Shown here: one piece after another, positions 1 to 64,000 of the stretch | Layout: each line of letters starts with the position of its first letter | How positions within the stretch are numbered: the stretch's first letter is position 1 | IMG/VR virus record: IMGVR_UViG_3300042887_005053 | Location: 1 to 64,000 of that record | Length of the DNA stretch: 64,000 nucleotides | Reading direction: 5' to 3' (one strand) | The notes under the pieces: model-generated | Database searches by the model: none | Seen by the model: only the letters and a program-made list of their open reading frames with translations | What the model was told of the DNA's origin: nothing | Position numbers and translations under genes: made by a program

Positions 1-348
1 CTTGAGAGTATCTAATCTTATGCTATTATTCAAGCTATCTTTTGATTCAGATGAAAGATATTGAGAGTTGTTCACACCTGATGATTCGTTATAAGTTGTA
101 TTGGTATCAATAATAATATTTTTATTCAGATTTGTGCTTGAGTGTTCAGTTGTATCTGATTTTAACATTTTAAGATTTAAAAAACTATCGTGATTAGTTT
201 GACTCATAGTATCTCTTTTTAGCTTTGGAATGTTCAAAGATTTATTAAAGATTTTAGAAAAAATAAATTTCTTAGCTAAAGAATCAACTTGACTAAATGA
301 TGTAAATCCAATTAAAAGAAAAGAAAGTAAAATGATAATATGCTTCAC
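1..348 (-). CDS. Exported protein with Sec signal peptide (3' end runs off the window; not in ORF track)
   Basis: GTG at 348, frame open to position 1: MKHIIILLSFLLIGFTSFS-QVDSLAKK; TAAATATATA 4 nt upstream. Confidence 0.75.
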   Translation of the reverse strand, partial: MKHIIILLSFLLIGFTSFSQVDSLAKKFIFSKIFNKSLNIPKLKRDTMSQTNHDSFLNLKMLKSDTTEHSSTNLNKNIIIDTNTTYNESSGVNNSQYLSSESKDSLNNSIRLDTLK

Positions 349-393
349 AAGGTATATATTTAATTAGAATAAAAAATTCCAATACATAACCTC

Positions 394-963
394 TTACATA
401 ACCCTAAATTGAAGCATTATTCTGTCAAATCCACGCCAAAAAGACTTTTTCATAATCCATCTAAATTCGATATTAGATTTTTGAACAAAACCGTCTTTGA
501 ATTCAATACCTTCACTGATTGATGTAAGACTGCTTTTTAATTGATTAAATGTATTATCATTTGTCAACGAATCAAATAATTCATTTATGAATTTGTTATA
601 GATTTGTCTACCTAATTCTAGATCACCTGATCCATATTCTTTTCGAATCAATTCTAGATCTGATTTTTTACAGACTTTAACAATTGGTTCTGAATAAAGA
701 GTCCAATCATTAACTTGTGATATTTTATATTTTTTAACTTCTCTTTTTCTACCATCTGGTGTTAAGATATCCCACTTATCAAATGTAGAATTAGAAAGTG
801 GTCTAAATTTAGAACTATCGAATCCTAAACTTTTAATTTTCAATAGGTTTGAACCTTGACCAGTCCATATTATTTTTGGCTTTTTGGCATCAGAAGTATA
901 ACCAAATTTTTCACATAGTTCTTTTTCGAATTTTGAACCACTTAAAGCTCTAGTTTGCATCAT
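394..963 (-). CDS. PD-(D/E)xK restriction-endonuclease-like protein
   Basis: GSKFEKEL helix then WDIL...REVKK; directly downstream of a DNA MTase. Confidence 0.55.
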   Translation of the reverse strand: MMQTRALSGSKFEKELCEKFGYTSDAKKPKIIWTGQGSNLLKIKSLGFDSSKFRPLSNSTFDKWDILTPDGRKREVKKYKISQVNDWTLYSEPIVKVCKKSDLELIRKEYGSGDLELGRQIYNKFINELFDSLTNDNTFNQLKSSLTSISEGIEFKDGFVQKSNIEFRWIMKKSFWRGFDRIMLQFRVM

Positions 964-1012
964 AACATATTATTTAATTAGAACTTAAAAAAGTTCTTAA
1001 ATAAATTGTTCT

Positions 1013-1780
1013 TTATATTTGAAAACTGCTAATTAGCTTTTCATCTATTCTACTAATTGCTATATCATAATGTTCTTTAGTTATTTCACTGCCTATATAG
1101 TCTAATCCATTAACAAGACAACTGAGCTGTGTTGTACCTATACCTGTAAACGGATCGTATATTAAACTTCCTTTTGGAAAGTAAATATTGATTAACTGAT
1201 TACACAAATCTTGAGAGTATGATGCTTTCAACTGACAGGTGTAACCATCATTATTTTTAGCTTCAATAAAATTAACATAGTTCTTATAAAACTTTTGACC
1301 AGTTTTTTCGTTAATCTTACTTACTTCTTTATTTGTCTTAAAAGTATGTAGTTCTGATTTTTTCACAAAAATATAAATCAGTTCGGTTGTTCTACTAAGT
1401 TTTGTTGGAGATGTCTGAAATGGAATTGCGTGTGGTTTTTTCCAAGTGATAATATCAGCGACTGTTAAATCTGTTTCATTGTGAACTTTAGCAACTAATA
1501 GTGTTGGTAATATAGGATTTTCTTTAGCATAAGAAATGTTATAACAAATAACACCTCTTTCCTTCATAACTCTACTAAATTCCTTAAATTCATCAGTCCT
1601 TACTTGAAGATAATCATTCTCACTTAATCCATCTAACTCTGAATATCCATTATTATAATAACAATCACTTCTACTACTGTTAATATTATATGGTGGTGAT
1701 GTGATTATACCATCTATAAAATCATTATTCATTTTTCTAAGTGTAGATAAACACTCTTCGTTAAATATTTTATTAATCAT
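1013..1780 (-). CDS. Beta-class N4-C/N6-A DNA methyltransferase
   Basis: ITSPPYN (motif IV) precedes DPFTGIGTT (motif I). Confidence 0.9.
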   Translation of the reverse strand: MINKIFNEECLSTLRKMNNDFIDGIITSPPYNINSSRSDCYYNNGYSELDGLSENDYLQVRTDEFKEFSRVMKERGVICYNISYAKENPILPTLLVAKVHNETDLTVADIITWKKPHAIPFQTSPTKLSRTTELIYIFVKKSELHTFKTNKEVSKINEKTGQKFYKNYVNFIEAKNNDGYTCQLKASYSQDLCNQLINIYFPKGSLIYDPFTGIGTTQLSCLVNGLDYIGSEITKEHYDIAISRIDEKLISSFQI

Positions 1781-1805
1781 ATTTAATTATTTTTTATTTA
1801 TTTTT

Positions 1806-2717
1806 TTAGAGAAACTGACTTCTATATCTTAATAGAGCAAGATCCTTTTGCTTGCATTCTAGTTCAGTATCAAAGTCAAGTCCGAATGTTTCAATTTTTT
1901 CATAGATATAATCAGCATGAGCTGTTACTAATGACTTTTCATCTTCTATTCTTCTAGAAGAACTCATATGTGTTAAGGCTTTTGTATTCCAAGTAGAAAC
2001 TGCTAATTTCAAAGCTTCTTCCATCGTTTGGTCTTGTGGACCAAAGTTAAAATGATGTTGATCAAAAACAATTGGTATATCAATTACTTTATAAACCATA
2101 TCATATAGCATTTTTACTGAATACTGATTTGGTGAATCATCATTCTCAATAGTAAGCCTTTTCTTTAATGAATCTGATAGTAGACTAAAATTATCACAAA
2201 ATCTTTTTGCTGCTAACTCACAAGTTGGTTTAGTAGAGTTAATATGAGTATTAATAGGATAGTAGGTAGACTGCTCTAATCCCATTAGATCCATAATTTG
2301 AGCGTGTCTTTCTAAGTCAACAATTGATTTCTTAACAACTGATTCGTTTTCACTTGCTAAAACTGAGTATGGACCCGGATGCAACGATGCTCTAATGTTA
2401 TTTGATTTGATTTTATCACCAATCTCTTTGAGTAATTTTTCTATAACATTAAAATTTGGTAAATCTTTGAATTCATAAGAAGACATCCAAGGAAAAGAGT
2501 CTGATGATAATCTATAAACAAATATATTATTTTGAATGTTCCAATCTAAGACTCTCAATGTGTCTTTCAAGTTTAGAATAACAAGCTCAGAAACATAAGG
2601 TAAACCTTTTGAATCGAATGTTTTTTTGACCATACCTCTATTGACTTGTATATGGTCTTTCTTTTTCTTACCGATATTACATCCCATAGGAATGCAACAA
2701 TAACCTATATTTCCCAT
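1806..2717 (-). CDS. uvsE: UV-damage endonuclease
   Basis: IGYCCI, YRLSSDSFP, SLHPGPY, LTIENDD, VFDQHH, HADY, ELECKQKD. Confidence 0.92.
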   Translation of the reverse strand: MGNIGYCCIPMGCNIGKKKKDHIQVNRGMVKKTFDSKGLPYVSELVILNLKDTLRVLDWNIQNNIFVYRLSSDSFPWMSSYEFKDLPNFNVIEKLLKEIGDKIKSNNIRASLHPGPYSVLASENESVVKKSIVDLERHAQIMDLMGLEQSTYYPINTHINSTKPTCELAAKRFCDNFSLLSDSLKKRLTIENDDSPNQYSVKMLYDMVYKVIDIPIVFDQHHFNFGPQDQTMEEALKLAVSTWNTKALTHMSSSRRIEDEKSLVTAHADYIYEKIETFGLDFDTELECKQKDLALLRYRSQFL

Positions 2718-2721
2718 TTGA

Positions 2722-2729
2722 CAAAAATA
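2722..2729 (-). promoter_or_regulatory. Early (host sigma) -7 box
   Basis: TATTTTTG 4 nt before uvsE ATG; matches TAnnTTTG. Confidence 0.6.
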
Positions 2730-2807
2730 AGGATACTTTTTAATATATACAAATAATAAGAGGAAATAGTTTAATGTAGCATTTGAGAAGCATTAACACT
2801 CACGAAT

Positions 2808-2817
2808 TTAATATATA
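2808..2817 (+). promoter_or_regulatory. Putative late promoter
   Basis: TTAATATATA 4 nt before ATG 2822. Confidence 0.65.
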
Positions 2818-2821
2818 TGAT

Positions 2822-3376
2822 ATGAACGATCAAAAAATCTACAAGTATTTTGAATATCTCAAAGAGAATATACAAGATACACCAGAATCTTATGTTGAGT
2901 CTGCTTTGAGAAAGCTGCAAAATAGAATAACTAAAATGTTTTCTTATGATGAAGTTGAAGGTGGTGAAGTAAAAAAGTATGGAGAAGTATCTGATTTATC
3001 CAGAAAAGAAAAAGGTGAAATGAGTTTCAGAGACCTTAATTTGAAGTTAGAAAGTTTAGAGCTATCAAAATATTCAAAAGTTTTTGATAATTTGAAATTG
3101 AAATTCAGTGATGAACAGTTTTTGTATGATATGACATTCACAATAGATTTAAAAGACGCTGTGCCAACTGATCAAACAAAAGATTTTTCAGACAAAGATA
3201 TTGAGAATTGTCAGGTAAAATTTAAGAAATATTCAATAGATAACTTTAATTTAGAAGGCCAAATGATTAAAACTGTCAAAATTGCAGATATAAATGAAGA
3301 AACCATGATTAGTCTAAAAATTGAGTTGGATGAAGACACTGGTTCTGGTGGTGAAGAATTTGAAATCGAATATTAA
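2822..3376 (+). CDS. Hypothetical protein with CTS-like N-terminus (start revised from 2783)
   Basis: MNDQKIYKYFEYLKEN; late motif upstream. Confidence 0.7.
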   Translation: MNDQKIYKYFEYLKENIQDTPESYVESALRKLQNRITKMFSYDEVEGGEVKKYGEVSDLSRKEKGEMSFRDLNLKLESLELSKYSKVFDNLKLKFSDEQFLYDMTFTIDLKDAVPTDQTKDFSDKDIENCQVKFKKYSIDNFNLEGQMIKTVKIADINEETMISLKIELDEDTGSGGEEFEIEY

Positions 3377-3379
3377 TTT

Positions 3380-3652
3380 ATGAAATACTTAAAGAAGTTT
3401 AATGAAAATGTTGAAGGTTTAACAAAAGGCGAGATTCGGAAAATAGCAGATCGATTGTTGGACAAATTAGGCACTGCTATACACTTTTATTCTGTTTTAC
3501 CTGAGTCACAAGAAGAGTATAAAATCAAAATTGATAACTGTTTGAAAGAGATTAAAGACTCTGGCATTGATTTTGAAAAGGATGTTGTTAAATCAGTAAG
3601 AGACAGAAAAGATCATATATTTTCAATTTTAGTGAAACACAATTTGATTTAA
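3380..3652 (+). CDS. Hypothetical protein with CTS-like N-terminus
   Basis: MKYLKKFNEN. Confidence 0.7.
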   Translation: MKYLKKFNENVEGLTKGEIRKIADRLLDKLGTAIHFYSVLPESQEEYKIKIDNCLKEIKDSGIDFEKDVVKSVRDRKDHIFSILVKHNLI

Positions 3653-3681
3653 GAGAGAATATATTTCTCAATAAATAAGTT

Positions 3682-4191
3682 ATGCAGTATAACATAGTTA
3701 CTAATTATAAAGTAAATCAAATATTTAAATCAAAGAGTAGATACTTCAGAGTTAGTCTTGGATTATCTTCTACTCAAGAAAGTAATAGTGGAGATCGAGT
3801 CTTTTCTCAAAAAGATGATTTTGCTTTTTTTTACAATAGCCAATATCAAACTACAATTTTTGGACAAGGGAATATTGGTAATATTAAGTTCTACACTGAC
3901 CATTACATAAAAGAAGATAAAATAGCTTTTTATTTTGACAAAGAAGAGTTCATTTTCGACTTTGATGAAAAAATAGTTAATGAAAAAGGAGTAGACTTCT
4001 ACTTAGGTCACTTAATTAAAACTATTGAAACTCAATACGCTGATAGAATAAAAGAAAAAGAAGAAGTTAAAGAAGAACAAAAGAAAGAAGTTGGTGATGC
4101 AACTAAAGTATTTGAAAATCCTGGTAATGTAAAGTATGCTGATTTGAAAGCTTATTTAGATAAGGTAAGAACAGAAAGGCTAAAGACTTAA
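3682..4191 (+). CDS. Hypothetical protein
   Basis: 169-aa ORF in operon orientation. Confidence 0.7.
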   Translation: MQYNIVTNYKVNQIFKSKSRYFRVSLGLSSTQESNSGDRVFSQKDDFAFFYNSQYQTTIFGQGNIGNIKFYTDHYIKEDKIAFYFDKEEFIFDFDEKIVNEKGVDFYLGHLIKTIETQYADRIKEKEEVKEEQKKEVGDATKVFENPGNVKYADLKAYLDKVRTERLKT

Positions 4192-4421
4192 TTATAAAGT
4201 TGTATTGTTAATAGTTGCCAAATATACTTTTGATAAGTTTCATCTAAATCATCAAAGTCTATTTCATAATCTAAGCCACCTACAAATTGGTGTATGTAAA
4301 TTTTATTTCTTTTTCTAAATTCGATTGAGTTAATTACAAAAAATCCAAGATCGATTTCAAGTACTAACTCATTGAGACCGAGACTAACTATTTTGATTAC
4401 ATTTATTATCTCTTTCTTCAT
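4188..4421 (-). CDS. Hypothetical protein
   Basis: 77 aa; CAATATATA 5 nt upstream. Confidence 0.6.
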   Translation of the reverse strand: MKKEIINVIKIVSLGLNELVLEIDLGFFVINSIEFRKRNKIYIHQFVGGLDYEIDFDDLDETYQKYIWQLLTIQLYN

Positions 4422-4465
4422 AAAATTATATATTGAGTTAAAGAATAGAGAGATTATCGAAACAA

Positions 4466-4657
4466 TTAATCTGTCAAAAATTCTAACTTTTCTTCACGAA
4501 TAAGTTGAACAATTTCATTATATCTCATTTCAAGACAATCTAAAGTTGTTAAACCTAATTGTATTCTTAGATCAAAGAGTTGATCAGAAGAAATCTTTAA
4601 GTCAACATTTCTATAGAAAATAGAACCTTCAGATAAATATAAGTTTTTAGATTTCAC
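4466..4657 (-). CDS. Small protein with C-terminal tag
   Basis: Ends IREEKLEFLTD. Confidence 0.6.
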   Translation of the reverse strand: MKSKNLYLSEGSIFYRNVDLKISSDQLFDLRIQLGLTTLDCLEMRYNEIVQLIREEKLEFLTD

Positions 4658-4694
4658 TAATTAATATATATGATAAATTAAAATTAGTTTTTTT

Positions 4695-5954
4695 ATGATT
4701 TCAAAATATCAATCATTCAAATTAGATTCAATTTTAGAATCTTTATTACTTGAAAGTAAATTATATTTTTCAGATAGGCTTTTTTCTTTAATTAGTTCAC
4801 TTCCTTCAAATAAAGTAAAAGACTTATTAATAAATCTTCAGAAATCTGGTAAAGACTTAAATCTTAATCAGAATTACTTTGATTTTTCGGATTCTAAAGA
4901 AGAAGTTACTTTTATTCAAGATAGAAGAGCACAATCTATTTTAGGTGACCAACCAATGAAATTTAAAACTAATTCTAATGCTTCAAGTGCTTATCTTACT
5001 TTCAATAAGAAAAATGATGATACCTATACAAATCAATTAATTTTTGATGATTTGAATTTTGATCCAGAGACTTCGAGTAAACAAATACCAGGTTCAGATG
5101 TTGTCGGAGAAATAGTTGCTGAAACACCATCAAGAAAAACACCTGGTAAAATCTATATTTTATTTAAGTGGAAAAATGGTGATTCGGATGATTTTGTAGT
5201 ATTGAATAAAACAGCTGTTTCAAGTTATGACGATAGAATCGATAGAATTTGGCAATTGACTAAAAATCCAATTAGAATTGGAAGGGCTATTAGGTCTGTT
5301 ATCAATGCAGCTGGTGAAACAGTAACAGATGCTGAGATTGAACAATTTGTTAATGACTATAAGTCTGCTTGGGATATTATGAATGATGCATTTTCTAAGT
5401 TTGATATAGTTAACTCTGATAGTATTGCACATTGGTATTCTAATAATCAGTATGAAGGAGGTGGTCGATCTACTTTAGGAAATTCTTGTATGGCTGAGGT
5501 TGATTCAGATTTTTTTGATATCTATGTAGCTAATACTAGGGTTTGTAGTTTAGTTATTCTTTATGGTGATCAAGGTAAGGTAATTGATGGTAAATTCAAA
5601 GGTACTAAAATTAGAGGAAGAGCTTTACTTTGGAAAACTAATGAAGGTGATATGTTTATGGATAGAATCTATTACAATAACGAATCAGATGTTCAGTTAT
5701 TTAAGAGATTTGCTGAAAAGAATGGTTGGTGGTATAAAAGCTCTCAAGATTCAGATACAGATTTTCAAGCATCAAATGGTTCAAATGCTAAATATCCAAC
5801 TTACACAGTAACATTAGAAGAAGTACACTTTGATAATTATCCTTATGTTGATACAATGTGTTATTTAAATAAATCTACTAGAAAAATCAGTAACAATACA
5901 TCTGATATGAGAGAGGAAATGAGAAGTACCTCTGGATATCTTGACGAGATATAA
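4695..5954 (+). CDS. SCM/GRALLW/MDRIY-family protein, late paralog of 45586-46791
   Basis: LGNSCM, GRALLW, FMDRIY, YPYVDT; TTAATATATA at 4661-4670. Confidence 0.75.
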   Translation: MISKYQSFKLDSILESLLLESKLYFSDRLFSLISSLPSNKVKDLLINLQKSGKDLNLNQNYFDFSDSKEEVTFIQDRRAQSILGDQPMKFKTNSNASSAYLTFNKKNDDTYTNQLIFDDLNFDPETSSKQIPGSDVVGEIVAETPSRKTPGKIYILFKWKNGDSDDFVVLNKTAVSSYDDRIDRIWQLTKNPIRIGRAIRSVINAAGETVTDAEIEQFVNDYKSAWDIMNDAFSKFDIVNSDSIAHWYSNNQYEGGGRSTLGNSCMAEVDSDFFDIYVANTRVCSLVILYGDQGKVIDGKFKGTKIRGRALLWKTNEGDMFMDRIYYNNESDVQLFKRFAEKNGWWYKSSQDSDTDFQASNGSNAKYPTYTVTLEEVHFDNYPYVDTMCYLNKSTRKISNNTSDMREEMRSTSGYLDEI

Positions 5955-6020
5955 TTTTTTTAATAATTTTAAAACTTTTTAATCTACTGTTCCTATACTA
6001 TTAAGTAAGTGACGAAATAG

Positions 6021-6061
6021 TCTGACAATATGTCAGATTTATTTTTTGGCACATCGTTTGA
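6021..6061 (+). promoter_or_regulatory. Palindromic operator plus sigma54-like -24/-12 element upstream of dnaK
   Basis: TCTGACA-ATA-TGTCAGA (6021-6037) and TGGCAC-N5-TTGA (6047-6061). Confidence 0.55.
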
Positions 6062-6088
6062 AATATTAATTGTAAAAAACAATAAATT

Positions 6089-7972
6089 ATGAACAAAAAA
6101 GAGTATGTAATCGGCGTAGATCTTGGTACTACAAATTCATGTCTAGCAGTAATTCAAAGTGGTGAACCCACAGTAATTGCAAACAACGAAGGTAAAAGAA
6201 CTACACCATCAGTAGTTGGATTCACTGAATCTGATAGAAAGATTGGTGATCCTGCAAAAAGACAAGCAGTAACAAATCCTACTAAAACCGTTTATTCTAT
6301 TAAGCGTTTTATTGGTAAAGATTTTAATGTTTGTAAAGATGAGGTTAGGCGTGTTCCTTACTTAGTTGAAAGTACAGGTAATAATGTTCCTGGTGTTAAA
6401 ATCGATGACAAACACTTCACACCACAAGAGATTTCGGCAATGATTCTTCAGAAATTGAAGAAGACTGCTGAAGAGTATCTTGGACAAGAAGTGAAAAAAG
6501 CAGTTATCACCGTTCCGGCTTATTTCGGTGATGCTGAAAGAACTGCTACTATTGAGGCTGGTAAAATTGCTGGTCTTGAAGTAGAAAGAATTATCAACGA
6601 ACCAACTGCCGCGGCTTTGGCATACGGTCTTGATAAAAAGAATACTGACCAAAAAATCATTGTTTATGATTTAGGTGGTGGTACTTTTGATATTTCAGTT
6701 CTAGAAATTGGTGATGGTGTTTTCGAAGTAAAATCTACTGATGGTGATACTCACTTAGGTGGTGACGACTTTGATAATCAAATCATCACTTGGATGGTTG
6801 AAGAATTCAAATCTGAACATTCAATGGATCTATCAAAAGATCCTATGGCTCTTCAGCGTTTGAAAGATGCAGCTGAGAAAGCTAAGATTGAACTTTCAAG
6901 TTCTTCACAGAGTGAAATCAATCTTCCTTACATCACTGCAAAAGACGGAGTACCTCTTCACTTCGTTAAAACTTTAACTAAGGCTAAATTTGAGCAAATG
7001 ATTTCTGGGTTGATTGATAGAACAATCAATTGTTGTAAGTCGGCTCTTAAAAACGCCAAAATCAAAAATGAGCAAATTGACGAGGTAATTCTTGTAGGTG
7101 GTTCAACAAGAGTACCGGCAGTTCAAGAAGCAGTTGAAAAGTTCTTTGGAAAGAAAGCCAATAAATCAGTTAACCCTGATGAAGTAGTTGCCATTGGAGC
7201 AGCTATCCAAGGAGCAGTTTTAGCAGGTGATATTACAGATGTTCTTCTTTTGGATGTAACACCTTTATCACTTGGTATCGAGACCATGGGTAATGTTATG
7301 ACTCGTTTGATTGAGTCTAACACAACTATCCCAACTCGTAAAACTGAGACTTTCTCAACAGCGGCAGATAATCAATCTTCTGTAGAAATTCATGTTCTAC
7401 AAGGTGAAAGACCAATGGCACGAGACAATCGTTCACTTGGTAGATTTCACTTAGATAGTATTATGCCAGCACCAAGAGGTGTACCTCAAATTGAAGTAAC
7501 ACTTGACATTGATGCAAACGGTATTTTGTCTGTTTCAGCAAAAGACAAAGCTACTGGTAAAGAAAACAAAATCCGAATCGAAGGTGGCTCTCAACTTTCA
7601 AAAGAAGAGATTGAAAGAATGAAAGCAGAGGCTGAAGCAAATGCAGAAGCAGATCGTCAAGAAAAGGAAAAAGTTGATAAATTGAATTTGGCTGATTCAT
7701 TGATTTTCCAAACAGAAAAACAAATGAAAGAATTCGATGAAAAAATGACAGAGGAAAATAAAACTGAATTAAATGAAGCTTTAGAACCACTCAAAAAGGC
7801 TTATTCAGAAAAAAACATCGAAGAAATCGAACCAGCAATGGAGAAATTAAACGAGACTTGGTCAAAAATCTCAACTGAACTATATTCAAAGACTTCCGAG
7901 TCTACGAATGAACCTGTAAGTACTGAGGACGGCGGTGCACAGGACGTTCAGTTTGAAGAAGTAAAAGAGTAA
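6089..7972 (+). CDS. dnaK: Hsp70 chaperone
   Basis: [38 protein letters not shown]; full length. Confidence 0.98.
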
Positions 7973-7990
7973 GATTTTTTACTTAAAATC

Positions 7991-8020
7991 AAAACCCTTC
8001 AAGAAATTGAAGGGTTTTTT
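7991..8020. terminator. Bidirectional intrinsic terminator
   Basis: AAAACCCTTCAA-GAAA-TTGAAGGGTTTT between convergent genes. Confidence 0.9.
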
Positions 8021-8319
8021 TATTCCTTTGTTTTTTGTGTACCAAAGTAATAAGAAAATATCATAAGTGTTAGAGTCTTGATTAAATCAAACAAAGAAGT
8101 ATTTTGTTCTGCAGATAACAACTGTATTTTGAAAGCAATTACTTTATCAACAATAAATACACCAACCAGTGCTGCAAATACTAATAAAATAAATCTTACT
8201 AATAAATCTTTTGTCTCACCAGCAAAAAGTTTGTTGACATAGTGAACACTAAACATAATAAAAAATAATGCTGAGAAAACTGCTAACAACATTATAAACT
8301 CATTTGATGAACTAAACAT
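8020..8319 (-). CDS. Small 3-TM membrane protein, possible holin
   Basis: Three hydrophobic segments ending IFSYYFG; TAGATATATA 4 nt upstream. Confidence 0.5.
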   Translation of the reverse strand: MFSSSNEFIMLLAVFSALFFIMFSVHYVNKLFAGETKDLLVRFILLVFAALVGVFIVDKVIAFKIQLLSAEQNTSLFDLIKTLTLMIFSYYFGTQKTKE

Positions 8320-8382
8320 ATGTTATATATCTAATTAATTTTCTCTTTAAAAGAGAGTCATGACCTCATGATATATACTTTT

Positions 8383-8712
8383 ATGTATAAAGTATATCTT
8401 ATTTCGAGTGGTGATGAAAATAAACAATATAAAATTGGATATACAAGAAGACAAGTTGAACAAAGAGTAAAAGAGTTCAAAACAGGTAACTCAAATGATT
8501 TTTCGATAATTGATGTTTTTGAATCTAAATGGGGTACAAAAATAGAAGCTTATTTTCATAGAAAGTATAAATCAAAAAAAATTAACGGTGAGTGGTTCTT
8601 TTTAGATGAAGAAGAAGTAAAAAACTTCAAAGAAGATTGTAAAAAACAACACGATATTTTAGAACTAATAACAACTACTAACACTTGGTATTTAGAAAAG
8701 AATAACTTTTGA
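8383..8712 (+). CDS. GIY-YIG (T5orf172/MUG113-like) nuclease (start revised)
   Basis: VYLI...YKIGYT...RVKEFKTGN...E..FH...GEWF. Confidence 0.8.
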   Translation: MYKVYLISSGDENKQYKIGYTRRQVEQRVKEFKTGNSNDFSIIDVFESKWGTKIEAYFHRKYKSKKINGEWFFLDEEEVKNFKEDCKKQHDILELITTTNTWYLEKNNF

Positions 8713-8755
8713 ACAAAAGATTTTATTTAATATATAAATAAAAAGTATATTTTTT

Positions 8756-9007
8756 ATGAAAGAAAATGCTGTAAGAGAATTTTTATCAAAAGTAGATTGG
8801 AATAAGAATTGGTCATATCATGTTTTAGAAACTGAAATGCAAAAATTTTTAGGCGAAAGACCTTCACTTGATATTAAATATAAGAAAGATGTTATGATTA
8901 ACGAGGATACTCAAGAAACAGTTGAGTTTCAGAAGCTAGTAAGTGTAGGAGTCATTTTTACTGACGATAAAAACCAAATAAAGAAAATCGAATTTTTAGT
9001 AGACTAA
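8756..9007 (+). CDS. Hypothetical protein
   Basis: 83 aa; promoter motif at 8727-8740. Confidence 0.65.
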   Translation: MKENAVREFLSKVDWNKNWSYHVLETEMQKFLGERPSLDIKYKKDVMINEDTQETVEFQKLVSVGVIFTDDKNQIKKIEFLVD

Positions 9008-9039
9008 TTTTAATTTCATAGCAAAATATATACTTTGTT

Positions 9040-9132
9040 ATGAAAGAAAATAATCTAAAATGGGAAATGAGATGGATAACTCGTTTATCGAAAATAATTA
9101 AAATTTTAAGGAAAATTAAATTTATTTTCTAA
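9040..9132 (+). CDS. 30-aa microprotein carrying the tag motif (not in ORF track)
   Basis: MKENNLKWEMRWITRLSKIIKILRKIKFIF; stop overlaps next start (TAATG). Confidence 0.55.
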   Translation: MKENNLKWEMRWITRLSKIIKILRKIKFIF

Positions 9133-9377
9133 TGATAACTCAAGAAATTAATATAACACCTCAAGAACTATCAAATTACATTAACATTTGTGATGAGAAA
9201 AGAGTTTCGATTTATAACCAAAAATACACTAGAGCTGCACAACTAAGAGACTTTCAAAGAGAAATCACAAAAAAGTATCCTTCTTTAGAAGATTTTACTC
9301 TGGAATATTTAAAAAACGAACTTCTTCAAATACAAAGAACACAAAAAATAGATTCAATAATTAATGGCCAAGTTTGA
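9132..9377 (+). CDS. UVR-like helical hairpin protein with C-terminal tag
   Basis: SIYNQKYTRAAQLRDFQREI; ends QRTQKIDSIINGQV. Confidence 0.6.
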   Translation: MITQEINITPQELSNYINICDEKRVSIYNQKYTRAAQLRDFQREITKKYPSLEDFTLEYLKNELLQIQRTQKIDSIINGQV

Positions 9378-9720
9378 TGTTTCAATATTAGAATATTTAG
9401 GAAAAGTTGAAGGAGGTGTTCTTACCTTAGTTTCAATTGTTTATGAATCAAAATATTATGAAGCAACATTTTTTTACAACGAATCAGATATACTACTTAC
9501 AGTATCAGAAGATTTAGAAAAAGAAGTCGGTGACATAAAACTCCATCCTCAATATAAAGAATTACTAAGAGATTTACTAAAAAAAGTAGTTCCTTTTGAT
9601 CAAATGATTGATAGTATTGATCCAGTAAATTTCTCTAGATGGGTTACAGGAGTAATTGAACTACCAAATGACATTGCTGAAAATGTAGATGAGTCAGAAA
9701 TTAAAAAAGACACTAATTAA
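9364..9720 (+). CDS. Hypothetical protein
   Basis: 118-aa coupled ORF. Confidence 0.65.
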   Translation: MAKFDVSILEYLGKVEGGVLTLVSIVYESKYYEATFFYNESDILLTVSEDLEKEVGDIKLHPQYKELLRDLLKKVVPFDQMIDSIDPVNFSRWVTGVIELPNDIAENVDESEIKKDTN

Positions 9721-9727
9721 GTGTCTT

Positions 9728-11065
9728 TTAATCTACAGATTCTTCACTATCAATAAATACAAAATTACTATCATATTTACTTAAAAACTCTCTTGCTGTA
9801 TTCAATTTTGAAGTATTGTCTCTTATCCATTGTTTAGCCATTTCAAATGGTTCACATCTTAAAAGAGCTTTTTCGTAACTCTCTATACTTTTATAAGCAC
9901 TTAGTATTTCTTCTACACTCATCTTCTTTAATTCTTCTGCTTTAATCATATTCATAACAAATGAAAAATTAGAATTATTTTTAATATAACCTAAAGCATA
10001 ATCTTTTCTGGAAATATTAAGGTCTTTGAAGTGTTTATAAGCTTCATTTATTTCTTCAACTTTGTCGTTAATGGATTTTTTGACAATCTTTATTATCTTA
10101 TCGATCCTTTCGTGAGCTTCTTTTTCATCTTCTGGAATTTGTCCTAAGATATCATCAATTTTATCATCTAAAATATATCCAACTATAATATTCTCTCTAT
10201 GAATATCATCTGTTAATAAACCATGTCTTTCCATATACCATGGTGTTTTGATTTTAAAGAAAAAGTCTTTTCCAGATTTATCTTCAGCTTGAACAATAAC
10301 TCCTTCTTTGTCAACTTGTTTAGCAGTTAACTCAATCAAATTATCCAAATCCTTGAAATCATCTTCAAATGGTGCAATACGAATTGTTCCTATTTTATCT
10401 AAATAGTCTTTAATATCTAAATGTTTTCCAGTTTTGTTATCTCTCATTCTCAAAAGAATGAGGTCTTCTTCTAAGTATCTTAAAACGATTCTATTAGCTG
10501 GTGAAACATACTCAAAAATTGCAGTAATGTTATTATTTAAACACCAATCCACAAATTCTTTGATATCATTTCTTTCGCTATAGATTCTATTAATTCCATC
10601 TGCTTGATCATTATCAAATCCCATTTTAGATTTACCTAATACTTTACCGTTTGGTAACTTAATAAATGATGCTATACTACCATCTTCTTTGTTGTTAACA
10701 TATTTGATCTTATAATCTTTAACAATTGAATACATAGAGTCAGTTACTTGATTCAAGTTGAAGAACTTCTCAAGTAATAAAAATCTATTAAATAAAGATC
10801 CGTCTTTATTGAAAACAAAAGTCAATCCTCTCATCTCATAAGCTTTTACTTCTGGTTTGTTTTCTAAAGGTGAAGCAAAATCTTTATGTTGAGCAAGACG
10901 ATAATTGAATACAGAAATATTATATCCATCAATTACATACTTAGATTCATAGAAGGCAGAGTCTTCCTTAGAGCACATCTCAATGCAATCCTCATAAGTA
11001 GGAAGATAGTAAGATGTAATAGAATTAGATTCTTTTAAGTATTGGTTGAATGTGTAGATTTTCAT
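9728..11065 (-). CDS. T4 Rnl1-type RNA ligase with CTS-like N-terminus
   Basis: KFFN, KEDGS (motif I), FEYVSPANRIVLRY, EGVIV, FKIKTPWY; begins MKIYTFNQYLKES. Confidence 0.9.
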   Translation of the reverse strand: MKIYTFNQYLKESNSITSYYLPTYEDCIEMCSKEDSAFYESKYVIDGYNISVFNYRLAQHKDFASPLENKPEVKAYEMRGLTFVFNKDGSLFNRFLLLEKFFNLNQVTDSMYSIVKDYKIKYVNNKEDGSIASFIKLPNGKVLGKSKMGFDNDQADGINRIYSERNDIKEFVDWCLNNNITAIFEYVSPANRIVLRYLEEDLILLRMRDNKTGKHLDIKDYLDKIGTIRIAPFEDDFKDLDNLIELTAKQVDKEGVIVQAEDKSGKDFFFKIKTPWYMERHGLLTDDIHRENIIVGYILDDKIDDILGQIPEDEKEAHERIDKIIKIVKKSINDKVEEINEAYKHFKDLNISRKDYALGYIKNNSNFSFVMNMIKAEELKKMSVEEILSAYKSIESYEKALLRCEPFEMAKQWIRDNTSKLNTAREFLSKYDSNFVFIDSEESVD

Positions 11066-11808
11066 ATTTCTTTTTCAAAAATAGATATGTTAGAAGGACT
11101 AATATTATCTAAGGTATAATATCCTTCCTCATATCTTGGATCTTTAAATAATTTCAAGTTTGTGTTGTTGACTTTAAATATTATCCATTTTGTATTTTTA
11201 TTCCATTTTTTATTTCCTAACTCATAATGATTAATATCTCTTTCTTCTGAGTAATGTAGTTTCATTTGAGGTATTAAATTTTTACAGTCTTGTGCACTTT
11301 TACACAAATAAATTCTATCTATATGTGATGATAGTTTTGATTTGCTTTTTGGAAACAATCCCGATTTTAATATTTTTTTCTCATATTCTTGAATACTTAA
11401 ATGATAAAGTTCACCATCATATTTAGATTCTTCATCGAATTTTGAATCATACTCTATTGTTAGATTTGAAATAATTGATTTTTTTAATTTTATTTCTGAT
11501 TCATCATATTTTTTTAATCTGTTAAAACCATTTGACAATTCCAATAATTGAGAAGATGGAAACCACCCAAATTTGTTTGTCATTAAAGATGATAACATAT
11601 CAAATAAATCATCAATTTTTGAACTGTCTATTGATCTAAAGTTTAAAAATTTTATACTTATAATATCATCTTTTATCTGTCCTTCAACTTCAAATTTTAG
11701 TTTCTTTAATGTATCTAAAGTATATCTTAGTGACCTTTCGCCATCATTAGTTCGTATCAGACCTTCATTAATTGATTGTAAATAGTCTATGAAATTTTTT
11801 ATAAACAT
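11062..11808 (-). CDS. ADP-ribosyltransferase-fold protein resembling the NAD lobe of Tpt1/KptA
   Basis: LYHLS...ILKSGLFP...RIYL...IIFKV...GYYT.DNISP; begins MFIKNFIDYLQSINEG. Confidence 0.6.
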   Translation of the reverse strand: MFIKNFIDYLQSINEGLIRTNDGERSLRYTLDTLKKLKFEVEGQIKDDIISIKFLNFRSIDSSKIDDLFDMLSSLMTNKFGWFPSSQLLELSNGFNRLKKYDESEIKLKKSIISNLTIEYDSKFDEESKYDGELYHLSIQEYEKKILKSGLFPKSKSKLSSHIDRIYLCKSAQDCKNLIPQMKLHYSEERDINHYELGNKKWNKNTKWIIFKVNNTNLKLFKDPRYEEGYYTLDNISPSNISIFEKEI

Positions 11809-11811
11809 GTT

Positions 11812-12504
11812 TTAAACTTTTATAAAATCACACTTGAGTTTTGCTACAATATGATTAGATAGTTTTGATTTGCTAAGATAAGGATTTTCTTTTTCAGCTT
11901 CTCCTTCTTCATAAGTTTTTATGACACAATCTTTACCAAGAGCCCTTTCAATAGAAACATTAACATCTGACGAAAGTAAGTAATTAAATACATCAAATCT
12001 TTTATCATTAGGTTCAGTCAAAATTTCTCTAGCATAAACAACAATTCCTTCTGTTTCATGATACTCTGGATAGACTACTAAGTTTGAGAAGTCTGTATTA
12101 TTATAGTTGAAATACCTGGTCTTCTCAGTTAAGTCTTTTAAGTTTTTAAATTTCCAAGTTTTTCCTTTGATTGTGATATCAGTATTTTGTGTTTCTCTGA
12201 CTTCTATATTGTCGAATTTATCAGTTATTCTATTAATAGCAGTTCTTAACTCAGATTGATACCACTGGTATTCTTTCCAGTCCAAAGTGTGTTTCTTTTC
12301 AAGTGAAATAAATATTCTATCACCAAATTGATAAACATCATTGTCTCTGACTTTTTTCAATAGATCATATACATTTTTATTGAAGTTTTCAAACGCATTA
12401 TCATTGCAGAAAAAATCTTGATTGATCTGAAATTTATAACCAGCATCCTCAAAGTGAATTAAGGCATCTTCAATTTTATCTTTTAATTCTTGATTAAGAA
12501 GCAT
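11812..12504 (-). CDS. Hypothetical protein (start revised from 12543)
   Basis: TTTATATATA 4 nt before ATG 12504; the longer start runs through a terminator. Confidence 0.65.
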   Translation of the reverse strand: MLLNQELKDKIEDALIHFEDAGYKFQINQDFFCNDNAFENFNKNVYDLLKKVRDNDVYQFGDRIFISLEKKHTLDWKEYQWYQSELRTAINRITDKFDNIEVRETQNTDITIKGKTWKFKNLKDLTEKTRYFNYNNTDFSNLVVYPEYHETEGIVVYAREILTEPNDKRFDVFNYLLSSDVNVSIERALGKDCVIKTYEEGEAEKENPYLSKSKLSNHIVAKLKCDFIKV

Positions 12505-12515
12505 AGAGTATATAT

Positions 12516-12541
12516 AAAAAAAGACTCGATAAAATCGAGTC
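12516..12541 (-). terminator. Intrinsic terminator
   Basis: GACTCGAT-AAA-ATCGAGTC with T run on the minus strand. Confidence 0.8.
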
Positions 12542-12542
12542 A

Positions 12543-12842
12543 TTAAAATTTTTCAGATGATTTAGCTTTAGTAGTATCTGGTTTCGATTTGAAAACTGTT
12601 TTATAAACTATAACTGTATCATGTTTATTATCATAAAGTAATTTCAACTTTTTATTTTCGTCTTGAAGTGTTTTGATAGTAGAATCTTTTTGATGTAAAA
12701 TACATTCGGTTGATGGTAATTCTGGTTTATCAGATGATTGAACTTTGAAAAATACTGCTGTAGAGAATAATAGAAATGAAATAAACCCTATTGTTGAGAT
12801 TATCATTAAGGTTTTAGACATTGATTTGTTAGTTTTTGACAT
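12543..12842 (-). CDS. Single-TM coiled-coil protein
   Basis: N-terminal TM helix; TATATTTG early box at 12859-12866. Confidence 0.65.
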   Translation of the reverse strand: MSKTNKSMSKTLMIISTIGFISFLLFSTAVFFKVQSSDKPELPSTECILHQKDSTIKTLQDENKKLKLLYDNKHDTVIVYKTVFKSKPDTTKAKSSEKF

Positions 12843-12893
12843 AGTAGATATATTTTTACAAATATAAAAATAAAAAATTAATAATAAAAATTA

Positions 12894-13361
12894 TTATGAA
12901 ATATCACCATCATCCTCAACAGTGTTAACATTTTTCTCTTCAGGTGACAATAAACCTTTTCCATATCTTAAAATCCTGTCGTTGTATCTCTTGACTACTT
13001 CTTTTGAAATTGGTATTGAATTACCATCTTCGTCAATTCTCACGAATTTAATATTAGTATGAGTTACCGTTTCTTGCTCACCAGTATAAACATTATGTTT
13101 TCTTACTTCAATATAGATTGATACAGAAGTTCTACCAAATGATATGACTTTGCCATATATCTTTAACAGATTACCAACTTTAACAGATTTTTTGAAAACA
13201 AGTTCATCAATTTTGATCGTAACAATTCTTGGTGTATCACAAAGTTGTGCCGCATAAGCTGCAGCGGATTCATCAATAAGTGCCATCATATTACCACCAA
13301 ACATATTACCGTGAACGCCAAGTTCAGATGTCTTACAGATATGTGTAGTTATAAGTTCCAT
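12894..13361 (-). CDS. Hotdog-fold acyl-CoA thioesterase (YciA-like)
   Basis: HGNMFGGNMMALIDESAA, FKKSVKVG, GRTSV, FVRIDEDG. Confidence 0.88.
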   Translation of the reverse strand: MELITTHICKTSELGVHGNMFGGNMMALIDESAAAYAAQLCDTPRIVTIKIDELVFKKSVKVGNLLKIYGKVISFGRTSVSIYIEVRKHNVYTGEQETVTHTNIKFVRIDEDGNSIPISKEVVKRYNDRILRYGKGLLSPEEKNVNTVEDDGDIS

Positions 13362-13368
13362 ATTATGA

Positions 13369-13785
13369 TTAAAGCTTAACAATTTCTAATCCTGACTTTT
13401 CTAAAAAATTAAGTCCATCTGAGTCTTTGTAAAACTCACCATAGACTAATCTTTTTATTCCTGATTGAAGAATAAGTTTACTACAATCTTTACAAGGAGA
13501 ATGTGTAATATAAATAGTAGCATCTTTACAAGAATGTCCATTTTTAGCACACTTTAATATAGCATTTGCTTCGGCGTGTATTACATACCAATGAGTTAGA
13601 TTATCAGAATCTTCACAAACATTATCAAAACCAGTTGGTGATCCATTATGACCATCAGAGATAATCATACCATCCTTAACTATAAGTGAACCTACTTGTT
13701 TTCGAACACAATGTGAAAGTGTAGACCACTCTTTGGCCATTTTCAAATAAACTTGATCGTATCTCAGTTGTTTATTTTTTTCCAT
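13369..13785 (-). CDS. dCMP deaminase
   Basis: HAEANAI and SPCKDC zinc motifs. Confidence 0.93.
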   Translation of the reverse strand: MEKNKQLRYDQVYLKMAKEWSTLSHCVRKQVGSLIVKDGMIISDGHNGSPTGFDNVCEDSDNLTHWYVIHAEANAILKCAKNGHSCKDATIYITHSPCKDCSKLILQSGIKRLVYGEFYKDSDGLNFLEKSGLEIVKL

Positions 13786-13955
13786 ATTTTTTCGAGTTTC
13801 ATCAACCGATCAATTCTGTAGAATTGTTTTTTAAGAATTTCACCAAGTTTTTTTGAATCAAAATCAAAATTTCGATCCTTCAAATTAGAAGGAGTTGAAT
13901 TAATTTTTGACTTTAATTCGCCTAGCTTTGAATTAAATTCGTTGGTATTATCCAT
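13764..13955 (-). CDS. Small protein with C-terminal tag
   Basis: DRLMKLEKIW near the C-terminus. Confidence 0.55.
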   Translation of the reverse strand: MDNTNEFNSKLGELKSKINSTPSNLKDRNFDFDSKKLGEILKKQFYRIDRLMKLEKIWKKINN

Positions 13956-14493
13956 TTGATTTCAGAATATCACCAATAGTTAAATCAACTAAGGTAGACC
14001 TACCGAAAATTAAAACTTCGACTTTTACTTTATTCTTATCCATATCAATCCAATCAACAGTTCCTTTGAACTTAGCAAAAGGTCCAGTTACGATTTCAAC
14101 AGTTTCACCAACGATGAATTGAGTTTCAATAACATTTTTATTACTTTCTTTCTCACCGATCATTCTATCTACTTCACTTTGTTTTAAGATAATTGCTACA
14201 CCTTTATTGTCTCTAAGGATGTTAGTTGCGCCGTTTGTAGATTTAACTAAGTGAGCTACCTTATCGATAGAATTAGTTTGAACAAAAACATATCCAGGAT
14301 AAAGAACTTTTTCTTTTTGAACCTTTTTGCCTTCTTTGATATCAATTGTTAATTGAGTTGGAATTAAAAAGACAACATCTTCACCATACTCTCTTTTCAT
14401 ATCAGACTTTAATCTTTCTGAAACTGATTTTTCTCGATTGTTTTGTACTTTAACTGTGTACCAATTTTTAGCTTTTACTTCTGTTTGAATCAT
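13948..14493 (-). CDS. nusG: Transcription elongation/antitermination factor
   Basis: NGN (WYTVKV...YPGYVFV) plus KOW (GETVEIVTGPFAKFKG...IFGR). Confidence 0.92.
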   Translation of the reverse strand: MIQTEVKAKNWYTVKVQNNREKSVSERLKSDMKREYGEDVVFLIPTQLTIDIKEGKKVQKEKVLYPGYVFVQTNSIDKVAHLVKSTNGATNILRDNKGVAIILKQSEVDRMIGEKESNKNVIETQFIVGETVEIVTGPFAKFKGTVDWIDMDKNKVKVEVLIFGRSTLVDLTIGDILKSNG

Positions 14494-14837
14494 ATTATTT
14501 GATTTATTTTAATATCTCGTATTTTTGATTTAAGTTTATTGAAATCACTAGGATTCCAAACATGTTCTTTCAACTTATTAACATTATCAATCAATTCAGA
14601 TTTGTGAATTGATTTTTTGATTATAGAATTTATTAAATCATTTGTTGTTCCTTTTTTATCATTACTATCTATCATATCAAGCATGATTGAGTCAGCTTCT
14701 TGATTTATTATAAAAATATTTTTTGATGATAAATCTTGAAAAATAATTTTAAGATGATGTGATAAGTACGACAATTCAGTAGAGGTATAAGTACTCCAAA
14801 AAACAATTTCCCAGTTATTTATTTCCTTTTTCACCAT
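14490..14837 (-). CDS. Hypothetical protein with C-terminal tag
   Basis: Ends IRDIKINQII. Confidence 0.7.
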   Translation of the reverse strand: MVKKEINNWEIVFWSTYTSTELSYLSHHLKIIFQDLSSKNIFIINQEADSIMLDMIDSNDKKGTTNDLINSIIKKSIHKSELIDNVNKLKEHVWNPSDFNKLKSKIRDIKINQII

Positions 14838-15225
14838 CTTTAATATACTTTAATTCCTCTTTAACCTCATCAATATTATACTTAATTAGTAGTTCTAGTT
14901 CTTCTTGCTTGATATTAAATTTTAATAATAACGAATTCATTTCTTTCTCTGTAAAAAGAGAATCATCTTTTGACTTTTCACTTTTACTCCAAAACCATTT
15001 GGGATAAGGCTTACTTTCCATAAAGTAATACCAAAGATCCATACCAATCACCTTATCTTGATTTTTGTCATTTAATAATTGTGCTAATTCTGGAAACTTT
15101 TTAGAGAAATACCTATTGAATATAAAAAAGAACTGTTCTTTCTGAGCTTCGGTAACAAACTTCCAGTTGTTTCGTTCTTGAAACATACATTTCGATATAG
15201 CAAGTACATTATTATCTATAATCAT
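14815..15225 (-). CDS. Hypothetical protein, possibly T4 gp62-like clamp-loader small subunit
   Basis: FIFNRYFS...PKWFWSK pattern and size; weak resemblance only. Confidence 0.35.
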   Translation of the reverse strand: MIIDNNVLAISKCMFQERNNWKFVTEAQKEQFFFIFNRYFSKKFPELAQLLNDKNQDKVIGMDLWYYFMESKPYPKWFWSKSEKSKDDSLFTEKEMNSLLLKFNIKQEELELLIKYNIDEVKEELKYIKDGEKGNK

Positions 15226-15731
15226 AAAATTTCATCTATTTTCATATCTCTATATGACTCTAAATCGATAAGTTTAACAAACTCAATAGGAAAAATGGTA
15301 TCATCAAAATCAACTTTTGGAGAAATGACTTTTTCATCAATTTGAATGTAATTACCATCTTCTAGTTCATACTCCATACATCCAGTCTCGTAATTAAATA
15401 CTTTTCTAACTATTGGAGATCTTCTATTCTTAAGCTTTTCAGATATTGAATTTGTTATTTTATCTAATACTCTTTCAAGATTGTCTCCTTGATTGGTTAT
15501 TTTGCTGAGCAGATCATAATAATGCCAACAAAGTTCAAGATAGATAGCAATTTTTAACATTTGTTGATCATCTAACCTAGTTTTTTTGAGTTTAGTCTCA
15601 ATAATTGGATACCATTTAAGGCTAATGGTTTCTTTTTTTGATAAAATCTTTTTCACAAGATCTGATTGACCTTGGATAAACTCTTCAAAAGTAGGTATTG
15701 TGAAAATATATTCAGGTCTTAAAACGTTCAT
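15222..15731 (-). CDS. Hypothetical protein with C-terminal tag
   Basis: Ends YRDMKIDEIL; start uncertain. Confidence 0.65.
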   Translation of the reverse strand: MNVLRPEYIFTIPTFEEFIQGQSDLVKKILSKKETISLKWYPIIETKLKKTRLDDQQMLKIAIYLELCWHYYDLLSKITNQGDNLERVLDKITNSISEKLKNRRSPIVRKVFNYETGCMEYELEDGNYIQIDEKVISPKVDFDDTIFPIEFVKLIDLESYRDMKIDEIL

Positions 15732-16692
15732 AGACTTGTTCCATTTTATCAACAATTTCAGTTGGCATGTAGTCTGTATTCAAGAGAATAAGCTTCATAT
15801 TTTCTTCGATATTATTCTTAATACCATCAATTGAACTCTTTGATAACTTCTTTTTTTCACAAATTAAATCAGCAATATTTTCAGTTAAATCTGGGTCTTG
15901 TAAATTAGGCTCACCAAAGTGCACTAAATACTCATCAAATATAGATTTAGCTCCTTTATCAGCGATACCTCTTTTTTTACCATTCTTAACAATAGACCAG
16001 GCTGACGCAATATTATCAGATGTATCACCAGAAATTAATTTAATAATTAAAGCCTCAACAGAATCAACTTGATGGCAGTCATATTTACTTATGAAGTTAT
16101 TAAGTAGATTAATAAACTCTTGGTTGTCGTTTAGATTAAAGATATCATCATTATCTAATTTATTTATCGAGTTAAAAAATAACTGATAGTTCTTAGGTAA
16201 GAACAGTTTTTGTTTATTGTGCATTTCATTAGTCATTATATTAATCACTAGTGGGTCAATAGAGAATGTAACTAATTGTTTTATATCATAATCGTTACTA
16301 ACAATTATTGTAGAACGATTGGATCTATTGGCTTTTTCGACTAAAAAAGAAATAAAGTCATCACCTTCGACATGAGGTGCTTCCATTATTTTAATTCCTT
16401 TAGATTTAATTGATTCTTTGAATTCACCATAAGCAGAGAAAACAAATTCCCAGTCAATGTCAGAATCTTTTTTTCGGTTGGCTTTATAGTTTTGATTAAG
16501 CTTTTTTCTCCAAGACTTTTCTTTTGAGTCAGAGACAATATAAATATTAGCAAAAGGATACCATTTTTTATAATTAGTAACAGCAGTTTCAAGACTTTTG
16601 TGAAGCGCACCAAATAAGAGGTTGTTTTTATGTAGAGTGAAAACCATACGATTAAGTATGTAATTTCCATCTATCACTAAATCACAAAGCAT
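15712..16692 (-). CDS. 5'-3' exonuclease/flap endonuclease (T4 RNase H-like)
   Basis: VIDGN, SWRK...YKANR, EGDD, SNDYDIKQL, GDTSDNI. Confidence 0.88.
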   Translation of the reverse strand: MLCDLVIDGNYILNRMVFTLHKNNLLFGALHKSLETAVTNYKKWYPFANIYIVSDSKEKSWRKKLNQNYKANRKKDSDIDWEFVFSAYGEFKESIKSKGIKIMEAPHVEGDDFISFLVEKANRSNRSTIIVSNDYDIKQLVTFSIDPLVINIMTNEMHNKQKLFLPKNYQLFFNSINKLDNDDIFNLNDNQEFINLLNNFISKYDCHQVDSVEALIIKLISGDTSDNIASAWSIVKNGKKRGIADKGAKSIFDEYLVHFGEPNLQDPDLTENIADLICEKKKLSKSSIDGIKNNIEENMKLILLNTDYMPTEIVDKMEQVYERFKT

Positions 16693-16714
16693 ATAGTTTG
16701 ATTATTTTTTATTT

Positions 16715-16740
16715 TATATACTCTTAATATTACTTTGTTT
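16715..16740 (-). promoter_or_regulatory. Putative middle promoter
   Basis: AAAC-N18-TATA heading the flap nuclease-nusG-dCMP deaminase operon. Confidence 0.55.
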
Positions 16741-17044
16741 CTAAAATGTGATCTAACTTATTTTCTCTGAGATAAACCTTGTATTTTGATTCTAAAATCA
16801 CTTTCAATTCTTCAGTAAATGAAACTTTTTGCTTTCTGATTTCTTCATAGTATTTCCATCCAAGACAATTAATTAAAGCAATAGTTTGTGCAATTTGGAA
16901 ATCACTATAACCTTCAATAGTTATTTCTTCATCCATTAAAACATAAGTTGATTTCTGATATGAAATCGTGTTATGATTTGTTGTTGTTCCTGCAAAAGGA
17001 TAAGTGATATTAGAGTTAGACGGATTATAAAGTTGATTGGCCAT
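16730..17044 (-). CDS. Hypothetical protein with C-terminal tag
   Basis: Ends LRENKLDHILETK. Confidence 0.7.
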   Translation of the reverse strand: MANQLYNPSNSNITYPFAGTTTNHNTISYQKSTYVLMDEEITIEGYSDFQIAQTIALINCLGWKYYEEIRKQKVSFTEELKVILESKYKVYLRENKLDHILETK

Positions 17045-17084
17045 ATAAAAGTATTTTTTTTTATATGAACAATTATTTGAATGT

Positions 17085-18599
17085 TTAGACTATTCTAATA
17101 TATTTCGGAGAAGTAAATTTATCATTGCTAATAGACATTGCATAATAAAATATACTTTGAATTATATCATTCGCATACATTGGATAATTATACAAAATCT
17201 CTGCAAAAAATAAAGACTGGTACTTTGAAATCATTCTTGATCTATTATAGAATGATTGTTTGTTACCAATAGATTGGCCGAGTTTTCCTATAATTCTATT
17301 TAGTCTTATAATCTCTCTTTTTAACTTTTCATCTGACCAATCTTCTAAGTCATTTTTAGTCAAAATTAAAGGAAGTGATTTTTCATTGATCTGTGCAATT
17401 TTTTCAATCACATGATTAATTCTAGTCAAACCAACCTTTCCGTGTCTAGCAGACTCACCAACTACTTCACCACTAACATCACTTATGGAATCAGGACCTG
17501 AAAATGATCGAATATCCATATATTCTGTTTTATTTTCACTTTCAATCTCACTTATTTGTTTTGCCATTACTCTGACACCAATAGAACCTAATGGATTTTT
17601 TTATGTAATTACTTTTTCAAATTCATATTTAGGAACTGGAGTTACCTTATTCAAAACTAATTTAACATCAGATGTTCTTTCAATTTGTTTTAATTTTTTC
17701 AGTGAAATCCCTCTTAGGATCTTTTGATCAAACAGTGAATCTATTAACTCATTGAACTCCTCAATAGTTTTAGTTTCACTAATTCTTGATAGAACTACAC
17801 TATGTTGTGTAGCCTGAACTGCCCAAATGTCAGATGGTGTCCACTTAGCAATTGGTATACCGGTTGTTTCAGGAAAACTTCTGTATTTATCATTAATTAT
17901 TTTGGTTAGTCCTTCTTTGTAGCCGATTTGGTAATAGATATAACTTTTACGTCTACTTAAAGCATTGTCATCTCTAGATTTATCTTTTGTGTAGATTGGT
18001 CTTATTTCAAATAAGGCATTTGCTGTATTTATAAACGACTTAATCCAAGTAACAGAATAATTTTCAATTATATCTCTGTTGATAACGATAGGTAGTCTGA
18101 CTTGTGAAAGTATTTCTGGCTTAATCTCACTTTCTTCATTAAAAAGTTCATCTAGTGATTCTTGTGTTAGACTTACATCACCTTTTGATTGTCTTAAAGA
18201 CAAAAATAAACATTGAATACATTCTACTAATCTAGTATCTGTGCTGCCAAGTGAACTACCGCCACTACTTCCGAATTCTGATGTTTTTTCAATATCATTT
18301 AATTGATAAGTTTGGCCGTTTGCGCCTTTTATTATCTTTTTATATCTAGGTCCGGATTTGAAAAAAGTCTTTGCTTTATCAGGATCATACTTACCATCAT
18401 CGGTTATATTTGGAACGATTTCATCTGGATTAACGACTTTAGTAAGTTTGTTTGAAACTGTGCCTCTAGGTTTGAATGTAAACTCATCTTCGTCATTCAT
18501 TTTACGAACTAAAACATCACCCCTAAGGTCACCAGACTTTGAGGTTTTTTCTAACTCTGATAAGTCAATATTGGCTTCGTAAAATTTTTTTATTTGCAT
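17085..18599 (-). pseudogene. PD-(D/E)xK-like protein of about 504 codons interrupted by one in-frame TAA at 17601-17603
   Basis: ORFs 17601-18599 and 17085-17567 share a frame, joined by 11 sense codons; KWTPSDIW...GISLKK. Confidence 0.6.
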
Positions 18600-18636
18600 A
18601 TTGTATATATTTATATTTTTATTCTATATTTGTATG

Positions 18637-18975
18637 ATGCTTACTCGAGGTCGTGCTTGGCGAAGACATATTGAAGATAAAAAGGTAATCAAAAGACTAA
18701 AATTAATAGCAATAACTAAGAATTGGTGGTCTTTTGAAGATGCTAATAATGCTTGGCTTAAGGATCCTTGTTGGTATGACTTAATATCAACAAGAAGTGC
18801 GACTTTTTTGAAGAACTCAACTACCGATAAATATTCTACTAGAAGAAAAACAAAATGGGGTAAAAAGGGTAAGAAAAATTGGAATTATTCTTTTTCTCCT
18901 TGGACAAGACACAAAGAAAAACAACGAACACAAAAAGAGGTAAAAAATGAACTTGGATTTTTATTTACCCAATAA
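18637..18975 (+). CDS. Basic Trp/Lys-rich early protein (start revised to 18634/18637)
   Basis: TATATTTG at 18625-18632. Confidence 0.6.
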   Translation: MLTRGRAWRRHIEDKKVIKRLKLIAITKNWWSFEDANNAWLKDPCWYDLISTRSATFLKNSTTDKYSTRRKTKWGKKGKKNWNYSFSPWTRHKEKQRTQKEVKNELGFLFTQ

Positions 18976-19477
18976 CAGTGAGGACTGGATAATAAAAAAT
19001 AATACTATTTATTATCACAGATTAGTTGATATTCCTATCTTAAAAGAAAGAAAAGGAATAGTTTGGGTTGCTCTCGATCGAAGAGTTAGGAAACAAGTAC
19101 TAAGAATAATAAATCATTTAGTAAGTAACAATGTCAAATTTTATCTAACAACTAGATTCAACATTTCACAAAAAGATATCTTCAAAGAAGATTTAGTTAC
19201 TATAATTGAAAACTATATACTTGCTCTCACTGATGAGTTTTTCTTTGATGCGGTATTTGATAGTAAATTTGATTATGTTAAGAATCTAACCGACTTTATG
19301 ACTGATTATGATTGTCATAGATTATTCAAGTCACCATATGAAAAAATCAAGAAAGCTTATTTAAGTGAAAAAACAGACTGGTATACAATGAGAAAATATT
19401 ATTTAATAAAAAAAGAATATATCAGAGACTCAATACGAACGTTAGAAAGAGAGATAAAAATTAGTCTATTTCTTTAA
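18947..19477 (+). CDS. Hypothetical protein with C-terminal tag
   Basis: Ends EREIKISLFL. Confidence 0.7.
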   Translation: MNLDFYLPNNSEDWIIKNNTIYYHRLVDIPILKERKGIVWVALDRRVRKQVLRIINHLVSNNVKFYLTTRFNISQKDIFKEDLVTIIENYILALTDEFFFDAVFDSKFDYVKNLTDFMTDYDCHRLFKSPYEKIKKAYLSEKTDWYTMRKYYLIKKEYIRDSIRTLEREIKISLFL

Positions 19478-19578
19478 TATATACTATTAATTATAGTTCA
19501 GGTGTTGTTGGTAAAGAGTTTGAGAGCTATAATCAAAAAATGAGAATTCTATGGATTCCGAAGGTGATAGTATAATAA

Positions 19579-19794
19579 ATGAAAGAAAAAATTTCAACAT
19601 TTTGTCTGATTATAGCGATGTGGTTAAATCCATTTGGCTTCGACGCAGTTCAACTGATGTTAATCAAGTTAACAGGATCCTTATTGACGTCCAACTTAAT
19701 TTTATATTGCCTCTCGGCACTATTTTTTGGTTTTTATTTTTACTTCTCTGGAACTAATCCACTAAATTTCATATCTGGGAAAACTAAGAAATAA
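19579..19794 (+). CDS. Small membrane protein
   Basis: Two hydrophobic segments around NPFGFD. Confidence 0.6.
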   Translation: MKEKISTFCLIIAMWLNPFGFDAVQLMLIKLTGSLLTSNLILYCLSALFFGFYFYFSGTNPLNFISGKTKK

Positions 19795-20077
19795 TTGAAT
19801 TAATTCTTTCATCTCTTATCTCATCTGAATCTAGAAAATTTTTTTTGAACTCTTTCTCGTAAATCGGTGACCAAATAAACTCTCTTTCAGTTTGTATATA
19901 ATAATAAATCGGTGGAAACATATCTGTTGTTCCTCCTTTTTCGTGTTCTTCTGGTAGTCTAAATTTATAGTAAGATCCTTTTTTCCATTCAACATAATCT
20001 TCACCATAGTTTTTACCTTTTACTGGATAAAGATTAGTATTTTTTTTAAATACAGTTCGTTTACAATATACCTTCAT
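19784..20077 (-). CDS. Small protein with C-terminal tag
   Basis: Ends IRDERINSIIS. Confidence 0.7.
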   Translation of the reverse strand: MKVYCKRTVFKKNTNLYPVKGKNYGEDYVEWKKGSYYKFRLPEEHEKGGTTDMFPPIYYYIQTEREFIWSPIYEKEFKKNFLDSDEIRDERINSIIS

Positions 20078-20333
20078 TTACAATATCTGAAATTTTTTGA
20101 TCTCTGAGTTGAATAGATTGCCAATTTTTGAATTCTTCTTCATGAAACACTTTGTTTGCCAATTCCCAGACATGTTCCATTACTGTGTTTGGATCATTCA
20201 TTCCACCAAATTTACCTTCACAAATGTCTTTTTTTTCAATAGAAGTTAGAATAGAAATTGTTGCCAGTAGTAGTTTACCCTCAACTGAATCTGTGGTAAA
20301 GTACCCAAATTTACTATATTCTTCTTTTATCAT
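20061..20333 (-). CDS. Small protein with C-terminal tag
   Basis: LRDQKISDIV near the C-terminus. Confidence 0.7.
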   Translation of the reverse strand: MIKEEYSKFGYFTTDSVEGKLLLATISILTSIEKKDICEGKFGGMNDPNTVMEHVWELANKVFHEEEFKNWQSIQLRDQKISDIVNEGIL

Positions 20334-20361
20334 AATATCTCATCAATTTTTTTATCACGAT

Positions 20362-22197
20362 TTACTTTAACATTTCAATTTTTCTTAGTTCAGACTCTTT
20401 ACCAAACCAAATATTTAAATATTCTTTTGACACATCATCGGATGTTATTTGAGTCAGTCTTGGATTATTAATAATCTCAGAGTATTCTTCATCAACAAGT
20501 GCAGCCAAACCTTTTTTATACTCGATTTCCCAATCTTTTGTGTTAATACTACTTAACCATTTATTATATTCATCCTGAGTATAAAAAGATATTTTCTTTT
20601 TGGTCTTAATATTTTTAGAGACTACGATTGGAGTTTCAGCCTTAAATACCATTGGACTATCAAATAATTCTGGCCAGTATTTGAAAAGAAAATTAATCAA
20701 CAAACCAACAATTGATGATCCATCGTGATCAGCATCACAGTAAAAAAGAATTCTACCATATCTTAATGTACCAGGTATTACTTTTTGACCTAGTTTTAAG
20801 CCAAGTGCTCCCATTAAGTTTACAACTTCATTATTTTGTATGAGTTTCTGAGTATTGATCTCAGCAGCGTTTATAAACTTTCCTCTAAGTGAGAAAGCAC
20901 CTTGTGTTTGTGGATCACGGTATTTTCTAAATGCAGATGAAGCAGAATCTCCCTCAAATAAACTTAGACTACATCTCCATCTTTCTTTACCTTTAGCATC
21001 AATTAACTTATCAACTTTAATTTTGGCTAAATTCTTATTTAGTTCTCTAGCTAATTTATTTTCATCGGCACTTTTCTTTTGTTGAATCCAGTCTAATACA
21101 GAATTCACAATTTCAGATTTTAGTATAGATTTTATAAGTTTATCGGATACTTGATAAGTGAATCCAAAATCTTTTACTTCAGTAATTAGTTTCTCTTTAG
21201 TTTGAGAAGAAAAGCTTGGATTAACTACAGTTGAATTTAGAAATAAACATATATGATTCTTTAATTCAGATGGTTTAACATCAACTTTATGTTTCTTTTG
21301 AAAGAATTCTCTTAGTTGTGATAATATTTGATTTAAGATGTAATCAACATGACTTCCACCATCATAAGTATCAGTTGAATTGACAAATGATATTTGTTGA
21401 AATCCGTCTTCTGAGTTAGTGATAGCTAAAGACCAAGTTTTGTCTTTGTCACTCTCAAAAAAGAATTCTTCTTTGTAGAATCTAACATAATCCTCAAAAG
21501 ATTTGATATTAATTAATTCGTCATTGAAGTAAACTTTAATATTTGGGTTACAACCAGCTATGTCAATAACTCTTTTTTGAATCATCTTAAAGTGTGACTC
21601 ATCAAGATTTTGTAGTCCAAACTTTTCATAATCAGGACTATAAGTAATCTCGGTAAAATTTTTAGTGGATTTTTTTACTTTAGCAACAGTTCTTTCTCTC
21701 ATATTATTTGAAAAAGTCTGGACAAAAAGATTTTTACCATCACAAGTTTCTACTTTGAATTCTTTTGAATAAATATTAGTCAGAGTACTACCAACTCCGT
21801 TGGTCCCTGCTCCAGTACGACTTTCATCATCATTAAAGTTAGAACCAGCCTTTAGATTTGAGAATATCATTTCTGGAATCCATTCATTGTCTTCTTTGTG
21901 TTTCACAACTGGAATTCCACCATTATCCCAAATAGAAATAATACTATCTTTGACACTAACTTTAATTGTATTTAGTTTACTACCTTCTCTTTTGTATTCA
22001 TCAACTGAATTTGTTACTATCTCATCAAATATTTTCAAGAAACCAGGATTATAAGTGATTTCTTCAAGTTGCATCTTACCACTGTTATATAAAAACTTCT
22101 TAGATGTGTGCGGCTTGATAGATCCAATATACATACCAGGTCTAAGTAGTACGTGAGCTACATCATCTAATTTTTTAAACTTCTTTTCAATTGACAT
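20362..22197 (-). CDS. Type IIA topoisomerase ATPase/TOPRIM subunit (T4 gp39+gp60-like)
   Basis: RPGMYIGS, EIVTNSVDE, GTNGVG, EGDSA, DADHDG, KGL. Confidence 0.95.
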   Translation of the reverse strand: MSIEKKFKKLDDVAHVLLRPGMYIGSIKPHTSKKFLYNSGKMQLEEITYNPGFLKIFDEIVTNSVDEYKREGSKLNTIKVSVKDSIISIWDNGGIPVVKHKEDNEWIPEMIFSNLKAGSNFNDDESRTGAGTNGVGSTLTNIYSKEFKVETCDGKNLFVQTFSNNMRERTVAKVKKSTKNFTEITYSPDYEKFGLQNLDESHFKMIQKRVIDIAGCNPNIKVYFNDELINIKSFEDYVRFYKEEFFFESDKDKTWSLAITNSEDGFQQISFVNSTDTYDGGSHVDYILNQILSQLREFFQKKHKVDVKPSELKNHICLFLNSTVVNPSFSSQTKEKLITEVKDFGFTYQVSDKLIKSILKSEIVNSVLDWIQQKKSADENKLARELNKNLAKIKVDKLIDAKGKERWRCSLSLFEGDSASSAFRKYRDPQTQGAFSLRGKFINAAEINTQKLIQNNEVVNLMGALGLKLGQKVIPGTLRYGRILFYCDADHDGSSIVGLLINFLFKYWPELFDSPMVFKAETPIVVSKNIKTKKKISFYTQDEYNKWLSSINTKDWEIEYKKGLAALVDEEYSEIINNPRLTQITSDDVSKEYLNIWFGKESELRKIEMLK

Positions 22198-22310
22198 TCT
22201 AAACTTAAAATTTTTCTAATATATATTGTCTCACTAAATTTGTTTTTATAAACTTTAGAAACCTAATAGATAAAAACTTATATATTGATTAAAAATAAAA
22301 GTTCATATTG

Positions 22311-23654
22311 ATGTCGTCTACTAAAACAATTACTCAGTTTCTTTCACAAGAATATAAAGAATTTTCACTCTACACGATTGAGAATAGAGCTATTCCTTCA
22401 GTCATTGATGGTTTCAAACCAACTCACAGAAAAGTCATACACGCTTGTAATAATATTTGGAAAAATGGTTCTGAAAAACCACTTAAAGTTTTTCAATTAG
22501 CTGGAAAAGTAGCATCAGATGTTTTTTATCATCACGGAAACGCATCTTTAGAATCATCAATTATTACTATGGCTCAAGGTTTCAAGAATAATATGGCACT
22601 TCTTGAAGAAATCGGTCAGTTTGGTTCACTTAGATCACCTGAACCAGGTGCTGCAAGATATATTGGCACCAAATTAAATAATAACTTTAGATTACTTTAC
22701 AAAGACTTTGAACTTTTAGAACATAAAGAAGAAGAAGGATTTGAAATAGAACCAAAATACTTTCTACCAATTATACCAACTGTCTTAATCAATGGTTCTT
22801 CTGGTATCGCTGTTGGATTTTCTTCAAACATTCTAAACAGAAATCCAAATGAAATAATAATTGCTTGTGAAAACATAATAAAAGGCAAAAAAATATCTGA
22901 TGTTAAGCCTTTTAATAACTTCTTCAAAGGTGAATATATTCAAGATACAGATAATCATAAAAAGTGGTTTATAAGAGGTAAAGTAGAAAAAATTAACACA
23001 TCAACTGTCAAAATTTCTGAATTACCACCATCGATGACTTATGAGAAATACGAAAACATCTTAGATGCTTTAGTTGAGAATAAAACTATAGTAAGTTACG
23101 ATGATAACTGTAAAGATAGTATTGATTACACTATTAAGTTCACTCGAGAATCATTAGCTCAGTTAGATGATGATAAGTTATTCAAAGTTTTGAAGCTTGA
23201 AGAAACAGAAACAGAAATATTCACAACTTTAGATGAAAACGGAAAGTTAAAAATATTTGATAGTAGTAAAGACATAATTGAATACTTTGTTAATTTCAGA
23301 TTAGAATATTATGTTAAAAGAAAAGACTTTTTACTTAACAAGTTAAGACAAGAGTTAAAGGTCTTAGCTAATAGAGGTAGATTTATTAAGTTTATTTTGG
23401 ATAATAAATTAGAAATAAAAAACAGGAAAAAAGCTGAAATCGTTTATGATTGTGAGAAATTAGGATTAGAAAAAATGGATGATTCATTTGATTATCTTTT
23501 AAGAATGCCAATCTGGTCTCTAACACAAGAATTGTTTGATAAGTTAAAAGATGATTATAGATCTAAGAAAGTAGAAGTAGAAGAACTAGAAAAGATTGAA
23601 CCAAAAGATATGTATCTTCAAGATTTAACTGAATTAAAAAAGAAGCTAAAATGA
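22311..23654 (+). CDS. Type IIA topoisomerase breakage-reunion subunit (T4 gp52-like)
   Basis: RAIPSVIDGFKP, YHHG, AARY catalytic Tyr, NGSSGIAVG. Confidence 0.95.
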   Translation: MSSTKTITQFLSQEYKEFSLYTIENRAIPSVIDGFKPTHRKVIHACNNIWKNGSEKPLKVFQLAGKVASDVFYHHGNASLESSIITMAQGFKNNMALLEEIGQFGSLRSPEPGAARYIGTKLNNNFRLLYKDFELLEHKEEEGFEIEPKYFLPIIPTVLINGSSGIAVGFSSNILNRNPNEIIIACENIIKGKKISDVKPFNNFFKGEYIQDTDNHKKWFIRGKVEKINTSTVKISELPPSMTYEKYENILDALVENKTIVSYDDNCKDSIDYTIKFTRESLAQLDDDKLFKVLKLEETETEIFTTLDENGKLKIFDSSKDIIEYFVNFRLEYYVKRKDFLLNKLRQELKVLANRGRFIKFILDNKLEIKNRKKAEIVYDCEKLGLEKMDDSFDYLLRMPIWSLTQELFDKLKDDYRSKKVEVEELEKIEPKDMYLQDLTELKKKLK

Positions 23655-23893
23655 AAGTAATTTGTGTAAGTAATATAAGTTGGGAGAGATTGCCACTTAC
23701 TGTTGGTGACATGTATGATGTAATTGAAAAAGTTAATATACCATTTTCACCCACTAGATATGATGATCAAAGTGGTCCATTTTACAAAATAAAGTGTGAT
23801 AACGGTGAAGAGAAACACATTGATTCTGATAGATTTCGTGAGTTGACTTTAGATGAAAAAAGAGAATTAAAGCTCAAAGAATTAGATATATGA
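23651..23893 (+). CDS. Small protein with C-terminal tag
   Basis: Ends KRELKLKELDI. Confidence 0.7.
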   Translation: MKVICVSNISWERLPLTVGDMYDVIEKVNIPFSPTRYDDQSGPFYKIKCDNGEEKHIDSDRFRELTLDEKRELKLKELDI

Positions 23894-24153
23894 TATATCC
23901 TTCAAGAGTTAAAGGCAAAGAATATCCGCTCAAAAAAGGAGATATTGTTGTTTGTATAACTCTCTATTTTGAAGAGTTTACTTATGGAAAGCAATACAAA
24001 CTTTATAGTGATACTCTTGGGTCGATTCTTCCGATAGAATCTGACTTTGGAAATCTACCTCTTCCTTCATACTACAGTCCAACTGGTTATTACTTTTTAC
24101 CTCTTGAAATTTGGCGTGAACTTAAAATAAATAAAGTCTTAGAAGTTGATTAG
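23890..24153 (+). CDS. Small protein with C-terminal tag
   Basis: Ends WRELKINKVLEVD. Confidence 0.7.
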   Translation: MIYPSRVKGKEYPLKKGDIVVCITLYFEEFTYGKQYKLYSDTLGSILPIESDFGNLPLPSYYSPTGYYFLPLEIWRELKINKVLEVD

Positions 24154-24225
24154 TATCTTATAAAGATTTAACATCTTAAATCAAATAAAATAGGTTATTT
24201 TTTGTATATTCGTAATATATACATT

Positions 24226-24708
24226 ATGAGAACTAGTTTATTATATCGTAGTCAAAATTTTACACAATCAGATATTGAAGATATAGTAAATTTTATTGAT
24301 TCATTAAACGAGTCAACATTAAACACTAGAAAAATTTCATTTCTAACAGTAGAAATACTACAAAATATTATCCATCATTCAGATAGTGATAAAAACGGTG
24401 CTACATACGCTTATTTTGAATTGCTAAAAGAAGATAACACTTATGTAATTAAAAGTGGTAATTTAATAACAAAAGAAAATTCTAAATCTTTAGAAAAAAG
24501 TCTAAAGAATCTAACTTCATTAAGTGAAGAAGACATTAGATCACAGATAAAAGAAAAGCTTTCTGAAGAAGGATTCACCGAAAAAGGAGGAGCTGGAATT
24601 GGTCTTTTGTCAATTCACAAAAGAACTAATAAAGGATTAGATTATACTTTAGAGTACTTTGAAGGTGACTATAATTTCATTCATTTTGAATTGGTTATAT
24701 CATTGTAA
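24226..24708 (+). CDS. SiaB-family GHKL kinase-like protein (start revised)
   Basis: VEILQNIIHH, SGNLI, KGGAGIGLLSI; GTAATATATA 4 nt upstream. Confidence 0.75.
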   Translation: MRTSLLYRSQNFTQSDIEDIVNFIDSLNESTLNTRKISFLTVEILQNIIHHSDSDKNGATYAYFELLKEDNTYVIKSGNLITKENSKSLEKSLKNLTSLSEEDIRSQIKEKLSEEGFTEKGGAGIGLLSIHKRTNKGLDYTLEYFEGDYNFIHFELVISL

Positions 24709-24784
24709 AAATTTTTCAAAAAAATATCTAAATTTTGTAAAAACAGACAGATATTTCTGATATATAACATTAAATTCCTTTATC

Positions 24785-24967
24785 ATGCAATTCTTTTGTT
24801 ATATCTTCGGACATAAGTGGTCTCACTGGAGATTCATTCGTGCAATTGGTAGATATGACGAAAAACTAGATCGTAAATGTTTACGATGTTCTAAAGTTGA
24901 GAATTATGTTGGTTTAACTGAATGGGATAGAACAGGTAAAGTTCCTTTTTTAATTAAATCAAAATGA
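24785..24967 (+). CDS. DUF1660-like small Cys/His protein
   Basis: CYIFGHKW...CLRC. Confidence 0.6.
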   Translation: MQFFCYIFGHKWSHWRFIRAIGRYDEKLDRKCLRCSKVENYVGLTEWDRTGKVPFLIKSK

Positions 24968-25542
24968 TAACCAAAAATACCAAAAGAATAATCATAATAA
25001 ACTTATTGGTTTATTTATTAGTTGAGCTTTCTGTTAAATTCAATATTTATACACTTGGTCTTTGGTTTTTTTATATGATTGGATGGCCGCCAAGTTCTGA
25101 GTTTTTCTTACCATTTCAGTCAGTAAGTTATCAGTTTATACATAGTGGTTTTTATCACTTACTTATGAATATGTTATCTTTATTTTATTTTGGTTCACAA
25201 GTAGAGAAAAAAATTGGTTCAAATAAATTTTTAATATTCTATATAGTATGTGGAATAGTTTCAGAATTTTTTCATTTTCAATTCAGTGACTCACCAATAG
25301 TTGGTGCTTCTGGTTCGATATGGGGTATGTTAATACTTTATTGGTATTTCTATAAAAATGATTTTCTTTCTATAGTTTTTTTTGAAGTAAGAGTAAACAC
25401 ATTATTTACACTTCTTCTTCTTTCTGAAATACTTTCGGTGATATTTATTTTAGATTCTAATGTTTCACACATAGCTCATTTAGGAGGAGCTTTCGCTGGA
25501 TTATGTTTGCTCTTAATAAATAAATTTTTGGTGAAGAATTAA
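24964..25542 (+). CDS. Rhomboid intramembrane serine protease
   Basis: FIHSGFYHLLMNM, GASG, AHLGG. Confidence 0.92.
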   Translation: MITKNTKRIIIINLLVYLLVELSVKFNIYTLGLWFFYMIGWPPSSEFFLPFQSVSYQFIHSGFYHLLMNMLSLFYFGSQVEKKIGSNKFLIFYIVCGIVSEFFHFQFSDSPIVGASGSIWGMLILYWYFYKNDFLSIVFFEVRVNTLFTLLLLSEILSVIFILDSNVSHIAHLGGAFAGLCLLLINKFLVKN

Positions 25543-25572
25543 TTTTTATTATCTTTGTAAAAATTAAATTTC

Positions 25573-25923
25573 ATGACTATTCAAAAATTCGATAAAACTG
25601 AAACTGTATTAAATCACTGCGACCGTCAAATTCACAAAGCAATCGCTGAAGGAAAAAGCTTTGATTTTATAATTGCTGATTTGAAAGACAAATACAAGAA
25701 ATTTCAAAAAGTCAGACAAAACTGTGATTCAGATCAAGTAAGATATAAATATCTTTATACTCTTACTAGAGTCTATAAAAAAAGAATTAAAGACTTATAT
25801 GACGCAAAAGGCTTATCGAGAAGATTTGAAGAATATTCTAACTATTCACAGAAAAAATTATTTAATCTAATACAGTTTAGAGACAAATTATCACCTAAAA
25901 AGTTTAGTGTTACAATCTCCTGA
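25573..25923 (+). CDS. Basic early hypothetical protein
   Basis: TATCTTTG at 25550-25557. Confidence 0.65.
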   Translation: MTIQKFDKTETVLNHCDRQIHKAIAEGKSFDFIIADLKDKYKKFQKVRQNCDSDQVRYKYLYTLTRVYKKRIKDLYDAKGLSRRFEEYSNYSQKKLFNLIQFRDKLSPKKFSVTIS

Positions 25924-26623
25924 TAATGTTTTCAAATAAACTAACATCAAAACCTTGATTTCTGATATTATTCATAGCATCATTTAAGGCATTTCTGTCA
26001 ATGTAATTTGAAAGATTGGCCTCTTTTTCTGCTAAAGTGATGCTTCTTTCATCAATTGATGTCTTAAAGAATTGTAAAGAATCAGATCTTTCTTGAAGTT
26101 CCACTTGAAGTGAATTCAACTGTGACTCTCTATCATTGATGCTCTTTTCTTTGATTTCTAGTTCATTTTGTCTATCACTTAAAGACTTTAATTGATCCTC
26201 TAAATATTGTTCAGTAACAGCAACCTTTCTTAGTTTTGAATCTAGTTCTAATTCCTTTTTGATAACTTCTTCATTAGAAGTATTTTCGACTTTAACTTCT
26301 TTCACTACTTCTTTAACAACCTCCTTAACTACTTCTTGTGTTTTGTTCAAGAACATTGTTTCTATAAAAGGAACAAGTTTTTTTGTAACAATTGCAGGTT
26401 GAGCTACTTTCTGAAGTTTAAGATGTGTATTCAATTCTTCTTTCCAGTCTATAAAGGAAAAATAATCTTGGTTATTATCGATTATTTCTTTTTCAACTTT
26501 AACAGTCTCTCCTTTACTTTTATAAGTAAAGTCTTCGATGATGGTTTTAGCTTTTAGTGTTATAATTTTTTTATCTGATGTGACTAATTGAAAGTCTTTC
26601 AAAACCTTATGTTTTACTGACAT
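25910..26623 (-). CDS. Coiled-coil protein with EVVK repeats
   Basis: EVVKEVVKEVVKEVK; CAATATATA upstream. Confidence 0.7.
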   Translation of the reverse strand: MSVKHKVLKDFQLVTSDKKIITLKAKTIIEDFTYKSKGETVKVEKEIIDNNQDYFSFIDWKEELNTHLKLQKVAQPAIVTKKLVPFIETMFLNKTQEVVKEVVKEVVKEVKVENTSNEEVIKKELELDSKLRKVAVTEQYLEDQLKSLSDRQNELEIKEKSINDRESQLNSLQVELQERSDSLQFFKTSIDERSITLAEKEANLSNYIDRNALNDAMNNIRNQGFDVSLFENIIRRL

Positions 26624-26691
26624 TTGTAAAAAGTTTTTATTTTATATATTGGTTTTTTTTATTTTTGTTTATATTTTCATATCTTTGTTTC

Positions 26692-27159
26692 ATGAATGTC
26701 GCAAACTCACCTGAGATGAATAAATTGTTGAATCTAATTAGATTCAACTGTAACTTCTCTGATTACTGTGATAATAAGTTGATAGATCAGTCACCAGATT
26801 ACTTGATTGAAAAGTATAGTCATTGGATTTCATTTGATCCTGTTACAAGGTTTCCTTATTATACTCCTGATTCTTGTAGTAACTTCATAACGAAATATTA
26901 CAAAAGATGGGGATCTGAAAGAAGTGAGTTAGTCAGAAGAGAGTTACTTTATTTAGAGCAGTCTAAACATCTTAATTTATTAACAATGGTTAGATTATTT
27001 GAAACTTATTTTGGTCCAATTCATAAGATTAGTCCTAATCCTAAGAAAGGTTTACATGTCAACATTGAAAATGAATTTATACCACATGTAATAGAGAAAA
27101 ATAAAAATAATTTGAATGTAATTTTGAGAGACTTACAAATAGAACAACTCATAAAATGA
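26692..27159 (+). CDS. Early protein with C-terminal tag (start revised)
   Basis: TATCTTTG 4 nt upstream; ends LRDLQIEQLIK. Confidence 0.7.
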   Translation: MNVANSPEMNKLLNLIRFNCNFSDYCDNKLIDQSPDYLIEKYSHWISFDPVTRFPYYTPDSCSNFITKYYKRWGSERSELVRRELLYLEQSKHLNLLTMVRLFETYFGPIHKISPNPKKGLHVNIENEFIPHVIEKNKNNLNVILRDLQIEQLIK

Positions 27160-27542
27160 ATAAAGATAGTAAAATAATAGTCTCTGACGAATTTGTAAAA
27201 GCTTATAAGCTTTTTAATGTAATTAAACTTGATTTATCTAATCTATCAAGACAAGAACTACTCTTACTTTTAGTAGTAGCGGTAGATGTTTTCAGTGAAG
27301 AAAACTCAGTAGTAATCGACAATTTTAGACCATTTCAATCTGAAATTAATATTATCTTAGATTTATTATCAGATAAAGACATTGATGATCCAGATTTACT
27401 TAATCTTGCTAATTTAACTAATGAGAAGTATATAGATACCTCTAAAATAGAAGATAGCTTAGGAAACGATCTACCAAAGCCACTGACTAATAATGAAGCT
27501 ATTGAAATGAGGAGAACTATTGGAATTGACAAATTAATTTGA
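27156..27542 (+). CDS. Hypothetical protein with C-terminal tag
   Basis: Ends RRTIGIDKLI. Confidence 0.65.
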   Translation: MNKDSKIIVSDEFVKAYKLFNVIKLDLSNLSRQELLLLLVVAVDVFSEENSVVIDNFRPFQSEINIILDLLSDKDIDDPDLLNLANLTNEKYIDTSKIEDSLGNDLPKPLTNNEAIEMRRTIGIDKLI

Positions 27543-27582
27543 TTAATTTTTTATTATTAATTTTTTTACTTATATTTGTATT

Positions 27583-28764
27583 ATGAAAGAAGAAAGCACT
27601 CAACCAGTAATTGGTGAATTCAAAACAAAAGAAAAATTCGTCGAGTTTATTGGTGTTAAAGGTAATATTAACTTTATATCTAATGAAGCAACAATAGATG
27701 GTAAATACTTGTCTGGTTTAGAACTTGATGGTATAATTTTCAAATTGACTATTTGTGATGAAAACACTGTTAACTTTGAGGAAGTAAACACCTCTAAGAC
27801 AACGGTTGAACAAAGACAAAGGTTACTTGATATAATTTCAGAAAAAACAATATCTCCTATTCGTAAAAGAATGGTTGTATCTGAATTGCCATTTATATCA
27901 GTTCAGAAAATCAAAGATAAAAATATAGATCTTTATCTATCAGTAGACTATCAAAGACCAATTGACAAATTAGCCAGTATTTTCTTTGATGATGAAGATA
28001 CCTCACAAGATAACTTACAAAACATGAATATTAATAAAGAACAAGTCTCTAAAATTGATACATTATTTTCTCTATTTGAAGATGATGATACAACTACTGA
28101 TGTAGAAGTAGAAAAAATTGAAGAAGTTGAAGTTGTAGCAACTGAGCCTATTTACGATTACAATAGACAAATTCAAGAGTCTTTTGCTAAAGTAAAGCAA
28201 GAAAAGATTGATGAACTAGAGTCAAGACTTTCAAACAAAAACAAAGAACTTAAAAGATTCACTCAAGACTTAAATCTATCTACGAAGAAAGTAGAAGAAT
28301 GTAAAGATGAAATCGAACTTTTACAAGACAGATTAGATGATCTAAAACCACAAGCCGATTTTAATGGATATTACTTCAATGTATCTGAAATGCTCAACGA
28401 AAAAGTAATTTTAGAGCCAGAAGTCGAAGAGATCATCAAATCCAAGGTTTCAAAAATCAAAAGTATAAATCTAGAAGCATTTATGAAGTTATTCGAACAA
28501 GGCGAATACAAAATCAAACTAGGTGTATCTCAAGAAGATAATATTGTTGAAGTTGAAGACTATAATAAACTACCAGAGTCCATACTTAAATCACTTTCTG
28601 AAATTAATCTACAATTGGTTGATAATGAACTATCTTTTGTAGGTGAACTAACTTGGGGTGAAATTGTAAATAAAATGGTCAAGCTAGGGTTTGGACAAGA
28701 CTCTAATTTTGATAAAAACTGTGGTTCAAATTCTTATAAAACAAATAATAACGAAATTATATAA
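27583..28764 (+). CDS. Early coiled-coil protein
   Basis: Central heptads; TATATTTG at 27571-27578. Confidence 0.75.
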   Translation: MKEESTQPVIGEFKTKEKFVEFIGVKGNINFISNEATIDGKYLSGLELDGIIFKLTICDENTVNFEEVNTSKTTVEQRQRLLDIISEKTISPIRKRMVVSELPFISVQKIKDKNIDLYLSVDYQRPIDKLASIFFDDEDTSQDNLQNMNINKEQVSKIDTLFSLFEDDDTTTDVEVEKIEEVEVVATEPIYDYNRQIQESFAKVKQEKIDELESRLSNKNKELKRFTQDLNLSTKKVEECKDEIELLQDRLDDLKPQADFNGYYFNVSEMLNEKVILEPEVEEIIKSKVSKIKSINLEAFMKLFEQGEYKIKLGVSQEDNIVEVEDYNKLPESILKSLSEINLQLVDNELSFVGELTWGEIVNKMVKLGFGQDSNFDKNCGSNSYKTNNNEII

Positions 28765-28771
28765 TTAATCT

Positions 28772-29401
28772 ATGGCAAAACTAATACTCACAACAGTAAT
28801 TTTCATCTTCAGTATTATTCTATCAGGGTTAGCAATTTTAATTGATTTGCATCAAATGACTGGTATATCTTTTTCACTTTGGCTAATAATTTTCGGAGTT
28901 TTAGGGTATTCTTATTACAAGTATAAATTCAAGAAAATTAGTTTTTTCAGAATGTTTATCTTTAGAGAGTATTTGAAAGTCAATAATTTCTTTCAAAAGA
29001 TTGATAAATCTGTTACCTATGAAAATAAGGATCAAAAAGTCAACCCAATCGAAGAAAAAGCCATCAAACTCTGGAAGATTTATCTTAAAGACAAAGACAG
29101 TTATCTTTCTTGTTCTATCTCAAAGGGAACTCGTCAAATAGAAAAAGATAATCTTTTGTTATTACTTAGTCCACAAGAATACGATGATTATTTAATGACG
29201 ATCATTGAAGCTGAATATGATAAAAGTCATTTATACGAAGTAGTTATTTCAAGAAGAAATACTAGTGTGGTGATGAGTTCATTTGACAATGAGAATGAGA
29301 AAAGAATGAAAGGTTCTGAAGATGATAAAAGAAATTCAATTCATACTGAACTTGATAGTCTGCTTGAAATAGCGATGAACAAAAAACCTCAGAAAGTCTG
29401 A
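28772..29401 (+). CDS. 2-TM membrane protein
   Basis: Two N-terminal TM helices. Confidence 0.7.
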   Translation: MAKLILTTVIFIFSIILSGLAILIDLHQMTGISFSLWLIIFGVLGYSYYKYKFKKISFFRMFIFREYLKVNNFFQKIDKSVTYENKDQKVNPIEEKAIKLWKIYLKDKDSYLSCSISKGTRQIEKDNLLLLLSPQEYDDYLMTIIEAEYDKSHLYEVVISRRNTSVVMSSFDNENEKRMKGSEDDKRNSIHTELDSLLEIAMNKKPQKV

Positions 29402-29410
29402 GGTTTTTTT
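29381..29410 (+). terminator. Intrinsic terminator
   Basis: AAAAAACCTCAGA-AAG-TCTGAGGTTTTTT. Confidence 0.88.
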
Positions 29411-29442
29411 ATTTATGAGAATATTTTTTTAATATATATTTT

Positions 29443-29688
29443 ATGAACATTAAAAAATTTAATCAATTCTCATTAGTTATGGAATCTGAAACTATTAGTT
29501 TTCTCAAAGGCTTAAAAAAGCCCGAGATAAACAGTGATTTGAATGATCTTTTTAGAAGTAATGACTTCTTGGAAAGAAAAGAGTTAATTGAAGACATCCT
29601 ATTAGAAATAGGTGATATAGTAGATGATGAACAATATCACAAAATTGAAGATGAATTAAATTCAGAATTTTTACAAAAAAATAACTAA
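29443..29688 (+). CDS. Small late protein with CTS-like N-terminus
   Basis: MNIKKFNQFSLVMES; TTAATATATA 4 nt upstream. Confidence 0.7.
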   Translation: MNIKKFNQFSLVMESETISFLKGLKKPEINSDLNDLFRSNDFLERKELIEDILLEIGDIVDDEQYHKIEDELNSEFLQKNN

Positions 29689-29692
29689 ATAT

Positions 29693-30313
29693 ATGATTAC
29701 GCAAGATATTAGAACTAATATTAACAAAATCGATTTCGATTTGAAAAACTTATTTGAAAGTGTTAAGATCGAAGAAAAAACATCTGGTAATCAGTTTTAT
29801 TTTGAAATAATAGCAAATTCAACATTTGTAAATGAATCAAATGAGTGTAAAAGAGCTCAAGTAATCGTGAATATCGACAAAAGAGATTTGTCAAGTAATT
29901 TTATTACTTGGTCTTACAAGTCTAATCCATTGCTTGAATCGTCATATATTGTGGAGAGAGTTTCTAAAATTGATACTATTGCTAATGATATACATAATGT
30001 CATTGTTGAAAAAAGAATGGATAAAGACTATCTAAATTCATTAGAAGTCATACAAGAGACTATAAATGAGTCAACAGTCGAAGTAAAAGAAGAAACATTA
30101 GTAGAAAAACTTCAGAGTGTTCTAAATCAATTTGGAATAGAAACTACTAAAGTTGAAAATGAAATAACTGAAAACTCAAAAACTGTTAGGTTATTTTTAG
30201 AGAAAAGCTTAAAGTTCTCAGAAATGTTTCAAATTGAGAGTTCTTTCAATAGTAAACCAGGAGTTGACTGGACAGTTTTCAAAGAAGGTTTTATTGAGGT
30301 AAAATATCAATAA
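29693..30313 (+). CDS. Hypothetical late protein
   Basis: Several VNES/LLES/INES sites. Confidence 0.7.
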   Translation: MITQDIRTNINKIDFDLKNLFESVKIEEKTSGNQFYFEIIANSTFVNESNECKRAQVIVNIDKRDLSSNFITWSYKSNPLLESSYIVERVSKIDTIANDIHNVIVEKRMDKDYLNSLEVIQETINESTVEVKEETLVEKLQSVLNQFGIETTKVENEITENSKTVRLFLEKSLKFSEMFQIESSFNSKPGVDWTVFKEGFIEVKYQ

Positions 30314-30317
30314 AAAA

Positions 30318-30349
30318 TTTGTTTTTTCGGAATTATTAACTTATATTTG
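30318..30349 (+). promoter_or_regulatory. Early promoter (Bacteroidota -33/-7)
   Basis: TTTG-N20-TATATTTG. Confidence 0.8.
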
Positions 30350-30372
30350 TATCTAATAATAAAAATTATTCT

Positions 30373-31848
30373 ATGATACTAAAGAAAGGCATTCACGAAA
30401 AACTAATGGAATCAATTCAACAAATGTTGATTGACACGAAGGTTAATTTACCGTATTACGGAAATTTCAATCTTTTCATAAACTTCCACGAAAGAAAAGA
30501 CATCGGTACTTGTGCAGTAAACATGACTAGCAAAGGAATGCAGTTCTATTACTCACCAGAATTCTTAAATCGAATTTCACAAAAAGAAGTTAATTTCATA
30601 ACTCTTCACGAAGATTTTCACTTACTTTGGAATCACCCTAAAAGAACTATTACTGGTCAGTACGATCATAAATTGTCTAATATCGCTCAAGACATGATTA
30701 TCAATCACGTCATTTGGGAAGATATTCCTTCCAACTATGTTGAGATTCCTAAAGACGAAAAAGGTCGTAACATGGCGTTATTCGTACCGAAAGAATATAC
30801 TGGTAAACTTATCTTTGAAGAACTTTACGAATGGTTGAGAGACGAAAAAGAAAAGCGTGACAGTCAGAAGAAAGAGTGTCAAAGTTGTAAAGGTACCGGT
30901 AAGAAACAAGATCAAAACGGTCAAGAACAAGATGATAAACAAGACCAAAATGGTCAAGGTCAAGACAAACAGGATCAGAACGGTCAAGGTCAAGATAAAC
31001 AAGATCAGAATGGTCACAATCACGGCGATTCAAATGAGTCTTGTCCAGATTGTCAAGGTTCTGGTAAAGAAAAAGGTCAAGGTGGTTCTGAATACGGACC
31101 TTTCGGTAAAGATCCTAAAAATGGTAAAGGCGAAATCGATACCTATTCTTTAGATCACATTTTAGATAATCTTGACACAAATCAAGGTGAATACTTAGAT
31201 GCTCACTTAGGTGACGAAGTACCAGAAGAAATGAGAGAGTCAATGGTGAAAGATGCTATGGATAGACTACAAGCTCGTGGTTTACAAGCTGGTAACATTG
31301 AACAAACTTTGAACAAACTTCGTAAACAAAGAAAAGATTACCTTCGTGAAATTAAACGTAGTGTTTCAAATATGATTTTTGGTACTGTTAAGCAAAAAAC
31401 TATTACTAAACCTAATCGTCGACAACTTAGTGGACTTAAAGGTAATCGTAAAATTAAGACCGCAATTAATGTGATTTTAGACACCTCTGGTTCAATGGGA
31501 AATACTTTTGAAAAAGTACTATCATATATTTATAGAAGTGATATTGAAGTAAACATGATTCAAGCTGACACACAAGTAAATTGGGTAGAAAAATTTATGA
31601 ATAAGAAAAAGATTGAAAGGATGAAAATTTCTGGTCTTGGTGGTACAGTTTTGAGTCCAGCAGTCGATTTTGTAGCTGATAACTTCAACCAATACAACAC
31701 TTGTATTTTGACTGATGGATATTGTGATAGTCTAGACCTCTCCAAGTTAAAGGGAAAAGTTTTGATTATATCAATTGGAGTCTCAGTACCGATCTCAAAA
31801 TCAAATGGTAAACTCAAACAAATTTGTGTTGATATAAATGATAAATAA
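30373..31848 (+). CDS. HExxH metallopeptidase-like plus vWA protein (DUF2201-like) with inserted CxxCxGxG zinc finger
   Basis: LHEDFH, NIAQDMIIN, DTSGS MIDAS, GGT, TDG. Confidence 0.85.
   Translation: MILKKGIHEKLMESIQQMLIDTKVNLPYYGNFNLFINFHERKDIGTCAVNMTSKGMQFYYSPEFLNRISQKEVNFITLHEDFHLLWNHPKRTITGQYDHKLSNIAQDMIINHVIWEDIPSNYVEIPKDEKGRNMALFVPKEYTGKLIFEELYEWLRDEKEKRDSQKKECQSCKGTGKKQDQNGQEQDDKQDQNGQGQDKQDQNGQGQDKQDQNGHNHGDSNESCPDCQGSGKEKGQGGSEYGPFGKDPKNGKGEIDTYSLDHILDNLDTNQGEYLDAHLGDEVPEEMRESMVKDAMDRLQARGLQAGNIEQTLNKLRKQRKDYLREIKRSVSNMIFGTVKQKTITKPNRRQLSGLKGNRKIKTAINVILDTSGSMGNTFEKVLSYIYRSDIEVNMIQADTQVNWVEKFMNKKKIERMKISGLGGTVLSPAVDFVADNFNQYNTCILTDGYCDSLDLSKLKGKVLIISIGVSVPISKSNGKLKQICVDINDK
30904..31017 (+). 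repeat. In-frame tandem repeat of about 30 nt (KQDQNGQGQD, about 3.7 copies)
   Basis: Degenerate AAACAAGAyCAAAAyGGTCAAGGTCAAGAy units. Confidence 0.9.
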
Positions 31849-31873
31849 AAAAGTCCAGTTTAACTGGACTTTT
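31849..31873. terminator. Bidirectional intrinsic terminator
   Basis: AAAAGTCCAGT-TTA-ACTGGACTTTT. Confidence 0.85.
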
Positions 31874-32846
31874 CCAACATTTTTAGAAATTCATCATAAT
31901 TTTTATTAATTATGAAAATAAAATTATATCCCTGATGTAAACATGATTGCTGTTTACATAGATTTTTCTCCAAGTATAAATTATAATAATATTCAGATTT
32001 AACTTCAACTATCAAATTTAAATCTTCAATATAGAAATCTGGGTGGTATGTCTTATATGAATCACCTAAGAGATACTTAATAGATGATGGTTTGGATACT
32101 TTATTTAATAATTTATTGATTTCACAAAAAACAAGAAAGTCTAATTCATAAGTTCCTTGGTAGCTTAAATTCTTGTATATTTTTGATTTGAGTTGAGACT
32201 TCTGTATTTTATTAAATATTTCTGAGTTTTGAGCAGGAAACTCATGTCCATATTTCAATAAATTAGTTTGTTTAAATTTATCATATATTTCTTTTGACTT
32301 CATACAATTATCCACACCAAATCTATCAATTAGAGTATTCATTCTTTTCGTCTTAGATTCTAATTTAGTTGATGATTTAATTGCCTTATTATGTGTTTCT
32401 GGTAGTATTATGTTGGTTTTAACACCAAACCTCTCTAACATTGTAGTTTCTCTACTATCACAAACCTCTTTTACCTTCGATGGGTTGTCGACTCCGAATT
32501 TTTCTAAAAAATATTTCTTCAGTTCAACAACTTTTTCAGTTGATTGTAGAGGGTATTTCGTACCATATTTTTCTAAATTTGTTGATTCGACTTTATCTTT
32601 AGCACAAAAATTACTACAACAATAATATCCACCGTGTGATATATTTTTATTATATTTTTTATACTGAAGTGTTTTTATTCTACCACAAACATCACACTGA
32701 GCTTCAATTCTTAGTGTAGAATTAAGACCAATATCTTTAATATCAATCATTAAATATTCTTTATTCTCTGTTTGATATCCTAACTTTCTATATCTGTGTG
32801 AATTAAATTGATTTATCTTGATCCTCAATTCCTTCGTTATTATCAT
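31860..32846 (-). CDS. Putative free-standing homing endonuclease: Zn ribbon, five [KR][YF]G repeats, PD-(D/E)xK domain
   Basis: CDVC...CSNFC; LEKYG/LEKFG/LERFG/IDRFG/LLKYG; YHPDF...IVEVKS. Confidence 0.75.
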   Translation of the reverse strand: MIITKELRIKINQFNSHRYRKLGYQTENKEYLMIDIKDIGLNSTLRIEAQCDVCGRIKTLQYKKYNKNISHGGYYCCSNFCAKDKVESTNLEKYGTKYPLQSTEKVVELKKYFLEKFGVDNPSKVKEVCDSRETTMLERFGVKTNIILPETHNKAIKSSTKLESKTKRMNTLIDRFGVDNCMKSKEIYDKFKQTNLLKYGHEFPAQNSEIFNKIQKSQLKSKIYKNLSYQGTYELDFLVFCEINKLLNKVSKPSSIKYLLGDSYKTYHPDFYIEDLNLIVEVKSEYYYNLYLEKNLCKQQSCLHQGYNFIFIINKNYDEFLKMLEKSS

Positions 32847-32964
32847 ATCTTTTTAAAGTTTTTAGTAATTCTTTTTCAACCCAGTCGTTCATTTTGATAC
32901 CGTTTGTCGCACAAAATATTTTTACTTTTTTGTGGAGGTTTTCTGATATTTTAAGTGTTTTCAT
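32803..32964 (-). CDS. 53-aa ribbon-helix-helix DNA-binding protein (not in ORF track)
   Basis: MKTLKISENLHKKVKIFCATNGIKMNDWVEKELLK; TTTATATATA 4 nt upstream. Confidence 0.7.
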   Translation of the reverse strand: MKTLKISENLHKKVKIFCATNGIKMNDWVEKELLKTLKRYDNNEGIEDQDKSI

Positions 32965-33060
32965 ACAGTATATATAAAAGTTTCTTTTTCTACTTTTACA
33001 CTTTCAAATAGATTACAGGTATGAGATGACACAACGATGAAGAAAGAATTTTATTTAGTT

Positions 33061-34251
33061 TTATTTGAAATCTTTATATCTAATAACACTTTCGAACTGA
33101 CCACTCAATATTTTTTCTTGTTCATCTTGTCCTTGATGACAAAGACTTACAAAGTTATCTAATATTTTGTGTGAGTTCTCAACATCTTCTGGATGAAATA
33201 AAACGCCATATCTTTCATTCTTATCATCAGCTATAGCAGCAATCATATTATCAAGCTTACCAACTACTTTATATCCTGATGGACAAGATTCTGGATAATC
33301 ATTAAACGAGAAACTTAATTTCATATTTTTAATGTCTAACCCGTTGAATAACTTACAGTTTGAATATTCGGTTAGGGTTTTGTGATCTAAAGTTAATTTG
33401 TCATTTTCTAAAATTCTAACACCTGCATTCTTACACATTGATTGTAGACCAAAACAAATACCTAAAATTGGGTTCTTAGCGACTCTAATAGCTTGTTTAG
33501 ATAGTTTATCATCAAACTGATTAATTCTGTACTCTGAACCAGTCAAAATAGTTCCTACTACTTTTTTTGTTTCGAAAGCTTTGTTTAATTCAGTTATATC
33601 AGAAACAACAAGATGTTCGATTCCTCTGGTTCTACAATATTTCAGTAGATTTTTTAAGAATCGATTTTTTTGAGGTTCAGTGTTATTTACTATTAGTAAA
33701 ACTTGATTTTGGCTCAGTGGTGTTATTTTTGCACTTTCTACGACTTGATATGAATCAGGATACTTATCCATGAAAGTAAAGTCTTTTCTTGATAATTCAA
33801 AATTAGTATTGAAACTACTAAACACCTTAATCATTGCATCTAACGATTCATCTGATAATCCAAAATGTGTATCTTCATCTGATTTAGAACCAATTCCGTC
33901 ATAAAAGTGAACTTTAACGATATTTGGTGCTTCAATTGTGAATTCATAAATAACACGATCACCGTGAGTCATATCAACATTTAATTTAATCTCATTAGTT
34001 CTGGTATCAGTAATTACATGAATATCAAAAGTCATCAAATCTGGATCACCATCAGCTAAAACATCACCACCAGTCTCATCTGGTGTATTAACGAAATAAG
34101 TAACTCTTAAAATACTGTTTTCTCTTGTGATATCAGATAAAACATAGTCATGTGTACCATAACTAGTATATAGTTGTAAATTTTTAGGAAAGTGATCTCT
34201 AATATCATCTTTCATGTAATCTAAGTTTTCGTTAAATCTTTTAATTCTCAT
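33061..34251 (-). CDS. Unknown N-domain fused to class I glutamine amidotransferase domain
   Basis: ILTGS, LGICFGLQ, FHPE triad; begins MRIKRFNEN. Confidence 0.8.
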   Translation of the reverse strand: MRIKRFNENLDYMKDDIRDHFPKNLQLYTSYGTHDYVLSDITRENSILRVTYFVNTPDETGGDVLADGDPDLMTFDIHVITDTRTNEIKLNVDMTHGDRVIYEFTIEAPNIVKVHFYDGIGSKSDEDTHFGLSDESLDAMIKVFSSFNTNFELSRKDFTFMDKYPDSYQVVESAKITPLSQNQVLLIVNNTEPQKNRFLKNLLKYCRTRGIEHLVVSDITELNKAFETKKVVGTILTGSEYRINQFDDKLSKQAIRVAKNPILGICFGLQSMCKNAGVRILENDKLTLDHKTLTEYSNCKLFNGLDIKNMKLSFSFNDYPESCPSGYKVVGKLDNMIAAIADDKNERYGVLFHPEDVENSHKILDNFVSLCHQGQDEQEKILSGQFESVIRYKDFK

Positions 34252-34252
34252 A

Positions 34253-35056
34253 TTAATACTCAATTCTTTCTACATTCTTTAGTTTCACATCATAATACTC
34301 ATTATCATATTGAACTGTTATGTTGTCAAATTCGTCAATACTAACTGGTTTTAGTGGTTCTTTTGGATCATTATCTGGTAAATCTTCAACAACTGTTGCA
34401 TAAATAATTCCATTATCATCTATACACTTGATTATATCTTCTTGTGTTATGTTATTCACTTTGAAATCTTCAAATAACATAATATATTTAAGTGATGCTT
34501 TCTCAACGATTTTGTGTCTATTTTTAATATTATCAAGTAAAGACTCGATTTCTCTAACAATTTTATTGTGTGTATTGGTTAGTCTACGATTTGATTTCAA
34601 GTTAGTGATGATGAAATTAGTTTCGATATAATATCTACTTCTAAATCCAGCTGAAGCGGCGTACATATCTGATATATTTTGAAGTCTATCACAAAGTTTA
34701 ATAGTTAAGGCATCATCACTCATATAAGTCATTTTGTTGAGTAAATAATTTGCTTTTCCTTGTTTAGTTATTTCACTTTCATCTGATGTTAGTTCTTGTA
34801 CAAGTTTTGCTACTCTACCACCAAACTTAGATTTTATTAGGTCAAATGTCACAAAGTCAACATCTTCTAAAGTATCGTGAAGAATTGCAGCTGTTCCTAA
34901 GGTTGCTCTAGTATCGAATCTTTTGAGAATACTAAATACCTTAACAACATGACCTTCGAAGTATGTAGTTGATGTGAATCTTCTTCTCATACCTTTGTGA
35001 GCATCTTTTGAGAACTTCCAAGCTTTCTGTTCTAAAGGTGTTAAAGTTATTGGCAT
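34253..35056 (-). CDS. RelA/SpoT-type HD hydrolase (small alarmone hydrolase, Mesh1-like) plus C-terminal domain
   Basis: AHKGMRR, H, AAILHDTLED, ELT, IKLCDRLQN; no synthetase domain. Confidence 0.85.
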   Translation of the reverse strand: MPITLTPLEQKAWKFSKDAHKGMRRRFTSTTYFEGHVVKVFSILKRFDTRATLGTAAILHDTLEDVDFVTFDLIKSKFGGRVAKLVQELTSDESEITKQGKANYLLNKMTYMSDDALTIKLCDRLQNISDMYAASAGFRSRYYIETNFIITNLKSNRRLTNTHNKIVREIESLLDNIKNRHKIVEKASLKYIMLFEDFKVNNITQEDIIKCIDDNGIIYATVVEDLPDNDPKEPLKPVSIDEFDNITVQYDNEYYDVKLKNVERIEY

Positions 35057-35060
35057 AGGT

Positions 35061-35161
35061 TATATATTAAATTACTTACTAAGAAAGTTAATAATACTGT
35101 ATCGTAATCATTATTTCAGTTTTATATATAGTGTATATATAAAAAATATAGCTTATTTTTG
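35061..35161. promoter_or_regulatory. Divergent promoter region
   Basis: Minus TTAATATATA 35061-35070; plus TTTATATATA 35121-35130 and early TATTTTTG 35154-35161. Confidence 0.6.
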
Positions 35162-35165
35162 TAGT

Positions 35166-36344
35166 ATGAAAATTAAAGATTATCAAGGTTTTCTTGAAGA
35201 GTTAAGTAATAAAGATATGTATGAAATTATTCCTAATTCAGTTAAAGAATTGAATAACATTTTCAAAAAATCTGGAAAGAAACTTTATGTAGTTGGTGGT
35301 GCAGTCCGTGATTTTCTAACAGGAGAAAAACCAAAAGACTTTGATCTTGCTACAGACGCACTTCCAGATGAAGTGCTAGAAATTCTTGGTCACAAATATA
35401 GAACTAACTTACAGGGTAAGGCTTTTGGTGTGGTAGTTGTTTATACTGAAGATGAACCAGCAGGAATGGAAATTGCAACTTTTAGATCAGATGTTACAAA
35501 AGGTAGAAATCCAGAAGTTAAATTAGGAGTTACAATAGAAGATGATGTCAAAAGAAGAGATCTAACTTATAACTCACTTTTTTATGACTTAGATAAAAAA
35601 GAAATTGTAGATTTAGTTGGTGGTGTTAAAGACTTAGAAGATAAAATAACTAGAATGGTTGGAGATCCGTTGGAAAGAATTGAAGAAGATTCTTTGAGGA
35701 TTTTAAGAGCATTCCGTTTTTCTGCTAGATACGGAACACCTTTGGATGAATCTTTAATTGAATCTATAAAAAAGAGAAAGCAGTTACAGAATGTCGATCC
35801 GGAATCTGGTGAAATGAAAAGAATTTCACAAGAAAGAATTTGGGAAGAAATGAAAAAAGCTTACTATCAAGCTAAGTCTTATGTTCACTACTTGGAATTT
35901 TTTAATTACTTTGACATGTGGGAAGAAGTTTTCCCAGGAGCTATTATTAATAGAGATATTGTAGAATGTCATGAACTTGTTACTTATATAGCTAACTTAT
36001 TCAAATTTGATAATAAGTCAGATTTAGAAAGCAGATTAGTAATAAACTATAAAATTGAAAGTGATATTGCTTCAAAAGTTGTTTTCTTGATAAATCTACT
36101 TGATCTAAGAACTGACAATGCTTTTGACTTATATAAACAAAAAACAAGGTCTAACTGTCAAACATCTACCATAATTGATTGGTTAGATGCTAATAACATT
36201 CATAGAAAAATATTTATAAGATTTATTGATTATGCTCCGAGTGTTTCTGCTGAAGAATTAATGAGTCAAGGCTTCAAAGGTAAAGAACTTGGTCAAAAGA
36301 TTAAAGATTTAGAGATTAAAAAATTCAAAGATTTATTAAGATGA
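35166..36344 (+). CDS. cca: Class II tRNA nucleotidyltransferase (CCA-adding enzyme family)
   Basis: VGGAVRD, DFDLAT, RRDLTYN, EDSLRILRAFRF, ISQERI; begins MKIKDYQGFLEE. Confidence 0.85.
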   Translation: MKIKDYQGFLEELSNKDMYEIIPNSVKELNNIFKKSGKKLYVVGGAVRDFLTGEKPKDFDLATDALPDEVLEILGHKYRTNLQGKAFGVVVVYTEDEPAGMEIATFRSDVTKGRNPEVKLGVTIEDDVKRRDLTYNSLFYDLDKKEIVDLVGGVKDLEDKITRMVGDPLERIEEDSLRILRAFRFSARYGTPLDESLIESIKKRKQLQNVDPESGEMKRISQERIWEEMKKAYYQAKSYVHYLEFFNYFDMWEEVFPGAIINRDIVECHELVTYIANLFKFDNKSDLESRLVINYKIESDIASKVVFLINLLDLRTDNAFDLYKQKTRSNCQTSTIIDWLDANNIHRKIFIRFIDYAPSVSAEELMSQGFKGKELGQKIKDLEIKKFKDLLR

Positions 36345-36601
36345 AAAAATTCACAGAGTCAGTAGACGACTCCGGTACAAGAGATATTGATGGAACTTGG
36401 CTACCAGAAACGCCACATGCTAAGCTTAGAAACAAGTTAGGTACTTTTTGGACTTTATCTCAGTTGATTTCGGATAAACAAAGATTTCAAACACTTATTT
36501 CATCTGATACTGGAAAAGATTTGATTGTTGATACTGCTAATCAGTGTGAGTTGAACAAAGAAAGTATTTTAGAACTAATCAAAATAATCGAAGAATTATG
36601 A
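36341..36601 (+). CDS. Small protein with CTS-like N-terminus
   Basis: MKKFTES; ATGA overlap with cca. Confidence 0.65.
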   Translation: MKKFTESVDDSGTRDIDGTWLPETPHAKLRNKLGTFWTLSQLISDKQRFQTLISSDTGKDLIVDTANQCELNKESILELIKIIEEL

Positions 36602-37338
36602 TTCATAGAGTTGAGTATTTAAAAGATATTTTAGGTAGTAATTATATTGGAATTAATGTACCGATTCAAATTGTGAGTCCATTTCTAGATAGACTTAAAA
36701 ATGTTTTAGGTGATGAATATGATGTTTATGTTAAGAATCAACAAAACAGAGATAATGGTCACTATCATATAACTGTTATCAATGTAATGGATTATAATCG
36801 ACTTTCGAAAGAAATGGGTATAGATAAATTTATTAACTCACTAGAGTCAGTTTTTGATTTTGATTTTGATGATGTTCAGTTTTTAGGACTTGGTAAAGCA
36901 CAAAAACAAGACAATAAATCGTATTTTATTGTAGTTCGTTCTGAAAAGTTACAAGAAGTCAGAAGAAAATATGGATTAAGTGAACAAGATTTTCATGTTA
37001 CTTTAGGTTTCAAGTGGAAAGATGTCTTTGGAGTAAGGAAAAATGAAATTATTAAAGAAAGTGAACCTTTCTTAAAACTTTTAAAAAAGTCATATTATAA
37101 CAATCACGAAACTTTTGATTTTGTGAAAGAAATTGAAAATTTTGAAGGTGATTCTGAGCAAGAAATTGAACCAATAGAAATCAGAGAAACTACTGCTACA
37201 TTTCGTAATGGCAAAAATGACTACATAACAGTTTCTTTGATCGATAATGAATTTAGAATCACTAATAAGTATCAAGATTTTAGTAATAAACCAATTCTAT
37301 CACATACATTAATTTCGAAAAAATTTTTAGATATATAA
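36598..37338 (+). CDS. 2H phosphoesterase
   Basis: Two HxT motifs: YHITV and FHVTLG. Confidence 0.85.
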   Translation: MIHRVEYLKDILGSNYIGINVPIQIVSPFLDRLKNVLGDEYDVYVKNQQNRDNGHYHITVINVMDYNRLSKEMGIDKFINSLESVFDFDFDDVQFLGLGKAQKQDNKSYFIVVRSEKLQEVRRKYGLSEQDFHVTLGFKWKDVFGVRKNEIIKESEPFLKLLKKSYYNNHETFDFVKEIENFEGDSEQEIEPIEIRETTATFRNGKNDYITVSLIDNEFRITNKYQDFSNKPILSHTLISKKFLDI

Positions 37339-37356
37339 GAAAAAAATATTTAATTT

Positions 37357-37650
37357 ATGTTAGGTAAATTTTATAGTCTTGACGAATGTTCAAATAAAGA
37401 CAATGTATTTGAATATTTAGAAGAATTATCAGCTGATAGCAAAATTTCATTTCAAACAGTTGATTATGATGTAATTAAAATTAAAGACTTATCTCTTTCA
37501 GTAAAAGATCAAAAAGAACTTCTAAACTTCTTTGATAAAAATGATGTAATAGAATACGCCGATTACGAGAGTTATTCTTCTGAAGAAGATATTGACGAAG
37601 ACGATGAATACGGTGACTTTGACGATTATGATGAAGATGAAGACTATTAA
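37357..37650 (+). CDS. Protein with very acidic C-terminus
   Basis: D/E-rich tail. Confidence 0.65.
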   Translation: MLGKFYSLDECSNKDNVFEYLEELSADSKISFQTVDYDVIKIKDLSLSVKDQKELLNFFDKNDVIEYADYESYSSEEDIDEDDEYGDFDDYDEDEDY

Positions 37651-37653
37651 TCT

Positions 37654-37980
37654 ATGATAACAATAACAGAACCAGCTAAGGTAAAGCTTGAAGAATTAAT
37701 AAAAGAACAAAATCTTGATACTACTTACTTTTTAAGAGTTGGTGTCAAGGGTGGTGGGTGTGCTGGCTTAAGTTATGTTATGGATTTCGAGAATGAACTC
37801 CAAGAAGGTGATCAAGAGTTTGAAGATAGAGGAATAAAAATAGTTTGTAATAAAAAAAGCTTACTTTACTTAGTTGGAACAGAGTTACAATACTCTGGTG
37901 GATTAAATGGTAAAGGATTTGAATGGCATAACCCACAATCTTCTAGAACTTGTGGATGTGGACAATCTTTTTCAATATAA
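37654..37980 (+). CDS. iscA: A-type Fe-S carrier (HesB/IscA)
   Basis: GGGCAGLSY and CGCGQSF. Confidence 0.92.
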   Translation: MITITEPAKVKLEELIKEQNLDTTYFLRVGVKGGGCAGLSYVMDFENELQEGDQEFEDRGIKIVCNKKSLLYLVGTELQYSGGLNGKGFEWHNPQSSRTCGCGQSFSI

Positions 37981-38195
37981 TGGACTTGAATAATATACCA
38001 ATTTGTATTGGCGGAATCGATTACGAAGTTCATTCCAGTTTTTTTAATAGGTTTAAAGTAGTAGAAGAACGTCTTATCACAGATACTTACTTTATAAAAG
38101 GTGAGGATTCTACTGGATTTTTTTATTTGTCTGTTCATAAAAACTTCTACGACCTAGTAAAAAGAGACTCAAAAATATCTAAAATTTTAGAGTAA
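37980..38195 (+). CDS. Small protein with C-terminal tag (start revised)
   Basis: TAATG overlap with iscA; ends KRDSKISKILE. Confidence 0.7.
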   Translation: MDLNNIPICIGGIDYEVHSSFFNRFKVVEERLITDTYFIKGEDSTGFFYLSVHKNFYDLVKRDSKISKILE

Positions 38196-38198
38196 AAA

Positions 38199-38307
38199 TT
38201 TGTTATTTCAATAATTTTTCTTATATTTGTATTAAGTAATTGAACTGGAAACAGTTAAAGATTACTTAAAATAAATTTGGAATATTGGAAAGTATTCCTT
38301 ATCTTTG
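38199..38307 (+). promoter_or_regulatory. Tandem early promoters enclosing a GNRA hairpin
   Basis: TTTG-N19-TATATTTG (38199-38229) and TTTG-N20-TATCTTTG (38276-38307). Confidence 0.8.
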
Positions 38308-38336
38308 TAAAACAATAACACTAAAACTCTAAAAAT

Positions 38337-38960
38337 ATGGCAGGTAACTTATTTTCAAAGGCAAAACAAAAAGCAGCAACAGCTAAACCAAAAGCTAAAG
38401 ACGAAAAAGTTCGTGTAACTGTTAAAGATCCAGATTTCTTCTCAAAGGTTCAAATTCTTGAGCAATTACAAGAAAACATGAAGCGTGATAAGGCTAAAGC
38501 TGATATGTTGGCTGATGAAATCAAAGAAACCTCTAAATCTGAGTGGGTTCGTTTGTATGAGAAAACTGGTAAGAATCCAGGTTCAATTATGATTGAGGCC
38601 AAGAATGGTTTAGATATCGCACAAACAATGTTCGTACCTTCTGATAAATACATTTCAATCAGTGCTGACAGAGCCGAGTCTCTTATTGATAAGTATGGTG
38701 ATTCAATTGTTGAAGAAAAGACTACCTTTTCATTTGACAACGATATGATTGAGAAGTACGGTGAAGTTATCTCTTCTATGATTGAGTCTTGTGATGAAAT
38801 TGACGAAGATGATAAAGCAAAGATCATCAAAGCCGTGGCAGTATTTTCAATCGCTAAAGGCACTATTGATAAAATGCCAACTTTCGGTTCCGTGACTGAA
38901 ATTATGGAAGAAGTAAAACCAGTTGTAGCACTTAAAAATGTTGAGGTTATCAAAGGATAA
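38337..38960 (+). CDS. Early hypothetical protein
   Basis: 207 aa behind tandem early promoters. Confidence 0.8.
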   Translation: MAGNLFSKAKQKAATAKPKAKDEKVRVTVKDPDFFSKVQILEQLQENMKRDKAKADMLADEIKETSKSEWVRLYEKTGKNPGSIMIEAKNGLDIAQTMFVPSDKYISISADRAESLIDKYGDSIVEEKTTFSFDNDMIEKYGEVISSMIESCDEIDEDDKAKIIKAVAVFSIAKGTIDKMPTFGSVTEIMEEVKPVVALKNVEVIKG

Positions 38961-38980
38961 TCTCCTTTTTTTCTGTAAAA

Positions 38981-39012
38981 TTTGGAAAATTAAAAATCAT
39001 TACTTATATTTG
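38981..39012 (+). promoter_or_regulatory. Early promoter
   Basis: TTTG-N20-TATATTTG, followed by TAAAACAATAA as at 38308. Confidence 0.8.
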
Positions 39013-39040
39013 TAAAACAATAATACTTAAAAAAGAAAAT

Positions 39041-40183
39041 ATGACAAAATTTATTGATCTCTCTCACATTTCTGATTTCAAAACAATGCCAAATGAAATT
39101 CGAGAAAAAATGGAAACACTTACTGATCGTGAGCGTAAGTATTTTATGACTATGTGGCCAAAGTCTGGTGTGATGTATATCACTTCTAAACCTGGTATCG
39201 CTAAGTCAGCGATGGCTCGTGAAATCGCTAGTAAGATGGGTTTCCGTTATCTTGATGTTCGTTTGTCAATGGTAGACGAAACTGATGTTGGTTTGTATCC
39301 TAATGTGTCAAGTATTGACGGTGTTAAATGTCTTGACTTCGTTGTACCTCGTTGGGCAATTGAGGCTAACAAACAACCCACCATCATTCACTTCGAAGAG
39401 TTGAACCGAGCTCAATTACCTGTTCGTAATGCGGCTCTCCAGATTCTACTTGATCGTCAAATCGGTACAGATTTCAAATTCAACGACACAGTTTTGATGA
39501 TGGCCTCTGGTAACCTTGGTGACGAAGATGGTACTGATGTAGAAGAATTCGATAACGCACTTAACAACCGATTGATTCACTTCTCTCATACACTTGGTGT
39601 TGATGAATGGATTAACTCTTTCGCTAAAGAGAACTGTCATAGTACAATCGTTAGTTATATCAGAGCTTATCCTGAGAAACTTTACCAAAATCCAACCGAG
39701 AACACTAAAGCTTTTGCTACACCTCGTTCTTGGGAGTTTTTGAGTAACTTCATCGTCTACAACTTCGGTAAAGATGCTTCTCCAAAGCAGTTCTTACCTT
39801 ACCTACAAGAAGTAGCACACGGATACATTGGAAACGGAGCTCAAAGCTTTATGAAGTATTGTCAAGAAATGATTAATATCAGTATCCAAGATATTATCAA
39901 CAACTATGACAAGATTGAAAAAGAGTTGGATAAATACAACCGAGACAAAAACTCAGAGTTGATCCAATCTTTGAAAGAGTTTGAAGTGTCTAAGTTCACT
40001 GATGATCAAATTCAGAATGTCACTAAGTTCTTGAAGCGTGTTGGTGATGATGAATTGACGGCTTACTTACTACACATTCTCGACTCTGGAGTTGATGTGT
40101 CAAATCCGAAAGTGAAGAAGTTCATGCAGACATTCAAAGATGTCTTAGTAAGAATCAAAGAGATCAATAAGCCTCAAAAGTAA
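39041..40183 (+). CDS. MoxR/dynein-like AAA+ ATPase
   Basis: SKPGIAKS (Walker A variant), IIHFEELNRA (Walker B), ASGN, ALNNR, TPRSW. Confidence 0.88.
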   Translation: MTKFIDLSHISDFKTMPNEIREKMETLTDRERKYFMTMWPKSGVMYITSKPGIAKSAMAREIASKMGFRYLDVRLSMVDETDVGLYPNVSSIDGVKCLDFVVPRWAIEANKQPTIIHFEELNRAQLPVRNAALQILLDRQIGTDFKFNDTVLMMASGNLGDEDGTDVEEFDNALNNRLIHFSHTLGVDEWINSFAKENCHSTIVSYIRAYPEKLYQNPTENTKAFATPRSWEFLSNFIVYNFGKDASPKQFLPYLQEVAHGYIGNGAQSFMKYCQEMINISIQDIINNYDKIEKELDKYNRDKNSELIQSLKEFEVSKFTDDQIQNVTKFLKRVGDDELTAYLLHILDSGVDVSNPKVKKFMQTFKDVLVRIKEINKPQK

Positions 40184-40198
40184 TTTTGAGAAGATTGA

Positions 40199-40226
40199 AC
40201 CCCTCACTTGAGGGGTCTTTCTTTTT
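40199..40226 (+). terminator. Intrinsic terminator
   Basis: ACCCCTC-ACTT-GAGGGGT then T-rich tail. Confidence 0.85.
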
Positions 40227-40230
40227 GATG

Positions 40231-40256
40231 AAACTTTTACTTTCAAAAAAAGTATA
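40231..40256 (+). promoter_or_regulatory. Putative middle promoter
   Basis: AAAC-N18-TATA. Confidence 0.55.
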
Positions 40257-40265
40257 TTAAAAGAA

Positions 40266-40472
40266 ATGGAAATTATTTTCAAAATAAAAAACGATTTAGG
40301 TGAGTTTACTTCAGAACCACTCGAAGTAAATGAAGAACAATACATAAACTTTATAGAAGTGTCTAAGACATTCTATAACGGTACTTATCAGATGAATACC
40401 CCAGATGGTTTTGTTGTTATTCCACCAGACATCTTGTCTAAATCAGTTTTAATAGTAGAAAAAATAAAATGA
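40266..40472 (+). CDS. Hypothetical protein
   Basis: 68 aa. Confidence 0.65.
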   Translation: MEIIFKIKNDLGEFTSEPLEVNEEQYINFIEVSKTFYNGTYQMNTPDGFVVIPPDILSKSVLIVEKIK

Positions 40473-41128
40473 ACGTAAGAAATAAATTTAAGAAATTTGG
40501 TGGTGAATTCATTCCAGATATTATTGAATATCTTAGAGAATGTATTGATAGAGATCCTGATATCACTATTAGTTTAGGCTGTGATTCTGTACAAAGAAGA
40601 AGAAAAACAGTCTACGCAATTACTCTAATGATTTATAATACTGACATCAGAAATGGTGCGCATGTTGTTTTCTTTAGAGAAAATATCTTAAAGGTAAGAG
40701 ATAATTTTGAAAGACTTCACAAAGAAGCTGATTATGTTCATCAAATTGGTGAATTCTTAGAGGAAGAGTTGAGTAAGTTCTATGTCAGAAAAGACCTTTC
40801 TGACTATGAAAGAAAAAGATATAAGTACCATGTTGCCAAGTGTAATGGTGAGTATTCACATGTTTCTCATTTCAATGAAGATGGATTCATAGATAGAAAT
40901 ATTGTAATAACTCAAGCTGATTTATCTATGCCAACTAAACTTGTTGATATTCATGTGGACTTTAATCCATTTGAAGGATCAAAAGATCAAAAAGGAAATG
41001 TTAAAAACAGATCTAACCTGTCTTATAAAGCTTATGTACCATGGCTAAGAGGTATGGGTTTTAGAGTGTGGGCCAAGCCGCTTAGTTATGCAGCTACATC
41101 AGCGGCTGATTTATTATTAAAAGATTAA
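40469..41128 (+). CDS. RNase H-like YkuK (DUF458) family protein
   Basis: LGCDS, DIHVDFN, KPLSYAATSAAD. Confidence 0.75.
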   Translation: MNVRNKFKKFGGEFIPDIIEYLRECIDRDPDITISLGCDSVQRRRKTVYAITLMIYNTDIRNGAHVVFFRENILKVRDNFERLHKEADYVHQIGEFLEEELSKFYVRKDLSDYERKRYKYHVAKCNGEYSHVSHFNEDGFIDRNIVITQADLSMPTKLVDIHVDFNPFEGSKDQKGNVKNRSNLSYKAYVPWLRGMGFRVWAKPLSYAATSAADLLLKD

Positions 41129-41137
41129 AAAAAAGAT

Positions 41138-41719
41138 ATGAAAAAAGTTGAATTAAAAATTATTGGTTTATCATACAGTCAAACACAAGCTGGTTCTTAT
41201 GTTCTAGTTTTAGGTGAAAAAAAAGGCAGTCTAAAACTGCCAATTATCATCAAACATCACGATGCTCAGTTTATCGCAATGAAGATTGAAAAGTTAAAAA
41301 CTCCAAGACCTTTAGTTCATGACTTATTCAAACAGTTTGCTGATAACCTTAATGCTGATCTTCAACAAATTTACATTTCACATGTTTTAGAAGGTATTTT
41401 TTATTGTAGTCTTGTTTTTTCAAACTCAGTTGAAGAGTTCGAAATTGAATGTAGTGTTGGTGATGCTATCTGTTTAGCTCTATCATTCAAGTGTCCTATC
41501 ATGTGTTCAAAAGAAGTTTTGAAGATTTCTGGAATCGAAATGGATGATGAAGGAAATATCACAGATGAACAAGATGAAACAAATCATCAAGAAAGAGATT
41601 ACTCTGGTGGAGTGAGTGTTGAGAATTTAGAACAGATGCTTCAAAAGGCAATTGAAAATGAAGAGTATGAGATTGCATCACAGCTAAGAGATAGGATTGA
41701 AGAACTTAAAAAACAATAA
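41138..41719 (+). CDS. Bifunctional nuclease (DUF151) with C-terminal UVR domain
   Basis: LPIII, PRPLVHDL, GIFY, DAICLAL; AIENEEYEIASQLRD. Confidence 0.88.
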   Translation: MKKVELKIIGLSYSQTQAGSYVLVLGEKKGSLKLPIIIKHHDAQFIAMKIEKLKTPRPLVHDLFKQFADNLNADLQQIYISHVLEGIFYCSLVFSNSVEEFEIECSVGDAICLALSFKCPIMCSKEVLKISGIEMDDEGNITDEQDETNHQERDYSGGVSVENLEQMLQKAIENEEYEIASQLRDRIEELKKQ

Positions 41720-41774
41720 CTTCAACTTTTTTCTTTATTTTACCTATAAAAATTACAAAAAATAATTGAATTAG

Positions 41775-42641
41775 ATGATAAGTTACATGGGTGCCAAAGG
41801 TGGTGCGATGGGTAAATGGATCGAAGATTTTATTCCAAAAGATATAAAAGTATTTTCTGAACCATTCAGTGGTATGTTTAATGTTTATCTAACTATGGAT
41901 TTAGATAAATATACAAATTTAGAAAAAGTAGTTTACAATGATTTTAATGTTTTAAATGCAAACATATTTGCTTGTGCTAGAAAATATAAAGAGTTCTATA
42001 CATTCTTACAGAATCAAGAATGTCAACAAAAAAGAAACGACGGATCACCAACAGATCCGAAATTCAAAAAATGGTTTGATGAATATCAAAAAGATATATT
42101 TGTAAATCAACCAAAATTAGATATGGATAATCCAGATTATGAAAATGGTGTCAAATATTCATATGTATTATCACAGGTTTTTTCTGGGTCTAAGCCAGAA
42201 ACTAGTTCTTTTATAGATTTAAAAGGTAAGTACAACTGTAAGTTTGATTCATTTAGAAAAAAAATGAATGGTTCTAATCATGGCAAGAGTATATTAAATC
42301 ACTTAGATAAAATTACAAATGTTGAGAGTATGGACTTTGAAGATTTAATGTTAAAATATGATAGTCCAGAAACATATTTTTATTTAGATCCACCATACTA
42401 TAATTGTGAAAAATATTACAGTAATCATGAGTTCGGATTAGAAACACATAAGAGATTGGCAGAGTGTATTAAAAAACTGGAAGCAAAATGGTCATTGTCG
42501 TATTACTATTTTCCAGAGTTAGAGAAATGGTTTCCAAGAGATCAATATAATTGGCAAGAAAAAGAGTTTAATAAGATATCAGGCGCTAAGAAAGGTCAAG
42601 AAACTACAAAAGGCACAGAACTTTTGATTATGAATTATTAA
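41775..42641 (+). CDS. Dam-like (D12 class) adenine methyltransferase
   Basis: YMGAK, EPFSG, YND, YLDPPY, ELLIMNY. Confidence 0.9.
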   Translation: MISYMGAKGGAMGKWIEDFIPKDIKVFSEPFSGMFNVYLTMDLDKYTNLEKVVYNDFNVLNANIFACARKYKEFYTFLQNQECQQKRNDGSPTDPKFKKWFDEYQKDIFVNQPKLDMDNPDYENGVKYSYVLSQVFSGSKPETSSFIDLKGKYNCKFDSFRKKMNGSNHGKSILNHLDKITNVESMDFEDLMLKYDSPETYFYLDPPYYNCEKYYSNHEFGLETHKRLAECIKKLEAKWSLSYYYFPELEKWFPRDQYNWQEKEFNKISGAKKGQETTKGTELLIMNY

Positions 42642-42648
42642 TTCAGAA

Positions 42649-42927
42649 ATGAATAAGTCTAAAGTTTGGGTAACAGATAGAGTAAATAATTTTTCTTTCG
42701 AAAAAGGCGATGTTGTTTATTTAGCCAGAAAGAAGATCAATGGATACCCTAAATTTTTAGATTTTGAGACTAGTTATGTAGTTTATGAAGTAGCTGGTGA
42801 TAAAATAGTAATTCACGAATCCTCTAAAGTGGCTAACATAAGAAACAATCATAAAATACATCATAGTTATTTAATAAGTCGGCAAGTTTTAAGAGATGAA
42901 ACTATCAAAGATTTACTCTCAGATTAG
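42649..42927 (+). CDS. Small protein with C-terminal tag
   Basis: Ends LRDETIKDLLSD. Confidence 0.7.
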   Translation: MNKSKVWVTDRVNNFSFEKGDVVYLARKKINGYPKFLDFETSYVVYEVAGDKIVIHESSKVANIRNNHKIHHSYLISRQVLRDETIKDLLSD

Positions 42928-43156
42928 TTGTCTTGTTGGTAGACACGATTGGCAATATTCAAGTACCACAGATCATAAAAAGATTACTTATGATGGTCTT
43001 GAACCTCATGAATTTTCAAGGATTTGTTCAAAATGTTTTAAAAAGCAAAAAAGAAAAATATTTGATTTAGGTCGAAACATGATTTGGATTGACACAAGTG
43101 AATATTCAATTTCAGAATTAAGAAAAATAAACTTAAACAAACTGCTGGAAGATTAG
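42896..43156 (+). CDS. DUF1660-like protein with C-terminal tag
   Basis: CLVGRHDW...CSKC; ends LRKINLNKLLED. Confidence 0.65.
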   Translation: MKLSKIYSQISCLVGRHDWQYSSTTDHKKITYDGLEPHEFSRICSKCFKKQKRKIFDLGRNMIWIDTSEYSISELRKINLNKLLED

Positions 43157-43176
43157 AATTTTATATAAATAGTTAT

Positions 43177-43395
43177 ATGAAATTCAAACCAGGTGATTTA
43201 GTTATTAAAAATACCGGTGGTAATAAGATGAGAATCTTATCACTTGAGAATAACCAAATACAGTGTGGATGGTTCACAGAGAGTTACCACGAGTCTATAT
43301 TTGACGAAAAAGAACTCTTACCATATAGTCAGTATGAAAAGGTCAGAATTACTGCTAAAAGAGACGATTTAATCAACCAAATACTTTTCAAATAA
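43177..43395 (+). CDS. YodC/DUF2158-like protein with C-terminal tag
   Basis: FKPGDLV...GGNKM...CGWF; ends KRDDLINQILFK. Confidence 0.75.
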   Translation: MKFKPGDLVIKNTGGNKMRILSLENNQIQCGWFTESYHESIFDEKELLPYSQYEKVRITAKRDDLINQILFK

Positions 43396-43432
43396 TTTGT
43401 TTTTTTGAAATTTTATCCTTATCTTTGTATTT

Positions 43433-43813
43433 ATGAGAGAAACTACCAAAATAGAAGTGGCGCAGAAGTGTTTTAATTGGTGTAAAAAGAAGTTTGGCAG
43501 TCCAATATCAGAAACATCAAAAAAGGATTATCCAAGTCTTATATTAGTACCAGACAGAAGAAGAAAGAGATTATACGGTGAATATTCACCGTCTGAAATA
43601 AAGATTTTTTTGAATGTTTGTCAAACTAAAAAGGATATTGTGTCAACAATAATACACGAATACACTCATTTTCTACAAATGCCAAAAAGTATTAAACCTT
43701 ATCACAAGATTCAAAAAGATTTTGAATATTCTGACAATCCTTTTGAAAAAGAAGCTGTGTTAGCAGAATCAAAATTTACTAAAAAATGTTTAAAACAAAT
43801 TAAGAAAAAATGA
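43433..43813 (+). CDS. Small HExxH metallopeptidase-like early protein
   Basis: IIHEYTHFLQ...NPFEKEA; TTTG-N20-TATCTTTG upstream. Confidence 0.75.
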   Translation: MRETTKIEVAQKCFNWCKKKFGSPISETSKKDYPSLILVPDRRRKRLYGEYSPSEIKIFLNVCQTKKDIVSTIIHEYTHFLQMPKSIKPYHKIQKDFEYSDNPFEKEAVLAESKFTKKCLKQIKKK

Positions 43814-43822
43814 TAAGATTAA

Positions 43823-43962
43823 AAATCAATCGATAGTGTAAAATTTAGTCCTTAGGTGACTGCCATAAAGCACACACTATACGCCCTGGCAATAGAGCAT
43901 ACATCAAGCTTGTATGAGTAGTGTAGTTGAGGTAAAATGGTTAATCCTCAAAAGATTGATTT
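43823..43962 (+). ncRNA. Candidate structured RNA of unknown class
   Basis: Closing stem AAATCAATC/GATTGATTT enclosing several hairpins; relatively GC-rich intergenic region. Confidence 0.55.
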
Positions 43963-43965
43963 AAT

Positions 43966-43993
43966 ACCGATAGTTTAACTATCGGTTTTTTTT
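43966..43993 (+). terminator. Intrinsic terminator
   Basis: ACCGATAGT-TTA-ACTATCGGT plus T run. Confidence 0.9.
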
Positions 43994-44052
43994 ATTTAAA
44001 AATTTGTTTATTCGGAATTTTATAACTATTTTTGTTATCTAAAATAATATCT

Positions 44053-44913
44053 ATGAAAAATTATAAAGACTACAACAAACAAGAAATCTTTAATGTACTT
44101 GATAACATAACAATTGAAAAGGTGGCTAACCAAGTTATCACTAAATACAGAGATACTGTTATTAACATCACAAATGTATCTAATCGATATGAAGTCTTTG
44201 ACATAGTTAAATATTTGAAAAACAAAATTGAACTGATTGAGAAAAACTTTAATATACAAAAATATTCTTTACATCTAACCAGAGGTAAACAATATCTTCA
44301 ACTTATTTCAGACAAAATAGAAGTTGGTGGTGTTGAATTCTACAAGTCATTCTATATTCTAAATTCAACAGACAAGTCAAGACGACTTAGTTTTAATGTT
44401 GGTCTTTACTCAGAGTCTAAAAACTTTTATATAATTAGTGCAAATAACGCTAGTTTAACTAAAAAACATCTAACAGGAGTAACACAAGCTGCTGAAGAAG
44501 CCTCTGAAGGATTAAATGGTGAAACATTCGATCAACAAATCGAATCACTAAACTCACTTGTTGGTCATAACATATTGTTTTCGAATCTACGAAAAGTAAT
44601 ACTTGGTGACAAAGAAGAGATCCCACAAGTTAATCATAGAAAGTTCGACGCATTCAAAAACTCTATTAGATTCGCTAATTCCGATGGTAGAATTTCACTC
44701 ACTAATGAACAAAGAGAGCAACTCTTAGTTGATTCAGAGAAGTTAACATCTGTTACTCACGACTTTTATATCAGTGCATTTTGGGCTTTTCAAGTTTACT
44801 TGAGTTTGTTCAGAAAACAAGACTCACATGTTATTAAAAATGAATCTGAAAGAATTATGAAGATTACACAATGGGCAGTTCGTAATTCAGTGTTAGAAGA
44901 ACTTGGAATCTAA
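44053..44913 (+). CDS. DUF932-like early protein with C-terminal tag (start revised)
   Basis: ILNSTDKSRRLSFNVGLY; TTTG-N20-TATTTTTG upstream; ends VRNSVLEELGI. Confidence 0.55.
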   Translation: MKNYKDYNKQEIFNVLDNITIEKVANQVITKYRDTVINITNVSNRYEVFDIVKYLKNKIELIEKNFNIQKYSLHLTRGKQYLQLISDKIEVGGVEFYKSFYILNSTDKSRRLSFNVGLYSESKNFYIISANNASLTKKHLTGVTQAAEEASEGLNGETFDQQIESLNSLVGHNILFSNLRKVILGDKEEIPQVNHRKFDAFKNSIRFANSDGRISLTNEQREQLLVDSEKLTSVTHDFYISAFWAFQVYLSLFRKQDSHVIKNESERIMKITQWAVRNSVLEELGI

Positions 44914-44934
44914 AAATTAATAAAAATATTATAG

Positions 44935-45069
44935 ATGTTAAATAAATGTACTGATTACGATAGTATGGGAGACTATAGCAGGTTTACTCAACCAAAGGTT
45001 GTTAAAGGTGGTATTTTCAACCGAATAGTTAAATCAATTAATAATTTTTTCTATGTTAAAAGAAGATAA
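44935..45069 (+). CDS. Possible 44-aa microprotein (not in ORF track)
   Basis: MLNKCTDYDSMGDYSRF...; fills the gap and overlaps the next gene. Confidence 0.4.
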   Translation: MLNKCTDYDSMGDYSRFTQPKVVKGGIFNRIVKSINNFFYVKRR

Positions 45070-45538
45070 CTCTGGATTTATTCTTTTCCCACATCCTAAC
45101 AATCAAATTGTTACTGGAGTAAATGTTGGGAAAACACTAGTTTATTTAGTGGCATTTGAGTCGAACTCAGATGTTCTTTCAAATGTTACAATATCATCAC
45201 CTGGATCATTTCTATGTGATGATATGAATGATAAGCCAGACTTTACTATTGATAGTAGTATTGATCAAATGATTGAGAATCAAGAAAAAATTACTGATTA
45301 TGATAAATTTTATTTTCCTGATATTTCTTCATTAGAAGATTTAAAAAGTAAAAAATCAATTAACTTGGTTAGTGCTATTTGTATTGGTTGGAATAATCTA
45401 ACTTATCAATATAGAGACGATAGACAGTGGTTTGCTTCATTTAGAGATTTAACAAATGAAGGTAGACGACTTTACTATTCAATAAAAAAACTTCACAACA
45501 CAAAAGAAGTAAGAATTTTGACTTTTAATCATATTTAA
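45053..45538 (+). CDS. Hypothetical protein
   Basis: 161 aa. Confidence 0.7.
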   Translation: MLKEDNSGFILFPHPNNQIVTGVNVGKTLVYLVAFESNSDVLSNVTISSPGSFLCDDMNDKPDFTIDSSIDQMIENQEKITDYDKFYFPDISSLEDLKSKKSINLVSAICIGWNNLTYQYRDDRQWFASFRDLTNEGRRLYYSIKKLHNTKEVRILTFNHI

Positions 45539-45585
45539 TTTTTTTATTTAAAATATTTAACTTATATTTGTAAAAATCTAAATTT

Positions 45586-46791
45586 ATGGCATATTCAAGA
45601 AAAACTGGTGATTTATTTATTTCAGAGGAGATCAAGGAAATTTTAGTTCAAATTGAAAAAGAATCAGTAGTGGCAAAAGCTCTTTTGAAGCAAAGACACT
45701 CATTGGATAGCCTTTGTGAAGATTATGTTAATTACATATCAATCTCTGTACAAGATAGATTTCGTATTTCCTATTTAACTCCAGAAAGAATCGAGTCAAT
45801 CCCTGATCAAGAACTTTGGACTTCTTCTAAAAGATTTAATGCAAAAGCTGGTTCAGTCATTAAAAAGATTTTTCCAAATTTCACTGAAAGAGAAATAGAT
45901 AATTTTATAACATTATACAGATCTATTATATCTAAGCCTGACTTCAAATTCAAAGTAGTTAAAGGTGAAGATATTAAAAAGTATTATCATTATTCACAAT
46001 ATTTTGATAATTCTTCATCACTTGGTGCTTCTTGTATGAAGCATGATTCTTGTCAAGATTTTCTAGATATTTACACAGAAAACTCAGATAAAGTTAGTTT
46101 ACTGATAATGGTTAATCCTTCTGATAAAATCTTAGGAAGAGCTTTGCTTTGGAATTTACCAGATATTAAATTGATGGATCGTATATACACAATTGATGAT
46201 AATGATCTTACTTTTCATTTCAAAAAATGGGCACAAGATAATGGATTCTTTTACAAAAAAGAACAAAAATGGAATAACACATTATTCTTTATTCGACCAG
46301 ATGGAAAATCAGTTCAATTGGAATTGTCTGTTGAAATTGAGAATATCAGAAATTTTGAAAGATTCCCTTACTTTGATACCTTCAAATTCTACTCACCATC
46401 GAAAAAACGACTTTATAACTTTATGCCACAATCTGGTTTCGATTATATCTTATCATCACCAGATGGATATAAACAAGAGTCAGATCATTTGGCACAGTGT
46501 TCTAAAAGTAAACTCTTCTATTATAAAGGTGACACTCAATATTTAGATTATCTGAATTCAAGAGTGTTTAGTGGAGACTTACACTTTTCAGATGTAAATG
46601 ATTGTTATATCTATAAAGATGATTGTATTTGGGATGAAGATTTAAGAGATTATATTTTCTCTGACTCAAGTATGAATAATGAAAAGTCTATTCAAAGAAG
46701 AAAAGATTGGTTAGAAAGAAGAAGAAAAGAAAGAGATGAAGAAGAGTCTCGACTAAGAAACTCTTTGTCAGATTATCTTGAATTCAACTGA
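45586..46791 (+). CDS. SCM/GRALLW/MDRIY-family protein, early paralog of 4695-5954
   Basis: LGASCM, GRALLW, LMDRIY, FPYFDT; TATATTTG at 45563-45570. Confidence 0.75.
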   Translation: MAYSRKTGDLFISEEIKEILVQIEKESVVAKALLKQRHSLDSLCEDYVNYISISVQDRFRISYLTPERIESIPDQELWTSSKRFNAKAGSVIKKIFPNFTEREIDNFITLYRSIISKPDFKFKVVKGEDIKKYYHYSQYFDNSSSLGASCMKHDSCQDFLDIYTENSDKVSLLIMVNPSDKILGRALLWNLPDIKLMDRIYTIDDNDLTFHFKKWAQDNGFFYKKEQKWNNTLFFIRPDGKSVQLELSVEIENIRNFERFPYFDTFKFYSPSKKRLYNFMPQSGFDYILSSPDGYKQESDHLAQCSKSKLFYYKGDTQYLDYLNSRVFSGDLHFSDVNDCYIYKDDCIWDEDLRDYIFSDSSMNNEKSIQRRKDWLERRRKERDEEESRLRNSLSDYLEFN

Positions 46792-46826
46792 TAATAAACA
46801 AAAACAAAATCTCTCATATATAGTGT

Positions 46827-47549
46827 ATGAGGGATTTTGTTTTAGATAAGTTAAAAGCATTTGATGATACAGAATTTAAGTTTGATTCGATCAAACATAA
46901 ATATACCTATGAAGGTGAACATTTTATTTCTGTAACTCAATTTATATCTCGTTTTCACAAAAAATTTGATTCTGATTTTTGGTCTCAAAAAAAGGCTGAA
47001 GAAAGAGGAGTTGATCAACAAGAGATTCTAAATGAATGGAAGTCTCTAAATGATAGAGCTAACTTTATTGGTACATCTACACATAATTGGATTGAAAATT
47101 ATTTTAATCGTATTTATCAAGAATTACCCTCTGACTTAGATGTTATCGACAGAATAAATAAGTTCAATAAGGTTTTTGGAACACATCTATTTAAATTGAC
47201 ACCACTTAAATTTGAACAGCGAATATTTTCTAAAAAGTGGAAGATAGCTGGAATGATTGATTCTTTATTTTTATACAAAGACAAACTAATAATTCTAGAC
47301 TGGAAAACCAACAAAAAGTACGATATCAAAAATAATTATGGTGAAAAACTATTAGAACCATTCAATGATTACGATAAGTGTCATTTAAGTGAATATTCGA
47401 TACAATTATCACTTTATTCTTTGATTCTTAAAGAAATAGATTTAGATGTAAAAGCTTGTTACACAGTTTACATAGGTCCTGATGATGTTAATGTTTACAA
47501 GTGTTATGATTTCACTGAGATATTAAATAATTATTTAATATCTCAGTGA
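46827..47549 (+). CDS. PD-(D/E)xK exonuclease (RecB/Cas4-like superfamily)
   Basis: SVTQ, GTSTH, AGMID, ILDWKT, YSIQLSLY. Confidence 0.85.
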   Translation: MRDFVLDKLKAFDDTEFKFDSIKHKYTYEGEHFISVTQFISRFHKKFDSDFWSQKKAEERGVDQQEILNEWKSLNDRANFIGTSTHNWIENYFNRIYQELPSDLDVIDRINKFNKVFGTHLFKLTPLKFEQRIFSKKWKIAGMIDSLFLYKDKLIILDWKTNKKYDIKNNYGEKLLEPFNDYDKCHLSEYSIQLSLYSLILKEIDLDVKACYTVYIGPDDVNVYKCYDFTEILNNYLISQ

Positions 47550-47562
47550 AATTGAGTTAAAT

Positions 47563-50500
47563 TTATACTTTAGTTAAATGATAACTAATCGTTAAGTTAA
47601 AAGAAGCATTTAATCCACTACCAACTGAACTTGGTAGTGTTGGATTTCCATAAGTTATTTGTGAAGAAAACACCTGAGCCGTTCCACTTCTAATTACTGG
47701 ACTTTGGCCTTTCACGAGTGTTGATCTTGGATCATTTGGTGAGAACTCACCAAATCGAACAGCTTTATAAACTCTACTCTGTGTAGAGGTTAACATAAAA
47801 TCTACAATTTGTGGTTTATTACTTACACCATCCCCAATCATTATTTGTTCATTAGTTGAGTAACCAGTTGCTCCAGCTCCAAATACCTCTACTATACACT
47901 CGTCTATAACAACAACTGAATCTATTGGAACATCAATATCAAGACTTACTGGATTATCTCCTAAATTTTGAATTATTGTATCATCTAAATATTTTGTTAC
48001 TATTTTTTTCTCGTTGAACTGATCTAAATTAATTTTGCTAACATCTTTTTTAATTAACGGTTTAGCATTTGTGATAACATAACCAGTATTAGGTGAACCT
48101 TTTATAGGTGTTATTTCTTGTGTTATTGGGACTGATACTCCATCAACATTACAATCAACTGCCAACCACTCAAAACCAAGGAAATTATATTCTTCGACAC
48201 TCTCTACTACTCCTCCAATTTCACTACACTTTTCAATGGTCTCTTCCCATTCATCTTGTGATATAAAGCCAGAATAATCTTCATTCGGATTATAACCAGT
48301 GTTTGTGCCAATTAATAATTTAGCTTCTGATACTTTTGCTTTTGGTTGATATTTTTTGAATTTTGTATTAAATTCAGTTGGTTCACCTTTTGAGCCTTTA
48401 GTTTGAAGTTTCGTAAACTGAAACTCCCAAACTCTTTGTGGTTGTGCAGATAAAGATAAGCTTTGTGTAGATCCACCTTCATATCTTGCGATAAATGTTG
48501 GATTTTCAGCTGTGTAATCCATTCCAGCATATACTCTTTGAAAAGATCTAGATGATGTGTATCCTACATATATCACTGGTGATTTTAGTTTGTTAGGTGT
48601 ACCAAAAGTTATATAACTATCAGAGTGTAGATACATTCTATCATAATAAAGATCGTCATATTTAATTAATATCGGTAATCTCATACTACTATTTTCACCA
48701 AAATAAGAGAAATTTTGTTCCTTATCACCAGTGTTTAACATACCAACACCATTAACTGGTTGTGAGTCAATAGAACTTATACGACCAATCACCATGATAC
48801 TTTGAGTACCGCCTTCTCCATGAACAGATCTAGTTAAATTAACAGTTAAAGCTTTAGCAAAATCACCTTCAGCATTAATTAAGAAATTAGAATCTAATGA
48901 CCAGTCTTGAGAAATACTAGTTCTATCGTTTAATATTACAATTTCTCTCTTACCTAATCTTGTTAGATCTCCGGTTTTTCTAATTGATACATTGTTATAA
49001 GTAGTAAAGTCTCCAGTGACTAATATTCTGTTTTCAAAAATTCCAGTTCCACTTGGAGCTTTAGTTATATCAAAAACATTTCCATTAAATCCATCTCCAA
49101 AATTTTGACTATGTGGAGTATCATAATCACCTTCTAATCTAATTATACGATTATAAGTAACTCCGTTATATTGAGTGAAATTGCCACCGATTATTAAAGT
49201 ATTGTTTAGTGTGTCTTCATAAATAGTATTTACTCTACCATTAAATCCACTTGCTGTAGTGTTTAATGTTCCATCAACATTAAGAACAATAAATTTATCA
49301 CAAGAGATTCCATCAAATGATGTAAAGTCACCACCAACAAATATCTTTGTTTTATCCTCACTTAACTTAATAGTAAATACTTTATTATTGAAACCAGTAC
49401 CAATATTAGTAAGAAAAGTACTATCAATTGCTCCGGTTGAGTTGACTCTAACAATTCTATTTACAGTTGTAAAAGATAAATCATTAGGTGATTGTTTCCA
49501 TCCAGTAAATTCACCAGCTATGATATAATCGTCAGGATCAGGTGAGTTATTCAAAACAACTATTGATCTAACTGGTCCATTCACTCTCATTTCAAATGTG
49601 TTATCTATAGTTCCACTATCATTAGAGTTATTGATTCTTATTAAATAAGGTATATTCTCTTCATCGTACTGTTCAAATAATCCACCAACTAAAATTCTAC
49701 CACTGTTATCTGTAACTACAGTATGAATAATTTGACCAGGTAAATCATTTACATCACTACTAAATGATTCCGATACAAAGTAATCAGAGTAAAAATTAAT
49801 ATTTCTTGTGCCATCGTTAAGTAGCTTTGATAAAAACCCAACACTAAATGTTGTTCCTCCGTTAGCAGTCACACCTGGATACCCACCACCTAAAATTACT
49901 TCACTGTTGAACTCAGTTATTACTGATAGATGATAATCTTCACCTTCATCCCAACCAGTATGTAGTTCAACGCCACCTGGACCTTCATAAATTGGGTATC
50001 CACCTGGTTTATAACCAATAACAGTCCAAAGACCAGATTCCAAGTCAGGTACACATTGATAATTACTACAAACAAAACCGTTAGGACATAAATCATTCTC
50101 TAGTGAACAACCAAGTCCAGATACTAATGCAGAAGTTATAACTTCTCTTATGCAGTACCCATCAACACAAACATATCCAACAGGACACTCATCGTCTGCA
50201 TTACAGCTTAACACTTCATAGTCTTCACCTTCATCCCAACCAGTATGTAGTTCAACACCACCTGGACCTTGATAAATAGGATAACCACCTGGCTTTTGAC
50301 CGATTTCTACCCATAATCCGGATGCTAAGTCAGGTATACACTCACCATCTAAACAATAAAAACCTTCTGGACAACCGCCATCGATTTGACAAGCAAGGCC
50401 TGAACTCAAATTAGAAGTAATAATTTGTAGAACACAGTATCCACCAACACATACATATCCACTTGGACAATCTGAATTAATCTCACATTCTAAAATTGTT

Positions 50501-52275
50501 AGATCATCTTCTCCGTCATCCCAACCAGTATGAAATTGTGTTCCACCTGGTCCTGCGTAGTAAGGCATACCACCTGGTTTTTCACCAATCAATGTCCACA
50601 GACCCGATTGTAAGTCTGGTACACAAAGACCATCTTGACAAATAAATCCATCTGGACAATATCCATCTATTGTGCAACCTAAGCCTGTGTCTAAACCAGA
50701 ATTGATAATTTGTGAAATACAATATCCATCAACACAAATCATACCTGGAGGACATTCAGCAGTCATATCACAAGTGTTACACGGATAATTCATAGCGTTG
50801 TTATTAGAATCACCAATATCCGGAACGGTATTAACTTCAGTTTTTGGACTAACATACAATTGCATGTTGTTAGGACCAATATAAACACCTTGTCCATTAA
50901 TCTTTGATCCGACTTTGGTCCACTCACCAGTAGATAGGTTTGGAATACACTCACCGTTAACACACATAAATCCAATTGGACAATCTGCATCAATATTACA
51001 AGTAGATACTGCGTAGTCTTGATTTAGATAATTAACATCTGAGTTTGTAGGTAGTTCTAAAATATCAAAGCCAGGAGGATTATTTGCACCAGTCGAAATA
51101 CCACCACCGAATGTTTCGTCCCAAACAGAATTGAATTGATCGCGAGCGTTTGGATTATTGAAATCATCACCTAAAACTAAATACATTATCCACTGTCTCC
51201 AAGGAATACTAGAAACTTCAGGCATTGGTGGTTTCCAACCATTCGTATTAAGTATACCAAATCCAGGATATATTGTACTCATAGTCAATGATCTTACGGT
51301 TGGAATACTATATGACGGATTGAAATATTTACTTACTTTAGTAGTGTTTGATTTAGATAAAAGTTTCTTTCCTGTTTCATTTACAATTGAAAAAGAATAA
51401 GTACCAATTAATGATACTCCTAATGTTCTGCTAGCGGTAAATAAATTTTGAGTAAATAAATTCTGTGATCTGAATCTTTCATAACCTTTTTCGGTAATAA
51501 AAGGTGCATAACATTTATTGTTCATCGAAATACCACCAATAAAACTACAAGCAGTCGCACTTAAAGCAGAAGTTGGAACAACTGTTCCATTGTGACCAGT
51601 TATTTTAATTGAAGCATCTATAATTGGTGATATATTAAAGAATCGATCGATTGAACCTTGTCTGAATCTTGATGAGTAGCTTGCAAATATAATTTCTACA
51701 TAACTTCCGGTTGCAGAGCCTTGATGAACTAGTGTCAAACTTGATGTTCCATAAAGACTACTTGAAGTTGCTACAATATTTTCTGTTGAAACATTTAACC
51801 TTGGAGTAGACCACTCTAAAGTGTTTTTACCAGTGTAATTTAAGACTTGATTAGGCCTTGGTTTGACATTTGGTAAGCTATATTTATTATTTACATTTAA
51901 TCCACCACCAACAACTTTGAAATTACCTCTTTTTGTTTCAACTGCAACATCTTGATAATTACTAGTCGATTTAATAGTTTGATTAGTAAAATTTAGATTT
52001 GCCTGTATAGAACCTGTTGGACCTTGAAGACCCTGAAATCCCTGAAATCCTCTTGGTCCTTGAGAACCTGCTAACCCTTGAAATCCCTGAAAACCTCTTG
52101 GTCCTTGTGTTCCATTGGTACCTGGTCGTCCGTCAGGTCCTTGTGGACCTTGTGAACCTTGTGGTCCAGAACTTGATAAAGAGATGTCTTCCAGGTAAAG
52201 CAAATTATTATCCATTTCAGTGGCAGTTAATTTACTGCCTTTTTGGTTTCTAAGTACTAAAGAGTATGTTGGCAT
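47563..52275 (-). CDS. Tail fibre/adhesin: anchor, collagen, Cys-rich repeats, delta-60-type beta-propeller
   Basis: LRNQKGSKLTATEMDNN; Gly-X-Y run; ILVGGxF repeats; TAATATATA upstream. Confidence 0.75.
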   Translation of the reverse strand: MPTYSLVLRNQKGSKLTATEMDNNLLYLEDISLSSSGPQGSQGPQGPDGRPGTNGTQGPRGFQGFQGLAGSQGPRGFQGFQGLQGPTGSIQANLNFTNQTIKSTSNYQDVAVETKRGNFKVVGGGLNVNNKYSLPNVKPRPNQVLNYTGKNTLEWSTPRLNVSTENIVATSSSLYGTSSLTLVHQGSATGSYVEIIFASYSSRFRQGSIDRFFNISPIIDASIKITGHNGTVVPTSALSATACSFIGGISMNNKCYAPFITEKGYERFRSQNLFTQNLFTASRTLGVSLIGTYSFSIVNETGKKLLSKSNTTKVSKYFNPSYSIPTVRSLTMSTIYPGFGILNTNGWKPPMPEVSSIPWRQWIMYLVLGDDFNNPNARDQFNSVWDETFGGGISTGANNPPGFDILELPTNSDVNYLNQDYAVSTCNIDADCPIGFMCVNGECIPNLSTGEWTKVGSKINGQGVYIGPNNMQLYVSPKTEVNTVPDIGDSNNNAMNYPCNTCDMTAECPPGMICVDGYCISQIINSGLDTGLGCTIDGYCPDGFICQDGLCVPDLQSGLWTLIGEKPGGMPYYAGPGGTQFHTGWDDGEDDLTILECEINSDCPSGYVCVGGYCVLQIITSNLSSGLACQIDGGCPEGFYCLDGECIPDLASGLWVEIGQKPGGYPIYQGPGGVELHTGWDEGEDYEVLSCNADDECPVGYVCVDGYCIREVITSALVSGLGCSLENDLCPNGFVCSNYQCVPDLESGLWTVIGYKPGGYPIYEGPGGVELHTGWDEGEDYHLSVITEFNSEVILGGGYPGVTANGGTTFSVGFLSKLLNDGTRNINFYSDYFVSESFSSDVNDLPGQIIHTVVTDNSGRILVGGLFEQYDEENIPYLIRINNSNDSGTIDNTFEMRVNGPVRSIVVLNNSPDPDDYIIAGEFTGWKQSPNDLSFTTVNRIVRVNSTGAIDSTFLTNIGTGFNNKVFTIKLSEDKTKIFVGGDFTSFDGISCDKFIVLNVDGTLNTTASGFNGRVNTIYEDTLNNTLIIGGNFTQYNGVTYNRIIRLEGDYDTPHSQNFGDGFNGNVFDITKAPSGTGIFENRILVTGDFTTYNNVSIRKTGDLTRLGKREIVILNDRTSISQDWSLDSNFLINAEGDFAKALTVNLTRSVHGEGGTQSIMVIGRISSIDSQPVNGVGMLNTGDKEQNFSYFGENSSMRLPILIKYDDLYYDRMYLHSDSYITFGTPNKLKSPVIYVGYTSSRSFQRVYAGMDYTAENPTFIARYEGGSTQSLSLSAQPQRVWEFQFTKLQTKGSKGEPTEFNTKFKKYQPKAKVSEAKLLIGTNTGYNPNEDYSGFISQDEWEETIEKCSEIGGVVESVEEYNFLGFEWLAVDCNVDGVSVPITQEITPIKGSPNTGYVITNAKPLIKKDVSKINLDQFNEKKIVTKYLDDTIIQNLGDNPVSLDIDVPIDSVVVIDECIVEVFGAGATGYSTNEQIMIGDGVSNKPQIVDFMLTSTQSRVYKAVRFGEFSPNDPRSTLVKGQSPVIRSGTAQVFSSQITYGNPTLPSSVGSGLNASFNLTISYHLTKV
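49935..51003 (-). repeat. Repeats of 285 nt (95 aa) containing seven 4-Cys modules
   Basis: HTGWD(E/D)GED-coding block recurs at 49941, 50226 and 50511. Confidence 0.9.
52010..52168 (-). repeat. Collagen-like Gly-X-Y repeat
   Basis: GPQGSQGPQG...GPRGFQGFQG twice. Confidence 0.9.
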
Positions 52276-52290
52276 GTTTCTATATATTAT

Positions 52291-53070
52291 TTATTCAAAG
52301 TAATCATCAATGTAATTAGCGTCTACCGTATCATTTAGTGATGGATTAGAATATATAAATGATTTAACAATCAATATTGCTTGCTTATATTTATCAATTA
52401 ATTTAGTAGAATCATCATCTATTAAAGTAAGCGAATAAGTTGGCGAGAATATCTGCATCCAATAGTCTCCATTAGTAGGTAGAATTTGGTTATCATAGTC
52501 ATAAGTATAAGGTATAAAACACTCATAAATGTTACTGTTGTATCTCACATAATCTTCTTTTGCGAATGGTATAACTTGAGTTGGATCTTCCTCAAATGTT
52601 GGTATAGCGTTTAATACAGAGTCAGGTAGACCACTTGTTACTTCTAAATTAATAATTCTATCTTGATCTTGTTTTTCAACTAGTTTAGGGTCTTTGTATA
52701 AAATATAAGGTTCAATTTGCTCTACTTCTTTAATGTCTCCTAAATAATGATTAGTTGGTGTATCATAGAAACTAAATCCAATTGGATAAAGTTGATTATC
52801 ATCAAATAGTTTCTTTAATTTAATTTGAAAAAGAGAGTTAGTTACTTGTCTTACTTTATCATAGGTTTGTCTCTTAAAATCACTTATACTGAGATATCTT
52901 TTAATATTGATTTTAAATTTAGTGTTCATTACATCTTCAAGTAATGAATACTTACCACTATCTATTAGTTCATCAATATATTCAAAATATTCAAACTTGC
53001 CGTCCTGTCCTTTTTGTGCTATTTGTGATATCTTAATTGAGACTTTATTAAACTCACGTCTGTAACTCAT
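52291..53070 (-). CDS. Late hypothetical protein, likely structural
   Basis: DYVRYNSNIYEC...PT...YW resembles a CBM5/12-like module. Confidence 0.6.
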   Translation of the reverse strand: MSYRREFNKVSIKISQIAQKGQDGKFEYFEYIDELIDSGKYSLLEDVMNTKFKINIKRYLSISDFKRQTYDKVRQVTNSLFQIKLKKLFDDNQLYPIGFSFYDTPTNHYLGDIKEVEQIEPYILYKDPKLVEKQDQDRIINLEVTSGLPDSVLNAIPTFEEDPTQVIPFAKEDYVRYNSNIYECFIPYTYDYDNQILPTNGDYWMQIFSPTYSLTLIDDDSTKLIDKYKQAILIVKSFIYSNPSLNDTVDANYIDDYFE

Positions 53071-54122
53071 TATTGATTTAGTATTTTTTGAATCTCGGCA
53101 ACTTTGTCTTTGTTTTTATCATCTTGAATAAATTCGGCGAATTTTACAACTTGTCCCATTTTACCTTCATCCTGCTTTATTTTTCCAAGAACTTCTTTTG
53201 CCTTTGCTGCATTTTCACCAGGCTCTTCAGCAGGTCCTATTATTTCAGCATAACTCTTTTTAATAGTTGGTTTTCCATCTTTATCTAAAAGCACCACACT
53301 ATCTGGTCTATCTTGATCGTTCAACGAATCAATTGTCTTAACACCAACTATATTTGCTTGATCTTCTGGTTTTTTCTTAGGGTCATAATCAGACTTCTCT
53401 TTGTCTTTTAACAAGTAAATTACAGGTGTTTTTTTATCAAAAAGCTCCTTTAATTTATCATAGTTCATTGAGTCATCTTTTTGACCACTTTTCTTCTTTG
53501 CTTCATCAAATGCCTTTTTTACTTCTTCTTCTGTGAAATTCTTGTCAACATCAATTTGTAAAGACTTTTGTAGATCATCAAAGAATTTATTAGCAACTGC
53601 TTTCTTTGCCTTTAGATCTTTTGCCTTATTAACTTGATCAATATAGTTTTTCTTTGAAAATTTGTAGTTAATATCCTTTTTAAGTATACCTCTTTGTGGG
53701 TCTAAAACACCTACTAGTCCTACCCAATCAGCTGCTTTATTTCCCAGTAATAAAGCTTTAGCTATTTCTTTGATTGCAGCAGATTTATCTTTACCAAATG
53801 CTGATTCAACGTCTTTTCCGATATTTTCAGCAAGTTGTACTAGAGTGTTAATCATATTATCCATAACTCCAATAACTGAAGTTTCATCTTGAAGATTATT
53901 AACTTCTTTTTGTGCAGCATCAATAGCTTGATTGATATTAGACATCAAAACATCTTTTATCGAGTCTGGATCGTCTTCCTTGAACATTTTTTTGAAGTCA
54001 TTGACTAAATCTTTGAATGGTGCAGAAAAAACACCAGCTAATTTTCCTAAAGCGCCTTTAATTATACCACCTATGAATTCTTCGTTAATTTGTTGGTATT
54101 CTTTAAATTTTTGTACATCCAT
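53070..54122 (-). CDS. Helical Lys/Asp-rich late protein with CTS-like N-terminus
   Basis: MDVQKFKEYQQINEE; TAATATATA at 54143-54151. Confidence 0.7.
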   Translation of the reverse strand: MDVQKFKEYQQINEEFIGGIIKGALGKLAGVFSAPFKDLVNDFKKMFKEDDPDSIKDVLMSNINQAIDAAQKEVNNLQDETSVIGVMDNMINTLVQLAENIGKDVESAFGKDKSAAIKEIAKALLLGNKAADWVGLVGVLDPQRGILKKDINYKFSKKNYIDQVNKAKDLKAKKAVANKFFDDLQKSLQIDVDKNFTEEEVKKAFDEAKKKSGQKDDSMNYDKLKELFDKKTPVIYLLKDKEKSDYDPKKKPEDQANIVGVKTIDSLNDQDRPDSVVLLDKDGKPTIKKSYAEIIGPAEEPGENAAKAKEVLGKIKQDEGKMGQVVKFAEFIQDDKNKDKVAEIQKILNQ

Positions 54123-54218
54123 CTTGAAAAATATATTTAATCTATATATTATTTATTGTGGATCAATATTCAAAACAAAAAAGAGAAGTATCAATATAAT
54201 AATTAAAATATTTTTTTT

Positions 54219-54788
54219 ATGACTTGGCAAGAATATTTACCACTAGCTGAAAAAACCTTATCAACACAGTTTAATTGTGATGACTTATTTCATCAAAAAA
54301 TACTTCATTCTGTAATTGGATCTCTAACAGAAGTTGAAGAAATACTTGAAAACTATGTTAACGGAGAATTAATTACAGATGTTAACAAACAAGGTTCAAT
54401 TGCAGAAGAAACGGCTGATATATTTTGGTACATTTCTATTTTATACAGAGAACTTGAAATAACAGATCATCAGTATAATATTGAAAAGAAAAACCCATTT
54501 GAGATTCTTTTAGACTTTACTAAAGTTTCATTAAAATTTTTAGATTTGTTAAAAAAGAAAATCTATTATAACAAAGACATCGATAATTCCTTGATGATTG
54601 ATTTGTCATCTAAAATGTATTGTTTAATGGTAAACTTTTGTTATCAATACAATACAGATATATCAAATATTCTTGATAAGAATATAGATAAATTAAGAGC
54701 AAGATATGGAGATAAGTTTTCTTCCGAAAAAGCAATTAATAGAAACTTAGAAGTTGAAAAACAAATTTTAGAAAATGGAAAATCTTAA
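54219..54788 (+). CDS. MazG-like nucleotide pyrophosphohydrolase
   Basis: EVEE...EETADIFWY; NIDKLRARY. Confidence 0.8.
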   Translation: MTWQEYLPLAEKTLSTQFNCDDLFHQKILHSVIGSLTEVEEILENYVNGELITDVNKQGSIAEETADIFWYISILYRELEITDHQYNIEKKNPFEILLDFTKVSLKFLDLLKKKIYYNKDIDNSLMIDLSSKMYCLMVNFCYQYNTDISNILDKNIDKLRARYGDKFSSEKAINRNLEVEKQILENGKS

Positions 54789-55128
54789 ACATTATTTTAG
54801 AAATATTCAGTTAAGAAACAAAATGCTTACTCCTGATCTTAAAAAACTTCAAGCTCAGTTAGAAATGGCATTTGAGAGTAATATACAAGAAGCTGGTGTA
54901 ATTAATCCTGGGTATTTTTCATATTTTACACCAATTCTTGAGGAGTTCAAAAACGCAAAAGTCATTTCAACCTATCATATTTCAGAAGAACAATTTAGTG
55001 ATTCTTATAGTGGTAAACTTGTTAAAGTACCAGTTGTAGATTTATTTTCAAGTGATAGGTCTTCAAATCATAGAATTTTTGTTTTACCAGCTTCTCTTTT
55101 GAGAACTTTCAACATCGATAATTTGTAA
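54775..55128 (+). CDS. Hypothetical protein with C-terminal tag
   Basis: Ends LRTFNIDNL. Confidence 0.65.
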   Translation: MENLKHYFRNIQLRNKMLTPDLKKLQAQLEMAFESNIQEAGVINPGYFSYFTPILEEFKNAKVISTYHISEEQFSDSYSGKLVKVPVVDLFSSDRSSNHRIFVLPASLLRTFNIDNL

Positions 55129-55157
55129 TATTAGATTATTTGATTTATATTTGTAAT

Positions 55158-55415
55158 ATGAAGAATCTGTCAAATAAAGAGAAAAACAGAAGAAAGTTTC
55201 AAAAGATGTACAAATCACTTGAAAATAAACTTCATGATTCTAATTTAATTTGGTGGAATTCATTATCAATGAAAGCAAGATATTCTTTCTTATTTAAATG
55301 GATTTCTGCTAAGAGTAATATGAAGTTCAAGCATTTTCTTAAAGAGAATCAGTTTAGATATCAACCAAGTATTTCCAACTTTAGAGAAGCATCAATCGAA
55401 CATTTATTAAAATAA
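55158..55415 (+). CDS. Basic early protein with C-terminal tag (start revised)
   Basis: TATATTTG 4 nt upstream; ends FREASIEHLLK. Confidence 0.65.
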   Translation: MKNLSNKEKNRRKFQKMYKSLENKLHDSNLIWWNSLSMKARYSFLFKWISAKSNMKFKHFLKENQFRYQPSISNFREASIEHLLK

Positions 55416-55416
55416 T

Positions 55417-56370
55417 ATGAATATAAAAATTTTTTCTGGTTCCAATTATAAAGATTTAGGTAAGCAAATCAGTGAACATTTAGGTATCGAAATGGGTAGT
55501 CTGAGAATTGATAAATTCAAAGACGGTGAGATACTACCTTGTTTTTTAGAATCAATCAGAGATTTAGACATATTCTTTGTTAACAGTACGGACTCTTCTG
55601 AGTCTATTATGGAGACTCTTTTAGTAACTGATGCCGCAAAAAGAGCTGGTTGTAAATCATTTACCTTGGTCTCACCGTATTCTGGTTATTCAAGGCAGGA
55701 CAAAACAGATCATTTGAGATCTTCAATTGGAAGTAAGCTTTTAGCCGATATACTTGAAAAAGCCGGTGTCTCAAGATTAATAACTATAGACTTACACGCT
55801 AGTGCAATTCAAGGATTTTATAACATACCAGTGATTCACTTAAATGGAAACAAGGTATCGAGTAACTATATTAAATCTCTTAATTTAGATAATCTCTGTA
55901 TAGTTGCACCAGATCAAGGTGCTGTCAAAAGAGCTTCTGATTTTTGCAAAGCTTTTCCAGAGTCTTCTTTTGCTATGATTAATAAAAGAAGGCTTAAACC
56001 AAATGAAATTCATTCAATGGAGCTTGTTGGAGATGTTACTAATAAGAATGTAATAATTGTAGATGATATGGCTGATACTTTAGGTACTATGGTAAAAGCA
56101 TCAGACTTACTTTTATCTAAAGGTGCTACATCTGTAAGATGTGTAGCGACTCACGGAATATTGAGTGGTGAAGCACTAAATAATCTTGAAAACTCACAGA
56201 TAACAGAGTTAGTTGTTTCTGATACTATTAACTCAACTCTTGATAAAGAAGTAGCAATGAGTAATTCTATACACAGAATTAAAGTAATAAGTTGTTCATA
56301 TCTATTAGCTAAATCAATTTCGGCTCTTTATCAAAAGAGGAGTATTCACGAAATAAATGTAATTGAATAA
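55417..56370 (+). CDS. prs: Ribose-phosphate pyrophosphokinase
   Basis: FKDGE, YSRQDK, DLHASAIQGFY, APDQG, VDDMADT. Confidence 0.93.
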   Translation: MNIKIFSGSNYKDLGKQISEHLGIEMGSLRIDKFKDGEILPCFLESIRDLDIFFVNSTDSSESIMETLLVTDAAKRAGCKSFTLVSPYSGYSRQDKTDHLRSSIGSKLLADILEKAGVSRLITIDLHASAIQGFYNIPVIHLNGNKVSSNYIKSLNLDNLCIVAPDQGAVKRASDFCKAFPESSFAMINKRRLKPNEIHSMELVGDVTNKNVIIVDDMADTLGTMVKASDLLLSKGATSVRCVATHGILSGEALNNLENSQITELVVSDTINSTLDKEVAMSNSIHRIKVISCSYLLAKSISALYQKRSIHEINVIE

Positions 56371-56419
56371 TTAAACTTATTATTATAATCAGATATAAAA
56401 TAAAAAATAAATTTTTTTA

Positions 56420-57580
56420 ATGAGCAAACCTTATAAATTAGCACTTTCTCAGATCGTGAAGAACGAAGCACACGTTGTAGAAAGAATGTTAAACACGATT
56501 AAACCCATTATTGATTGTGTTGTTGTAGTTGATACTGGTTCAACTGACGGAACACAAGATGTAATTCGTAAATGGGGAGAAACAAACAATATTGCATGTT
56601 TTGTTTATGATAGACCATTCGATAATTTTGAGAATTCAAGAAATTATGCAATGGAAATGGTAAAAGATAAGTCTGAATATGCTTTTTGGCTTGATGCAGA
56701 TGAAATGCTTGAAATTGACCCTAAGGTTTTTGATAAAAACAAGTTAGACAAAGATCTTTATATGTTCAACACATTCATTGGAAGTATGAAATATACTCGT
56801 AATGAGTGTTGGAAAACTGATAAACCTTTTAGATGGTATGGACCTGTTCATGAATTTATTGTTTGTGATCAACAAAATATCACATCTGGTCTTATGGAAG
56901 GTCTATCTGTAAAAGTATTTATGGATGGTGGTTCTTGGAAAGGAAATATCGCTGATAAATACAAAAAACATTCGGCTATTTTAGAAGATTATATTGACAA
57001 CAAAGACAGAAATGCTCGTTGGGTATTCTATACAGCTCAATCATATCACGATTCTGCTTCACTTCCAGATAATAAAGTTGAAAATGAAGAGAGACTTAGA
57101 AGAGCTTTGAAATACTATAGAGAAAGAGTAGGTCGAAGTGATGGTTATGAAGAAGAAAGATTCTACTCACAGTTTCGTGTTGGAACTATTATGAGAGTAT
57201 TAGAAGAACCTTGGGCTTTAACACATCAAGAGTTGTTAAAAGCTTATACAATGGATCCACTTAGAGCTGAGCCAATTAAAGCTATTGTTGACTATTACTT
57301 GTCAGTAGGTGAATGGAATATGGCATTCTTATACACTAAGTTTGCTAAAGCTAACTTCCATGGTAAAAATCCATATCCTACTAGACTTCTATTTGTTGAT
57401 GAAAGTCTTTACATCTGGAGATTCTTAGAAGTACACGCAGCAGCTTGTTTCTATACTAATAGAAAAGAAGAAGCATCTGCTAACTACAGAGAATTACAAG
57501 ATGTGATCAGAAGAGCACCACAATACTTCACACAAGAAGATATTGCAAAAATCAATTCGAACGCTCAGTTCTTTAAGTAA
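56420..57580 (+). CDS. GT2 glycosyltransferase with TPR-like C-terminus
   Basis: IVKNE, DTGSTDGT, LDADE, GPVHE, FYTAQSY. Confidence 0.88.
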   Translation: MSKPYKLALSQIVKNEAHVVERMLNTIKPIIDCVVVVDTGSTDGTQDVIRKWGETNNIACFVYDRPFDNFENSRNYAMEMVKDKSEYAFWLDADEMLEIDPKVFDKNKLDKDLYMFNTFIGSMKYTRNECWKTDKPFRWYGPVHEFIVCDQQNITSGLMEGLSVKVFMDGGSWKGNIADKYKKHSAILEDYIDNKDRNARWVFYTAQSYHDSASLPDNKVENEERLRRALKYYRERVGRSDGYEEERFYSQFRVGTIMRVLEEPWALTHQELLKAYTMDPLRAEPIKAIVDYYLSVGEWNMAFLYTKFAKANFHGKNPYPTRLLFVDESLYIWRFLEVHAAACFYTNRKEEASANYRELQDVIRRAPQYFTQEDIAKINSNAQFFK

Positions 57581-57612
57581 AAAAAGAGAGATTAATTTCT
57601 CTCTTTTTTTTT
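57579..57612 (+). terminator. Intrinsic terminator
   Basis: AAAAAAGAGAGA...TCTCTCTTTTTT. Confidence 0.75.
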
Positions 57613-57615
57613 ATT

Positions 57616-58173
57616 ATGAAATCAAAACTAATAACTATTATAGGTTCTCCAGCTAGTGGAAAATCCACTCTTGCGTCTGATGTTCATACAGAACTCAAGA
57701 AGTTAGGAAAGAACTCTATTTTCATAACAGAAGCCGCTACAGACTATATTGCTGAGTTTGGTATACCAAACACTCCTGTAGATCAACTTGTAATTTTCTA
57801 TAAACAACTTAATAGAGAAAGAATGTATATAGATTCAAAAGATTACATTGTTTGTGATTCTTCTGGTATACTTAACTACTTCTACTTTAGAACATTATTT
57901 GAGAACAAATTATCTAATAAAGACATAGCAGTAATCAATCACCTACAAAAAGAAATTCTTAAAACGATAAATCAGTGGTCTCATATTTTCTATGTACCAG
58001 CAATGATTGAAAACACTGAAGATAATATCAGATATCATGACAAAGAAGATATTATTAAAATAGACAGGTGGATTAAGTCTTATTTAGAGTTAGAAAATAT
58101 TAATCATACAGATTTATCTAAAATAGATTTGCAAAAGAGGAAAGACTTTATAATTAAAGAGATATTAAAATAA
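57616..58173 (+). CDS. P-loop kinase (NadR/AAA_28-like)
   Basis: GSPASGKST, ITEAA, IVCDS. Confidence 0.75.
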   Translation: MKSKLITIIGSPASGKSTLASDVHTELKKLGKNSIFITEAATDYIAEFGIPNTPVDQLVIFYKQLNRERMYIDSKDYIVCDSSGILNYFYFRTLFENKLSNKDIAVINHLQKEILKTINQWSHIFYVPAMIENTEDNIRYHDKEDIIKIDRWIKSYLELENINHTDLSKIDLQKRKDFIIKEILK

Positions 58174-58201
58174 AAAAGAGACTTTTAAGTCTCTTTTTTT
58201 T
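58172..58201. terminator. Bidirectional intrinsic terminator
   Basis: AAAAAAGAGACTT-TT-AAGTCTCTTTTTT. Confidence 0.85.
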
Positions 58202-58850
58202 ATTTACTTAATAATTTTATCAAGTCTTCAGTAATGATGGAAATCATTTTTCTTCCATCTACTTCAACTAAAGGTATATCTTTCACCCAAGAATACTTAT
58301 CATTACCATCGATTGAAATTCCTTCAATCATTTTTACGATTTTTTCATTGTCTGAGTATTTTGAACAGTAATATTCTTTTAAATCTGTAACAAATTTAAC
58401 TAAGTCAACGCCCTTTTTATAGTTATACTTAACCATTTGAAGTTCGTTGTCTTGTCTTTCAACCATGATGTACCAAATTGATGACTTAGAAACTTTTACA
58501 TTTTCTAAGAAGTTAAACCCTTTAGATGCTTTGACTCCTTTTGGTAGTTTTGCAACTTTACCATAGAATTTAACATCTTCATTTTTAGCTTTATCTGATG
58601 ATTCGTCTTCTTCAGAATCAACTGTTTGGCCACTTGGCATCATGTAATTAGTTGACATAAACTGTTCACCTTTTGACTTCTTATAAGGAAGATTTGGAAC
58701 AGCAGGTCTATCACCTTCAGTTTCAGGTAATGCCGAAGAGTGTGGATCTTCTTGAACTTCTTGTTTTTTAGATCCAGATAATTCAGAGAATTTTTTAAAA
58801 GATGAAATCTTAGTTGATTCTTTTCCTGTTTCTTCGTTCTTTTTAATCAT
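58200..58850 (-). CDS. Late hypothetical protein
   Basis: KISSFKKFSE near the N-terminus; TTAATATATA at 58878-58887. Confidence 0.7.
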   Translation of the reverse strand: MIKKNEETGKESTKISSFKKFSELSGSKKQEVQEDPHSSALPETEGDRPAVPNLPYKKSKGEQFMSTNYMMPSGQTVDSEEDESSDKAKNEDVKFYGKVAKLPKGVKASKGFNFLENVKVSKSSIWYIMVERQDNELQMVKYNYKKGVDLVKFVTDLKEYYCSKYSDNEKIVKMIEGISIDGNDKYSWVKDIPLVEVDGRKMISIITEDLIKLLSK

Positions 58851-58904
58851 TTACCTTTAATAGTTTTTGTTATTACTTATATATTAATAAAATTTAATGG
58901 TTTT

Positions 58905-59159
58905 TTAATTTTTATGTTTATAATAATATTTATCGACCGTGTAATTTTTGAAATTTTTGATAATATTTACATTATCGAATAAAATTGACACCGGTCTCTG
59001 TAATAGCTTGAGAAATGTATTCATTATATCATTATTATATAGGTAAGGAGTTGTAGTAGAATCTAATATTCTTTTTTCATAATCTATGAAATTCGTATCG
59101 TCATCATATCGATGTTTCATATAATGTAACTCTGGTAGGTCTTTTTCTTCGTAATACAT
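58905..59159 (-). CDS. Small protein downstream of the baseplate wedge gene
   Basis: 84 aa, co-oriented. Confidence 0.6.
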   Translation of the reverse strand: MYYEEKDLPELHYMKHRYDDDTNFIDYEKRILDSTTTPYLYNNDIMNTFLKLLQRPVSILFDNVNIIKNFKNYTVDKYYYKHKN

Positions 59160-59166
59160 ATTTCAA

Positions 59167-60885
59167 TTAGATTTGTTGTCTGTTACTTGGATCTATACTA
59201 CTCTTCTTAATTATATTAATTGATCTTAATCCTTTATCTTCGATGTTATCTGAATAATAAACAGTATTTCTATCATACCAACCACCTCTTACAATTGGGA
59301 TTTCACTTGGTTCAAATATAATATCACCTAAAACTGGATCTAAACCTAATTGAGCATTTGGATCATATGTTGAACTTGGTTTGTTGGTTTTTAAGGCTGC
59401 TTTAGAAGCAAACCTATTTCTTTTATTTTGTTCGTTGATCAATTGTTGTCTATGATAATCCTCATTCTTTTTTGATACAAAATTAATATCAACTGAGTGA
59501 ATCTCATAAATAGAAGCTATTTGTGCCACTAAATCACTTTTAGGTACTCTATCTAATCTAGTGAAATTTAGAAAATATTCAGAAACCTTATCGTAGATCT
59601 GAGCATTGACACTATCATCTTGTGCATCAGAATAGGTTATGATAAATACATTCATCACATAATATGATAATGTTGGTGAAGTGATCTGATATCTTTTAGT
59701 CAGTTGTATGTTTCCACCGGTTCTTAAATAAATATCTATCTTACTTTTTTCATAACTATCTAATTCGAAAGCTCTAATATCAATATCAAAATAATTAGCA
59801 TTTTGATTCTTGAAAAGTTTAATGTTCGGAGTTGCAACTATGTAAATAGTACCAAATCTTTCATAAGCATTAACATGAGAAAATACCCCTAATTTCTTAA
59901 TCTGATATGCATATTGTTGAGGTAAACCTAATACGAAATTATTACTTACAATTGGTAAAATATTCTTTGTAAAAGTAGTTGATTCTTTATCTGCACCAAA
60001 GTTTATATCTGTGTAAATTGAAACATCAAATAAATCTGCTATGTCAATCGTATTACCGAATCCATCAAGTGCAGGTTCAATAAATGTCCAATCATTTTGT
60101 GTTCTTCTGAATATAGAACCAGTTGATCCATCACTTACTAAGTAGTTCACTTCGATAACTGAACCAATTCTTGGTATCATACCAAAACCACCATTACCAA
60201 ATATTATATCTATACCACTATTGAAACCAGTTCTAACAACACAAGCTTTCTCATCTGGTAGAAGATCGTATATATGTCTTTTAGTTGACCAGTATTCCCC
60301 ATTTACTAATATTTCATAGTTAAAGTTTTCTACATCTTTGGTGTTTCCTCTGATTGTAACTTGATATGTTTGGTTTTCTTCTCCAGTGCCAGTAAAAAAT
60401 CTTTTTTCCCACTTACCCTGTATTATTGGTAAAAAGAATTGTGAGTTAGGCGTAATTTTGAATGTTGATTTCTCAGCTCCTAAATTTATTGAATACTCTA
60501 AACCATTTGTTTTATTTTTAATCGCTTGTCTATTTGTAAAACTCACTCTACTTCCTGGTACATCCTTAGCTATATCAGCTGATGTTTTGATACTTACCTT
60601 TAATGTTCCAGTAGCGCTAATATTTCGACCAGGTAAATGTCCTGCAAAAATTGCAGCATTTCTAATAATTCTAGAGTTGTTGGCATTTACATCAGATAAG
60701 TCAAATTGTCTAATACTATTCTTCATGTAGAGCATAGACAATTGATACAAATTCTCAAGAACTGACAAGATTTGACCATAAGGTGATGCATTAGAAAAAA
60801 GAATGTTCGCTTTGGAATATTCCTTTTTTAGAAAGTCATCGATTTCAGCTTTTACTTTATCAAAAGTAATCTCAGTTAAATTCAT
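59167..60885 (-). CDS. Baseplate wedge subunit (T4 gp6-like; start revised)
   Basis: ITFDKVKAEIDDFL, SATG, IIQG, IIFGNGGFGMIP, YLVSDG, GADKES. Confidence 0.8.
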   Translation of the reverse strand: MNLTEITFDKVKAEIDDFLKKEYSKANILFSNASPYGQILSVLENLYQLSMLYMKNSIRQFDLSDVNANNSRIIRNAAIFAGHLPGRNISATGTLKVSIKTSADIAKDVPGSRVSFTNRQAIKNKTNGLEYSINLGAEKSTFKITPNSQFFLPIIQGKWEKRFFTGTGEENQTYQVTIRGNTKDVENFNYEILVNGEYWSTKRHIYDLLPDEKACVVRTGFNSGIDIIFGNGGFGMIPRIGSVIEVNYLVSDGSTGSIFRRTQNDWTFIEPALDGFGNTIDIADLFDVSIYTDINFGADKESTTFTKNILPIVSNNFVLGLPQQYAYQIKKLGVFSHVNAYERFGTIYIVATPNIKLFKNQNANYFDIDIRAFELDSYEKSKIDIYLRTGGNIQLTKRYQITSPTLSYYVMNVFIITYSDAQDDSVNAQIYDKVSEYFLNFTRLDRVPKSDLVAQIASIYEIHSVDINFVSKKNEDYHRQQLINEQNKRNRFASKAALKTNKPSSTYDPNAQLGLDPVLGDIIFEPSEIPIVRGGWYDRNTVYYSDNIEDKGLRSINIIKKSSIDPSNRQQI

Positions 60886-60989
60886 GTAATTTGTTATCTT
60901 TGTTTGTTTATATATTAAATATTTAATTTCTTCAATTAAATAACATCTTGTTTTAATATATAAAGAACAATAAAATTTTATAATCAAAA

Positions 60990-61718
60990 ATGGATTTTTC
61001 AGAATTAATAAGTTTATTAAACCAATATGGATTCGGAGGAACAGTAGTTGGAGTAATTCTGATAGTTCTTTGGCTAATAGTTAAATCTAGTTGGTTTTCA
61101 AGTATAATAAGTAAAATCACTGAATATTTATTAGATGTTATTATTAAAAATAAATCTAATAGTCAATCTAAAGTTAAGTCAATAACTGAAGGTGATATTT
61201 TAAATCATGATATCTTTAATTATATTGACTTTTGGATGTACTCAAAGGTTCCAACTTTTCAATTTTCTACCGAATATCGAACTGTAATATTCAGAAGATA
61301 TCTGCAGATATTCTTGAAGAAACACAAAGAAAATCTAAAAATTTATGTTGATAAAAAAGATTTTGAAAAGATGGAAGATTCTGAACTTTGGACTAGTCTT
61401 TTATCACTTATCAATAATATTATTTATGATTATGAAAGAGAGATGGAACAATCTGGTATTCCAAAAGTAGTTATTGAAAAGATGAAAGTTAAAAACAATG
61501 ATACAATTTCACTTACAATAGATCTAATCGAAGGAGTTTGTAATTCACAATTCTATGAAAGTGAAGGAAATCTTTTGAAGATATATTCGATTTTAAATAT
61601 AATGCTTTCTATACTTGAAAATACTATTTCTAACTCTGATACAATTTGTAATTCAATAAATGGTCAACTAAAAGGTATGAAGTTCTATGATGGTGGTCAA
61701 GAATTTACAGAGCCTTAA
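60990..61718 (+). CDS. Single-TM late protein (possibly holin-like)
   Basis: N-terminal TM plus soluble domain; TTAATATATA at 60953-60962. Confidence 0.55.
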   Translation: MDFSELISLLNQYGFGGTVVGVILIVLWLIVKSSWFSSIISKITEYLLDVIIKNKSNSQSKVKSITEGDILNHDIFNYIDFWMYSKVPTFQFSTEYRTVIFRRYLQIFLKKHKENLKIYVDKKDFEKMEDSELWTSLLSLINNIIYDYEREMEQSGIPKVVIEKMKVKNNDTISLTIDLIEGVCNSQFYESEGNLLKIYSILNIMLSILENTISNSDTICNSINGQLKGMKFYDGGQEFTEP

Positions 61719-62254
61719 TTTATCAAATCATAGACCCAATCAGCTTCGAATTCTGGATCTGTTATTTTCAAATCGTACTTATTGAAATTATGAAAGTCTA
61801 ACAAATCAGCTTGTAGTCTTCTATCTATTGAGTCGTTATTATCATTTCTTCTGTTTAGTCTACTTCTTCTTATTTCAATATCTATATCTAAATAGACAAC
61901 AAAACACTTCTTCAAATCATCTTCTGTTAGTTGATTTATTTCAAAAGGAGTCATAATAAATAGTTGATTATTGTCGAAATTCTCTTTTGTTATACCATAG
62001 TGCCAAATTTGATCTTTGATATTGAATGTTTGAAAAACTTTTATTAATCCTTCATTGTTTAATTGATCAAAATTTTGATTATCTATGAAGTTGTAGTCTA
62101 TCCCGTCATTTTCAAGTTGTCGTTTTGGACGAGTTGTAAATTTAGGAGAATATCTTAACTCTTTTTTAATTAAACCTCTTAGCAAAAAGTCTTTGCCTGA
62201 TCCAGACGGACCAACTAAAATTGTTTTTTCTTGTTTAGTATTAGGTGCTTTCAA
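61715..62254 (-). CDS. gmk: Guanylate kinase
   Basis: GPSGSGK, TTRPKR.E.DG.DY.F, YG. Confidence 0.88.
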   Translation of the reverse strand: MKAPNTKQEKTILVGPSGSGKDFLLRGLIKKELRYSPKFTTRPKRQLENDGIDYNFIDNQNFDQLNNEGLIKVFQTFNIKDQIWHYGITKENFDNNQLFIMTPFEINQLTEDDLKKCFVVYLDIDIEIRRSRLNRRNDNNDSIDRRLQADLLDFHNFNKYDLKITDPEFEADWVYDLIN

Positions 62255-62285
62255 CTTTTATTATAAATATAATTTTTATTAAAGT

Positions 62286-64000
62286 TTAATATTCGTTCTC
62301 AAAGATAATTCTTTCACCAGTTGATTTCATCTCTGGTCCTAATTCGATTTCAACTCCGAACTTATGTGTTGAGAATACTGGTTCTTTAAGTGCCCATCCT
62401 TTTAGTTTAGATTCTGGAAATATAAAATCCTTTAATTTCAAGTCTCCAAGAATTACCTGAGTCGCTATTTTAATATAAGGTATTTCATTTGCCTTCGAAA
62501 TAAATGGAACTGTTCGAGAAGAACGAGGGTTCGCCTCTATTACCCATAGATTATTTTCCTTTACAACAAATTGTATATTAATAAGACCTTTAATTCCTAA
62601 ACTAATACTAATCAGTTTAGACCATTCTTTAATTCTATTTAGTATTGTATTATCTAAGTTTTTGGTCGGAAGATAAGAGTATGAATCACCAGAATGAACT
62701 CCTGCTCTGTCAACATGTTCCATTATTCCAATAATATGTATATCATCTCCATCACAAATTAAATCAACTTCAGCTTCGATAGCATTTTCTATAAACTGAT
62801 CAATAATAATCGTATTATTAGGAAAAAATTCAATCAACTCTTCACATTGTGTGAGTAATTCTTCTTGTGTATTTATGATTTTCATTCTTTGTCCACCAAT
62901 TACATAAGACGGTCTTATCAAGACCGGAAATTCAAAGTTAATATTATTGATTTCCTCAATTTTATTTATGACATGATACTTAGGATAAAGTATGTTGTGT
63001 TTATCTAATATCGAATAGAACCTATCTCTATCTTCTGCCATATCAATACCTTCAAAAGAAGTTCCAAGTATATTAACACCTAACTTATCTAATTCACCTG
63101 CTAGTTTCAGTGCAGTCTGTCCACCTAATTGAACTACAACACCGTATGGTTTTTCAAGTCTAACTATGTCTAAAACATGTTCAAGCGTAACTGGCTCAAA
63201 GTATAACTTGTCTGGTAGATTAAAGTCAGTAGATACTGTTTCTGGATTATTGTTAATCATAATTGTTTCCCAACCTGATTCTTTAGCTGAAAGAACTCCA
63301 TGTACACATGCATAATCAAATTCAATACCTTGACCAATTCTGTTTGGTCCAGATCCTAAGAATATTACTTTCTTTTTATTGTTTGTAGAGTGACTTTCAT
63401 TTTGTGAAGTTAATGAAGAAATAGGTCTCTCAAAGGTTGAATAGTAGTAAGGCGTTTGTGCTTTGAATTCAGCTGAACAAGTGTCAATACTTTTATAAAT
63501 TCTGTTGATTTTCCAACTTTGTCTCATAGAATAAATATCCACTTCTGATACACCAGTTATTTTAGAAATTTGTTCATCACTAAATCCGTTTTGTTTAGCA
63601 ACAAGTAGTGACTCTTTATTAATTTTTCTTTTTAATTCAATTTCAATTTTACAAATAAGCTCAATTTGTTCTAACAACCACATATCTATACCAGTAACCT
63701 TTTGTATTGATTCAAGTGAAATACCTTTTTCAATTGCTGATTTTACTTGATAAATTCTCTTTGGTGTTGGGTTAGATAATTCTTCTAAGTTTTTAAAGTC
63801 TATCGAAATTAGTCCACATTTTGATTCTTCAAGACCTTGGATGGCTTTTTGAAGAGCTTCGGTGAGTGATCTACCAATAGCCATTGACTCACCAACACTT
63901 CTCATTTGAAGACCTAATGTTGAATTGGATTTAGGAAATTTCTCAAAATTCCACTTTGGTACTTTTACAACTACATAGTCTAAACTTGGTTCAAACATTG
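62286..64000 (-). CDS. carB: Carbamoyl-phosphate synthase large subunit, C-terminal part (5' end outside the window), lacking the MGS domain
   Basis: FEPSLDYVVVK, DTCSAEF, GSGPNRIGQGIEFDY, GVHSGDS, EANPRSSRT, LGPEMKSTGE then stop. Confidence 0.95.
   Translation of the reverse strand, partial: MFEPSLDYVVVKVPKWNFEKFPKSNSTLGLQMRSVGESMAIGRSLTEALQKAIQGLEESKCGLISIDFKNLEELSNPTPKRIYQVKSAIEKGISLESIQKVTGIDMWLLEQIELICKIEIELKRKINKESLLVAKQNGFSDEQISKITGVSEVDIYSMRQSWKINRIYKSIDTCSAEFKAQTPYYYSTFERPISSLTSQNESHSTNNKKKVIFLGSGPNRIGQGIEFDYACVHGVLSAKESGWETIMINNNPETVSTDFNLPDKLYFEPVTLEHVLDIVRLEKPYGVVVQLGGQTALKLAGELDKLGVNILGTSFEGIDMAEDRDRFYSILDKHNILYPKYHVINKIEEINNINFEFPVLIRPSYVIGGQRMKIINTQEELLTQCEELIEFFPNNTIIIDQFIENAIEAEVDLICDGDDIHIIGIMEHVDRAGVHSGDSYSYLPTKNLDNTILNRIKEWSKLISISLGIKGLINIQFVVKENNLWVIEANPRSSRTVPFISKANEIPYIKIATQVILGDLKLKDFIFPESKLKGWALKEPVFSTHKFGVEIELGPEMKSTGERIIFENEY

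What the first reader, a model, noticed from the sequence alone, without database searches (positions are those of the whole stretch)
2822..58850. T4 capsid-targeting-like N-terminal signal on late enzymes: a predicted injected cargo set
Seen: MNDQKIYKYFEYLKE (2822), MKYLKKFNE (3380), MISKYQSF...ILE (4695), MKIYTFNQYLKE (RNA ligase), MFIKNFIDYLQSINE (ART-fold), MQIKKFYE (nuclease), MNIKKFNQF..VME (29443), MRIKRFNE (amidotransferase), MKIKDYQGFLEE (CCA enzyme), MKKFTE (36341) and MDVQKFKEYQQINE (54122). Non-terminal copies are LKYIMLFEDF (HD hydrolase) and KISSFKKFSE (58850). Every carrier lies downstream of the ATATATA late motif. Established: T4 internal proteins carry the CTS MKTYQEFIAE, are cut after Glu by prohead protease gp21 and are injected with the DNA. 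Inference: these enzymes are packaged and delivered at the moment of infection. This set is essentially disjoint from the C-terminal-tag set (44053, MKNYKDY, is ambiguous), suggesting two protein address codes tied to expression time.
Basis: partly seen in the sequence, partly recalled or inferred. Interest (0 to 1): 0.87.

Follow-up and report, generated by a model that had tools for sequence, protein, structure and literature searches.

The report
N-terminal cargo tag of huge phages
About one protein in ten of this huge uncultured phage and its relatives, including a tRNA-repair enzyme set, starts with the same short peptide, and it looks like the tag phage T4 uses to load proteins into its head for injection; loading itself has not been shown.

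Summary
The window is the first 64 kb of a megaphage contig. Its clade includes the complete 635-kb genome LR745206.

**What was found**
- A 9-15-residue N-terminal leader sits on many unrelated proteins. The long form is MK[ILV]xK[YF]x[EQD]F[IL]xE[SN]; the short form is MK[YH][LI]Kx[FY]NES.
- It is 13-50 times commoner at N-termini than inside proteins.
- It is conserved in orthologues at the amino-acid level, not the codon level.
- It is missing from RNA ligase 1 homologues of T4 and of sister clades.
- In LR745206 about 124 of 945 ORFs carry it.

**Support for capsid targeting**
- The clade has a T4-type head module: gp20-like portal, gp21-like protease fused to a scaffold, and gp23-type capsid protein.
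- The leader ends in hydrophobic-x-Glu, the T4 protease site type.
- Its core ranks T4 ipIII and ipII first and second of 124 T4 ORFs.
- Carriers favour the AATATATA motif found upstream of head genes and avoid host-type promoters.

**Against**
- No virion proteomics exists, because no member is cultured.
- Fixed-register comparisons with the T4 tag failed.
- No phage is known to load this many different proteins into its head.

Verdict: a T4-like capsid-targeting tag is the best explanation (about 0.5). Injection is inferred.

The parts
2822..2866 (+). Diverged leader (MNDQKIYKYFEYLKE) of a 184-aa protein, gene 2822-3376
   Evidence: Orthologues start MK[IV].K[FY].[DE]FI[NK]E. AATATATA lies at 2810-2817.
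3380..3406 (+). Short-form leader MKYLKKFNE of a 90-aa protein, gene 3380-3652
   Evidence: Scores 22.6 bits with the short matrix, which was trained on LR745206 only.
4695..4739 (+). Diverged leader of a 419-aa protein, gene 4695-5954
   Evidence: Orthologues start M.[VL]LKY.D[FY]I[ST]EK. AATATATA lies at 4663-4670.
11030..11065 (-). Leader MKIYTFNQYLKE of RNA ligase 1, gene 9728-11065
   Evidence: Pfam RNA_lig_T4_1. About 18 extra residues compared with T4 Rnl1. Conserved in at least 10 orthologues with synonymous codon changes. M1 and E12 are the only invariant leader residues. A TAnnTTTG motif lies at -18.
11764..11808 (-). Leader MFIKNFIDYLQSINE of a Tpt1/KptA-like RNA 2'-phosphotransferase, gene 11062-11808
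   Evidence: AlphaFold2 pLDDT 84; residues 1-20 score 62-64 and the core starts at residue 23. The top 18 Foldseek matches are all Tpt1/KptA. The N-terminus is conserved in 40 homologues.
18576..18599 (-). Leader MQIKKFYE of a 332-aa protein (phrog_1462, function unknown), gene 17601-18599
   Evidence: AATATATA lies at 18604-18611.
29443..29484 (+). Leader MNIKKFNQFSLVME of an 81-aa protein, gene 29443-29688
   Evidence: Scores 9.6 bits and was not in the training set. AATATATA lies at 29431-29438.
34228..34251 (-). Weak short-form leader MRIKRFNE of a 396-aa protein with a C-terminal class-I GATase domain, gene 33061-34251
   Evidence: The Pfam GATase match starts at residue 198. The leader scores 3.5 bits. 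No orthologue was found in the loci held.
35166..35201 (+). Leader MKIKDYQGFLEE of the CCA-adding enzyme, gene 35166-36344
   Evidence: Pfam PolyA_pol. 11-18 extra residues compared with solved CCA enzymes. Orthologues start M[KI][IL]KKY..FLES. A TAnnTTTG motif lies at -12 and a TATATA-type motif at -32.
54081..54122 (-). Leader MDVQKFKEYQQINE of a 350-aa protein, gene 53070-54122
   Evidence: Orthologues start MK[IV].KY.E[FY] and continue to NEEF. AATATATA lies at 54143-54150.
34463..34492 (-). Relic leader LKYIMLFEDF inside the HD ORF 34253-35056. It marks the start of an 84-aa leader-bearing gene that is separate in relatives.
   Evidence: Relatives start MK[WR]IKLFEDF. In the window the start codon reads CTT. 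The HD_4 domain covers residues 12-149 only.
58782..58811 (-). Internal leader-like segment KISSFKKFSE (residues 14-23) of a 216-aa protein, gene 58200-58850
   Evidence: Conserved at the same internal position in two orthologues. Scores 8.2 bits.
36341..36358 (+). MKKFTE, claimed as a carrier but not supported
   Evidence: Scores with neither matrix. No orthologue was found in the loci held.
52281..52288 (-). AATATATA late-type promoter motif upstream of a 1570-aa collagen-like, beta-propeller structural protein (47563-52275)
   Evidence: The same motif lies upstream of the capsid protein, portal and protease genes in relatives.

Best explanation
The leader is most likely a capsid-targeting propeptide of the T4 kind, used on a much larger scale by a clade of huge phages with T4-type heads.

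Proposed mechanism:
1. Late genes encode proteins that start with a 9-15-residue amphipathic helix. Its pattern is aromatic, then aromatic three residues on, then Ile/Leu, then Glu two further on.
2. The helix binds the scaffolding core while the prohead forms.
3. The gp21-family prohead protease, fused to the scaffold in this clade, removes the leader after the conserved Glu.
4. The mature protein stays in the head with the DNA and enters the cell at infection.

In this window the cargo would include a tRNA-repair set: RNA ligase 1, a Tpt1-like 2'-phosphotransferase and the CCA-adding enzyme. Repair enzymes delivered ready-made could act even if a host anticodon nuclease had already stopped translation.

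Shown here:
- The tag exists, is confined to N-termini and is selected at the protein level.
- It was added to enzymes whose outside homologues lack it.
- It goes with the promoter motif of the head genes.
- T4-type head genes are present in the clade.

Inferred only: binding to the scaffold, cleavage after Glu, packaging and injection.
For: 1. The tag is real.
- It is enriched 13-50 fold at N-termini.
- The order of residues matters, not only composition.
- It is conserved in orthologues of at least six unrelated families.
- Synonymous codon use at conserved positions equals that of gene bodies. For Ser after the Glu the test gives p = 0.23, and for the two Lys positions p = 0.47 and 1.0.

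2. It is an addition. T4 Rnl1, the LR756504 and LR756501 Rnl1 homologues and solved CCA enzymes all lack it.

3. The clade has a T4-type head module in LR745206.
- The portal matches T4 gp20 at 5e-23.
- The capsid protein matches Pfam Gp23 at 1.8e-26.
- A 707-aa protein just upstream of the capsid gene matches phrog_207 'head maturation protease' at 4e-30. It also matches Pfam Peptidase_S77 weakly.
- Behind the protease domain lie about ten 14-residue repeats, each with an [IL]-A-E site.

4. The end of the leader looks like a protease site.
- 293 of 294 distinct leaders have a Glu within residues 8-18.
- The residue two before that Glu is hydrophobic or aromatic in 83%, against 48% in other proteins. 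Ser is the commonest residue after it.
- E12 is invariant in the Rnl1 leaders.
- The capsid protein has a nearly invariant SINE-N site, and several leaders end in INE.

5. The leader core resembles the T4 tag. A 7-column matrix from leader positions 6-12 ranks T4 ipIII 1st, ipII 2nd, ipI 5th, inh 8th, gp24 11th and gp22 12th of 124 T4 ORFs. In each internal protein the core starts at residue 4. This matches the T4 positions mapped by experiment: 4 and 7 for targeting, 8 and 10 for processing (PMC9026906).

6. Timing fits.
- [AT]TATATA lies within 45 nt upstream of the capsid gene in 49 of 56 orthologues, the protease in 55 of 55 and the portal in 45 of 51.
- Leader genes have TATATA within 16 nt of the start codon in 34% of cases, against 11% of other genes (odds ratio 4.2, p = 5e-10).
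- They almost never have the host-type TAnnTTTG motif: 2 of 124 against 73 of 821.

7. Capacity is plausible. Phage SPN3US packs more than 40 MDa of ejection proteins (PMC7411985).
Against: - There is no proteomic or experimental evidence, and no cultured relative carries the tag. It is absent from 45 kb of Tenacibaculum phage PTm1, 42 kb of Lak-B5 and 70 kb of T4.
- Full-length fixed-register matrices do not recognise the T4 internal proteins. The core test that does was chosen after those two failures.
- The leader matrix hits the scaffold repeats: 10 of the 106 best internal windows, including the second best of 171,390. The reverse test fails. A matrix built from the repeats finds no leader.
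- About 13% of ORFs carry the tag. That is far more than any known packaged set. Part of this count comes from a matrix trained on the same genome.
- Some carriers, such as a GATase and an NFACT-R protein, have no obvious reason to be injected.
- In the window, Rnl1 and CCA sit behind host-type promoter motifs.
- The head module was seen in relatives, not in the window itself.
Confidence: 0.5

Rival explanations
1. The leader is a tag on late proteins with another destination or partner. Candidates are an assembly site, the phage's own Hsp70 (window 6089-7972), or self-association through an amphipathic helix. No packaging would be involved.
For: - The tag marks about 13% of ORFs, more than seems needed for cargo.
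- A second, mutually exclusive C-terminal tag marks another 14% and goes with early promoters. This hints at a general sorting or turnover scheme.
- The phage encodes a full Hsp70.
- The reverse test for resemblance to the scaffold repeats failed.
Against: - It does not explain the conserved hydrophobic-x-Glu end with an invariant Glu.
- It does not explain why the leader core picks out the T4 internal proteins.
- No compartment genes or partner proteins were identified.
Confidence: 0.25
2. The proteins are targeted to the prohead and cleaved, but most are core or scaffold-like proteins that are degraded and expelled. Alternatively, only a minority is retained and injected.
For: - Many carriers are small, acidic ORFans. 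Asp is enriched 1.7 fold in residues 15-30.
- Some sit right beside the capsid gene.
- T4 gp67, gp68 and gp22 are cut into fragments in the same way (PMC5694885).
Against: Enzymes with intact catalytic domains (Rnl1, CCA, Tpt1-like) carry the same leader. Loading them only to destroy them would serve no purpose.
Confidence: 0.12
3. The leader is a nascent-peptide or early-elongation 'ramp' that boosts translation of late messages with little or no 5' untranslated region.
For: - Leader genes are enriched for a promoter motif only 10-11 nt upstream of the start codon. That implies very short 5' untranslated regions.
- Lys is over-represented about twofold at residues 2-5 across all N-termini.
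Against: - Two thirds of leader genes lack the nearby promoter, and two thirds of genes with it lack the leader.
- Conservation extends to residues 9-13, with an invariant Glu.
- Codon use at the conserved positions is neutral.
- It does not explain the T4 core match.
Confidence: 0.1
4. The motif is a by-product of AT-rich composition or of one large paralogous family.
For: - The genome is 29% G+C and rich in K, I, N, F and Y.
- Look-alikes that are native to their families exist in the window: the methyltransferase MINKIFNEECL and the PRPP synthetase MNIKIFSGS.
Against: - Shuffles that keep composition give about 16 times fewer hits at 6 bits and about 100 times fewer at 10 bits.
- The carriers belong to unrelated families with different folds.
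- Homologues outside the clade lack the leader.
Confidence: 0.03

Closest known systems
[quoted passage not shown]
   Same: - It is a short propeptide at the very N-terminus of otherwise unrelated proteins.
- It has the same spacing: aromatic, aromatic three residues on, Ile/Leu, then Glu.
- It ends in a hydrophobic-x-Glu site.
- The phage has gp20-, gp21- and gp23-type head genes.
- The body after the tag is highly variable.
   Different: - The core starts at residue 6, or 7 in the short form, instead of residue 4.
- Residues 2-5 (K, Y/H/I, L/I, K) have no counterpart in T4, and full-length matrices do not cross-match.
- About 100 carriers per genome stand against a handful in T4.
- Carriers include RNA-repair enzymes.
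- The protease is fused to the scaffold.
- Function has not been tested.
Propeptides of ejection and inner-body proteins of giant phages phiKZ, 201phi2-1 and SPN3US
   Same: - Many different head-internal proteins are processed after Glu by a gp21-related protease and delivered to the host.
- The cargo mass is large (PMC7411985, PMC5694885).
   Different: - Those propeptides are mostly longer than 100 residues (PMC5694885).
- From my own knowledge rather than a source read here, their cleavage motif is S/A/G-x-E, and they do not share one common N-terminal sequence.
- Here a single short shared leader is used.
Encapsulin cargo-loading peptides
   Same: A short conserved peptide appended to unrelated enzymes directs them into an HK97-fold shell.
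   Different: From general knowledge, those peptides are usually C-terminal, bind the shell protein directly and are not cleaved, and the compartment is not a virion.

Membership tests
T4-type capsid targeting sequence | Short (10-20 residue) propeptide at the extreme N-terminus of unrelated proteins | tested here: met
   N-terminal enrichment of 13-50 fold over internal windows; at least 17 unrelated families carry it.
T4-type capsid targeting sequence | Sequence resembles the T4 CTS at the residues mapped by experiment (4 and 7 for targeting, 8 and 10 for processing; PMC9026906) | tested here: inconclusive
   Fixed-register matrices fail, ranking the T4 internal proteins 8th to 110th of 124. 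A 7-column core with free register ranks ipIII, ipII and ipI 1st, 2nd and 5th, but it was chosen after those failures.
T4-type capsid targeting sequence | Ends in a gp21-type cleavage site (Leu/Ile-x-Glu) | tested here: met
   By sequence only. A Glu lies within residues 8-18 in 293 of 294 leaders. The residue two before it is hydrophobic or aromatic in 83%, against 48% in other proteins. E12 is invariant in Rnl1 leaders.
T4-type capsid targeting sequence | The phage encodes a gp21-family prohead protease, a scaffolding core and a gp23-type capsid protein | tested here: met
   Met in LR745206 and 80 related loci. The head module does not lie in the window itself.
T4-type capsid targeting sequence | Carriers are made when proheads assemble (late) | tested here: met
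   Inferred from promoters only. Carriers are associated with the motif found upstream of head genes and depleted in the host-type motif. The window alone is marginal (p = 0.066).
T4-type capsid targeting sequence | Carriers are present in virions with the propeptide removed, and are ejected into the host | not testable with these tools
   No cultured member of the clade (PMC9723777) and no proteomic data.
Giant-phage (phiKZ/SPN3US) ejection-protein propeptides | Long propeptides (mostly over 100 residues) without a shared leader sequence | tested here: not met
   The leader is 9-15 residues long and shared between carriers.
Tpt1/KptA RNA 2'-phosphotransferase (for the 'ART-fold' carrier 11062-11808) | Tpt1 fold; catalytic Arg-His-Arg-Arg tetrad | tested here: inconclusive
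   Fold: the top 18 Foldseek matches are all Tpt1/KptA (E 6e-5 to 4e-3, target TM-score about 0.4). No Pfam or PDB sequence match. Catalytic residues were not mapped; invariant H136, H162 and R165 are noted.

The most novel reading that the evidence does not exclude
A megaphage clade sorts its proteome with two terminal tags.
- About 100 late proteins (roughly 13% of ORFs) carry the N-terminal leader. They would be loaded into the prohead, trimmed by the prohead protease and co-injected. This first-minute toolkit would include a complete tRNA-repair set able to defeat anticodon-nuclease defences before any phage translation.
- A separate C-terminal tag, R[DE]xK[IL]xx[IL]L, marks about 14% of ORFs, mostly with early-type promoters. 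Its fate would be different, for example timed turnover.
Probability: 0.3. Interest if true: 0.9.

Novelty: new variant of a known kind. Interest (0 to 1): 0.7.

Why it matters
- If the tag works as proposed, the likely virion cargo of uncultured megaphages could be read directly from sequence.
- The number of different proteins known to be delivered by any phage would rise several fold.
- It suggests that RNA-repair enzymes are delivered ready-made as a counter-defence.
- It would supply a short portable peptide for loading foreign proteins into very large capsids.
- It turns two open questions into testable ones: what the hundreds of ORFans in huge phages do, and how large capsids choose their protein content.

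Tried and rejected
- **Near-DNA search of phage records:** no match.
- **Fixed-register leader matrices against T4:** the internal proteins do not score.
- **Matrix built from the scaffold repeats:** it does not retrieve leaders. The idea that the leader mimics a scaffold repeat therefore stays a lead only, despite the one-way hits.
- **AlphaFold2 of Rnl1 with 8 sequences:** too poor to use (pLDDT 50). It shows only a helix at residues 2-13 and a coil at 14-23.
- **Cultured relatives with virion data:** the nearest by capsid protein is PTm1 at 29% identity. It has the same portal, protease-scaffold and capsid gene order but no leader in the 45 kb checked. Lak-B5 has none either.
- **Cellulophaga phage homologues of the 4695 family:** they match only the C-terminal half and are annotated as hypothetical proteins.
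- **Literature search for the motif strings:** nothing found.
- **Sequence searches for the 'nuclease' and 'ART' labels:** nothing beyond phrog_1462, a family of unknown function.
- **RNA-level element as the explanation:** rejected by the codon-use test.
- **Walking along the source contig to reach its own head module:** judged too costly after one step.

Full report
**Source**

The window is 29% G+C. It is positions 1-64000 of the 204-kb contig IMGVR_UViG_3300042887_005053. The same phage also occurs on a 411-kb ENA contig.

Its RNA ligase 1 is 62-63% identical to those of the complete uncultured megaphages LR745206 (635 kb) and LR756502 (642 kb). No megaphage had been cultured as of 2021 (PMC9723777).

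In the window, Phe or Tyr occupies residue 6 in 20 of 90 ORFs, against a background of 9.9%.

Orthologues in 27 related loci keep the leader in six unrelated families:

| Family | Leader in orthologues |
|---|---|
| Rnl1 | MK[IL]F.Y.EF[IL].ES |
| CCA enzyme | M[KI][IL]KKY..FLES |
| 2822 family | MK[IV].K[FY].[DE]FI[NK]E |
| 4695 family | M.[VL]LKY.D[FY]I[ST]EK |
| 53070 family | MK[IV].KY.E[FY], continuing to NEEF |
| 17601 family | leader kept, more variable |

Tests against chance:
- A matrix trained on these six families finds 11 further families. It hits 4.1% of held-out N-termini against 0.32% of internal windows.
- In LR745206, fetched in 13 pieces, 72 of 945 ORFs start M[KR][YHFW][ILV][KRT]. 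This is the short form, typically MKYLKxFNES or MKHLKxYKIFES.
- With both matrices, 124 of 945 ORFs are positive. The short matrix was trained on that same genome.
- In 80 further loci around the capsid gene, 8.2% of N-termini reach 10 bits against 0.17% of internal windows.
- Shuffling residues 2-14 within each protein removes the signal.
- Orthologues of the NFACT-R gene next to the capsid gene carry either form. The two forms are therefore versions of one element.

**Selection acts on the protein**

Codon use at the conserved Ser, Lys and Leu positions matches codon use in gene bodies.

**The leader is an addition**
- T4 Rnl1 aligns from window residue 24.
- The Rnl1 homologues of the sister megaphages LR756504 and LR756501 start directly at the conserved IP[ST]Y motif.
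- Solved CCA enzymes lack the first 11-18 residues.
- In the AlphaFold2 model of the 248-aa carrier, residues 1-20 form a lower-confidence helix and coil ahead of a confident core.

**What the carriers are**

In the window:
- RNA ligase 1, the CCA-adding enzyme and a GATase-domain protein.
- A Tpt1/KptA-like RNA 2'-phosphotransferase.
- Several ORFans.

In LR745206:
- A 2H-phosphoesterase (Acb1-like) joined to an RNase T exonuclease.
- A GH108 lysin.
- An NFACT-R protein.
- Most of the larger carriers have no Pfam match.

The annotated carriers lean towards tRNA and RNA repair.

**Head module**

LR745206 encodes the following:
- A portal that matches T4 gp20 (5e-23).
- A Gp23-family capsid protein (1.8e-26).
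- A 707-aa protein between them. Its first 265 residues match phrog_207 'head maturation protease' (4e-30) and, weakly, Pfam Peptidase_S77.

After a conserved LNES site, the 707-aa protein continues into about ten tandem 14-residue repeats (NIAYSEY[IL]AENLDK). Each repeat has an [IL]-A-E site. An acidic stretch and a conserved C-terminal domain follow.

The capsid protein has a nearly invariant EFHSINE-NAY segment. Several leaders also end in INE.

The same repeats occur in LR756504 and LR756501 but not in PTm1.

**Relation to the T4 tag**

Full-length matrices in fixed register do not recognise T4 ipI-III.

A 7-column core from leader positions 6-12, with consensus Y-x-E-F-[LI]-x-E, was then scanned freely over the first residues. 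It ranks these proteins among 124 T4 ORFs:
- ipIII and ipII 1st and 2nd, and ipI 5th.
- The head protein inh 8th, gp24 11th and gp22 12th.

In the internal proteins the core starts at residue 4. The aligned residues are those that experiments map as T4 targeting (4 and 7) and processing (8 and 10) positions (PMC9026906). This test was chosen after the two failures, so it carries less weight.

The leader matrix also hits the scaffold repeats: 10 of the 106 best internal windows, including the second best of 171,390. The reverse matrix finds no leader, so I treat this resemblance as a lead only.

**Timing**

Two promoter-like motifs lie close to start codons. One is the Bacteroidota host-type TAnnTTTG. 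The other is AATATATA, found either 10-11 nt or about 26-37 nt upstream of the start codon.

- The AATATATA core ([AT]TATATA) is conserved upstream of the capsid gene (49 of 56 orthologues), the protease-scaffold gene (55 of 55) and the portal gene (45 of 51).
- Leader genes are enriched for it (odds ratio 4.2, p = 5e-10).
- They are depleted in the host-type motif (odds ratio 0.17).
- In the window the association is weaker, and Rnl1 and CCA carry the host-type motif. Most of their orthologues carry AATATATA instead.

**Second tag**

- It overlaps the leader set once (odds ratio 0.04, p = 5e-8).
- It is enriched behind host-type promoters.
- It is depleted behind the nearby TATATA motif.

**Conclusion**

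The evidence fits a T4-style capsid-targeting and processing tag used on an unprecedented scale. Every functional step (binding, cleavage, packaging, ejection) remains inferred. I put this explanation at about 0.5. The main rival is a late-protein tag with another purpose.

**Limits**
- Genes were called by a simple rule: longest ORF, first ATG.
- The head module was seen in relatives, not in the window.
- The sister clades and outgroups were sampled only in 40-70-kb pieces.

Noticed in passing
LR745206 as a whole (L029-L041); window examples are the C-termini of ORFs 19784-20077(-), 42649-42927(+), 43177-43395(+) and 55158-55415(+): A C-terminal motif, R[DE]xK[IL]xx[IL]L, ends 133 of 945 ORFs. 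It is almost never found together with the N-terminal leader. It is enriched behind host-type TAnnTTTG promoters and depleted behind the nearby TATATA motif. Its function is unknown.
   Followed up: partly
window 9728-11808(-) and 34253-36344: An RNA-repair set: RNA ligase 1, a Tpt1/KptA-like 2'-phosphotransferase, an HD_4 hydrolase and the CCA-adding enzyme. Three of the four carry the leader. LR745206 adds a leader-bearing protein that joins a 2H-phosphoesterase (Acb1-like) to an RNase T exonuclease.
   Followed up: partly
L033:2546-4669 (LR745206 198546-200669) and orthologues in L044-L123: The prohead protease is fused to the scaffold. The scaffold part has about ten tandem 14-residue repeats (NIAYSEY[IL]AENLDK), each with an [IL]-A-E site. 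An 83-aa ORF at LR745206 460435-460686 contains similar repeat units.
   Followed up: partly
window-wide, for example 1806-2717(-), 35166 and 45586 against 2822, 17601-18599(-) and 29443: Both promoter-like motifs often end only 4-15 nt before the start codon. This suggests messages with little or no 5' untranslated region.
   Followed up: partly
window 34253-35056(-): The HD hydrolase ORF runs without a stop into an 84-aa gene that is separate in relatives. That gene's start codon reads CTT here.
   Followed up: yes
L011:about 9137-11257: In one relative the Rnl1 reading frame continues upstream for 288 codons without a stop. That stretch looks like a GIY-YIG-type endonuclease, and the leader is replaced.
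   Followed up: no
window 6089-7972(+), 55417-56370(+), 61715-62254(-), 62286-63998(-): The phage encodes a full Hsp70, a PRPP synthetase, a guanylate kinase and the large subunit of carbamoyl-phosphate synthase. The small subunit lies just beyond the window.
   Followed up: no
window 47563-52275(-): A 1570-aa protein has collagen repeats, cysteine-rich modules and a beta-propeller, and sits behind the AATATATA motif. It is probably a fibre or adhesin.
   Followed up: no
T4 record, L043:13952-14410(-) and L042:11327-12007(-): With the megaphage core matrix, T4 gene 57B (next to ipI) ranks 3rd and the head protein inh ranks 8th of 124 ORFs.
   Followed up: no

What the first reader, a model, noticed from the sequence alone, without database searches (positions are those of the whole stretch)
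4466..55415. A shared C-terminal tag, R-x-x-x-[IL]-x-x-[IL]-[IL], on about 21 unrelated phage proteins
Seen, at or within a few residues of the stop: REEKLEFL (4466), RLSKIIKIL (9040), RTQKIDSII (9132), RLMKLEKIW (13764), RDIKINQII (14490), RDMKIDEIL (15222), RENKLDHIL (16730), REIKISLFL (18947), RDERINSII (19784), RDQKISDIV (20061), RELKLKEL (23651), RELKINKVL (23890), RDLQIEQLI (26692), RTIGIDKLI (27156), RDSKISKIL (37980), RDETIKDLL (42649), RKINLNKLL (42896), RDDLINQIL (43177), RNSVLEEL (44053), RTFNIDNL (54775), REASIEHLL (55158). The upstream bodies are unrelated, and some are recognisable folds with the tag appended (YodC-like, DUF932-like, UVR-like). One DUF1660-like protein has it (42896) while its relative at 24785 does not. 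Core enzymes and structural genes lack it, and most carriers sit in early/middle operons. Inference: an amphipathic helix with an invariant Arg, acting as a portable docking, localisation or degradation signal read by one hub. Candidate hubs are the MoxR AAA+/vWA pair, DnaK, host Clp proteases, a sliding clamp or a phage compartment. I do not recognise this as a described system.
Basis: partly seen in the sequence, partly recalled or inferred. Interest (0 to 1): 0.92.

Follow-up and report, generated by a model that had tools for sequence, protein, structure and literature searches.

The report
Shared C-terminal tag on phage ORFans
About one in five proteins of this huge Bacteroidota phage and its relatives, almost all of them small, mutually unrelated and of unknown function, end in the same ~10-residue helix (R-D-x-K-I-x-x-I-L); it behaves like an undescribed address label read by one common partner.

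Summary
All 21 listed C-termini are in the window. 22 of 90 ORFs carry R-x3-[ILV]-x2-[ILVF] 8-16 residues from the stop, against 2.5 in shuffled tails. In the related 635-kb phage LR745206.1 the count is 197 of 931 ORFs, against 19 expected.

The signal acts on the protein. Synonymous codons at the tag match genome usage. No DNA repeat family covers it, and it occurs whatever lies downstream.

The bodies are unrelated (195 BLAST clusters of 197), small and soluble. They are almost pure ORFans: 0 of 62 hit Pfam, while 62 size-matched controls hit 29 families. Orthologues keep the tag at 23-45% body identity. Bacteroidota chromosomal DNA and most related phages lack it.

Carriers lean towards host-type (TAnnTTTG) promoter units. 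A second, mutually exclusive N-terminal label (MKYLKxFNE, like the T4 capsid-targeting sequence) marks another 9% of ORFs in phage-promoter units.

Best reading: a portable docking helix that marks the accessory, mainly early proteome for one reader. The phage's own ClpC-like/ClpP and DnaK machinery is my leading but unproven candidate. I found no description of it in the literature.

The parts
4466..4498 (-). tag REEKLEFLTD at the end of ORF 4466-4657 (63 aa)
9082..9132 (+). RLSKIIKIL plus 7 residues at the end of a 30-aa ORF (9040-9132). Doubtful gene and doubtful carrier.
9336..9377 (+). tag RTQKIDSIINGQV, ORF 9132-9377 (81 aa)
13764..13808 (-). tag RLMKLEKIWKKINN, ORF 13764-13955 (63 aa)
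14490..14519 (-). tag RDIKINQII-stop, ORF 14490-14837 (115 aa)
15222..15251 (-). tag RDMKIDEIL-stop, ORF 15222-15755 (177 aa)
16730..16768 (-). tag RENKLDHILETK, ORF 16730-17044 (104 aa). The LR745206 orthologue (38% id) ends RDRKIDEVIKK.
19448..19477 (+). tag REIKISLFL-stop, ORF 18947-19477 (176 aa). The orthologue (27% id) ends RDIQINMIL.
19784..19816 (-). tag RDERINSIIS, ORF 19784-20077 (97 aa). The orthologue keeps the tag.
20061..20105 (-). tag RDQKISDIVNEGIL, ORF 20061-20333 (90 aa)
23861..23893 (+). tag RELKLKELDI, ORF 23651-23893 (80 aa)
24115..24153 (+). tag RELKINKVLEVD, ORF 23890-24153 (87 aa). The orthologue keeps the tag.
27127..27159 (+). tag RDLQIEQLIK, ORF 26665-27159 (164 aa). 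The orthologue (23% id) keeps the tag.
27513..27542 (+). tag RTIGIDKLI-stop, ORF 27156-27542 (128 aa). The orthologue ends RDAKIDIINEK.
38163..38195 (+). tag RDSKISKILE, ORF 37950-38195 (81 aa), followed directly by a Bacteroidota-type promoter
42892..42927 (+). tag RDETIKDLLSD, ORF 42649-42927 (92 aa). The orthologue keeps the tag.
43121..43156 (+). tag RKINLNKLLED, ORF 42896-43156 (86 aa)
43360..43395 (+). tag RDDLINQILFK on a DUF2158 (YodC-like) beta-barrel, ORF 43177-43395 (72 aa). AlphaFold gives a barrel at residues 8-49 and one helix at 50-70. More than 60 homologues keep the tag.
44881..44913 (+). type-B-like end RNSVLEELGI-stop on a 293-aa conserved core protein (ORF 44032-44913). Membership is uncertain and the end may be intrinsic to the fold.
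55102..55128 (+). weak tag RTFNIDNL-stop, ORF 54775-55128 (117 aa)
55383..55415 (+). tag REASIEHLLK, ORF 55140-55415 (91 aa). The orthologue ends REAAIDLLLKNK.
3380..3652 (+). the only window ORF with the second, N-terminal label (MKYLKKFNEN...). It is not a C-tag carrier and is listed because the two labels form one picture.

Best explanation
SHOWN. The tag is selected at the amino-acid level. It is a terminal helix of about 12 residues:
- polar N-cap at -3;
- R at position 0;
- D, E or N at +1;
- K at +3;
- I or L at +4 and at +7;
- L, I or F at +8, or G-I-stop in subtype B;
- then 1-2 polar residues and the stop.

It sits on about 20% of the proteome of one clade of huge Bacteroidota phages. 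The carriers are small, soluble, mutually unrelated, fast-evolving ORFans. They are clustered in arrays and biased towards host-type promoter units. Orthologues keep the tag while their bodies diverge.

INFERRED. The helix is a portable docking label read by one common receptor (about 0.75).

MY COMMITMENT on reader and outcome (about 0.3). The label hands the accessory, mainly early proteome to the phage's own protein-quality-control machinery: the N-domain-less ClpC-like unfoldase with a ClpP-docking VGF loop, two ClpP-like proteins, and DnaK. The ClpC-like gene sits behind the phage-type promoter motif, so it would appear after the host-promoter genes. Early proteins would then be removed or remodelled together. 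Arg at 0 with K at +3 would fit an acidic pocket, and the I/L triad a groove.
For: - Enrichment and position.
- Protein-level selection: Arg, Ile and Leu codons at the tag match genome usage; no DNA repeat family covers the tag; the tag is present with convergent, distant or overlapping downstream genes.
- Unrelated bodies.
- ORFan status: Pfam 0 of 62 against 29 families in 62 size-matched controls; PHROGs 2 of 62.
- Retention: all 12 window carriers with an LR745206 orthologue keep the tag; about 100 DUF2158-type homologues down to roughly 35% identity keep it, while DUF2158 repeats in giant proteins lack it.
- Helix: no Pro or Gly from -4 to +7; AlphaFold helix at residues 50-70 with lower pLDDT than the barrel.
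- Not a host-wide feature: 36 observed against 28 expected in 1.23 Mb of Bacteroidota DNA.
- Promoter bias: 64 host-type against 29 phage-type units; N-label genes 5 against 65 (OR 28.7; OR 3.8 against other genes).
- Phage-encoded ClpC-like, two ClpP-like proteins, PrkA, a MoxR-type ATPase and DnaK. The ClpC-like gene is preceded by TAATATAA.
Against: - No binding was tested and no co-folding tool was available.
- The ClpC-like gene also occurs in relatives at 63% identity or less whose neighbourhoods show no tags, and in the contig of L118/L210, which is tag-free around its topoisomerase gene. Its presence therefore does not predict the tag.
- Classical C-terminal degrons depend on the last residues and the free carboxylate. 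Here the residues after +8 vary and up to 7 extra residues are tolerated.
- In the window itself carriers are not enriched in host-type units (5 host-type, 8 phage-type, 8 none).
- The promoter classes are assigned from motifs only, and the phage-type motif also precedes replication genes.
Confidence: 0.3

Rival explanations
1. Localisation label. The helix docks carriers onto one structure in the infected cell, such as a replication or transcription factory, a phage compartment, the host nucleoid or RNA polymerase. Its role is to concentrate them there, not to destroy them.
For: The same anatomy as above. Two mutually exclusive labels, N-terminal and C-terminal, look like two destinations. 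Carriers lie among replication, RNA-repair and NusG-like genes.
Against: No compartment-shell or receptor gene was identified. The distribution among related phages is patchy. Nothing distinguishes this reading from turnover with the data in hand.
Confidence: 0.2
2. Capsid cargo signal. The helix binds the inside of the procapsid, as scaffold C-termini or encapsulin cargo-loading peptides do, so that hundreds of small counter-defence proteins are packaged and injected.
For: There is precedent: T4 internal proteins are a highly diverse set sharing only a short targeting sequence (PMC3012670; PMC8442874). Encapsulin cargo peptides are C-terminal (PMC8346489). R at 0 with K at +3 on a C-terminal helix recalls scaffold-coat contacts (my own knowledge of P22).
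Against: A separate N-terminal label resembling the T4 CTS exists on 84 ORFs. It is almost never combined with the C-tag (1 of 84 against about 15 expected; 0 of 20 in independent loci). It sits in phage-promoter units with large and structural genes (5 against 65), whereas C-tag genes lean to host-type promoters (64 against 29). Carriers are nearly absent from the sheath and terminase region at 150-175 kb.
Confidence: 0.1
3. Sliding-clamp (PIP-box-like) or other replisome-hub motif. [DEN]-x-K-[IL]-x-x-[IL]-[ILF] has the spacing of Q-x-x-h-x-x-a-a.
For: The spacing of apolar positions 4, 7 and 8 matches, and the motif is C-terminal with basic flanks (PIP-box definition from my own knowledge, reviewed in PMC6881253).
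Against: Replication enzymes expected to bind a clamp (FEN/RNase H, topoisomerase, clamp loader) lack it. No carrier has a recognisable enzyme domain. Q and the aromatic pair are replaced, and the invariant residue is an Arg outside the PIP core. About 200 competitors for one clamp is implausible.
Confidence: 0.07
4. Homotypic or heterotypic assembly helix. The tags bind each other and bundle carriers into mixed oligomers or a condensate.
For: It is an amphipathic short helix with R, D and K positions that could pair between chains.
Against: Nine to twelve residues with three apolar positions is very short for a stable bundle. An invariant Arg in the apolar face fits a pocket better than a zipper. 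Not tested.
Confidence: 0.08
5. No partner. A generic C-terminal helix cap stabilises young, marginally folded proteins or hides their ends from host proteases.
For: Carriers are ORFans. G at +8 with I at +9 in subtype B, and N or D at +9 in subtype A, resemble helix C-caps (Schellman motif from my own knowledge).
Against: A cap does not need one invariant Arg four residues before the first Ile or Leu, nor K at +3. The motif is clade-specific with lineage variants (RD.., RK.., RT..), which suggests co-evolution with a reader.
Confidence: 0.07
6. Cryptic paralogy. All carriers descend from one small protein, and only the last helix is still recognisable.
For: Carriers form arrays (53 adjacent pairs against 28 expected).
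Against: Weak similarities between carrier bodies (33 per 10,000 pairs at E<=1) are close to the carrier-to-non-carrier rate (23) and below the rate among non-carriers (60). Lengths run from 50 to 731 aa. One body is a DUF2158 barrel that exists elsewhere without the tag.
Confidence: 0.03
7. A nucleotide-level or translation-level signal (promoter, initiation region of the next gene, mobile element, or termination context) that is merely read through as protein.
For: The tag is A/T-rich, and many carriers overlap the next start codon.
Against: Synonymous codon usage matches the genome background at 11 of 13 residue-position tests (p>0.05); the two exceptions are Ile at +7 (p=0.0006) and Leu at +8 (p=0.015). 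Arg is encoded by AGA, AGG and CGN. No DNA repeat family covers the tags, while promoters do form repeat families. 20-25% of small genes (60-200 aa) with a convergent or distant downstream neighbour still carry the tag. The distance to the stop varies from 8 to 16 residues.
Confidence: 0.01

Closest known systems
T4 capsid targeting sequence (CTS) of internal proteins
   Same: A roughly 10-residue portable terminal peptide is the only thing shared by a highly diverse set of small phage proteins. It directs them to one destination (PMC3012670, PMC8442874).
   Different: The CTS is N-terminal, is cleaved after Glu by the prohead protease, and sits on late capsid cargo. This tag is C-terminal, has no evident cleavage site, is biased to host-type promoter units, and coexists with a separate CTS-like N-terminal label that excludes it.
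Encapsulin cargo-loading peptides and microcompartment encapsulation peptides
   Same: Short terminal peptides or amphipathic helices appended to unrelated cargo and read by one shell protein. They are transferable to foreign proteins (PMC8346489, PMC11866011; microcompartment peptides from my own knowledge).
   Different: No sequence similarity. No dedicated shell gene was identified here. Those systems load a few cargo types, not about 200.
C-terminal degrons and adaptor tethers of AAA+ proteases (ssrA, the MuA-type ClpX motif, the SspB ClpX-binding tail)
   Same: Short C-terminal signals that hand diverse proteins to one unfoldase. The phage encodes a ClpC-like ATPase with a ClpP-docking loop and two ClpP-like proteins.
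   Different: Known degrons depend on the terminal residues and carboxylate and are not helical with a fixed internal Arg. No sequence match. Recognition was not tested.
PIP-box and clamp-binding motifs
   Same: The same h-x-x-h-h spacing, C-terminal location and basic flanks.
   Different: Q and the aromatic residues are absent, the invariant Arg lies outside the PIP core, and replisome enzymes here lack the tag.
C-terminal translocation signals of type IV secretion substrates (Dot/Icm, VirB/D4)
   Same: Hundreds of unrelated, fast-evolving proteins, around 10% of a proteome, share only a short C-terminal signal read by one coupling machine (my own knowledge).
   Different: Those signals are compositional and disordered, not a defined helix. 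They are bacterial, and no such machine is evident in the phage.
UVR motif (PF02151)
   Same: A local ..[IL]-R-D-x-I-x-x-L helix. One true UVR motif ends ORF 41138-41719.
   Different: The hydrophobic register is shifted by one residue (+3/+6 against +4/+7/+8). The first helix of the hairpin is missing. Pfam finds no UVR in any carrier.

Membership tests
T4-type capsid targeting sequence | N-terminal position, about 10 residues starting at Met1 | tested here: not met
   The tag is 8-16 residues from the C-terminus.
T4-type capsid targeting sequence | Prohead-protease site ([LI]-x-E then cleavage) bordering the signal | tested here: inconclusive
   Upstream positions show only weak I/L at -4 (27%) and E at -2 (21%). 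No cleavage data.
T4-type capsid targeting sequence | Carried by late-expressed head cargo | tested here: not met
   C-tag genes: 64 host-type against 29 phage-type promoter units. N-label genes: 5 against 65. Promoter timing is inferred from motifs only.
PIP-box / clamp-binding motif | Q-x-x-[ILM]-x-x-[FY]-[FY] consensus | tested here: not met
   Position 1 is D, E or N. Positions 7 and 8 are I, L, and L, I, G or F. Only the spacing is shared.
PIP-box / clamp-binding motif | Present on replisome enzymes that use the clamp | tested here: not met
   FEN, topoisomerase II subunits and the clamp-loader homologue lack it. 0 of 62 carriers have any Pfam domain.
ssrA-like or MuA-like C-terminal degron | Recognition determinants in the last 3-6 residues and the free carboxylate | tested here: not met
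   Residues after +8 are variable (D, N, K, E or up to 7 extra residues).
ssrA-like or MuA-like C-terminal degron | Tag-dependent degradation by a Clp or Lon protease | not testable with these tools
   Needs stability assays. Only the presence of ClpC-like and ClpP genes was shown.
Membrane-targeting amphipathic helix (MinD/FtsA type) | High hydrophobic moment with enough mean hydrophobicity | tested here: not met
   Consensus <H> -0.49 and muH 0.24 for subtype A; muH 0.10 for subtype B. Only the rare basic subtype C reaches 0.47.
UVR motif PF02151 | Helical hairpin profile match | tested here: not met
   No carrier matches PF02151. The register is shifted by one residue against the true UVR end of ORF 41138-41719.
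Encapsulin / microcompartment cargo peptide | A dedicated shell protein encoded with the cargo | not tested
   The full proteome was not scanned for shell families.
General Bacteroidota (host) C-terminal signal | Enrichment at C-termini of host proteins | tested here: not met
   1207 ORFs from 80 Bacteroidota loci: 36 observed against 28 expected.

The most novel reading that the evidence does not exclude
Huge Bacteroidota phages run a two-label proteome-addressing code of their own.
- An N-terminal MK[YH]LKx[FY]xE label marks about 9% of ORFs. These lie in phage-promoter units, and the label is probably a capsid-targeting sequence.
- A mutually exclusive C-terminal R-D-x-K-[IL]-x-x-[IL]-[IL] label marks about 20% of ORFs, mostly ORFans in host-promoter units.
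- The C-terminal label would be read by a so far unidentified virus-encoded receptor that sorts, times or destroys the whole accessory proteome.

This would be a virus-specific protein-sorting or turnover system with no described counterpart.
Probability: 0.35. Interest if true: 0.92.

Novelty: new variant of a known kind. Interest (0 to 1): 0.82.

Why it matters
Most genes of huge phages are ORFans with no handle for study. A shared label splits that unknown fraction into classes that are handled together. It also gives one experimental hook (tag peptide, R-to-A control) for finding the machine that reads about 200 proteins per genome.

The tag also works as a simple sequence marker for recognising this phage clade and its accessory genes in metagenomes.

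Tried and rejected
- Nucleotide-level signal: rejected by codon usage, by the absence of a DNA repeat family and by independence from downstream context.
- Host-wide motif: rejected.
- Cryptic paralogy: no excess of weak similarity between carrier bodies.
- Membrane helix: too polar, and carriers are not enriched in TM segments.
- Known domain or peptide: a tag profile against PDB sequences gives only chance hits to the kinase HRDLKxxN loop at E of about 1. Pfam and PHROGs give essentially nothing for carriers.
- UVR relationship: register mismatch.
- ClpC-like ATPase as a phyletic marker of the tag: not exclusive.
- Fold of the 293-aa type-B-like protein: AlphaFold pLDDT 74, no Foldseek match below 0.08, so no functional hint.
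- Foldseek of the DUF2158 carrier: only generic SH3/PWWP-like barrels.
- Megablast of the window against phage genomes: no match.
- Ten literature searches: no description of either label.
- Hub identification by whole-genome subtraction between tag-positive and tag-negative phages: not attempted, because the retrieval quota was insufficient.

Full report
**Source and setting**

The window is 29.4% G+C. It is the first 64 kb of a 204-kb IMG/VR contig (IMGVR_UViG_3300042887_005053; 100% identity at the same coordinates).

Its topoisomerase II subunit is 68-70% identical to those of the uncultured 635-642-kb phages LR745206.1 and LR756502.1. Genomes of those sizes were reported as 'Mahaphages' predicted to infect Bacteroidetes (PMC7162821; PMC7950403).

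Two results fit that host. The phage DnaK is 62-69% identical to DnaK in the 80 best cellular loci, and 77 of those 80 record titles name Bacteroidota taxa. Full Bacteroidota-type promoters (TTTG, a spacer, then TAnnTTTG) recur in front of about a dozen window genes (the motif as in PMC6847099 and PMC9723704).

The window encodes DnaK, Rnl1, topoisomerase II, FEN, dCMP deaminase, a NusG-like protein, a CCA-adding enzyme, a rhomboid protease, a VWA-metallopeptidase, an ATPase (phrog_1297), a baseplate wedge protein and a 1570-aa fibre-like protein.

Yes. All 21 listed C-termini exist.

- R...[ILV]..[ILVF] with R 8-16 residues from the end occurs in 22 of 90 ORFs. The internal rate is 0.0026 per position, a 10-fold enrichment. 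Shuffled tails give a mean of 2.5 and a maximum of 9.
- A stricter pattern is 132-fold enriched.

**It is a clade-wide phenomenon**

I read LR745206.1 in 13 overlapping pieces.

- 197 of 931 ORFs carry the loose pattern against 19 expected. 106 carry the strict pattern against 2.5 expected.
- The distance from R to the end peaks sharply at 10-11 residues.
- The tag is on 35-40% of ORFs of 75-150 aa and on 4% or fewer of ORFs above 300 aa.
- In independent contigs of the same clade, 77 of 1236 ORFs carry it.

The composition at each position is as follows.

| Position | Residues |
|---|---|
| -4 | K, I or L |
| -3 | polar (S, Q) |
| 0 | R |
| +1 | D 41%, E 19%, N 16% |
| +3 | K 62% |
| +4 | I or L, 96% |
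| +7 | I or L, 88% |
| +8 | L, I or F, or G |
| after +8 | 1-2 polar residues, then stop |

There are three subtypes:
- A: RDxK[IL]xx[IL][IL][DNK].
- B: R..KL..LGI-stop, 32-33 copies in LR745206.1, partly in tandem gene arrays.
- C: RKxKIxx[IL]F, on tiny basic proteins.

**Protein level, not DNA level**

- Synonymous codon usage matches the genome in 11 of 13 residue-position tests, including Arg at 0 (p = 0.67) and D, E and N at +1 and K at +3. The two exceptions are Ile at +7 (p = 0.0006) and Leu at +8 (p = 0.015).
- In the window, Arg is AGA, CGT, CGG or CGA.
- No DNA repeat family covers the tags, whereas promoters do form repeat families.
- Among small genes of 60-200 aa, the tag is found on 25% of those followed by a gene on the other strand, 20-22% of those with a same-strand gap, and 41% of those that overlap or abut the next gene. 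It is therefore not a by-product of the next gene's initiation region.

**Who carries it**

- Bodies are unrelated: 195 BLAST clusters of 197. There is no excess of weak similarity either: 33 per 10,000 carrier pairs at E<=1, against 23 for carrier to non-carrier pairs and 60 among non-carriers.
- Carriers are soluble and of ordinary composition.
- They are almost pure ORFans. 0 of 62 carriers of at least 125 aa match Pfam at 1e-4, against 29 families among 62 size-matched non-carriers. Only 2 of 62 match any PHROG.
- They lie next to each other more often than chance: 53 adjacent pairs against 28 expected. They are nearly absent from the structural region.

**Selection**

All 12 window carriers that have an LR745206 orthologue keep the tag although the bodies are 23-45% identical. 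Only one non-carrier pairs with a tagged protein: the truncated 27583-28764, which matches the 731-aa carrier described below.

The DUF2158 carrier (43177-43395) has more than 60 close homologues and about 40 representatives at 50% identity that all keep the tag. DUF2158 repeats in giant proteins and a few short homologues lack it. AlphaFold gives a beta-barrel at residues 8-49 (pLDDT about 90) followed by one helix at 50-70 (pLDDT 66-79). This is an appended module.

A roughly 700-aa carrier keeps the tag between two clades at 34% identity. Its window orthologue (27583-28764) is truncated before the C-terminal domain and lacks the tag.

**Distribution**

| Status | Where |
|---|---|
| Strong | Clade with at least 66% topoisomerase identity; L003 and L144 |
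| Variants | RKxKI.. in LR756504; RTKLIDKIL in LR756501 and L160; RKxKLxK[IL] in L163, L156 and L235 |
| Absent | Most relatives at 50-57% identity; LR756500; Salicola phage SCTP-2; Chryseobacterium phage MA9V-2 |

The tag is also absent from 1.23 Mb of Bacteroidota chromosomal DNA, with 36 observed against 28 expected.

**A second label and two promoter classes**

While checking non-carriers I found an N-terminal motif, M-K-[YH]-[LI]-K-x-[FY]-[NEK]-E.

- It is on 84 of 931 LR745206 ORFs, against 30 internal matches in 186,000 positions.
- Only 1 of those 84 also has a good C-tag, where about 15 are expected (p = 1.4e-6). In independent loci the overlap is 0 of 20.
- It resembles the T4 capsid targeting sequence MKTYQEFIAE, which is the only feature shared by the diverse T4 internal proteins (PMC8442874; PMC3012670).
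- It is also present in tag-negative relatives.

I assigned each gene to the nearest upstream promoter-like motif of its transcription unit.

| Gene class | Host-type (TAnnTTTG) | Phage-type (AATATATA / TAATATAT) |
|---|---|---|
| C-tag genes | 64 | 29 |
| N-label genes | 5 | 65 |
| ORFs above 400 aa | 12 | 56 |
| Other genes | 122 | 208 |

The odds ratio is 28.7 for C-tag against N-label genes and 3.8 for C-tag against other genes.

The phage-type motif precedes the terminase, fibre-neighbour genes, PrkA, Rnl1 and the ClpC-like gene. In the window it also heads the FEN and topoisomerase operons. There the carriers split 5 host-type, 8 phage-type and 8 unassigned. The early bias is therefore a tendency inferred from motifs, not a rule.

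**Candidate readers**

LR745206.1 encodes the following:
- a 701-aa two-ring Clp ATPase with no N-domain, whose VGF loop lies 127 residues after the second Walker A;
- two ClpP-like proteins;
- PrkA;
- EF-G;
- a MoxR-type AAA_5 protein.

The window adds DnaK, an ATPase and a VWA-metallopeptidase.

The ClpC-like gene is widespread in huge-phage contigs, including tag-negative ones. It is therefore a candidate only.

A tag profile finds nothing meaningful in the PDB. The consensus helix is too polar for membrane binding.

**Conclusion**

The tag is an amino-acid-level, portable C-terminal helix that marks the accessory ORFan proteome of one clade of huge Bacteroidota phages.

I rate a shared docking function at about 0.75. 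My leading specific reading, at about 0.3, is hand-over to the phage's own Clp and chaperone machinery for timed removal or remodelling. Localisation (0.2) and capsid loading (0.1) remain open. DNA-level, host-wide, membrane and paralogy explanations are rejected.

Ten literature searches turned up no description of this tag or of the N-terminal label.

Noticed in passing
LR745206.1 (loci L005-L017); window 3380-3652 (+): A second shared label at the N-terminus, M-K-[YH]-[LI]-K-x-[FY]-[NEK]-E, on 84 of 931 ORFs. It is mutually exclusive with the C-tag, lies in phage-promoter units, and resembles the T4 capsid targeting sequence. It is also present in tag-negative relatives.
   Followed up: partly
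window 27544-27587, 30313-30369, 38195-38238, 38273-38326, 38978-39031, 43391-43447, 43998-44054, 45524-45573, 55119-55162: Repeated full Bacteroidota-type promoters (TTTG, a spacer, then cTTATaTTTGTA) 12-37 nt before start codons. Several would give very short or no leaders. Some start directly after the stop codon of a tag carrier.
   Followed up: partly
LR745206.1 genome-wide; window upstream of 17601-18599 (-), 20362-22197 (-), 9040 (+): A phage-specific upstream motif, AATATATA / TAATATAT, is the commonest upstream 8-mer. It peaks at -15 and at -30 to -35 from the start codon, and it precedes terminase, fibre-neighbour, PrkA, Rnl1 and ClpC-like genes. It is probably a phage middle or late promoter.
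   Followed up: partly
LR745206.1 423224-425329, 123556-124221, 75119-75859, 480112-482034, 30017-31981: The phage encodes a protein-handling and translation set: a ClpC-like two-ring AAA+ protein without an N-domain and with a VGF loop, two ClpP-like proteins, PrkA and EF-G.
   Followed up: partly
window 24964-25542 (+): A phage-encoded rhomboid intramembrane protease (PF01694, E = 3.5e-29), next to a DUF6272 protein.
   Followed up: no
window 47563-52275 (-): A 1570-aa protein with collagen repeats, Cys-rich modules (DUF7107, EB) and a beta-propeller. It has internal repeats of 285 nt at 49937-50736. It is probably a fibre or adhesin.
   Followed up: no
window 27583-28764 (+): This ORF is a truncated version of a roughly 700-aa conserved tag carrier (LR745206 509007-511202; L003 13985-16075). 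The C-terminal domain and the tag are missing, and an unrelated 209-aa ORF follows.
   Followed up: partly
window 30904-31029 (+): Four tandem 30-33-nt repeats encoding a K-Q-D-Q-N-G-Q-rich linker inside the VWA-metallopeptidase gene.
   Followed up: no
window 57579-57616 and 58169-58206: Two similar GAGAG/CTCTC hairpins followed by T-runs flank the AAA_28 gene 57616-58173. They look like intrinsic terminators.
   Followed up: no
LR745206.1, one of the 62 size-matched non-carriers (alignment A3): A phage protein with a type IX secretion C-terminal sorting domain (CHU_C / Por_Secre_tail) and SprB/PKD repeats. It is a host-type secretion signal on a phage protein.
   Followed up: no
window 9728-11065, 35166-36344, 36598-37338, 34253-35056: An RNA-repair set: T4 Rnl1-type ligase, a CCA-adding enzyme, a 2H phosphoesterase and an HD protein.
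   Followed up: no

Follow-up and report, generated by a model that had tools for sequence, protein, structure and literature searches.

A mobile gene for a predicted Tpt1-like ADP-ribosyltransferase-fold protein occupies a variable slot next to RNA ligase 1 in a huge freshwater phage

Background

A jumbo-phage pathway that combines an RNA ligase, a 2H enzyme and KptA has already been described (PMC7824862, PMC9503650). In Tpt1, NAD+ is contacted by a His-Gly-Thr motif, by the Gly/Met backbone and by a distal Arg, and the catalytic tetrad includes an Arg-His-Arg set that holds the junction 2'-phosphate (PMC10622864). In phage T4, capsid-targeted proteins start with a propeptide roughly 10 residues long, the capsid-targeting sequence (CTS), in which positions 4 and 7 direct the targeting and cleavage takes place at an [LI]-x-E site (PMC9026906). 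Among mobile genes, free-standing homing endonuclease genes have been found in “fractured genes” (Dassa et al. 2009, PMC2677866), and the EDxHD family, with I-Bth0305I, offers a further homing endonuclease for comparison (PMC3239194).

The family of predicted ADP-ribosyltransferase (ART) proteins described here shares with Tpt1/KptA (PF01885) the LYH-x-[ST] motif, the G-L-x-P turn, an Arg before the second strand, and a G-aromatic-aromatic strand followed by I-x-P-x-x-I, and, like KptA, it recurs beside 2H phosphoesterases and RNA ligases (PMC9503650, PMC7824862). Unlike Tpt1/KptA, its members have a ferredoxin-like domain instead of the winged-helix RNA lobe, carry a leader, an insert (K156-H162) and an additional helix (179-196), and are multi-copy and mobile; they also co-exist with canonical Tpt1 in the same genomes. 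As with the packaged or early ADP-ribosyltransferases Alt, ModA and ModB of T4, these are phage ARTs with paralogous copies in plastic genome regions, and their leader resembles the T4 capsid-targeting propeptides, but the T4 enzymes belong to the R-S-E clade, possess a catalytic Glu and act on proteins (ModB additionally RNAylates), and the family protein is only one third of the size of Alt. DarT, which ADP-ribosylates thymidine or guanosine in ssDNA, is likewise a small H-Y-type ART but, in contrast to the family, has an essential Glu, a substrate-binding ARTT loop and a DarG partner. Finally, the niches of the ART genes (split-intein recA and polB, recA and nrd neighbours) and their presence/absence polymorphism are like those of free-standing homing endonucleases, although the family lacks both a nuclease fold or motif and a NUMOD/HTH DNA-binding region.

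Organization of the locus

The locus comes from a huge freshwater phage, represented by a 204-kb record (IMG/VR IMGVR_UViG_3300042887_005053) that covers about 35% of the genome, so that absences from this record are weak evidence. The window is the stretch of 64,000 nucleotides at positions 1 to 64,000 of the record. Within it, a minus-strand unit (12541-9705) consists of three genes, for a 230-aa protein, a 248-aa ART-fold protein and RNA ligase 1 (Rnl1), between terminator-like hairpins:

12523..12541, minus strand: intrinsic-terminator-like hairpin (8-bp stem with 4 GC pairs, and a T-run) that delimits the unit on its 5' side
12509..12517, minus strand: promoter-like TTATATATA motif, 4 nt ahead of the ATG at 12504
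11812..12504, minus strand: 230-aa conserved protein, start set by homologues; synteny with Rnl1 in relatives L028-L031
11062..11065, minus strand: ATGA overlap of the ART stop (TGA) and the Rnl1 start (ATG), 4 nt in ORF coordinates
9728..11065, minus strand: T4-type RNA ligase 1, 445 aa (PF09511, phrog_562, TIGR02308; KEDG motif I)
9705..9729, minus strand: terminator-like hairpin that immediately follows the Rnl1 stop and closes the unit at its 3' end

The initial ORF calls on the minus strand were 9728-11065 (445 aa), 11062-11808 (248 aa) and 11812-12543. The last of these starts too early: its first 13 codons are a spurious extension because they are a read-through of the hairpin 12541-12523, which terminates the upstream gene for a 99-aa membrane protein, and the true start is at 12504, where the homologues begin. 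This start follows a TAATATATA-N4-ATG motif at 12515-12509. ATATATA is 26-fold enriched in the 40 nt upstream of genes (70/195), and TAATATATA-N3-6-ATG precedes 32 genes. The motif also stands ahead of tail-fibre-like, HD-phosphohydrolase and exonuclease genes, which leaves the “late” label that a preliminary description of this DNA had given to the operon unsupported.

The 230-aa protein is the constant upstream partner of Rnl1 in the related phages (L028-L031). The N-terminal domain of its AF2 model (pLDDT 88.4) is ferredoxin/S6-permutant-like (Z 8.3); structure comparison gave no match for the C-terminal half, and searches of Pfam, PHROG and NCBIfam gave none for the protein. The ligase matches PF09511 (77.2 bits, cut-off 28.3) and phrog_562 (E 2e-57), whereas its scores against TIGR02308 (E 4e-38, 131 bits) and T4_Rnl1_C (21.9) are under the equivalog cut-off of 242 and the cut-off of 27, respectively. 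Both the assignment of the ligase to Rnl1 and its overlap with the ART-fold gene, already noted in the preliminary description, are confirmed by these data.

Other RNA-repair genes of the phage

Two further genes of the window bear on RNA repair:

35166..36344, plus strand: CCA-adding enzyme (PolyA_pol head, CCA NTase), with an N-terminal leader
36598..37338, plus strand: 2H-SAK phosphoesterase (E 3.8e-24), which adjoins ART homologues in L043-46

Like the T4 Rnl1-Pnkp and jumbo-phage RNA-repair tool-kits, the window contains Rnl1, a CCA-adding enzyme, a 2H-SAK enzyme and an HD phosphohydrolase. Unlike in those tool-kits, no Pnkp, RlaP or SAK-HAD, and no canonical Tpt1, were detected in the 204-kb record, and several of the enzymes have in common an N-terminal leader that is undescribed for those enzyme families. 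A 2H enzyme at 36598 and the lack of a polynucleotide kinase next to Rnl1 had been pointed out before, and both hold; across the 204 kb, about 35% of the genome, no AAA_33/Pnkp-type match exceeded the cut-off. The P-loop protein at 57616, tentatively suggested earlier as the kinase of the pathway, is AAA_28/nucleoside-kinase-like, and because its AAA_33 match reaches only 15 bits, its identification as a polynucleotide kinase is unsupported.

Domain architecture of the ART-fold protein

The 248-aa protein starts with a short leader, continues with a ferredoxin-like domain that varies, and ends in a conserved ART domain:

11764..11808, minus strand: leader, residues 1-15, T4 capsid-targeting-sequence-like, ending I-N-E|G
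11434..11742, minus strand: N-domain, residues 23-125, alpha-beta-beta-alpha-beta-beta, ferredoxin/PilO/S6-permutant-like, variable
11062..11433, minus strand: minimal ADP-ribosyltransferase domain, residues 126-248 and stop, Tpt1/KptA NAD+-lobe-like

In the AF2 model (pLDDT 85; about 62 for residues 1-20), the N-domain (residues about 20-125) occupies the place of the RNA lobe of Tpt1. Structurally, it comes closest to an S6 permutant and to PilO/EpsM (Z up to 7.6), and winged-helix is not among the matches. Within the family, pairwise identity is 37% in the N-domain versus 53% in the ART domain. The N-domain is slightly acidic (net charge -2.4), which is unusual in nucleic-acid binders, and its alignment contains no conserved Arg or His.

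The ART domain, in which H136, G150, K158, H162, R165, Y167, C175 and G229 are invariant, aligns over residues 124-245 with KptA 9ld3_A (VIA-align Z 11.4, rmsd 2.4 over 90 residues), followed by mouse TRPT1 (Z 9.2) and Runella Tpt1 (Z 8.2), with lower scores for pertussis toxin S1 (Z 8.1) and DarT (Z 7.4, 19% identity). The best 18 Foldseek matches of the model are all Tpt1/KptA, and the lists from the fold searches are dominated by ARTs (Tpt1, DarT, Arr, PARP and diphtheria-like toxins); in BFVD, a DarT match was found with E 3e-4. The top KptA structural matches are DNA complexes. Comparison of the family with eight phage Tpt1 sequences by hhalign yielded a probability of 88.5% (E 2.7e-6). 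A likeness to Tad6 was dismissed (TM 0.42/0.30, not meaningful).

The core is a split beta-sheet of the H-Y type, with H136 in strand 134-139 and Y167 in strand 166-169. ARTs of the H-Y-[EDQ] clade have a catalytic Glu, Asp or Gln where strand 5 begins. In the family, the corresponding position before the invariant G229 is occupied by E, D, N, S, K or G in an alignment of 43 sequences, so that the catalytic Glu typical of ARTs that modify proteins or bases is missing, as it is from Tpt1. H136-L-S138, G150..P153 and R165 take the places of the Tpt1 residues that contact NAD, the register of R165 relative to the Tpt1 Arg being approximate, and H136, S138, G150, P153 and R165 are all invariant or nearly so. 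Insertions include the Lys/His-rich K156-H162 segment and the long helix 179-196. Judged by the predicted structure together with the sequence comparisons, the ART domain and the NAD+ lobe of Tpt1/KptA are homologous, in agreement with the preliminary description, in which the NAD-binding lobe was the only part of Tpt1 that could be recognized in an ART fold.

The protein lacks, however, the RNA lobe of Tpt1 and three of the four Tpt1 catalytic residues (Arg-His-Arg). It had no Pfam match at E ≤ 1, PF01885 included, and this model was silent across the 204-kb record, though positive in controls and in two relatives with complete genomes (G002 and G003). Given the lack of a PF01885 match, the different fold in place of the RNA lobe and the missing Arg-His-Arg, we reject the possibility that the protein is a Tpt1 orthologue. 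The missing lobe holds the residues that bind the 2'-phosphate and drive step 2, an observation that speaks against Tpt1-type chemistry. There was also no match to the Pfam ART-toxin, ADPrib_exo_Tox, Alt or DarT models, no nuclease domain or motif by Pfam and PHROG, and no LAGLIDADG or restriction fold among the structural neighbours.

Leader peptides

The N-termini of Rnl1 (residues 6-12) and of the ART protein (residues 6-15) contain a pattern of the aromatic-x-x-aromatic-[ILV]-x-E type, which the N-terminus of the CCA-adding enzyme (35166) also fits. The pattern occurs in 9 of 216 N-termini compared with 11 of 2,686 interior 20-aa windows, so that the CTS-like leaders of Rnl1 and the ART protein, noticed previously, are substantiated as a sequence feature. 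In Rnl1, the leader accounts for 12 residues (nt 11065-11030) of about 20 extra N-terminal residues in all and, given that the Rnl1 family profiles begin at residue 24, is an extension ahead of the profile. Every member of the ART family carries a CTS-like leader, which in subfamily A4 is nearly identical to that of the Rnl1 homologues, and the sequence G-L-I-K-T just after the putative cleavage site is strongly conserved as well. In relatives, the leader is also borne by a LigT-like 2H enzyme; the 2H-SAK enzyme at 36598 is without it.

In view of its resemblance to the T4 CTS, the leader may have a role in packaging in this phage. A prohead protease of the gp21 type (S77 type) was not detected in the 204-kb fragment, and the signal in relatives is weak (E 1e-5, below the cut-off); this, like the conservation of G-L-I-K-T, speaks against such a role. 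Because the leader is common to them, the ART protein, Rnl1, the CCA-adding enzyme and, in relatives, the LigT-like 2H enzyme probably have one destination.

Cassette replacement at the Rnl1 locus

Comparison with syntenic relatives delineates a replaced segment:

11038..11806, minus strand: swapped cassette, the ART gene and the first 28 nt of Rnl1, without DNA homology to syntenic relatives

In blastn comparisons with relatives L030 and L028, homology extends over 12540-11807 at 72-77% and restarts, at 80%, at 11037 (L030) or 11008 (L028). In L028-L031, the ART slot is filled by an unrelated 143-aa ORF, and Rnl1 is 68-69% identical in close relatives; a third variant, on a contig in run X12, departs from the present sequence precisely at 11807. 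The GC content of the ART gene is 23.6%, and its GC3 15.7%, versus 27.7-28.3% and 20.6-21.6%, respectively, for the neighbouring genes. Contigs of other lake studies (X4 record 17, X8 record 29) have the ART-Rnl1 arrangement intact. As the sequence comparisons indicate, this is a conserved operon, in which the genes for the 99-aa and 230-aa proteins are followed by a variable slot and Rnl1, and in which ART here replaces the 143-aa ORF. The tie between ART and Rnl1 in this phage thus appears to be recent and facultative. We considered and rejected a conserved functional pairing of the two, because the relatives keep Rnl1 with the 143-aa ORF instead. In four other large phage records, a family member and Rnl1 are more than 100 kb apart.

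A large family of mobile genes

Searches for homologues yielded 1,661 clusters (50% identity) at E ≤ 1e-3, of which 950 are found at E ≤ 1e-10, and the family is unmatched by any Pfam, PHROG or NCBIfam model. By these comparisons, the proteins, each about 240 aa long and with the three-part architecture, form a very large family in huge phages that has so far no annotation. The number of copies per genome was 9, 3, 2, 1 and 1. The genome with nine copies (G003, complete) also encodes canonical Tpt1, and neither Rnl1 nor 2H-SAK was found in it; the other complete genome (G002) has canonical Tpt1 in an island with Rnl1 and 2H-SAK at 235-254 kb, and its ART family member at 431 kb.

Among about 26 contexts, a non-random and partly related set of loci, about 21 have no RNA-repair neighbour, and RNA-end-healing neighbours occur in five different, independent arrangements, one of which is the present locus with Rnl1. 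In the closest relatives (L017/L040, 82-84% identity), ART lies directly upstream of the orthologue of the CCA-adding enzyme, with 2H-SAK close. RlaP is beside or near the family member in L014/15. In L043-46 (40% identity), 2H-SAK adjoins with a start/stop overlap and an Rnl2-like gene is 3 kb off, and in L047, a LigT-like (Acb1-like) 2H gene adjoins, again with an overlap.

Other family members are located between the split-intein halves of RecA (L003) or of PolB, at the YGD|TDS motif (L019); PolB is uninterrupted, that is, an empty site, in the genome studied here (G000) and in L016. Additional positions are directly after intact recA (L008, L033), behind a split nrd large subunit (L006), between the small and large subunits of nrd (L053/54) and next to T5orf172 ORFs (L011/L032). 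The split-intein slots and the recA and nrd neighbours are not explained by RNA repair. NAPRTase neighbours the family member in L016, and tandem copies adjoin an Acb3-like anti-defence gene in L048. At three sites, there is presence/absence polymorphism with sharp borders. Taken at the level of gene content and sequence, the ART gene is a mobile accessory cassette.

Possible functions

The preliminary description proposed a dispersed fungal-style pathway, in which the 2H enzyme would open 2',3'>P to 2'-P, a kinase would phosphorylate the 5'-OH, Rnl1 would seal, and the ART protein, as a functional Tpt1, would strip the junction 2'-phosphate. The Tpt1-like NAD lobe without a catalytic Glu, the ATGA coupling to Rnl1, the 2H-SAK and CCA-adding genes in the same window, the adjacency of ART and 2H genes three more times elsewhere and the lack of canonical Tpt1 or Pnkp in the 204 kb are all consistent with this scheme, of which the NAD pocket and the RNA-healing neighbours stand. 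The part that does not stand is the equation of the ART protein with Tpt1, from which it differs in the missing RNA lobe and Arg-His-Arg (PMC10622864). Furthermore, two complete genomes encode canonical Tpt1 as well, in one case clustered with Rnl1 and 2H-SAK, the syntenic relatives have Rnl1 without ART, and the 204 kb, about 35% of the genome, yielded no polynucleotide kinase. T4-type Rnl1 seals 2'-OH/3'-OH ends, and a 2'-phosphate is not a known requirement for it. We regard this pathway as unlikely, and consider similarly improbable the fallback suggested at the same time, an Alt-like effector that would be packaged and, on entry, ADP-ribosylate proteins of the host (RNA polymerase, or factors of translation or defence), with paralogues diversified by target. 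The leader on all family members and the arms-race behaviour of the family do fit such an effector: there are up to nine paralogues per genome, tandem copies adjoin the Acb3-like gene in L048, and high mobility is combined with a fast-evolving putative specificity domain, as in T4 internal proteins (PMC9026906). The catalytic type does not, being H-Y without Glu/Gln, with His instead of Arg on strand 1, as opposed to the R-S-E of Alt, ModA and ModB; Pfam ART-toxin and Alt models gave no match, R-S-E toxins are structurally weaker matches than Tpt1, and the leader is shared by two enzymes, Rnl1 and the CCA-adding enzyme, that are not effectors acting on the host.

The distribution of the genes could also be read as that of a nuclease-free homing element, whereby a Tpt1/DarT-like ART would mark either a base or a nick phosphate in the DNA of ART-less alleles and recombinational repair would copy the gene in. 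If true, this would account for the split-intein slots, the recA and nrd neighbours and the freshly swapped Rnl1 cassette, and the position next to Rnl1 would be one more invaded site beside a conserved gene. The occupation of the homing-endonuclease slot in the RecA and PolB split inteins, with empty PolB sites elsewhere, the recA, nrd and T5orf172 neighbours, the sharp-bordered polymorphism at three sites, and the presence of DarT (Z 7.4) among the structural neighbours, with DNA complexes as the best KptA matches, point in this direction. However, the family has no nuclease domain or motif by Pfam and PHROG and lacks the Glu that DarT requires, its acidic N-domain is unlike DNA-binding domains, homing genes do not typically come in tandem arrays of paralogues or with a packaging-like leader, and insertions are simply tolerated in split-intein slots and beside conserved genes. 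To our knowledge, there is no case of homing by ADP-ribosylation, and we find this explanation distinctly improbable. Very unlikely, in our view, is a protein that has NAD+ or ADP-ribose as a ligand and no transferase activity, such as a sponge that captures NAD-derived immune signals, a hydrolase of these signals, or an NADase or NAD+ phosphorylase (RES-like). Such a function would agree with a minimal ART domain that has a conserved nucleotide pocket and no catalytic Glu, with the NAPRTase (L016), Acb3-like (L048) and Acb1-like 2H (L047) neighbours and with the multiple paralogues, but the invariant cluster of Arg, His and Lys residues (K156, K158, H162, R165) together with Y167 suggests catalysis, NAD+ degradation would harm a phage that invests in NAD salvage elsewhere, and evidence of sponge-like oligomers was not found.

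The reading that we favour, while considering it somewhat short of probable, is that of a mobile accessory enzyme that is predicted to use NAD+ in the manner of Tpt1 and probably shares its destination with Rnl1 and the CCA-adding enzyme. Such an enzyme would bind NAD+ and transfer ADP-ribose onto a phosphate oxygen; the likely acceptor would be a nucleic-acid end or a 2'-phosphate that remains when host defences cleave tRNA, and the variable N-domain would select the substrate. The recurrent neighbouring 2H enzymes might make the phosphate or remove the by-product, ADP-ribose cyclic phosphate. For the leader-bearing enzymes of this phage and its relatives, the destination would most simply be the prohead, for delivery with the DNA.

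A three-gene unit on the minus strand

Three ORFs fill positions 9728-12543 on the minus strand and, together with terminator-like hairpins at both borders and a promoter-like motif ahead of position 12504, they plausibly mark a three-gene transcription unit, at the coordinates proposed in the preliminary description:

12541-12523, minus strand: terminator-like hairpin, 3' of the stop of the upstream 99-aa membrane-protein gene
12509-12517, minus strand: promoter-like motif TTATATATA, 4 nt ahead of the ATG at 12504
11812-12504, minus strand: 230-aa protein (ORF called from 12543; homologues begin at the Met at 12504)
11062-11808, minus strand: ART ORF, the middle gene, whose TGA overlaps the ATG of Rnl1 as ATGA
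9728-11065, minus strand: Rnl1, T4-type RNA ligase 1 (PF09511, 77 bits against a cut-off of 28.3; phrog_562, E 2e-57; TIGR02308, E 4e-38; KEDG motif I)
9729-9705, minus strand: second terminator-like hairpin, 3' of the Rnl1 stop

The assignment of the ligase to Rnl1 and the ATGA overlap thus stand as originally described, and the 13 surplus codons of the ORF called from 12543 are explained by translation of the upstream hairpin. The same description had called the unit late, which found no support because the promoter-like motif also precedes non-structural genes. Upstream of genes in the full 204-kb record (G000), its core, ATATATA, shows 26-fold enrichment, and TAATATATA-N3-6-ATG occurs at 32 genes of this record (e.g. 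sites 17601, 47563, 70383 and 88692), and the motif-bearing genes include those for a collagen-like tail fibre, an HD phosphohydrolase and an exonuclease. Given that TAATATATA lies only 3-6 nt before start codons, the respective mRNAs would be leaderless or near-leaderless.

Several other features of the window were recorded. The tail-fibre matches (phrog_5073, E 4e-17) come from a 1,570-aa ORF at 47563-52275, and a gene for a NusG/KOW-like transcription factor is located at 13948-14493. A TAnnTTTG-like element (TATATTTG) precedes the 99-aa gene at ~12861-12868 and gives a hint that the host may belong to the Bacteroidota. An RNA-repair cluster spans 34253-37338 and includes the 2H enzyme already noticed at 36598, now assigned to 2H-SAK:

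34253-35056, minus strand: HD metal-dependent phosphohydrolase (phrog_990, E 1.5e-22)
35166-36344: CCA-adding enzyme, carrying a leader that resembles the T4 capsid-targeting sequence (CTS)
36598-37338: 2H-SAK phosphoesterase, without this leader

A divergent family with the NAD+ lobe of Tpt1

The ART protein has no match in Pfam, PHROG or NCBIfam, and a PDB sequence search returned chance matches alone. A word-indexed search recovered 205 relatives, nearly all of 235-255 aa, and an exhaustive profile search recovered 1,661 clusters (defined at 50% identity) at E<=1e-3, of which 950 were found at E<=1e-10, almost all of the same length and with full-length coverage; a metagenome scan yielded 6 loci, all short. 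The family is "hypothetical" in all sources consulted, none of which gave it a name. Neither P0281 nor other longer members yielded a Pfam domain. A single clear fusion was seen in the family, a 528-aa ORF of LR756501 (162271-162714; locus L058, 1903-3489), which contains an internal ART domain (profile positions 75-248) between flanks without a Pfam match.

In the AlphaFold2 model (mean pLDDT 85, from a 43-sequence alignment), the ART domain comprises residues 124-248. Its best structural match in VIA-align is KptA of T. kodakarensis (Z 11.4, rmsd 2.4 A over 90 residues, 17% identity), with mouse TRPT1 at Z 9.2 and Runella Tpt1 at Z 8.2, so that pertussis toxin S1 (8.1), scabin (7.9) and DarT1 (7.4) rank below Tpt1/KptA. 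The best 18 Foldseek matches are Tpt1/KptA without exception, and a profile-profile alignment against Tpt1 from phages (eight sequences) gave a probability of 88.5% (E 2.7e-6). The ART fold with a Tpt1-like NAD+ lobe, originally proposed from the sequence, is therefore borne out by structure prediction.

Three Tpt1 motifs could be matched by eye to the family, namely, LYHGT to LYHLS, YVHLS to RIYLC, and G-V-W-L-T..V-P-x-x-Y-I to G-Y-Y-T-L..I-x-P-x-x-I. In Tpt1, the His and Thr of His-Gly-Thr contact the adenosine ribose of NAD+, the backbone of Gly/Met contacts the adenine, and a distal Arg contacts the diphosphate (PMC10622864). The counterparts of these residues, H136, S138, G150, P153 and R165, are invariant or nearly so, that is, the NAD pocket is intact. 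Where other ARTs have their catalytic Glu, the family, like Tpt1, shows no conservation. Ahead of the second strand of the domain is a Lys/His-rich loop with low pLDDT in which K156, K158 and H162 are invariant.

A different domain in place of the Tpt1 RNA lobe

The substrate lobe of Tpt1 is missing. Residues 20-123 are modeled by AlphaFold2 as an alpha-beta-beta-alpha-beta-beta domain, unlike the winged-helix RNA lobe of Tpt1, and structure comparison places this N-domain near an S6 circular permutant, PilO/EpsM and designed folds of the ferredoxin type, with Z of at most 7.6. The Arg-His-Arg residues with which Tpt1 binds the 2'-phosphate and drives its second step belong to the RNA lobe (PMC10622864), and the N-domain contains no conserved Arg or His in the family alignment. 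It is also the faster-evolving part of the protein (mean pairwise identity of 37%, against 53% for the ART domain) and is slightly acidic, whereas the ART domain is basic.

Several other identities were considered and rejected. The order of secondary structure elements, a G-L-I-x-x-x-D motif and [ED]-x-K in the last strand raised the idea of a LAGLIDADG or PD-(D/E)xK nuclease, but the N-domain is acidic and has neither a Pfam match nor such a structural neighbor. An EDxHD/Vsr-type homing endonuclease differs in both architecture and motifs, and the similarity to Tad6, a Thoeris anti-defence protein, in Atlas (TM 0.42/0.30) is too weak. A look-alike score of 0.86 to Arr-ms counts as no more than a lead. 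The 230-aa protein, which also has an S6-permutant-like N-domain, was considered as a paralogue and dismissed, with an hhalign probability of 0.1% between the two families. The two proteins share SKSKLS-x-HI (8 of 9 residues, pairwise E 0.07) between ART residues 155-163 (11322-11348) and the C-terminal region of the 230-aa protein (11848-11874); this sequence is conserved across the ART family but not across the 230-aa family, and is probably shared by chance between otherwise unrelated proteins.

A common N-terminal leader

The T4 CTS corresponds to the first ten residues of IPIII, of which positions 4 and 7 are involved in targeting, and positions 8 and 10 in processing (PMC9026906). Rnl1 of the window and of loci L028 and L030 from related phages starts with M-K-x-x-x-aromatic-x-x-aromatic-[IL]-K-E, followed by G or S, and ART-family proteins start with the same pattern, either in a short form (subfamily A4) or three residues longer and ending in I-N-E|G. 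The leader is also present in the CCA-adding enzyme (35166) and its orthologues, in a LigT-like 2H protein (L047) and in several unrelated ORFs, and is missing from 2H-SAK, Rnl2, canonical Tpt1, RlaP and RecA. Within G000, the pattern was found in 9 of 216 N-termini and in 11 of 2,686 interior windows, and the leader of Rnl1 precedes the family profiles, which begin at residue 24. This N-terminal enrichment and the extension beyond the profiles show the modular tag to be genuine, and the leaders on ART and Rnl1 noted previously survive this comparison.

By analogy with T4, the tag might be a packaging signal; a gp21-type protease domain was weakly detected in two relatives and was not detected within the G000 fragment, which represents ~35% of the genome. 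Further unrelated leader-bearing ORFs are candidates for a set of proteins targeted together:

G000 110598-111014, 111870-112724, 119840-121000, 154861-156237 and 179117-179692; window 2822-3376

Among these, the ORF at 179117 presumably has the leader closest to that of T4 IPIII.

A cassette slot in the Rnl1 operon

The coupling of ART to Rnl1 is real but not conserved. In four loci of related phages (L028-L031), Rnl1 is 68-69% identical to that of the window, and the 99-aa membrane protein, the 230-aa protein and, on the opposite strand, the p118, p83 and T5orf172 genes are all kept, but the slot between the 230-aa gene and Rnl1 is occupied by a 143-aa ORF unrelated to ART. Upstream, these loci encode an Rnl2-like ligase (PF09414), where the window has instead genes for a 4HBT thioesterase and a dCMP deaminase. 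The conserved block, (Rnl2-like)-99-aa membrane protein-230-aa protein-variable slot-Rnl1, is located as follows:

Window, 11812-12842, without the Rnl2-like gene
L028, 3883-7537
L030, 3952-7380

The 230-aa protein, which belongs to no known family, is a constant companion of Rnl1. DNA homology with L030 and L028 extends over 12540-11807, ending at the ART start codon, and restarts at 11037 in L030 (28 nt into Rnl1) and at 11008 in L028. A related contig in the lake metagenome run X12 departs from the window exactly at 11807. These sharp borders, the alternative ORF and the divergence in X12 identify the slot as a cassette site. The G+C content of the ART gene is 23.6%, compared to ~28% in its neighbors (GC3 15.7% and ~21%, respectively). 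Contigs of two other studies span ART and both neighbors intact, so the joining of ART to Rnl1 is genuine and specific to a lineage; in four large relatives, more than 100 kb separate Rnl1 from the ART-family member. The ART gene thus marks a variable cassette slot within a conserved Rnl1 operon, a testable proposition.

Genomic locations in other phages

The 204,336-nt IMG/VR virus record of which the window represents the first 64 kb is ~35% complete according to CheckV, so that the phage genome is probably roughly half a megabase in size. The G+C content of the window is 28-30%, and ORFs of at least 100 aa called with translation table 11 cover 91% of it, making an alternative genetic code unnecessary. 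Near-identical DNA was found in 20 lake/freshwater metagenome runs from 11 studies. Megablast against phages produced no match; the closest database phages are LR756501-3, "uncultured phage" genomes of 642-735 kb, with Lak phages more distant.

The ART family is mobile. About 26 contexts were examined, and since these loci are few in number, related in part and not a random sample, statistics on adjacency give no more than an indication. Some neighbors are RNA-repair genes: ART (82-84% identical) immediately precedes the gene for the CCA-adding enzyme in L017/L040, where 2H-SAK is close by; upstream of RlaP in L014/15; preceded by CCA-adding enzyme and 2H-SAK genes with a start/stop overlap in L043-46, where an Rnl2-like gene follows 3 kb on; and overlapped and followed by the leader-bearing LigT/Acb1-like 2H gene (5705-6247) in L047. 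Among DNA-metabolism genes, ART directly follows intact recA (L008, i.e. LR756502, and L033) or a split nrd large subunit gene (L006), or separates the nrd gene of the small subunit from that of the large one (L053/54). It is also found beside T5orf172 ORFs (L011, L032), two genes after NAPRTase (L016), near a PARP-like gene (L041), among sugar epimerases (L007) and, in two copies, directly upstream of an Acb3-like CBASS inhibitor (L048, 6533-7348, E 2e-37).

In L003 (4994-7428), RecA breaks off after ..NHIYM and is followed by an intein N-part that starts with Cys (TPNH block), the ART ORF and an intein C-part ending in ..SHN|S, and the same layout of split intein and ART is found inside the YGD|TDS motif of PolB in L019 (5388-7983); PolB is uninterrupted in L016 and in G000 (~112.7-113.8 kb), where the empty site lies in a YADTDS region at about 113.6 kb. 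Such a "fractured gene" is the normal seat of a free-standing homing endonuclease (PMC2677866), whose place is filled here by an ART-family ORF. The occupation of homing-endonuclease niches by a gene without a nuclease domain is itself testable.

The related genome G003 (complete, 640 kb) contains 9 ART-family copies, G001 contains 3, LR756501 contains 2, and G002, LR756502 and G000 contain 1 each. The paralogues of G003 are located at 176.7, 188.6-192.0, 252.0-256.0 and 541.7 kb, and four of them are interleaved with sugar epimerase/dehydratase genes.

Possible functions of the ART proteins

The preliminary description raised the idea of a dispersed fungal-style heal-and-seal pathway; its strict form, in which the ART protein substitutes for Tpt1, is one that we consider unlikely. 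The NAD+ lobe resembles that of Tpt1; the 2'-phosphate-binding residues have no conserved equivalents. In G003, canonical Tpt1 (E 4e-51) is encoded at ~6 kb, and neither Rnl1 nor 2H-SAK was found in this complete genome; G002 encodes canonical Tpt1, Rnl1 and 2H-SAK, all inside 235-254 kb, and its ART-family member at 431 kb. The P-loop protein at 57616-58173, adjoining a family-2 glycosyltransferase and suggested earlier as the kinase of the pathway, is AAA_28-like (NadR/nucleoside-kinase-like) only, which does not support a polynucleotide kinase. Nor is the pathway idea new, given that jumbo-phage tRNA repair combining RNA ligases, 2H enzymes, KptA, RlaP, CCA-adding enzymes and SAK phosphatases has been published (PMC7824862, PMC9503650).

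An Alt-like injected effector that modifies proteins, the other suggestion made at the outset, would be compatible with the leader, but the fold is closest to Tpt1/KptA and lacks the Glu of other ARTs, and we regard this possibility as similarly improbable. A selfish homing enzyme directed at DNA would suit the fractured genes and the sharp cassette borders; with no nuclease domain in evidence, its chances appear slim. A protein that binds NAD or ADPR as a ligand and lacks transferase activity would also retain the conserved pocket, and seems to us the least probable of these readings.

Our preferred interpretation, itself tentative, is that the ART protein would transfer ADP-ribose to a phosphate, with the variable N-domain choosing the substrate and the tag routing the protein to the same destination as Rnl1 and the CCA-adding enzyme. 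Phosphate is suggested as the target by the Tpt1-like H-Y combination without Glu and by the recurrence of 2H enzymes alongside; 2H enzymes produce 2'-phosphates and remove ADP-ribose cyclic phosphate (PMC9503650). The tag common to ART and the unrelated RNA-repair enzymes Rnl1, CCA-adding enzyme and a 2H enzyme makes it conceivable, and testable, that huge phages supply tRNA repair as a finished kit by injection.

The novelty lies in a divergent, tagged and mobile family of Tpt1-like ARTs that, for the purpose of annotation, deserves its own profile. To our knowledge, Tpt1 is the sole enzyme that removes a phosphate by ADP-ribosylating it. More than 1,600 clusters keep the NAD+ lobe of Tpt1 with the substrate lobe exchanged and, if active, these proteins would reveal other uses of this chemistry in phage-host conflicts.
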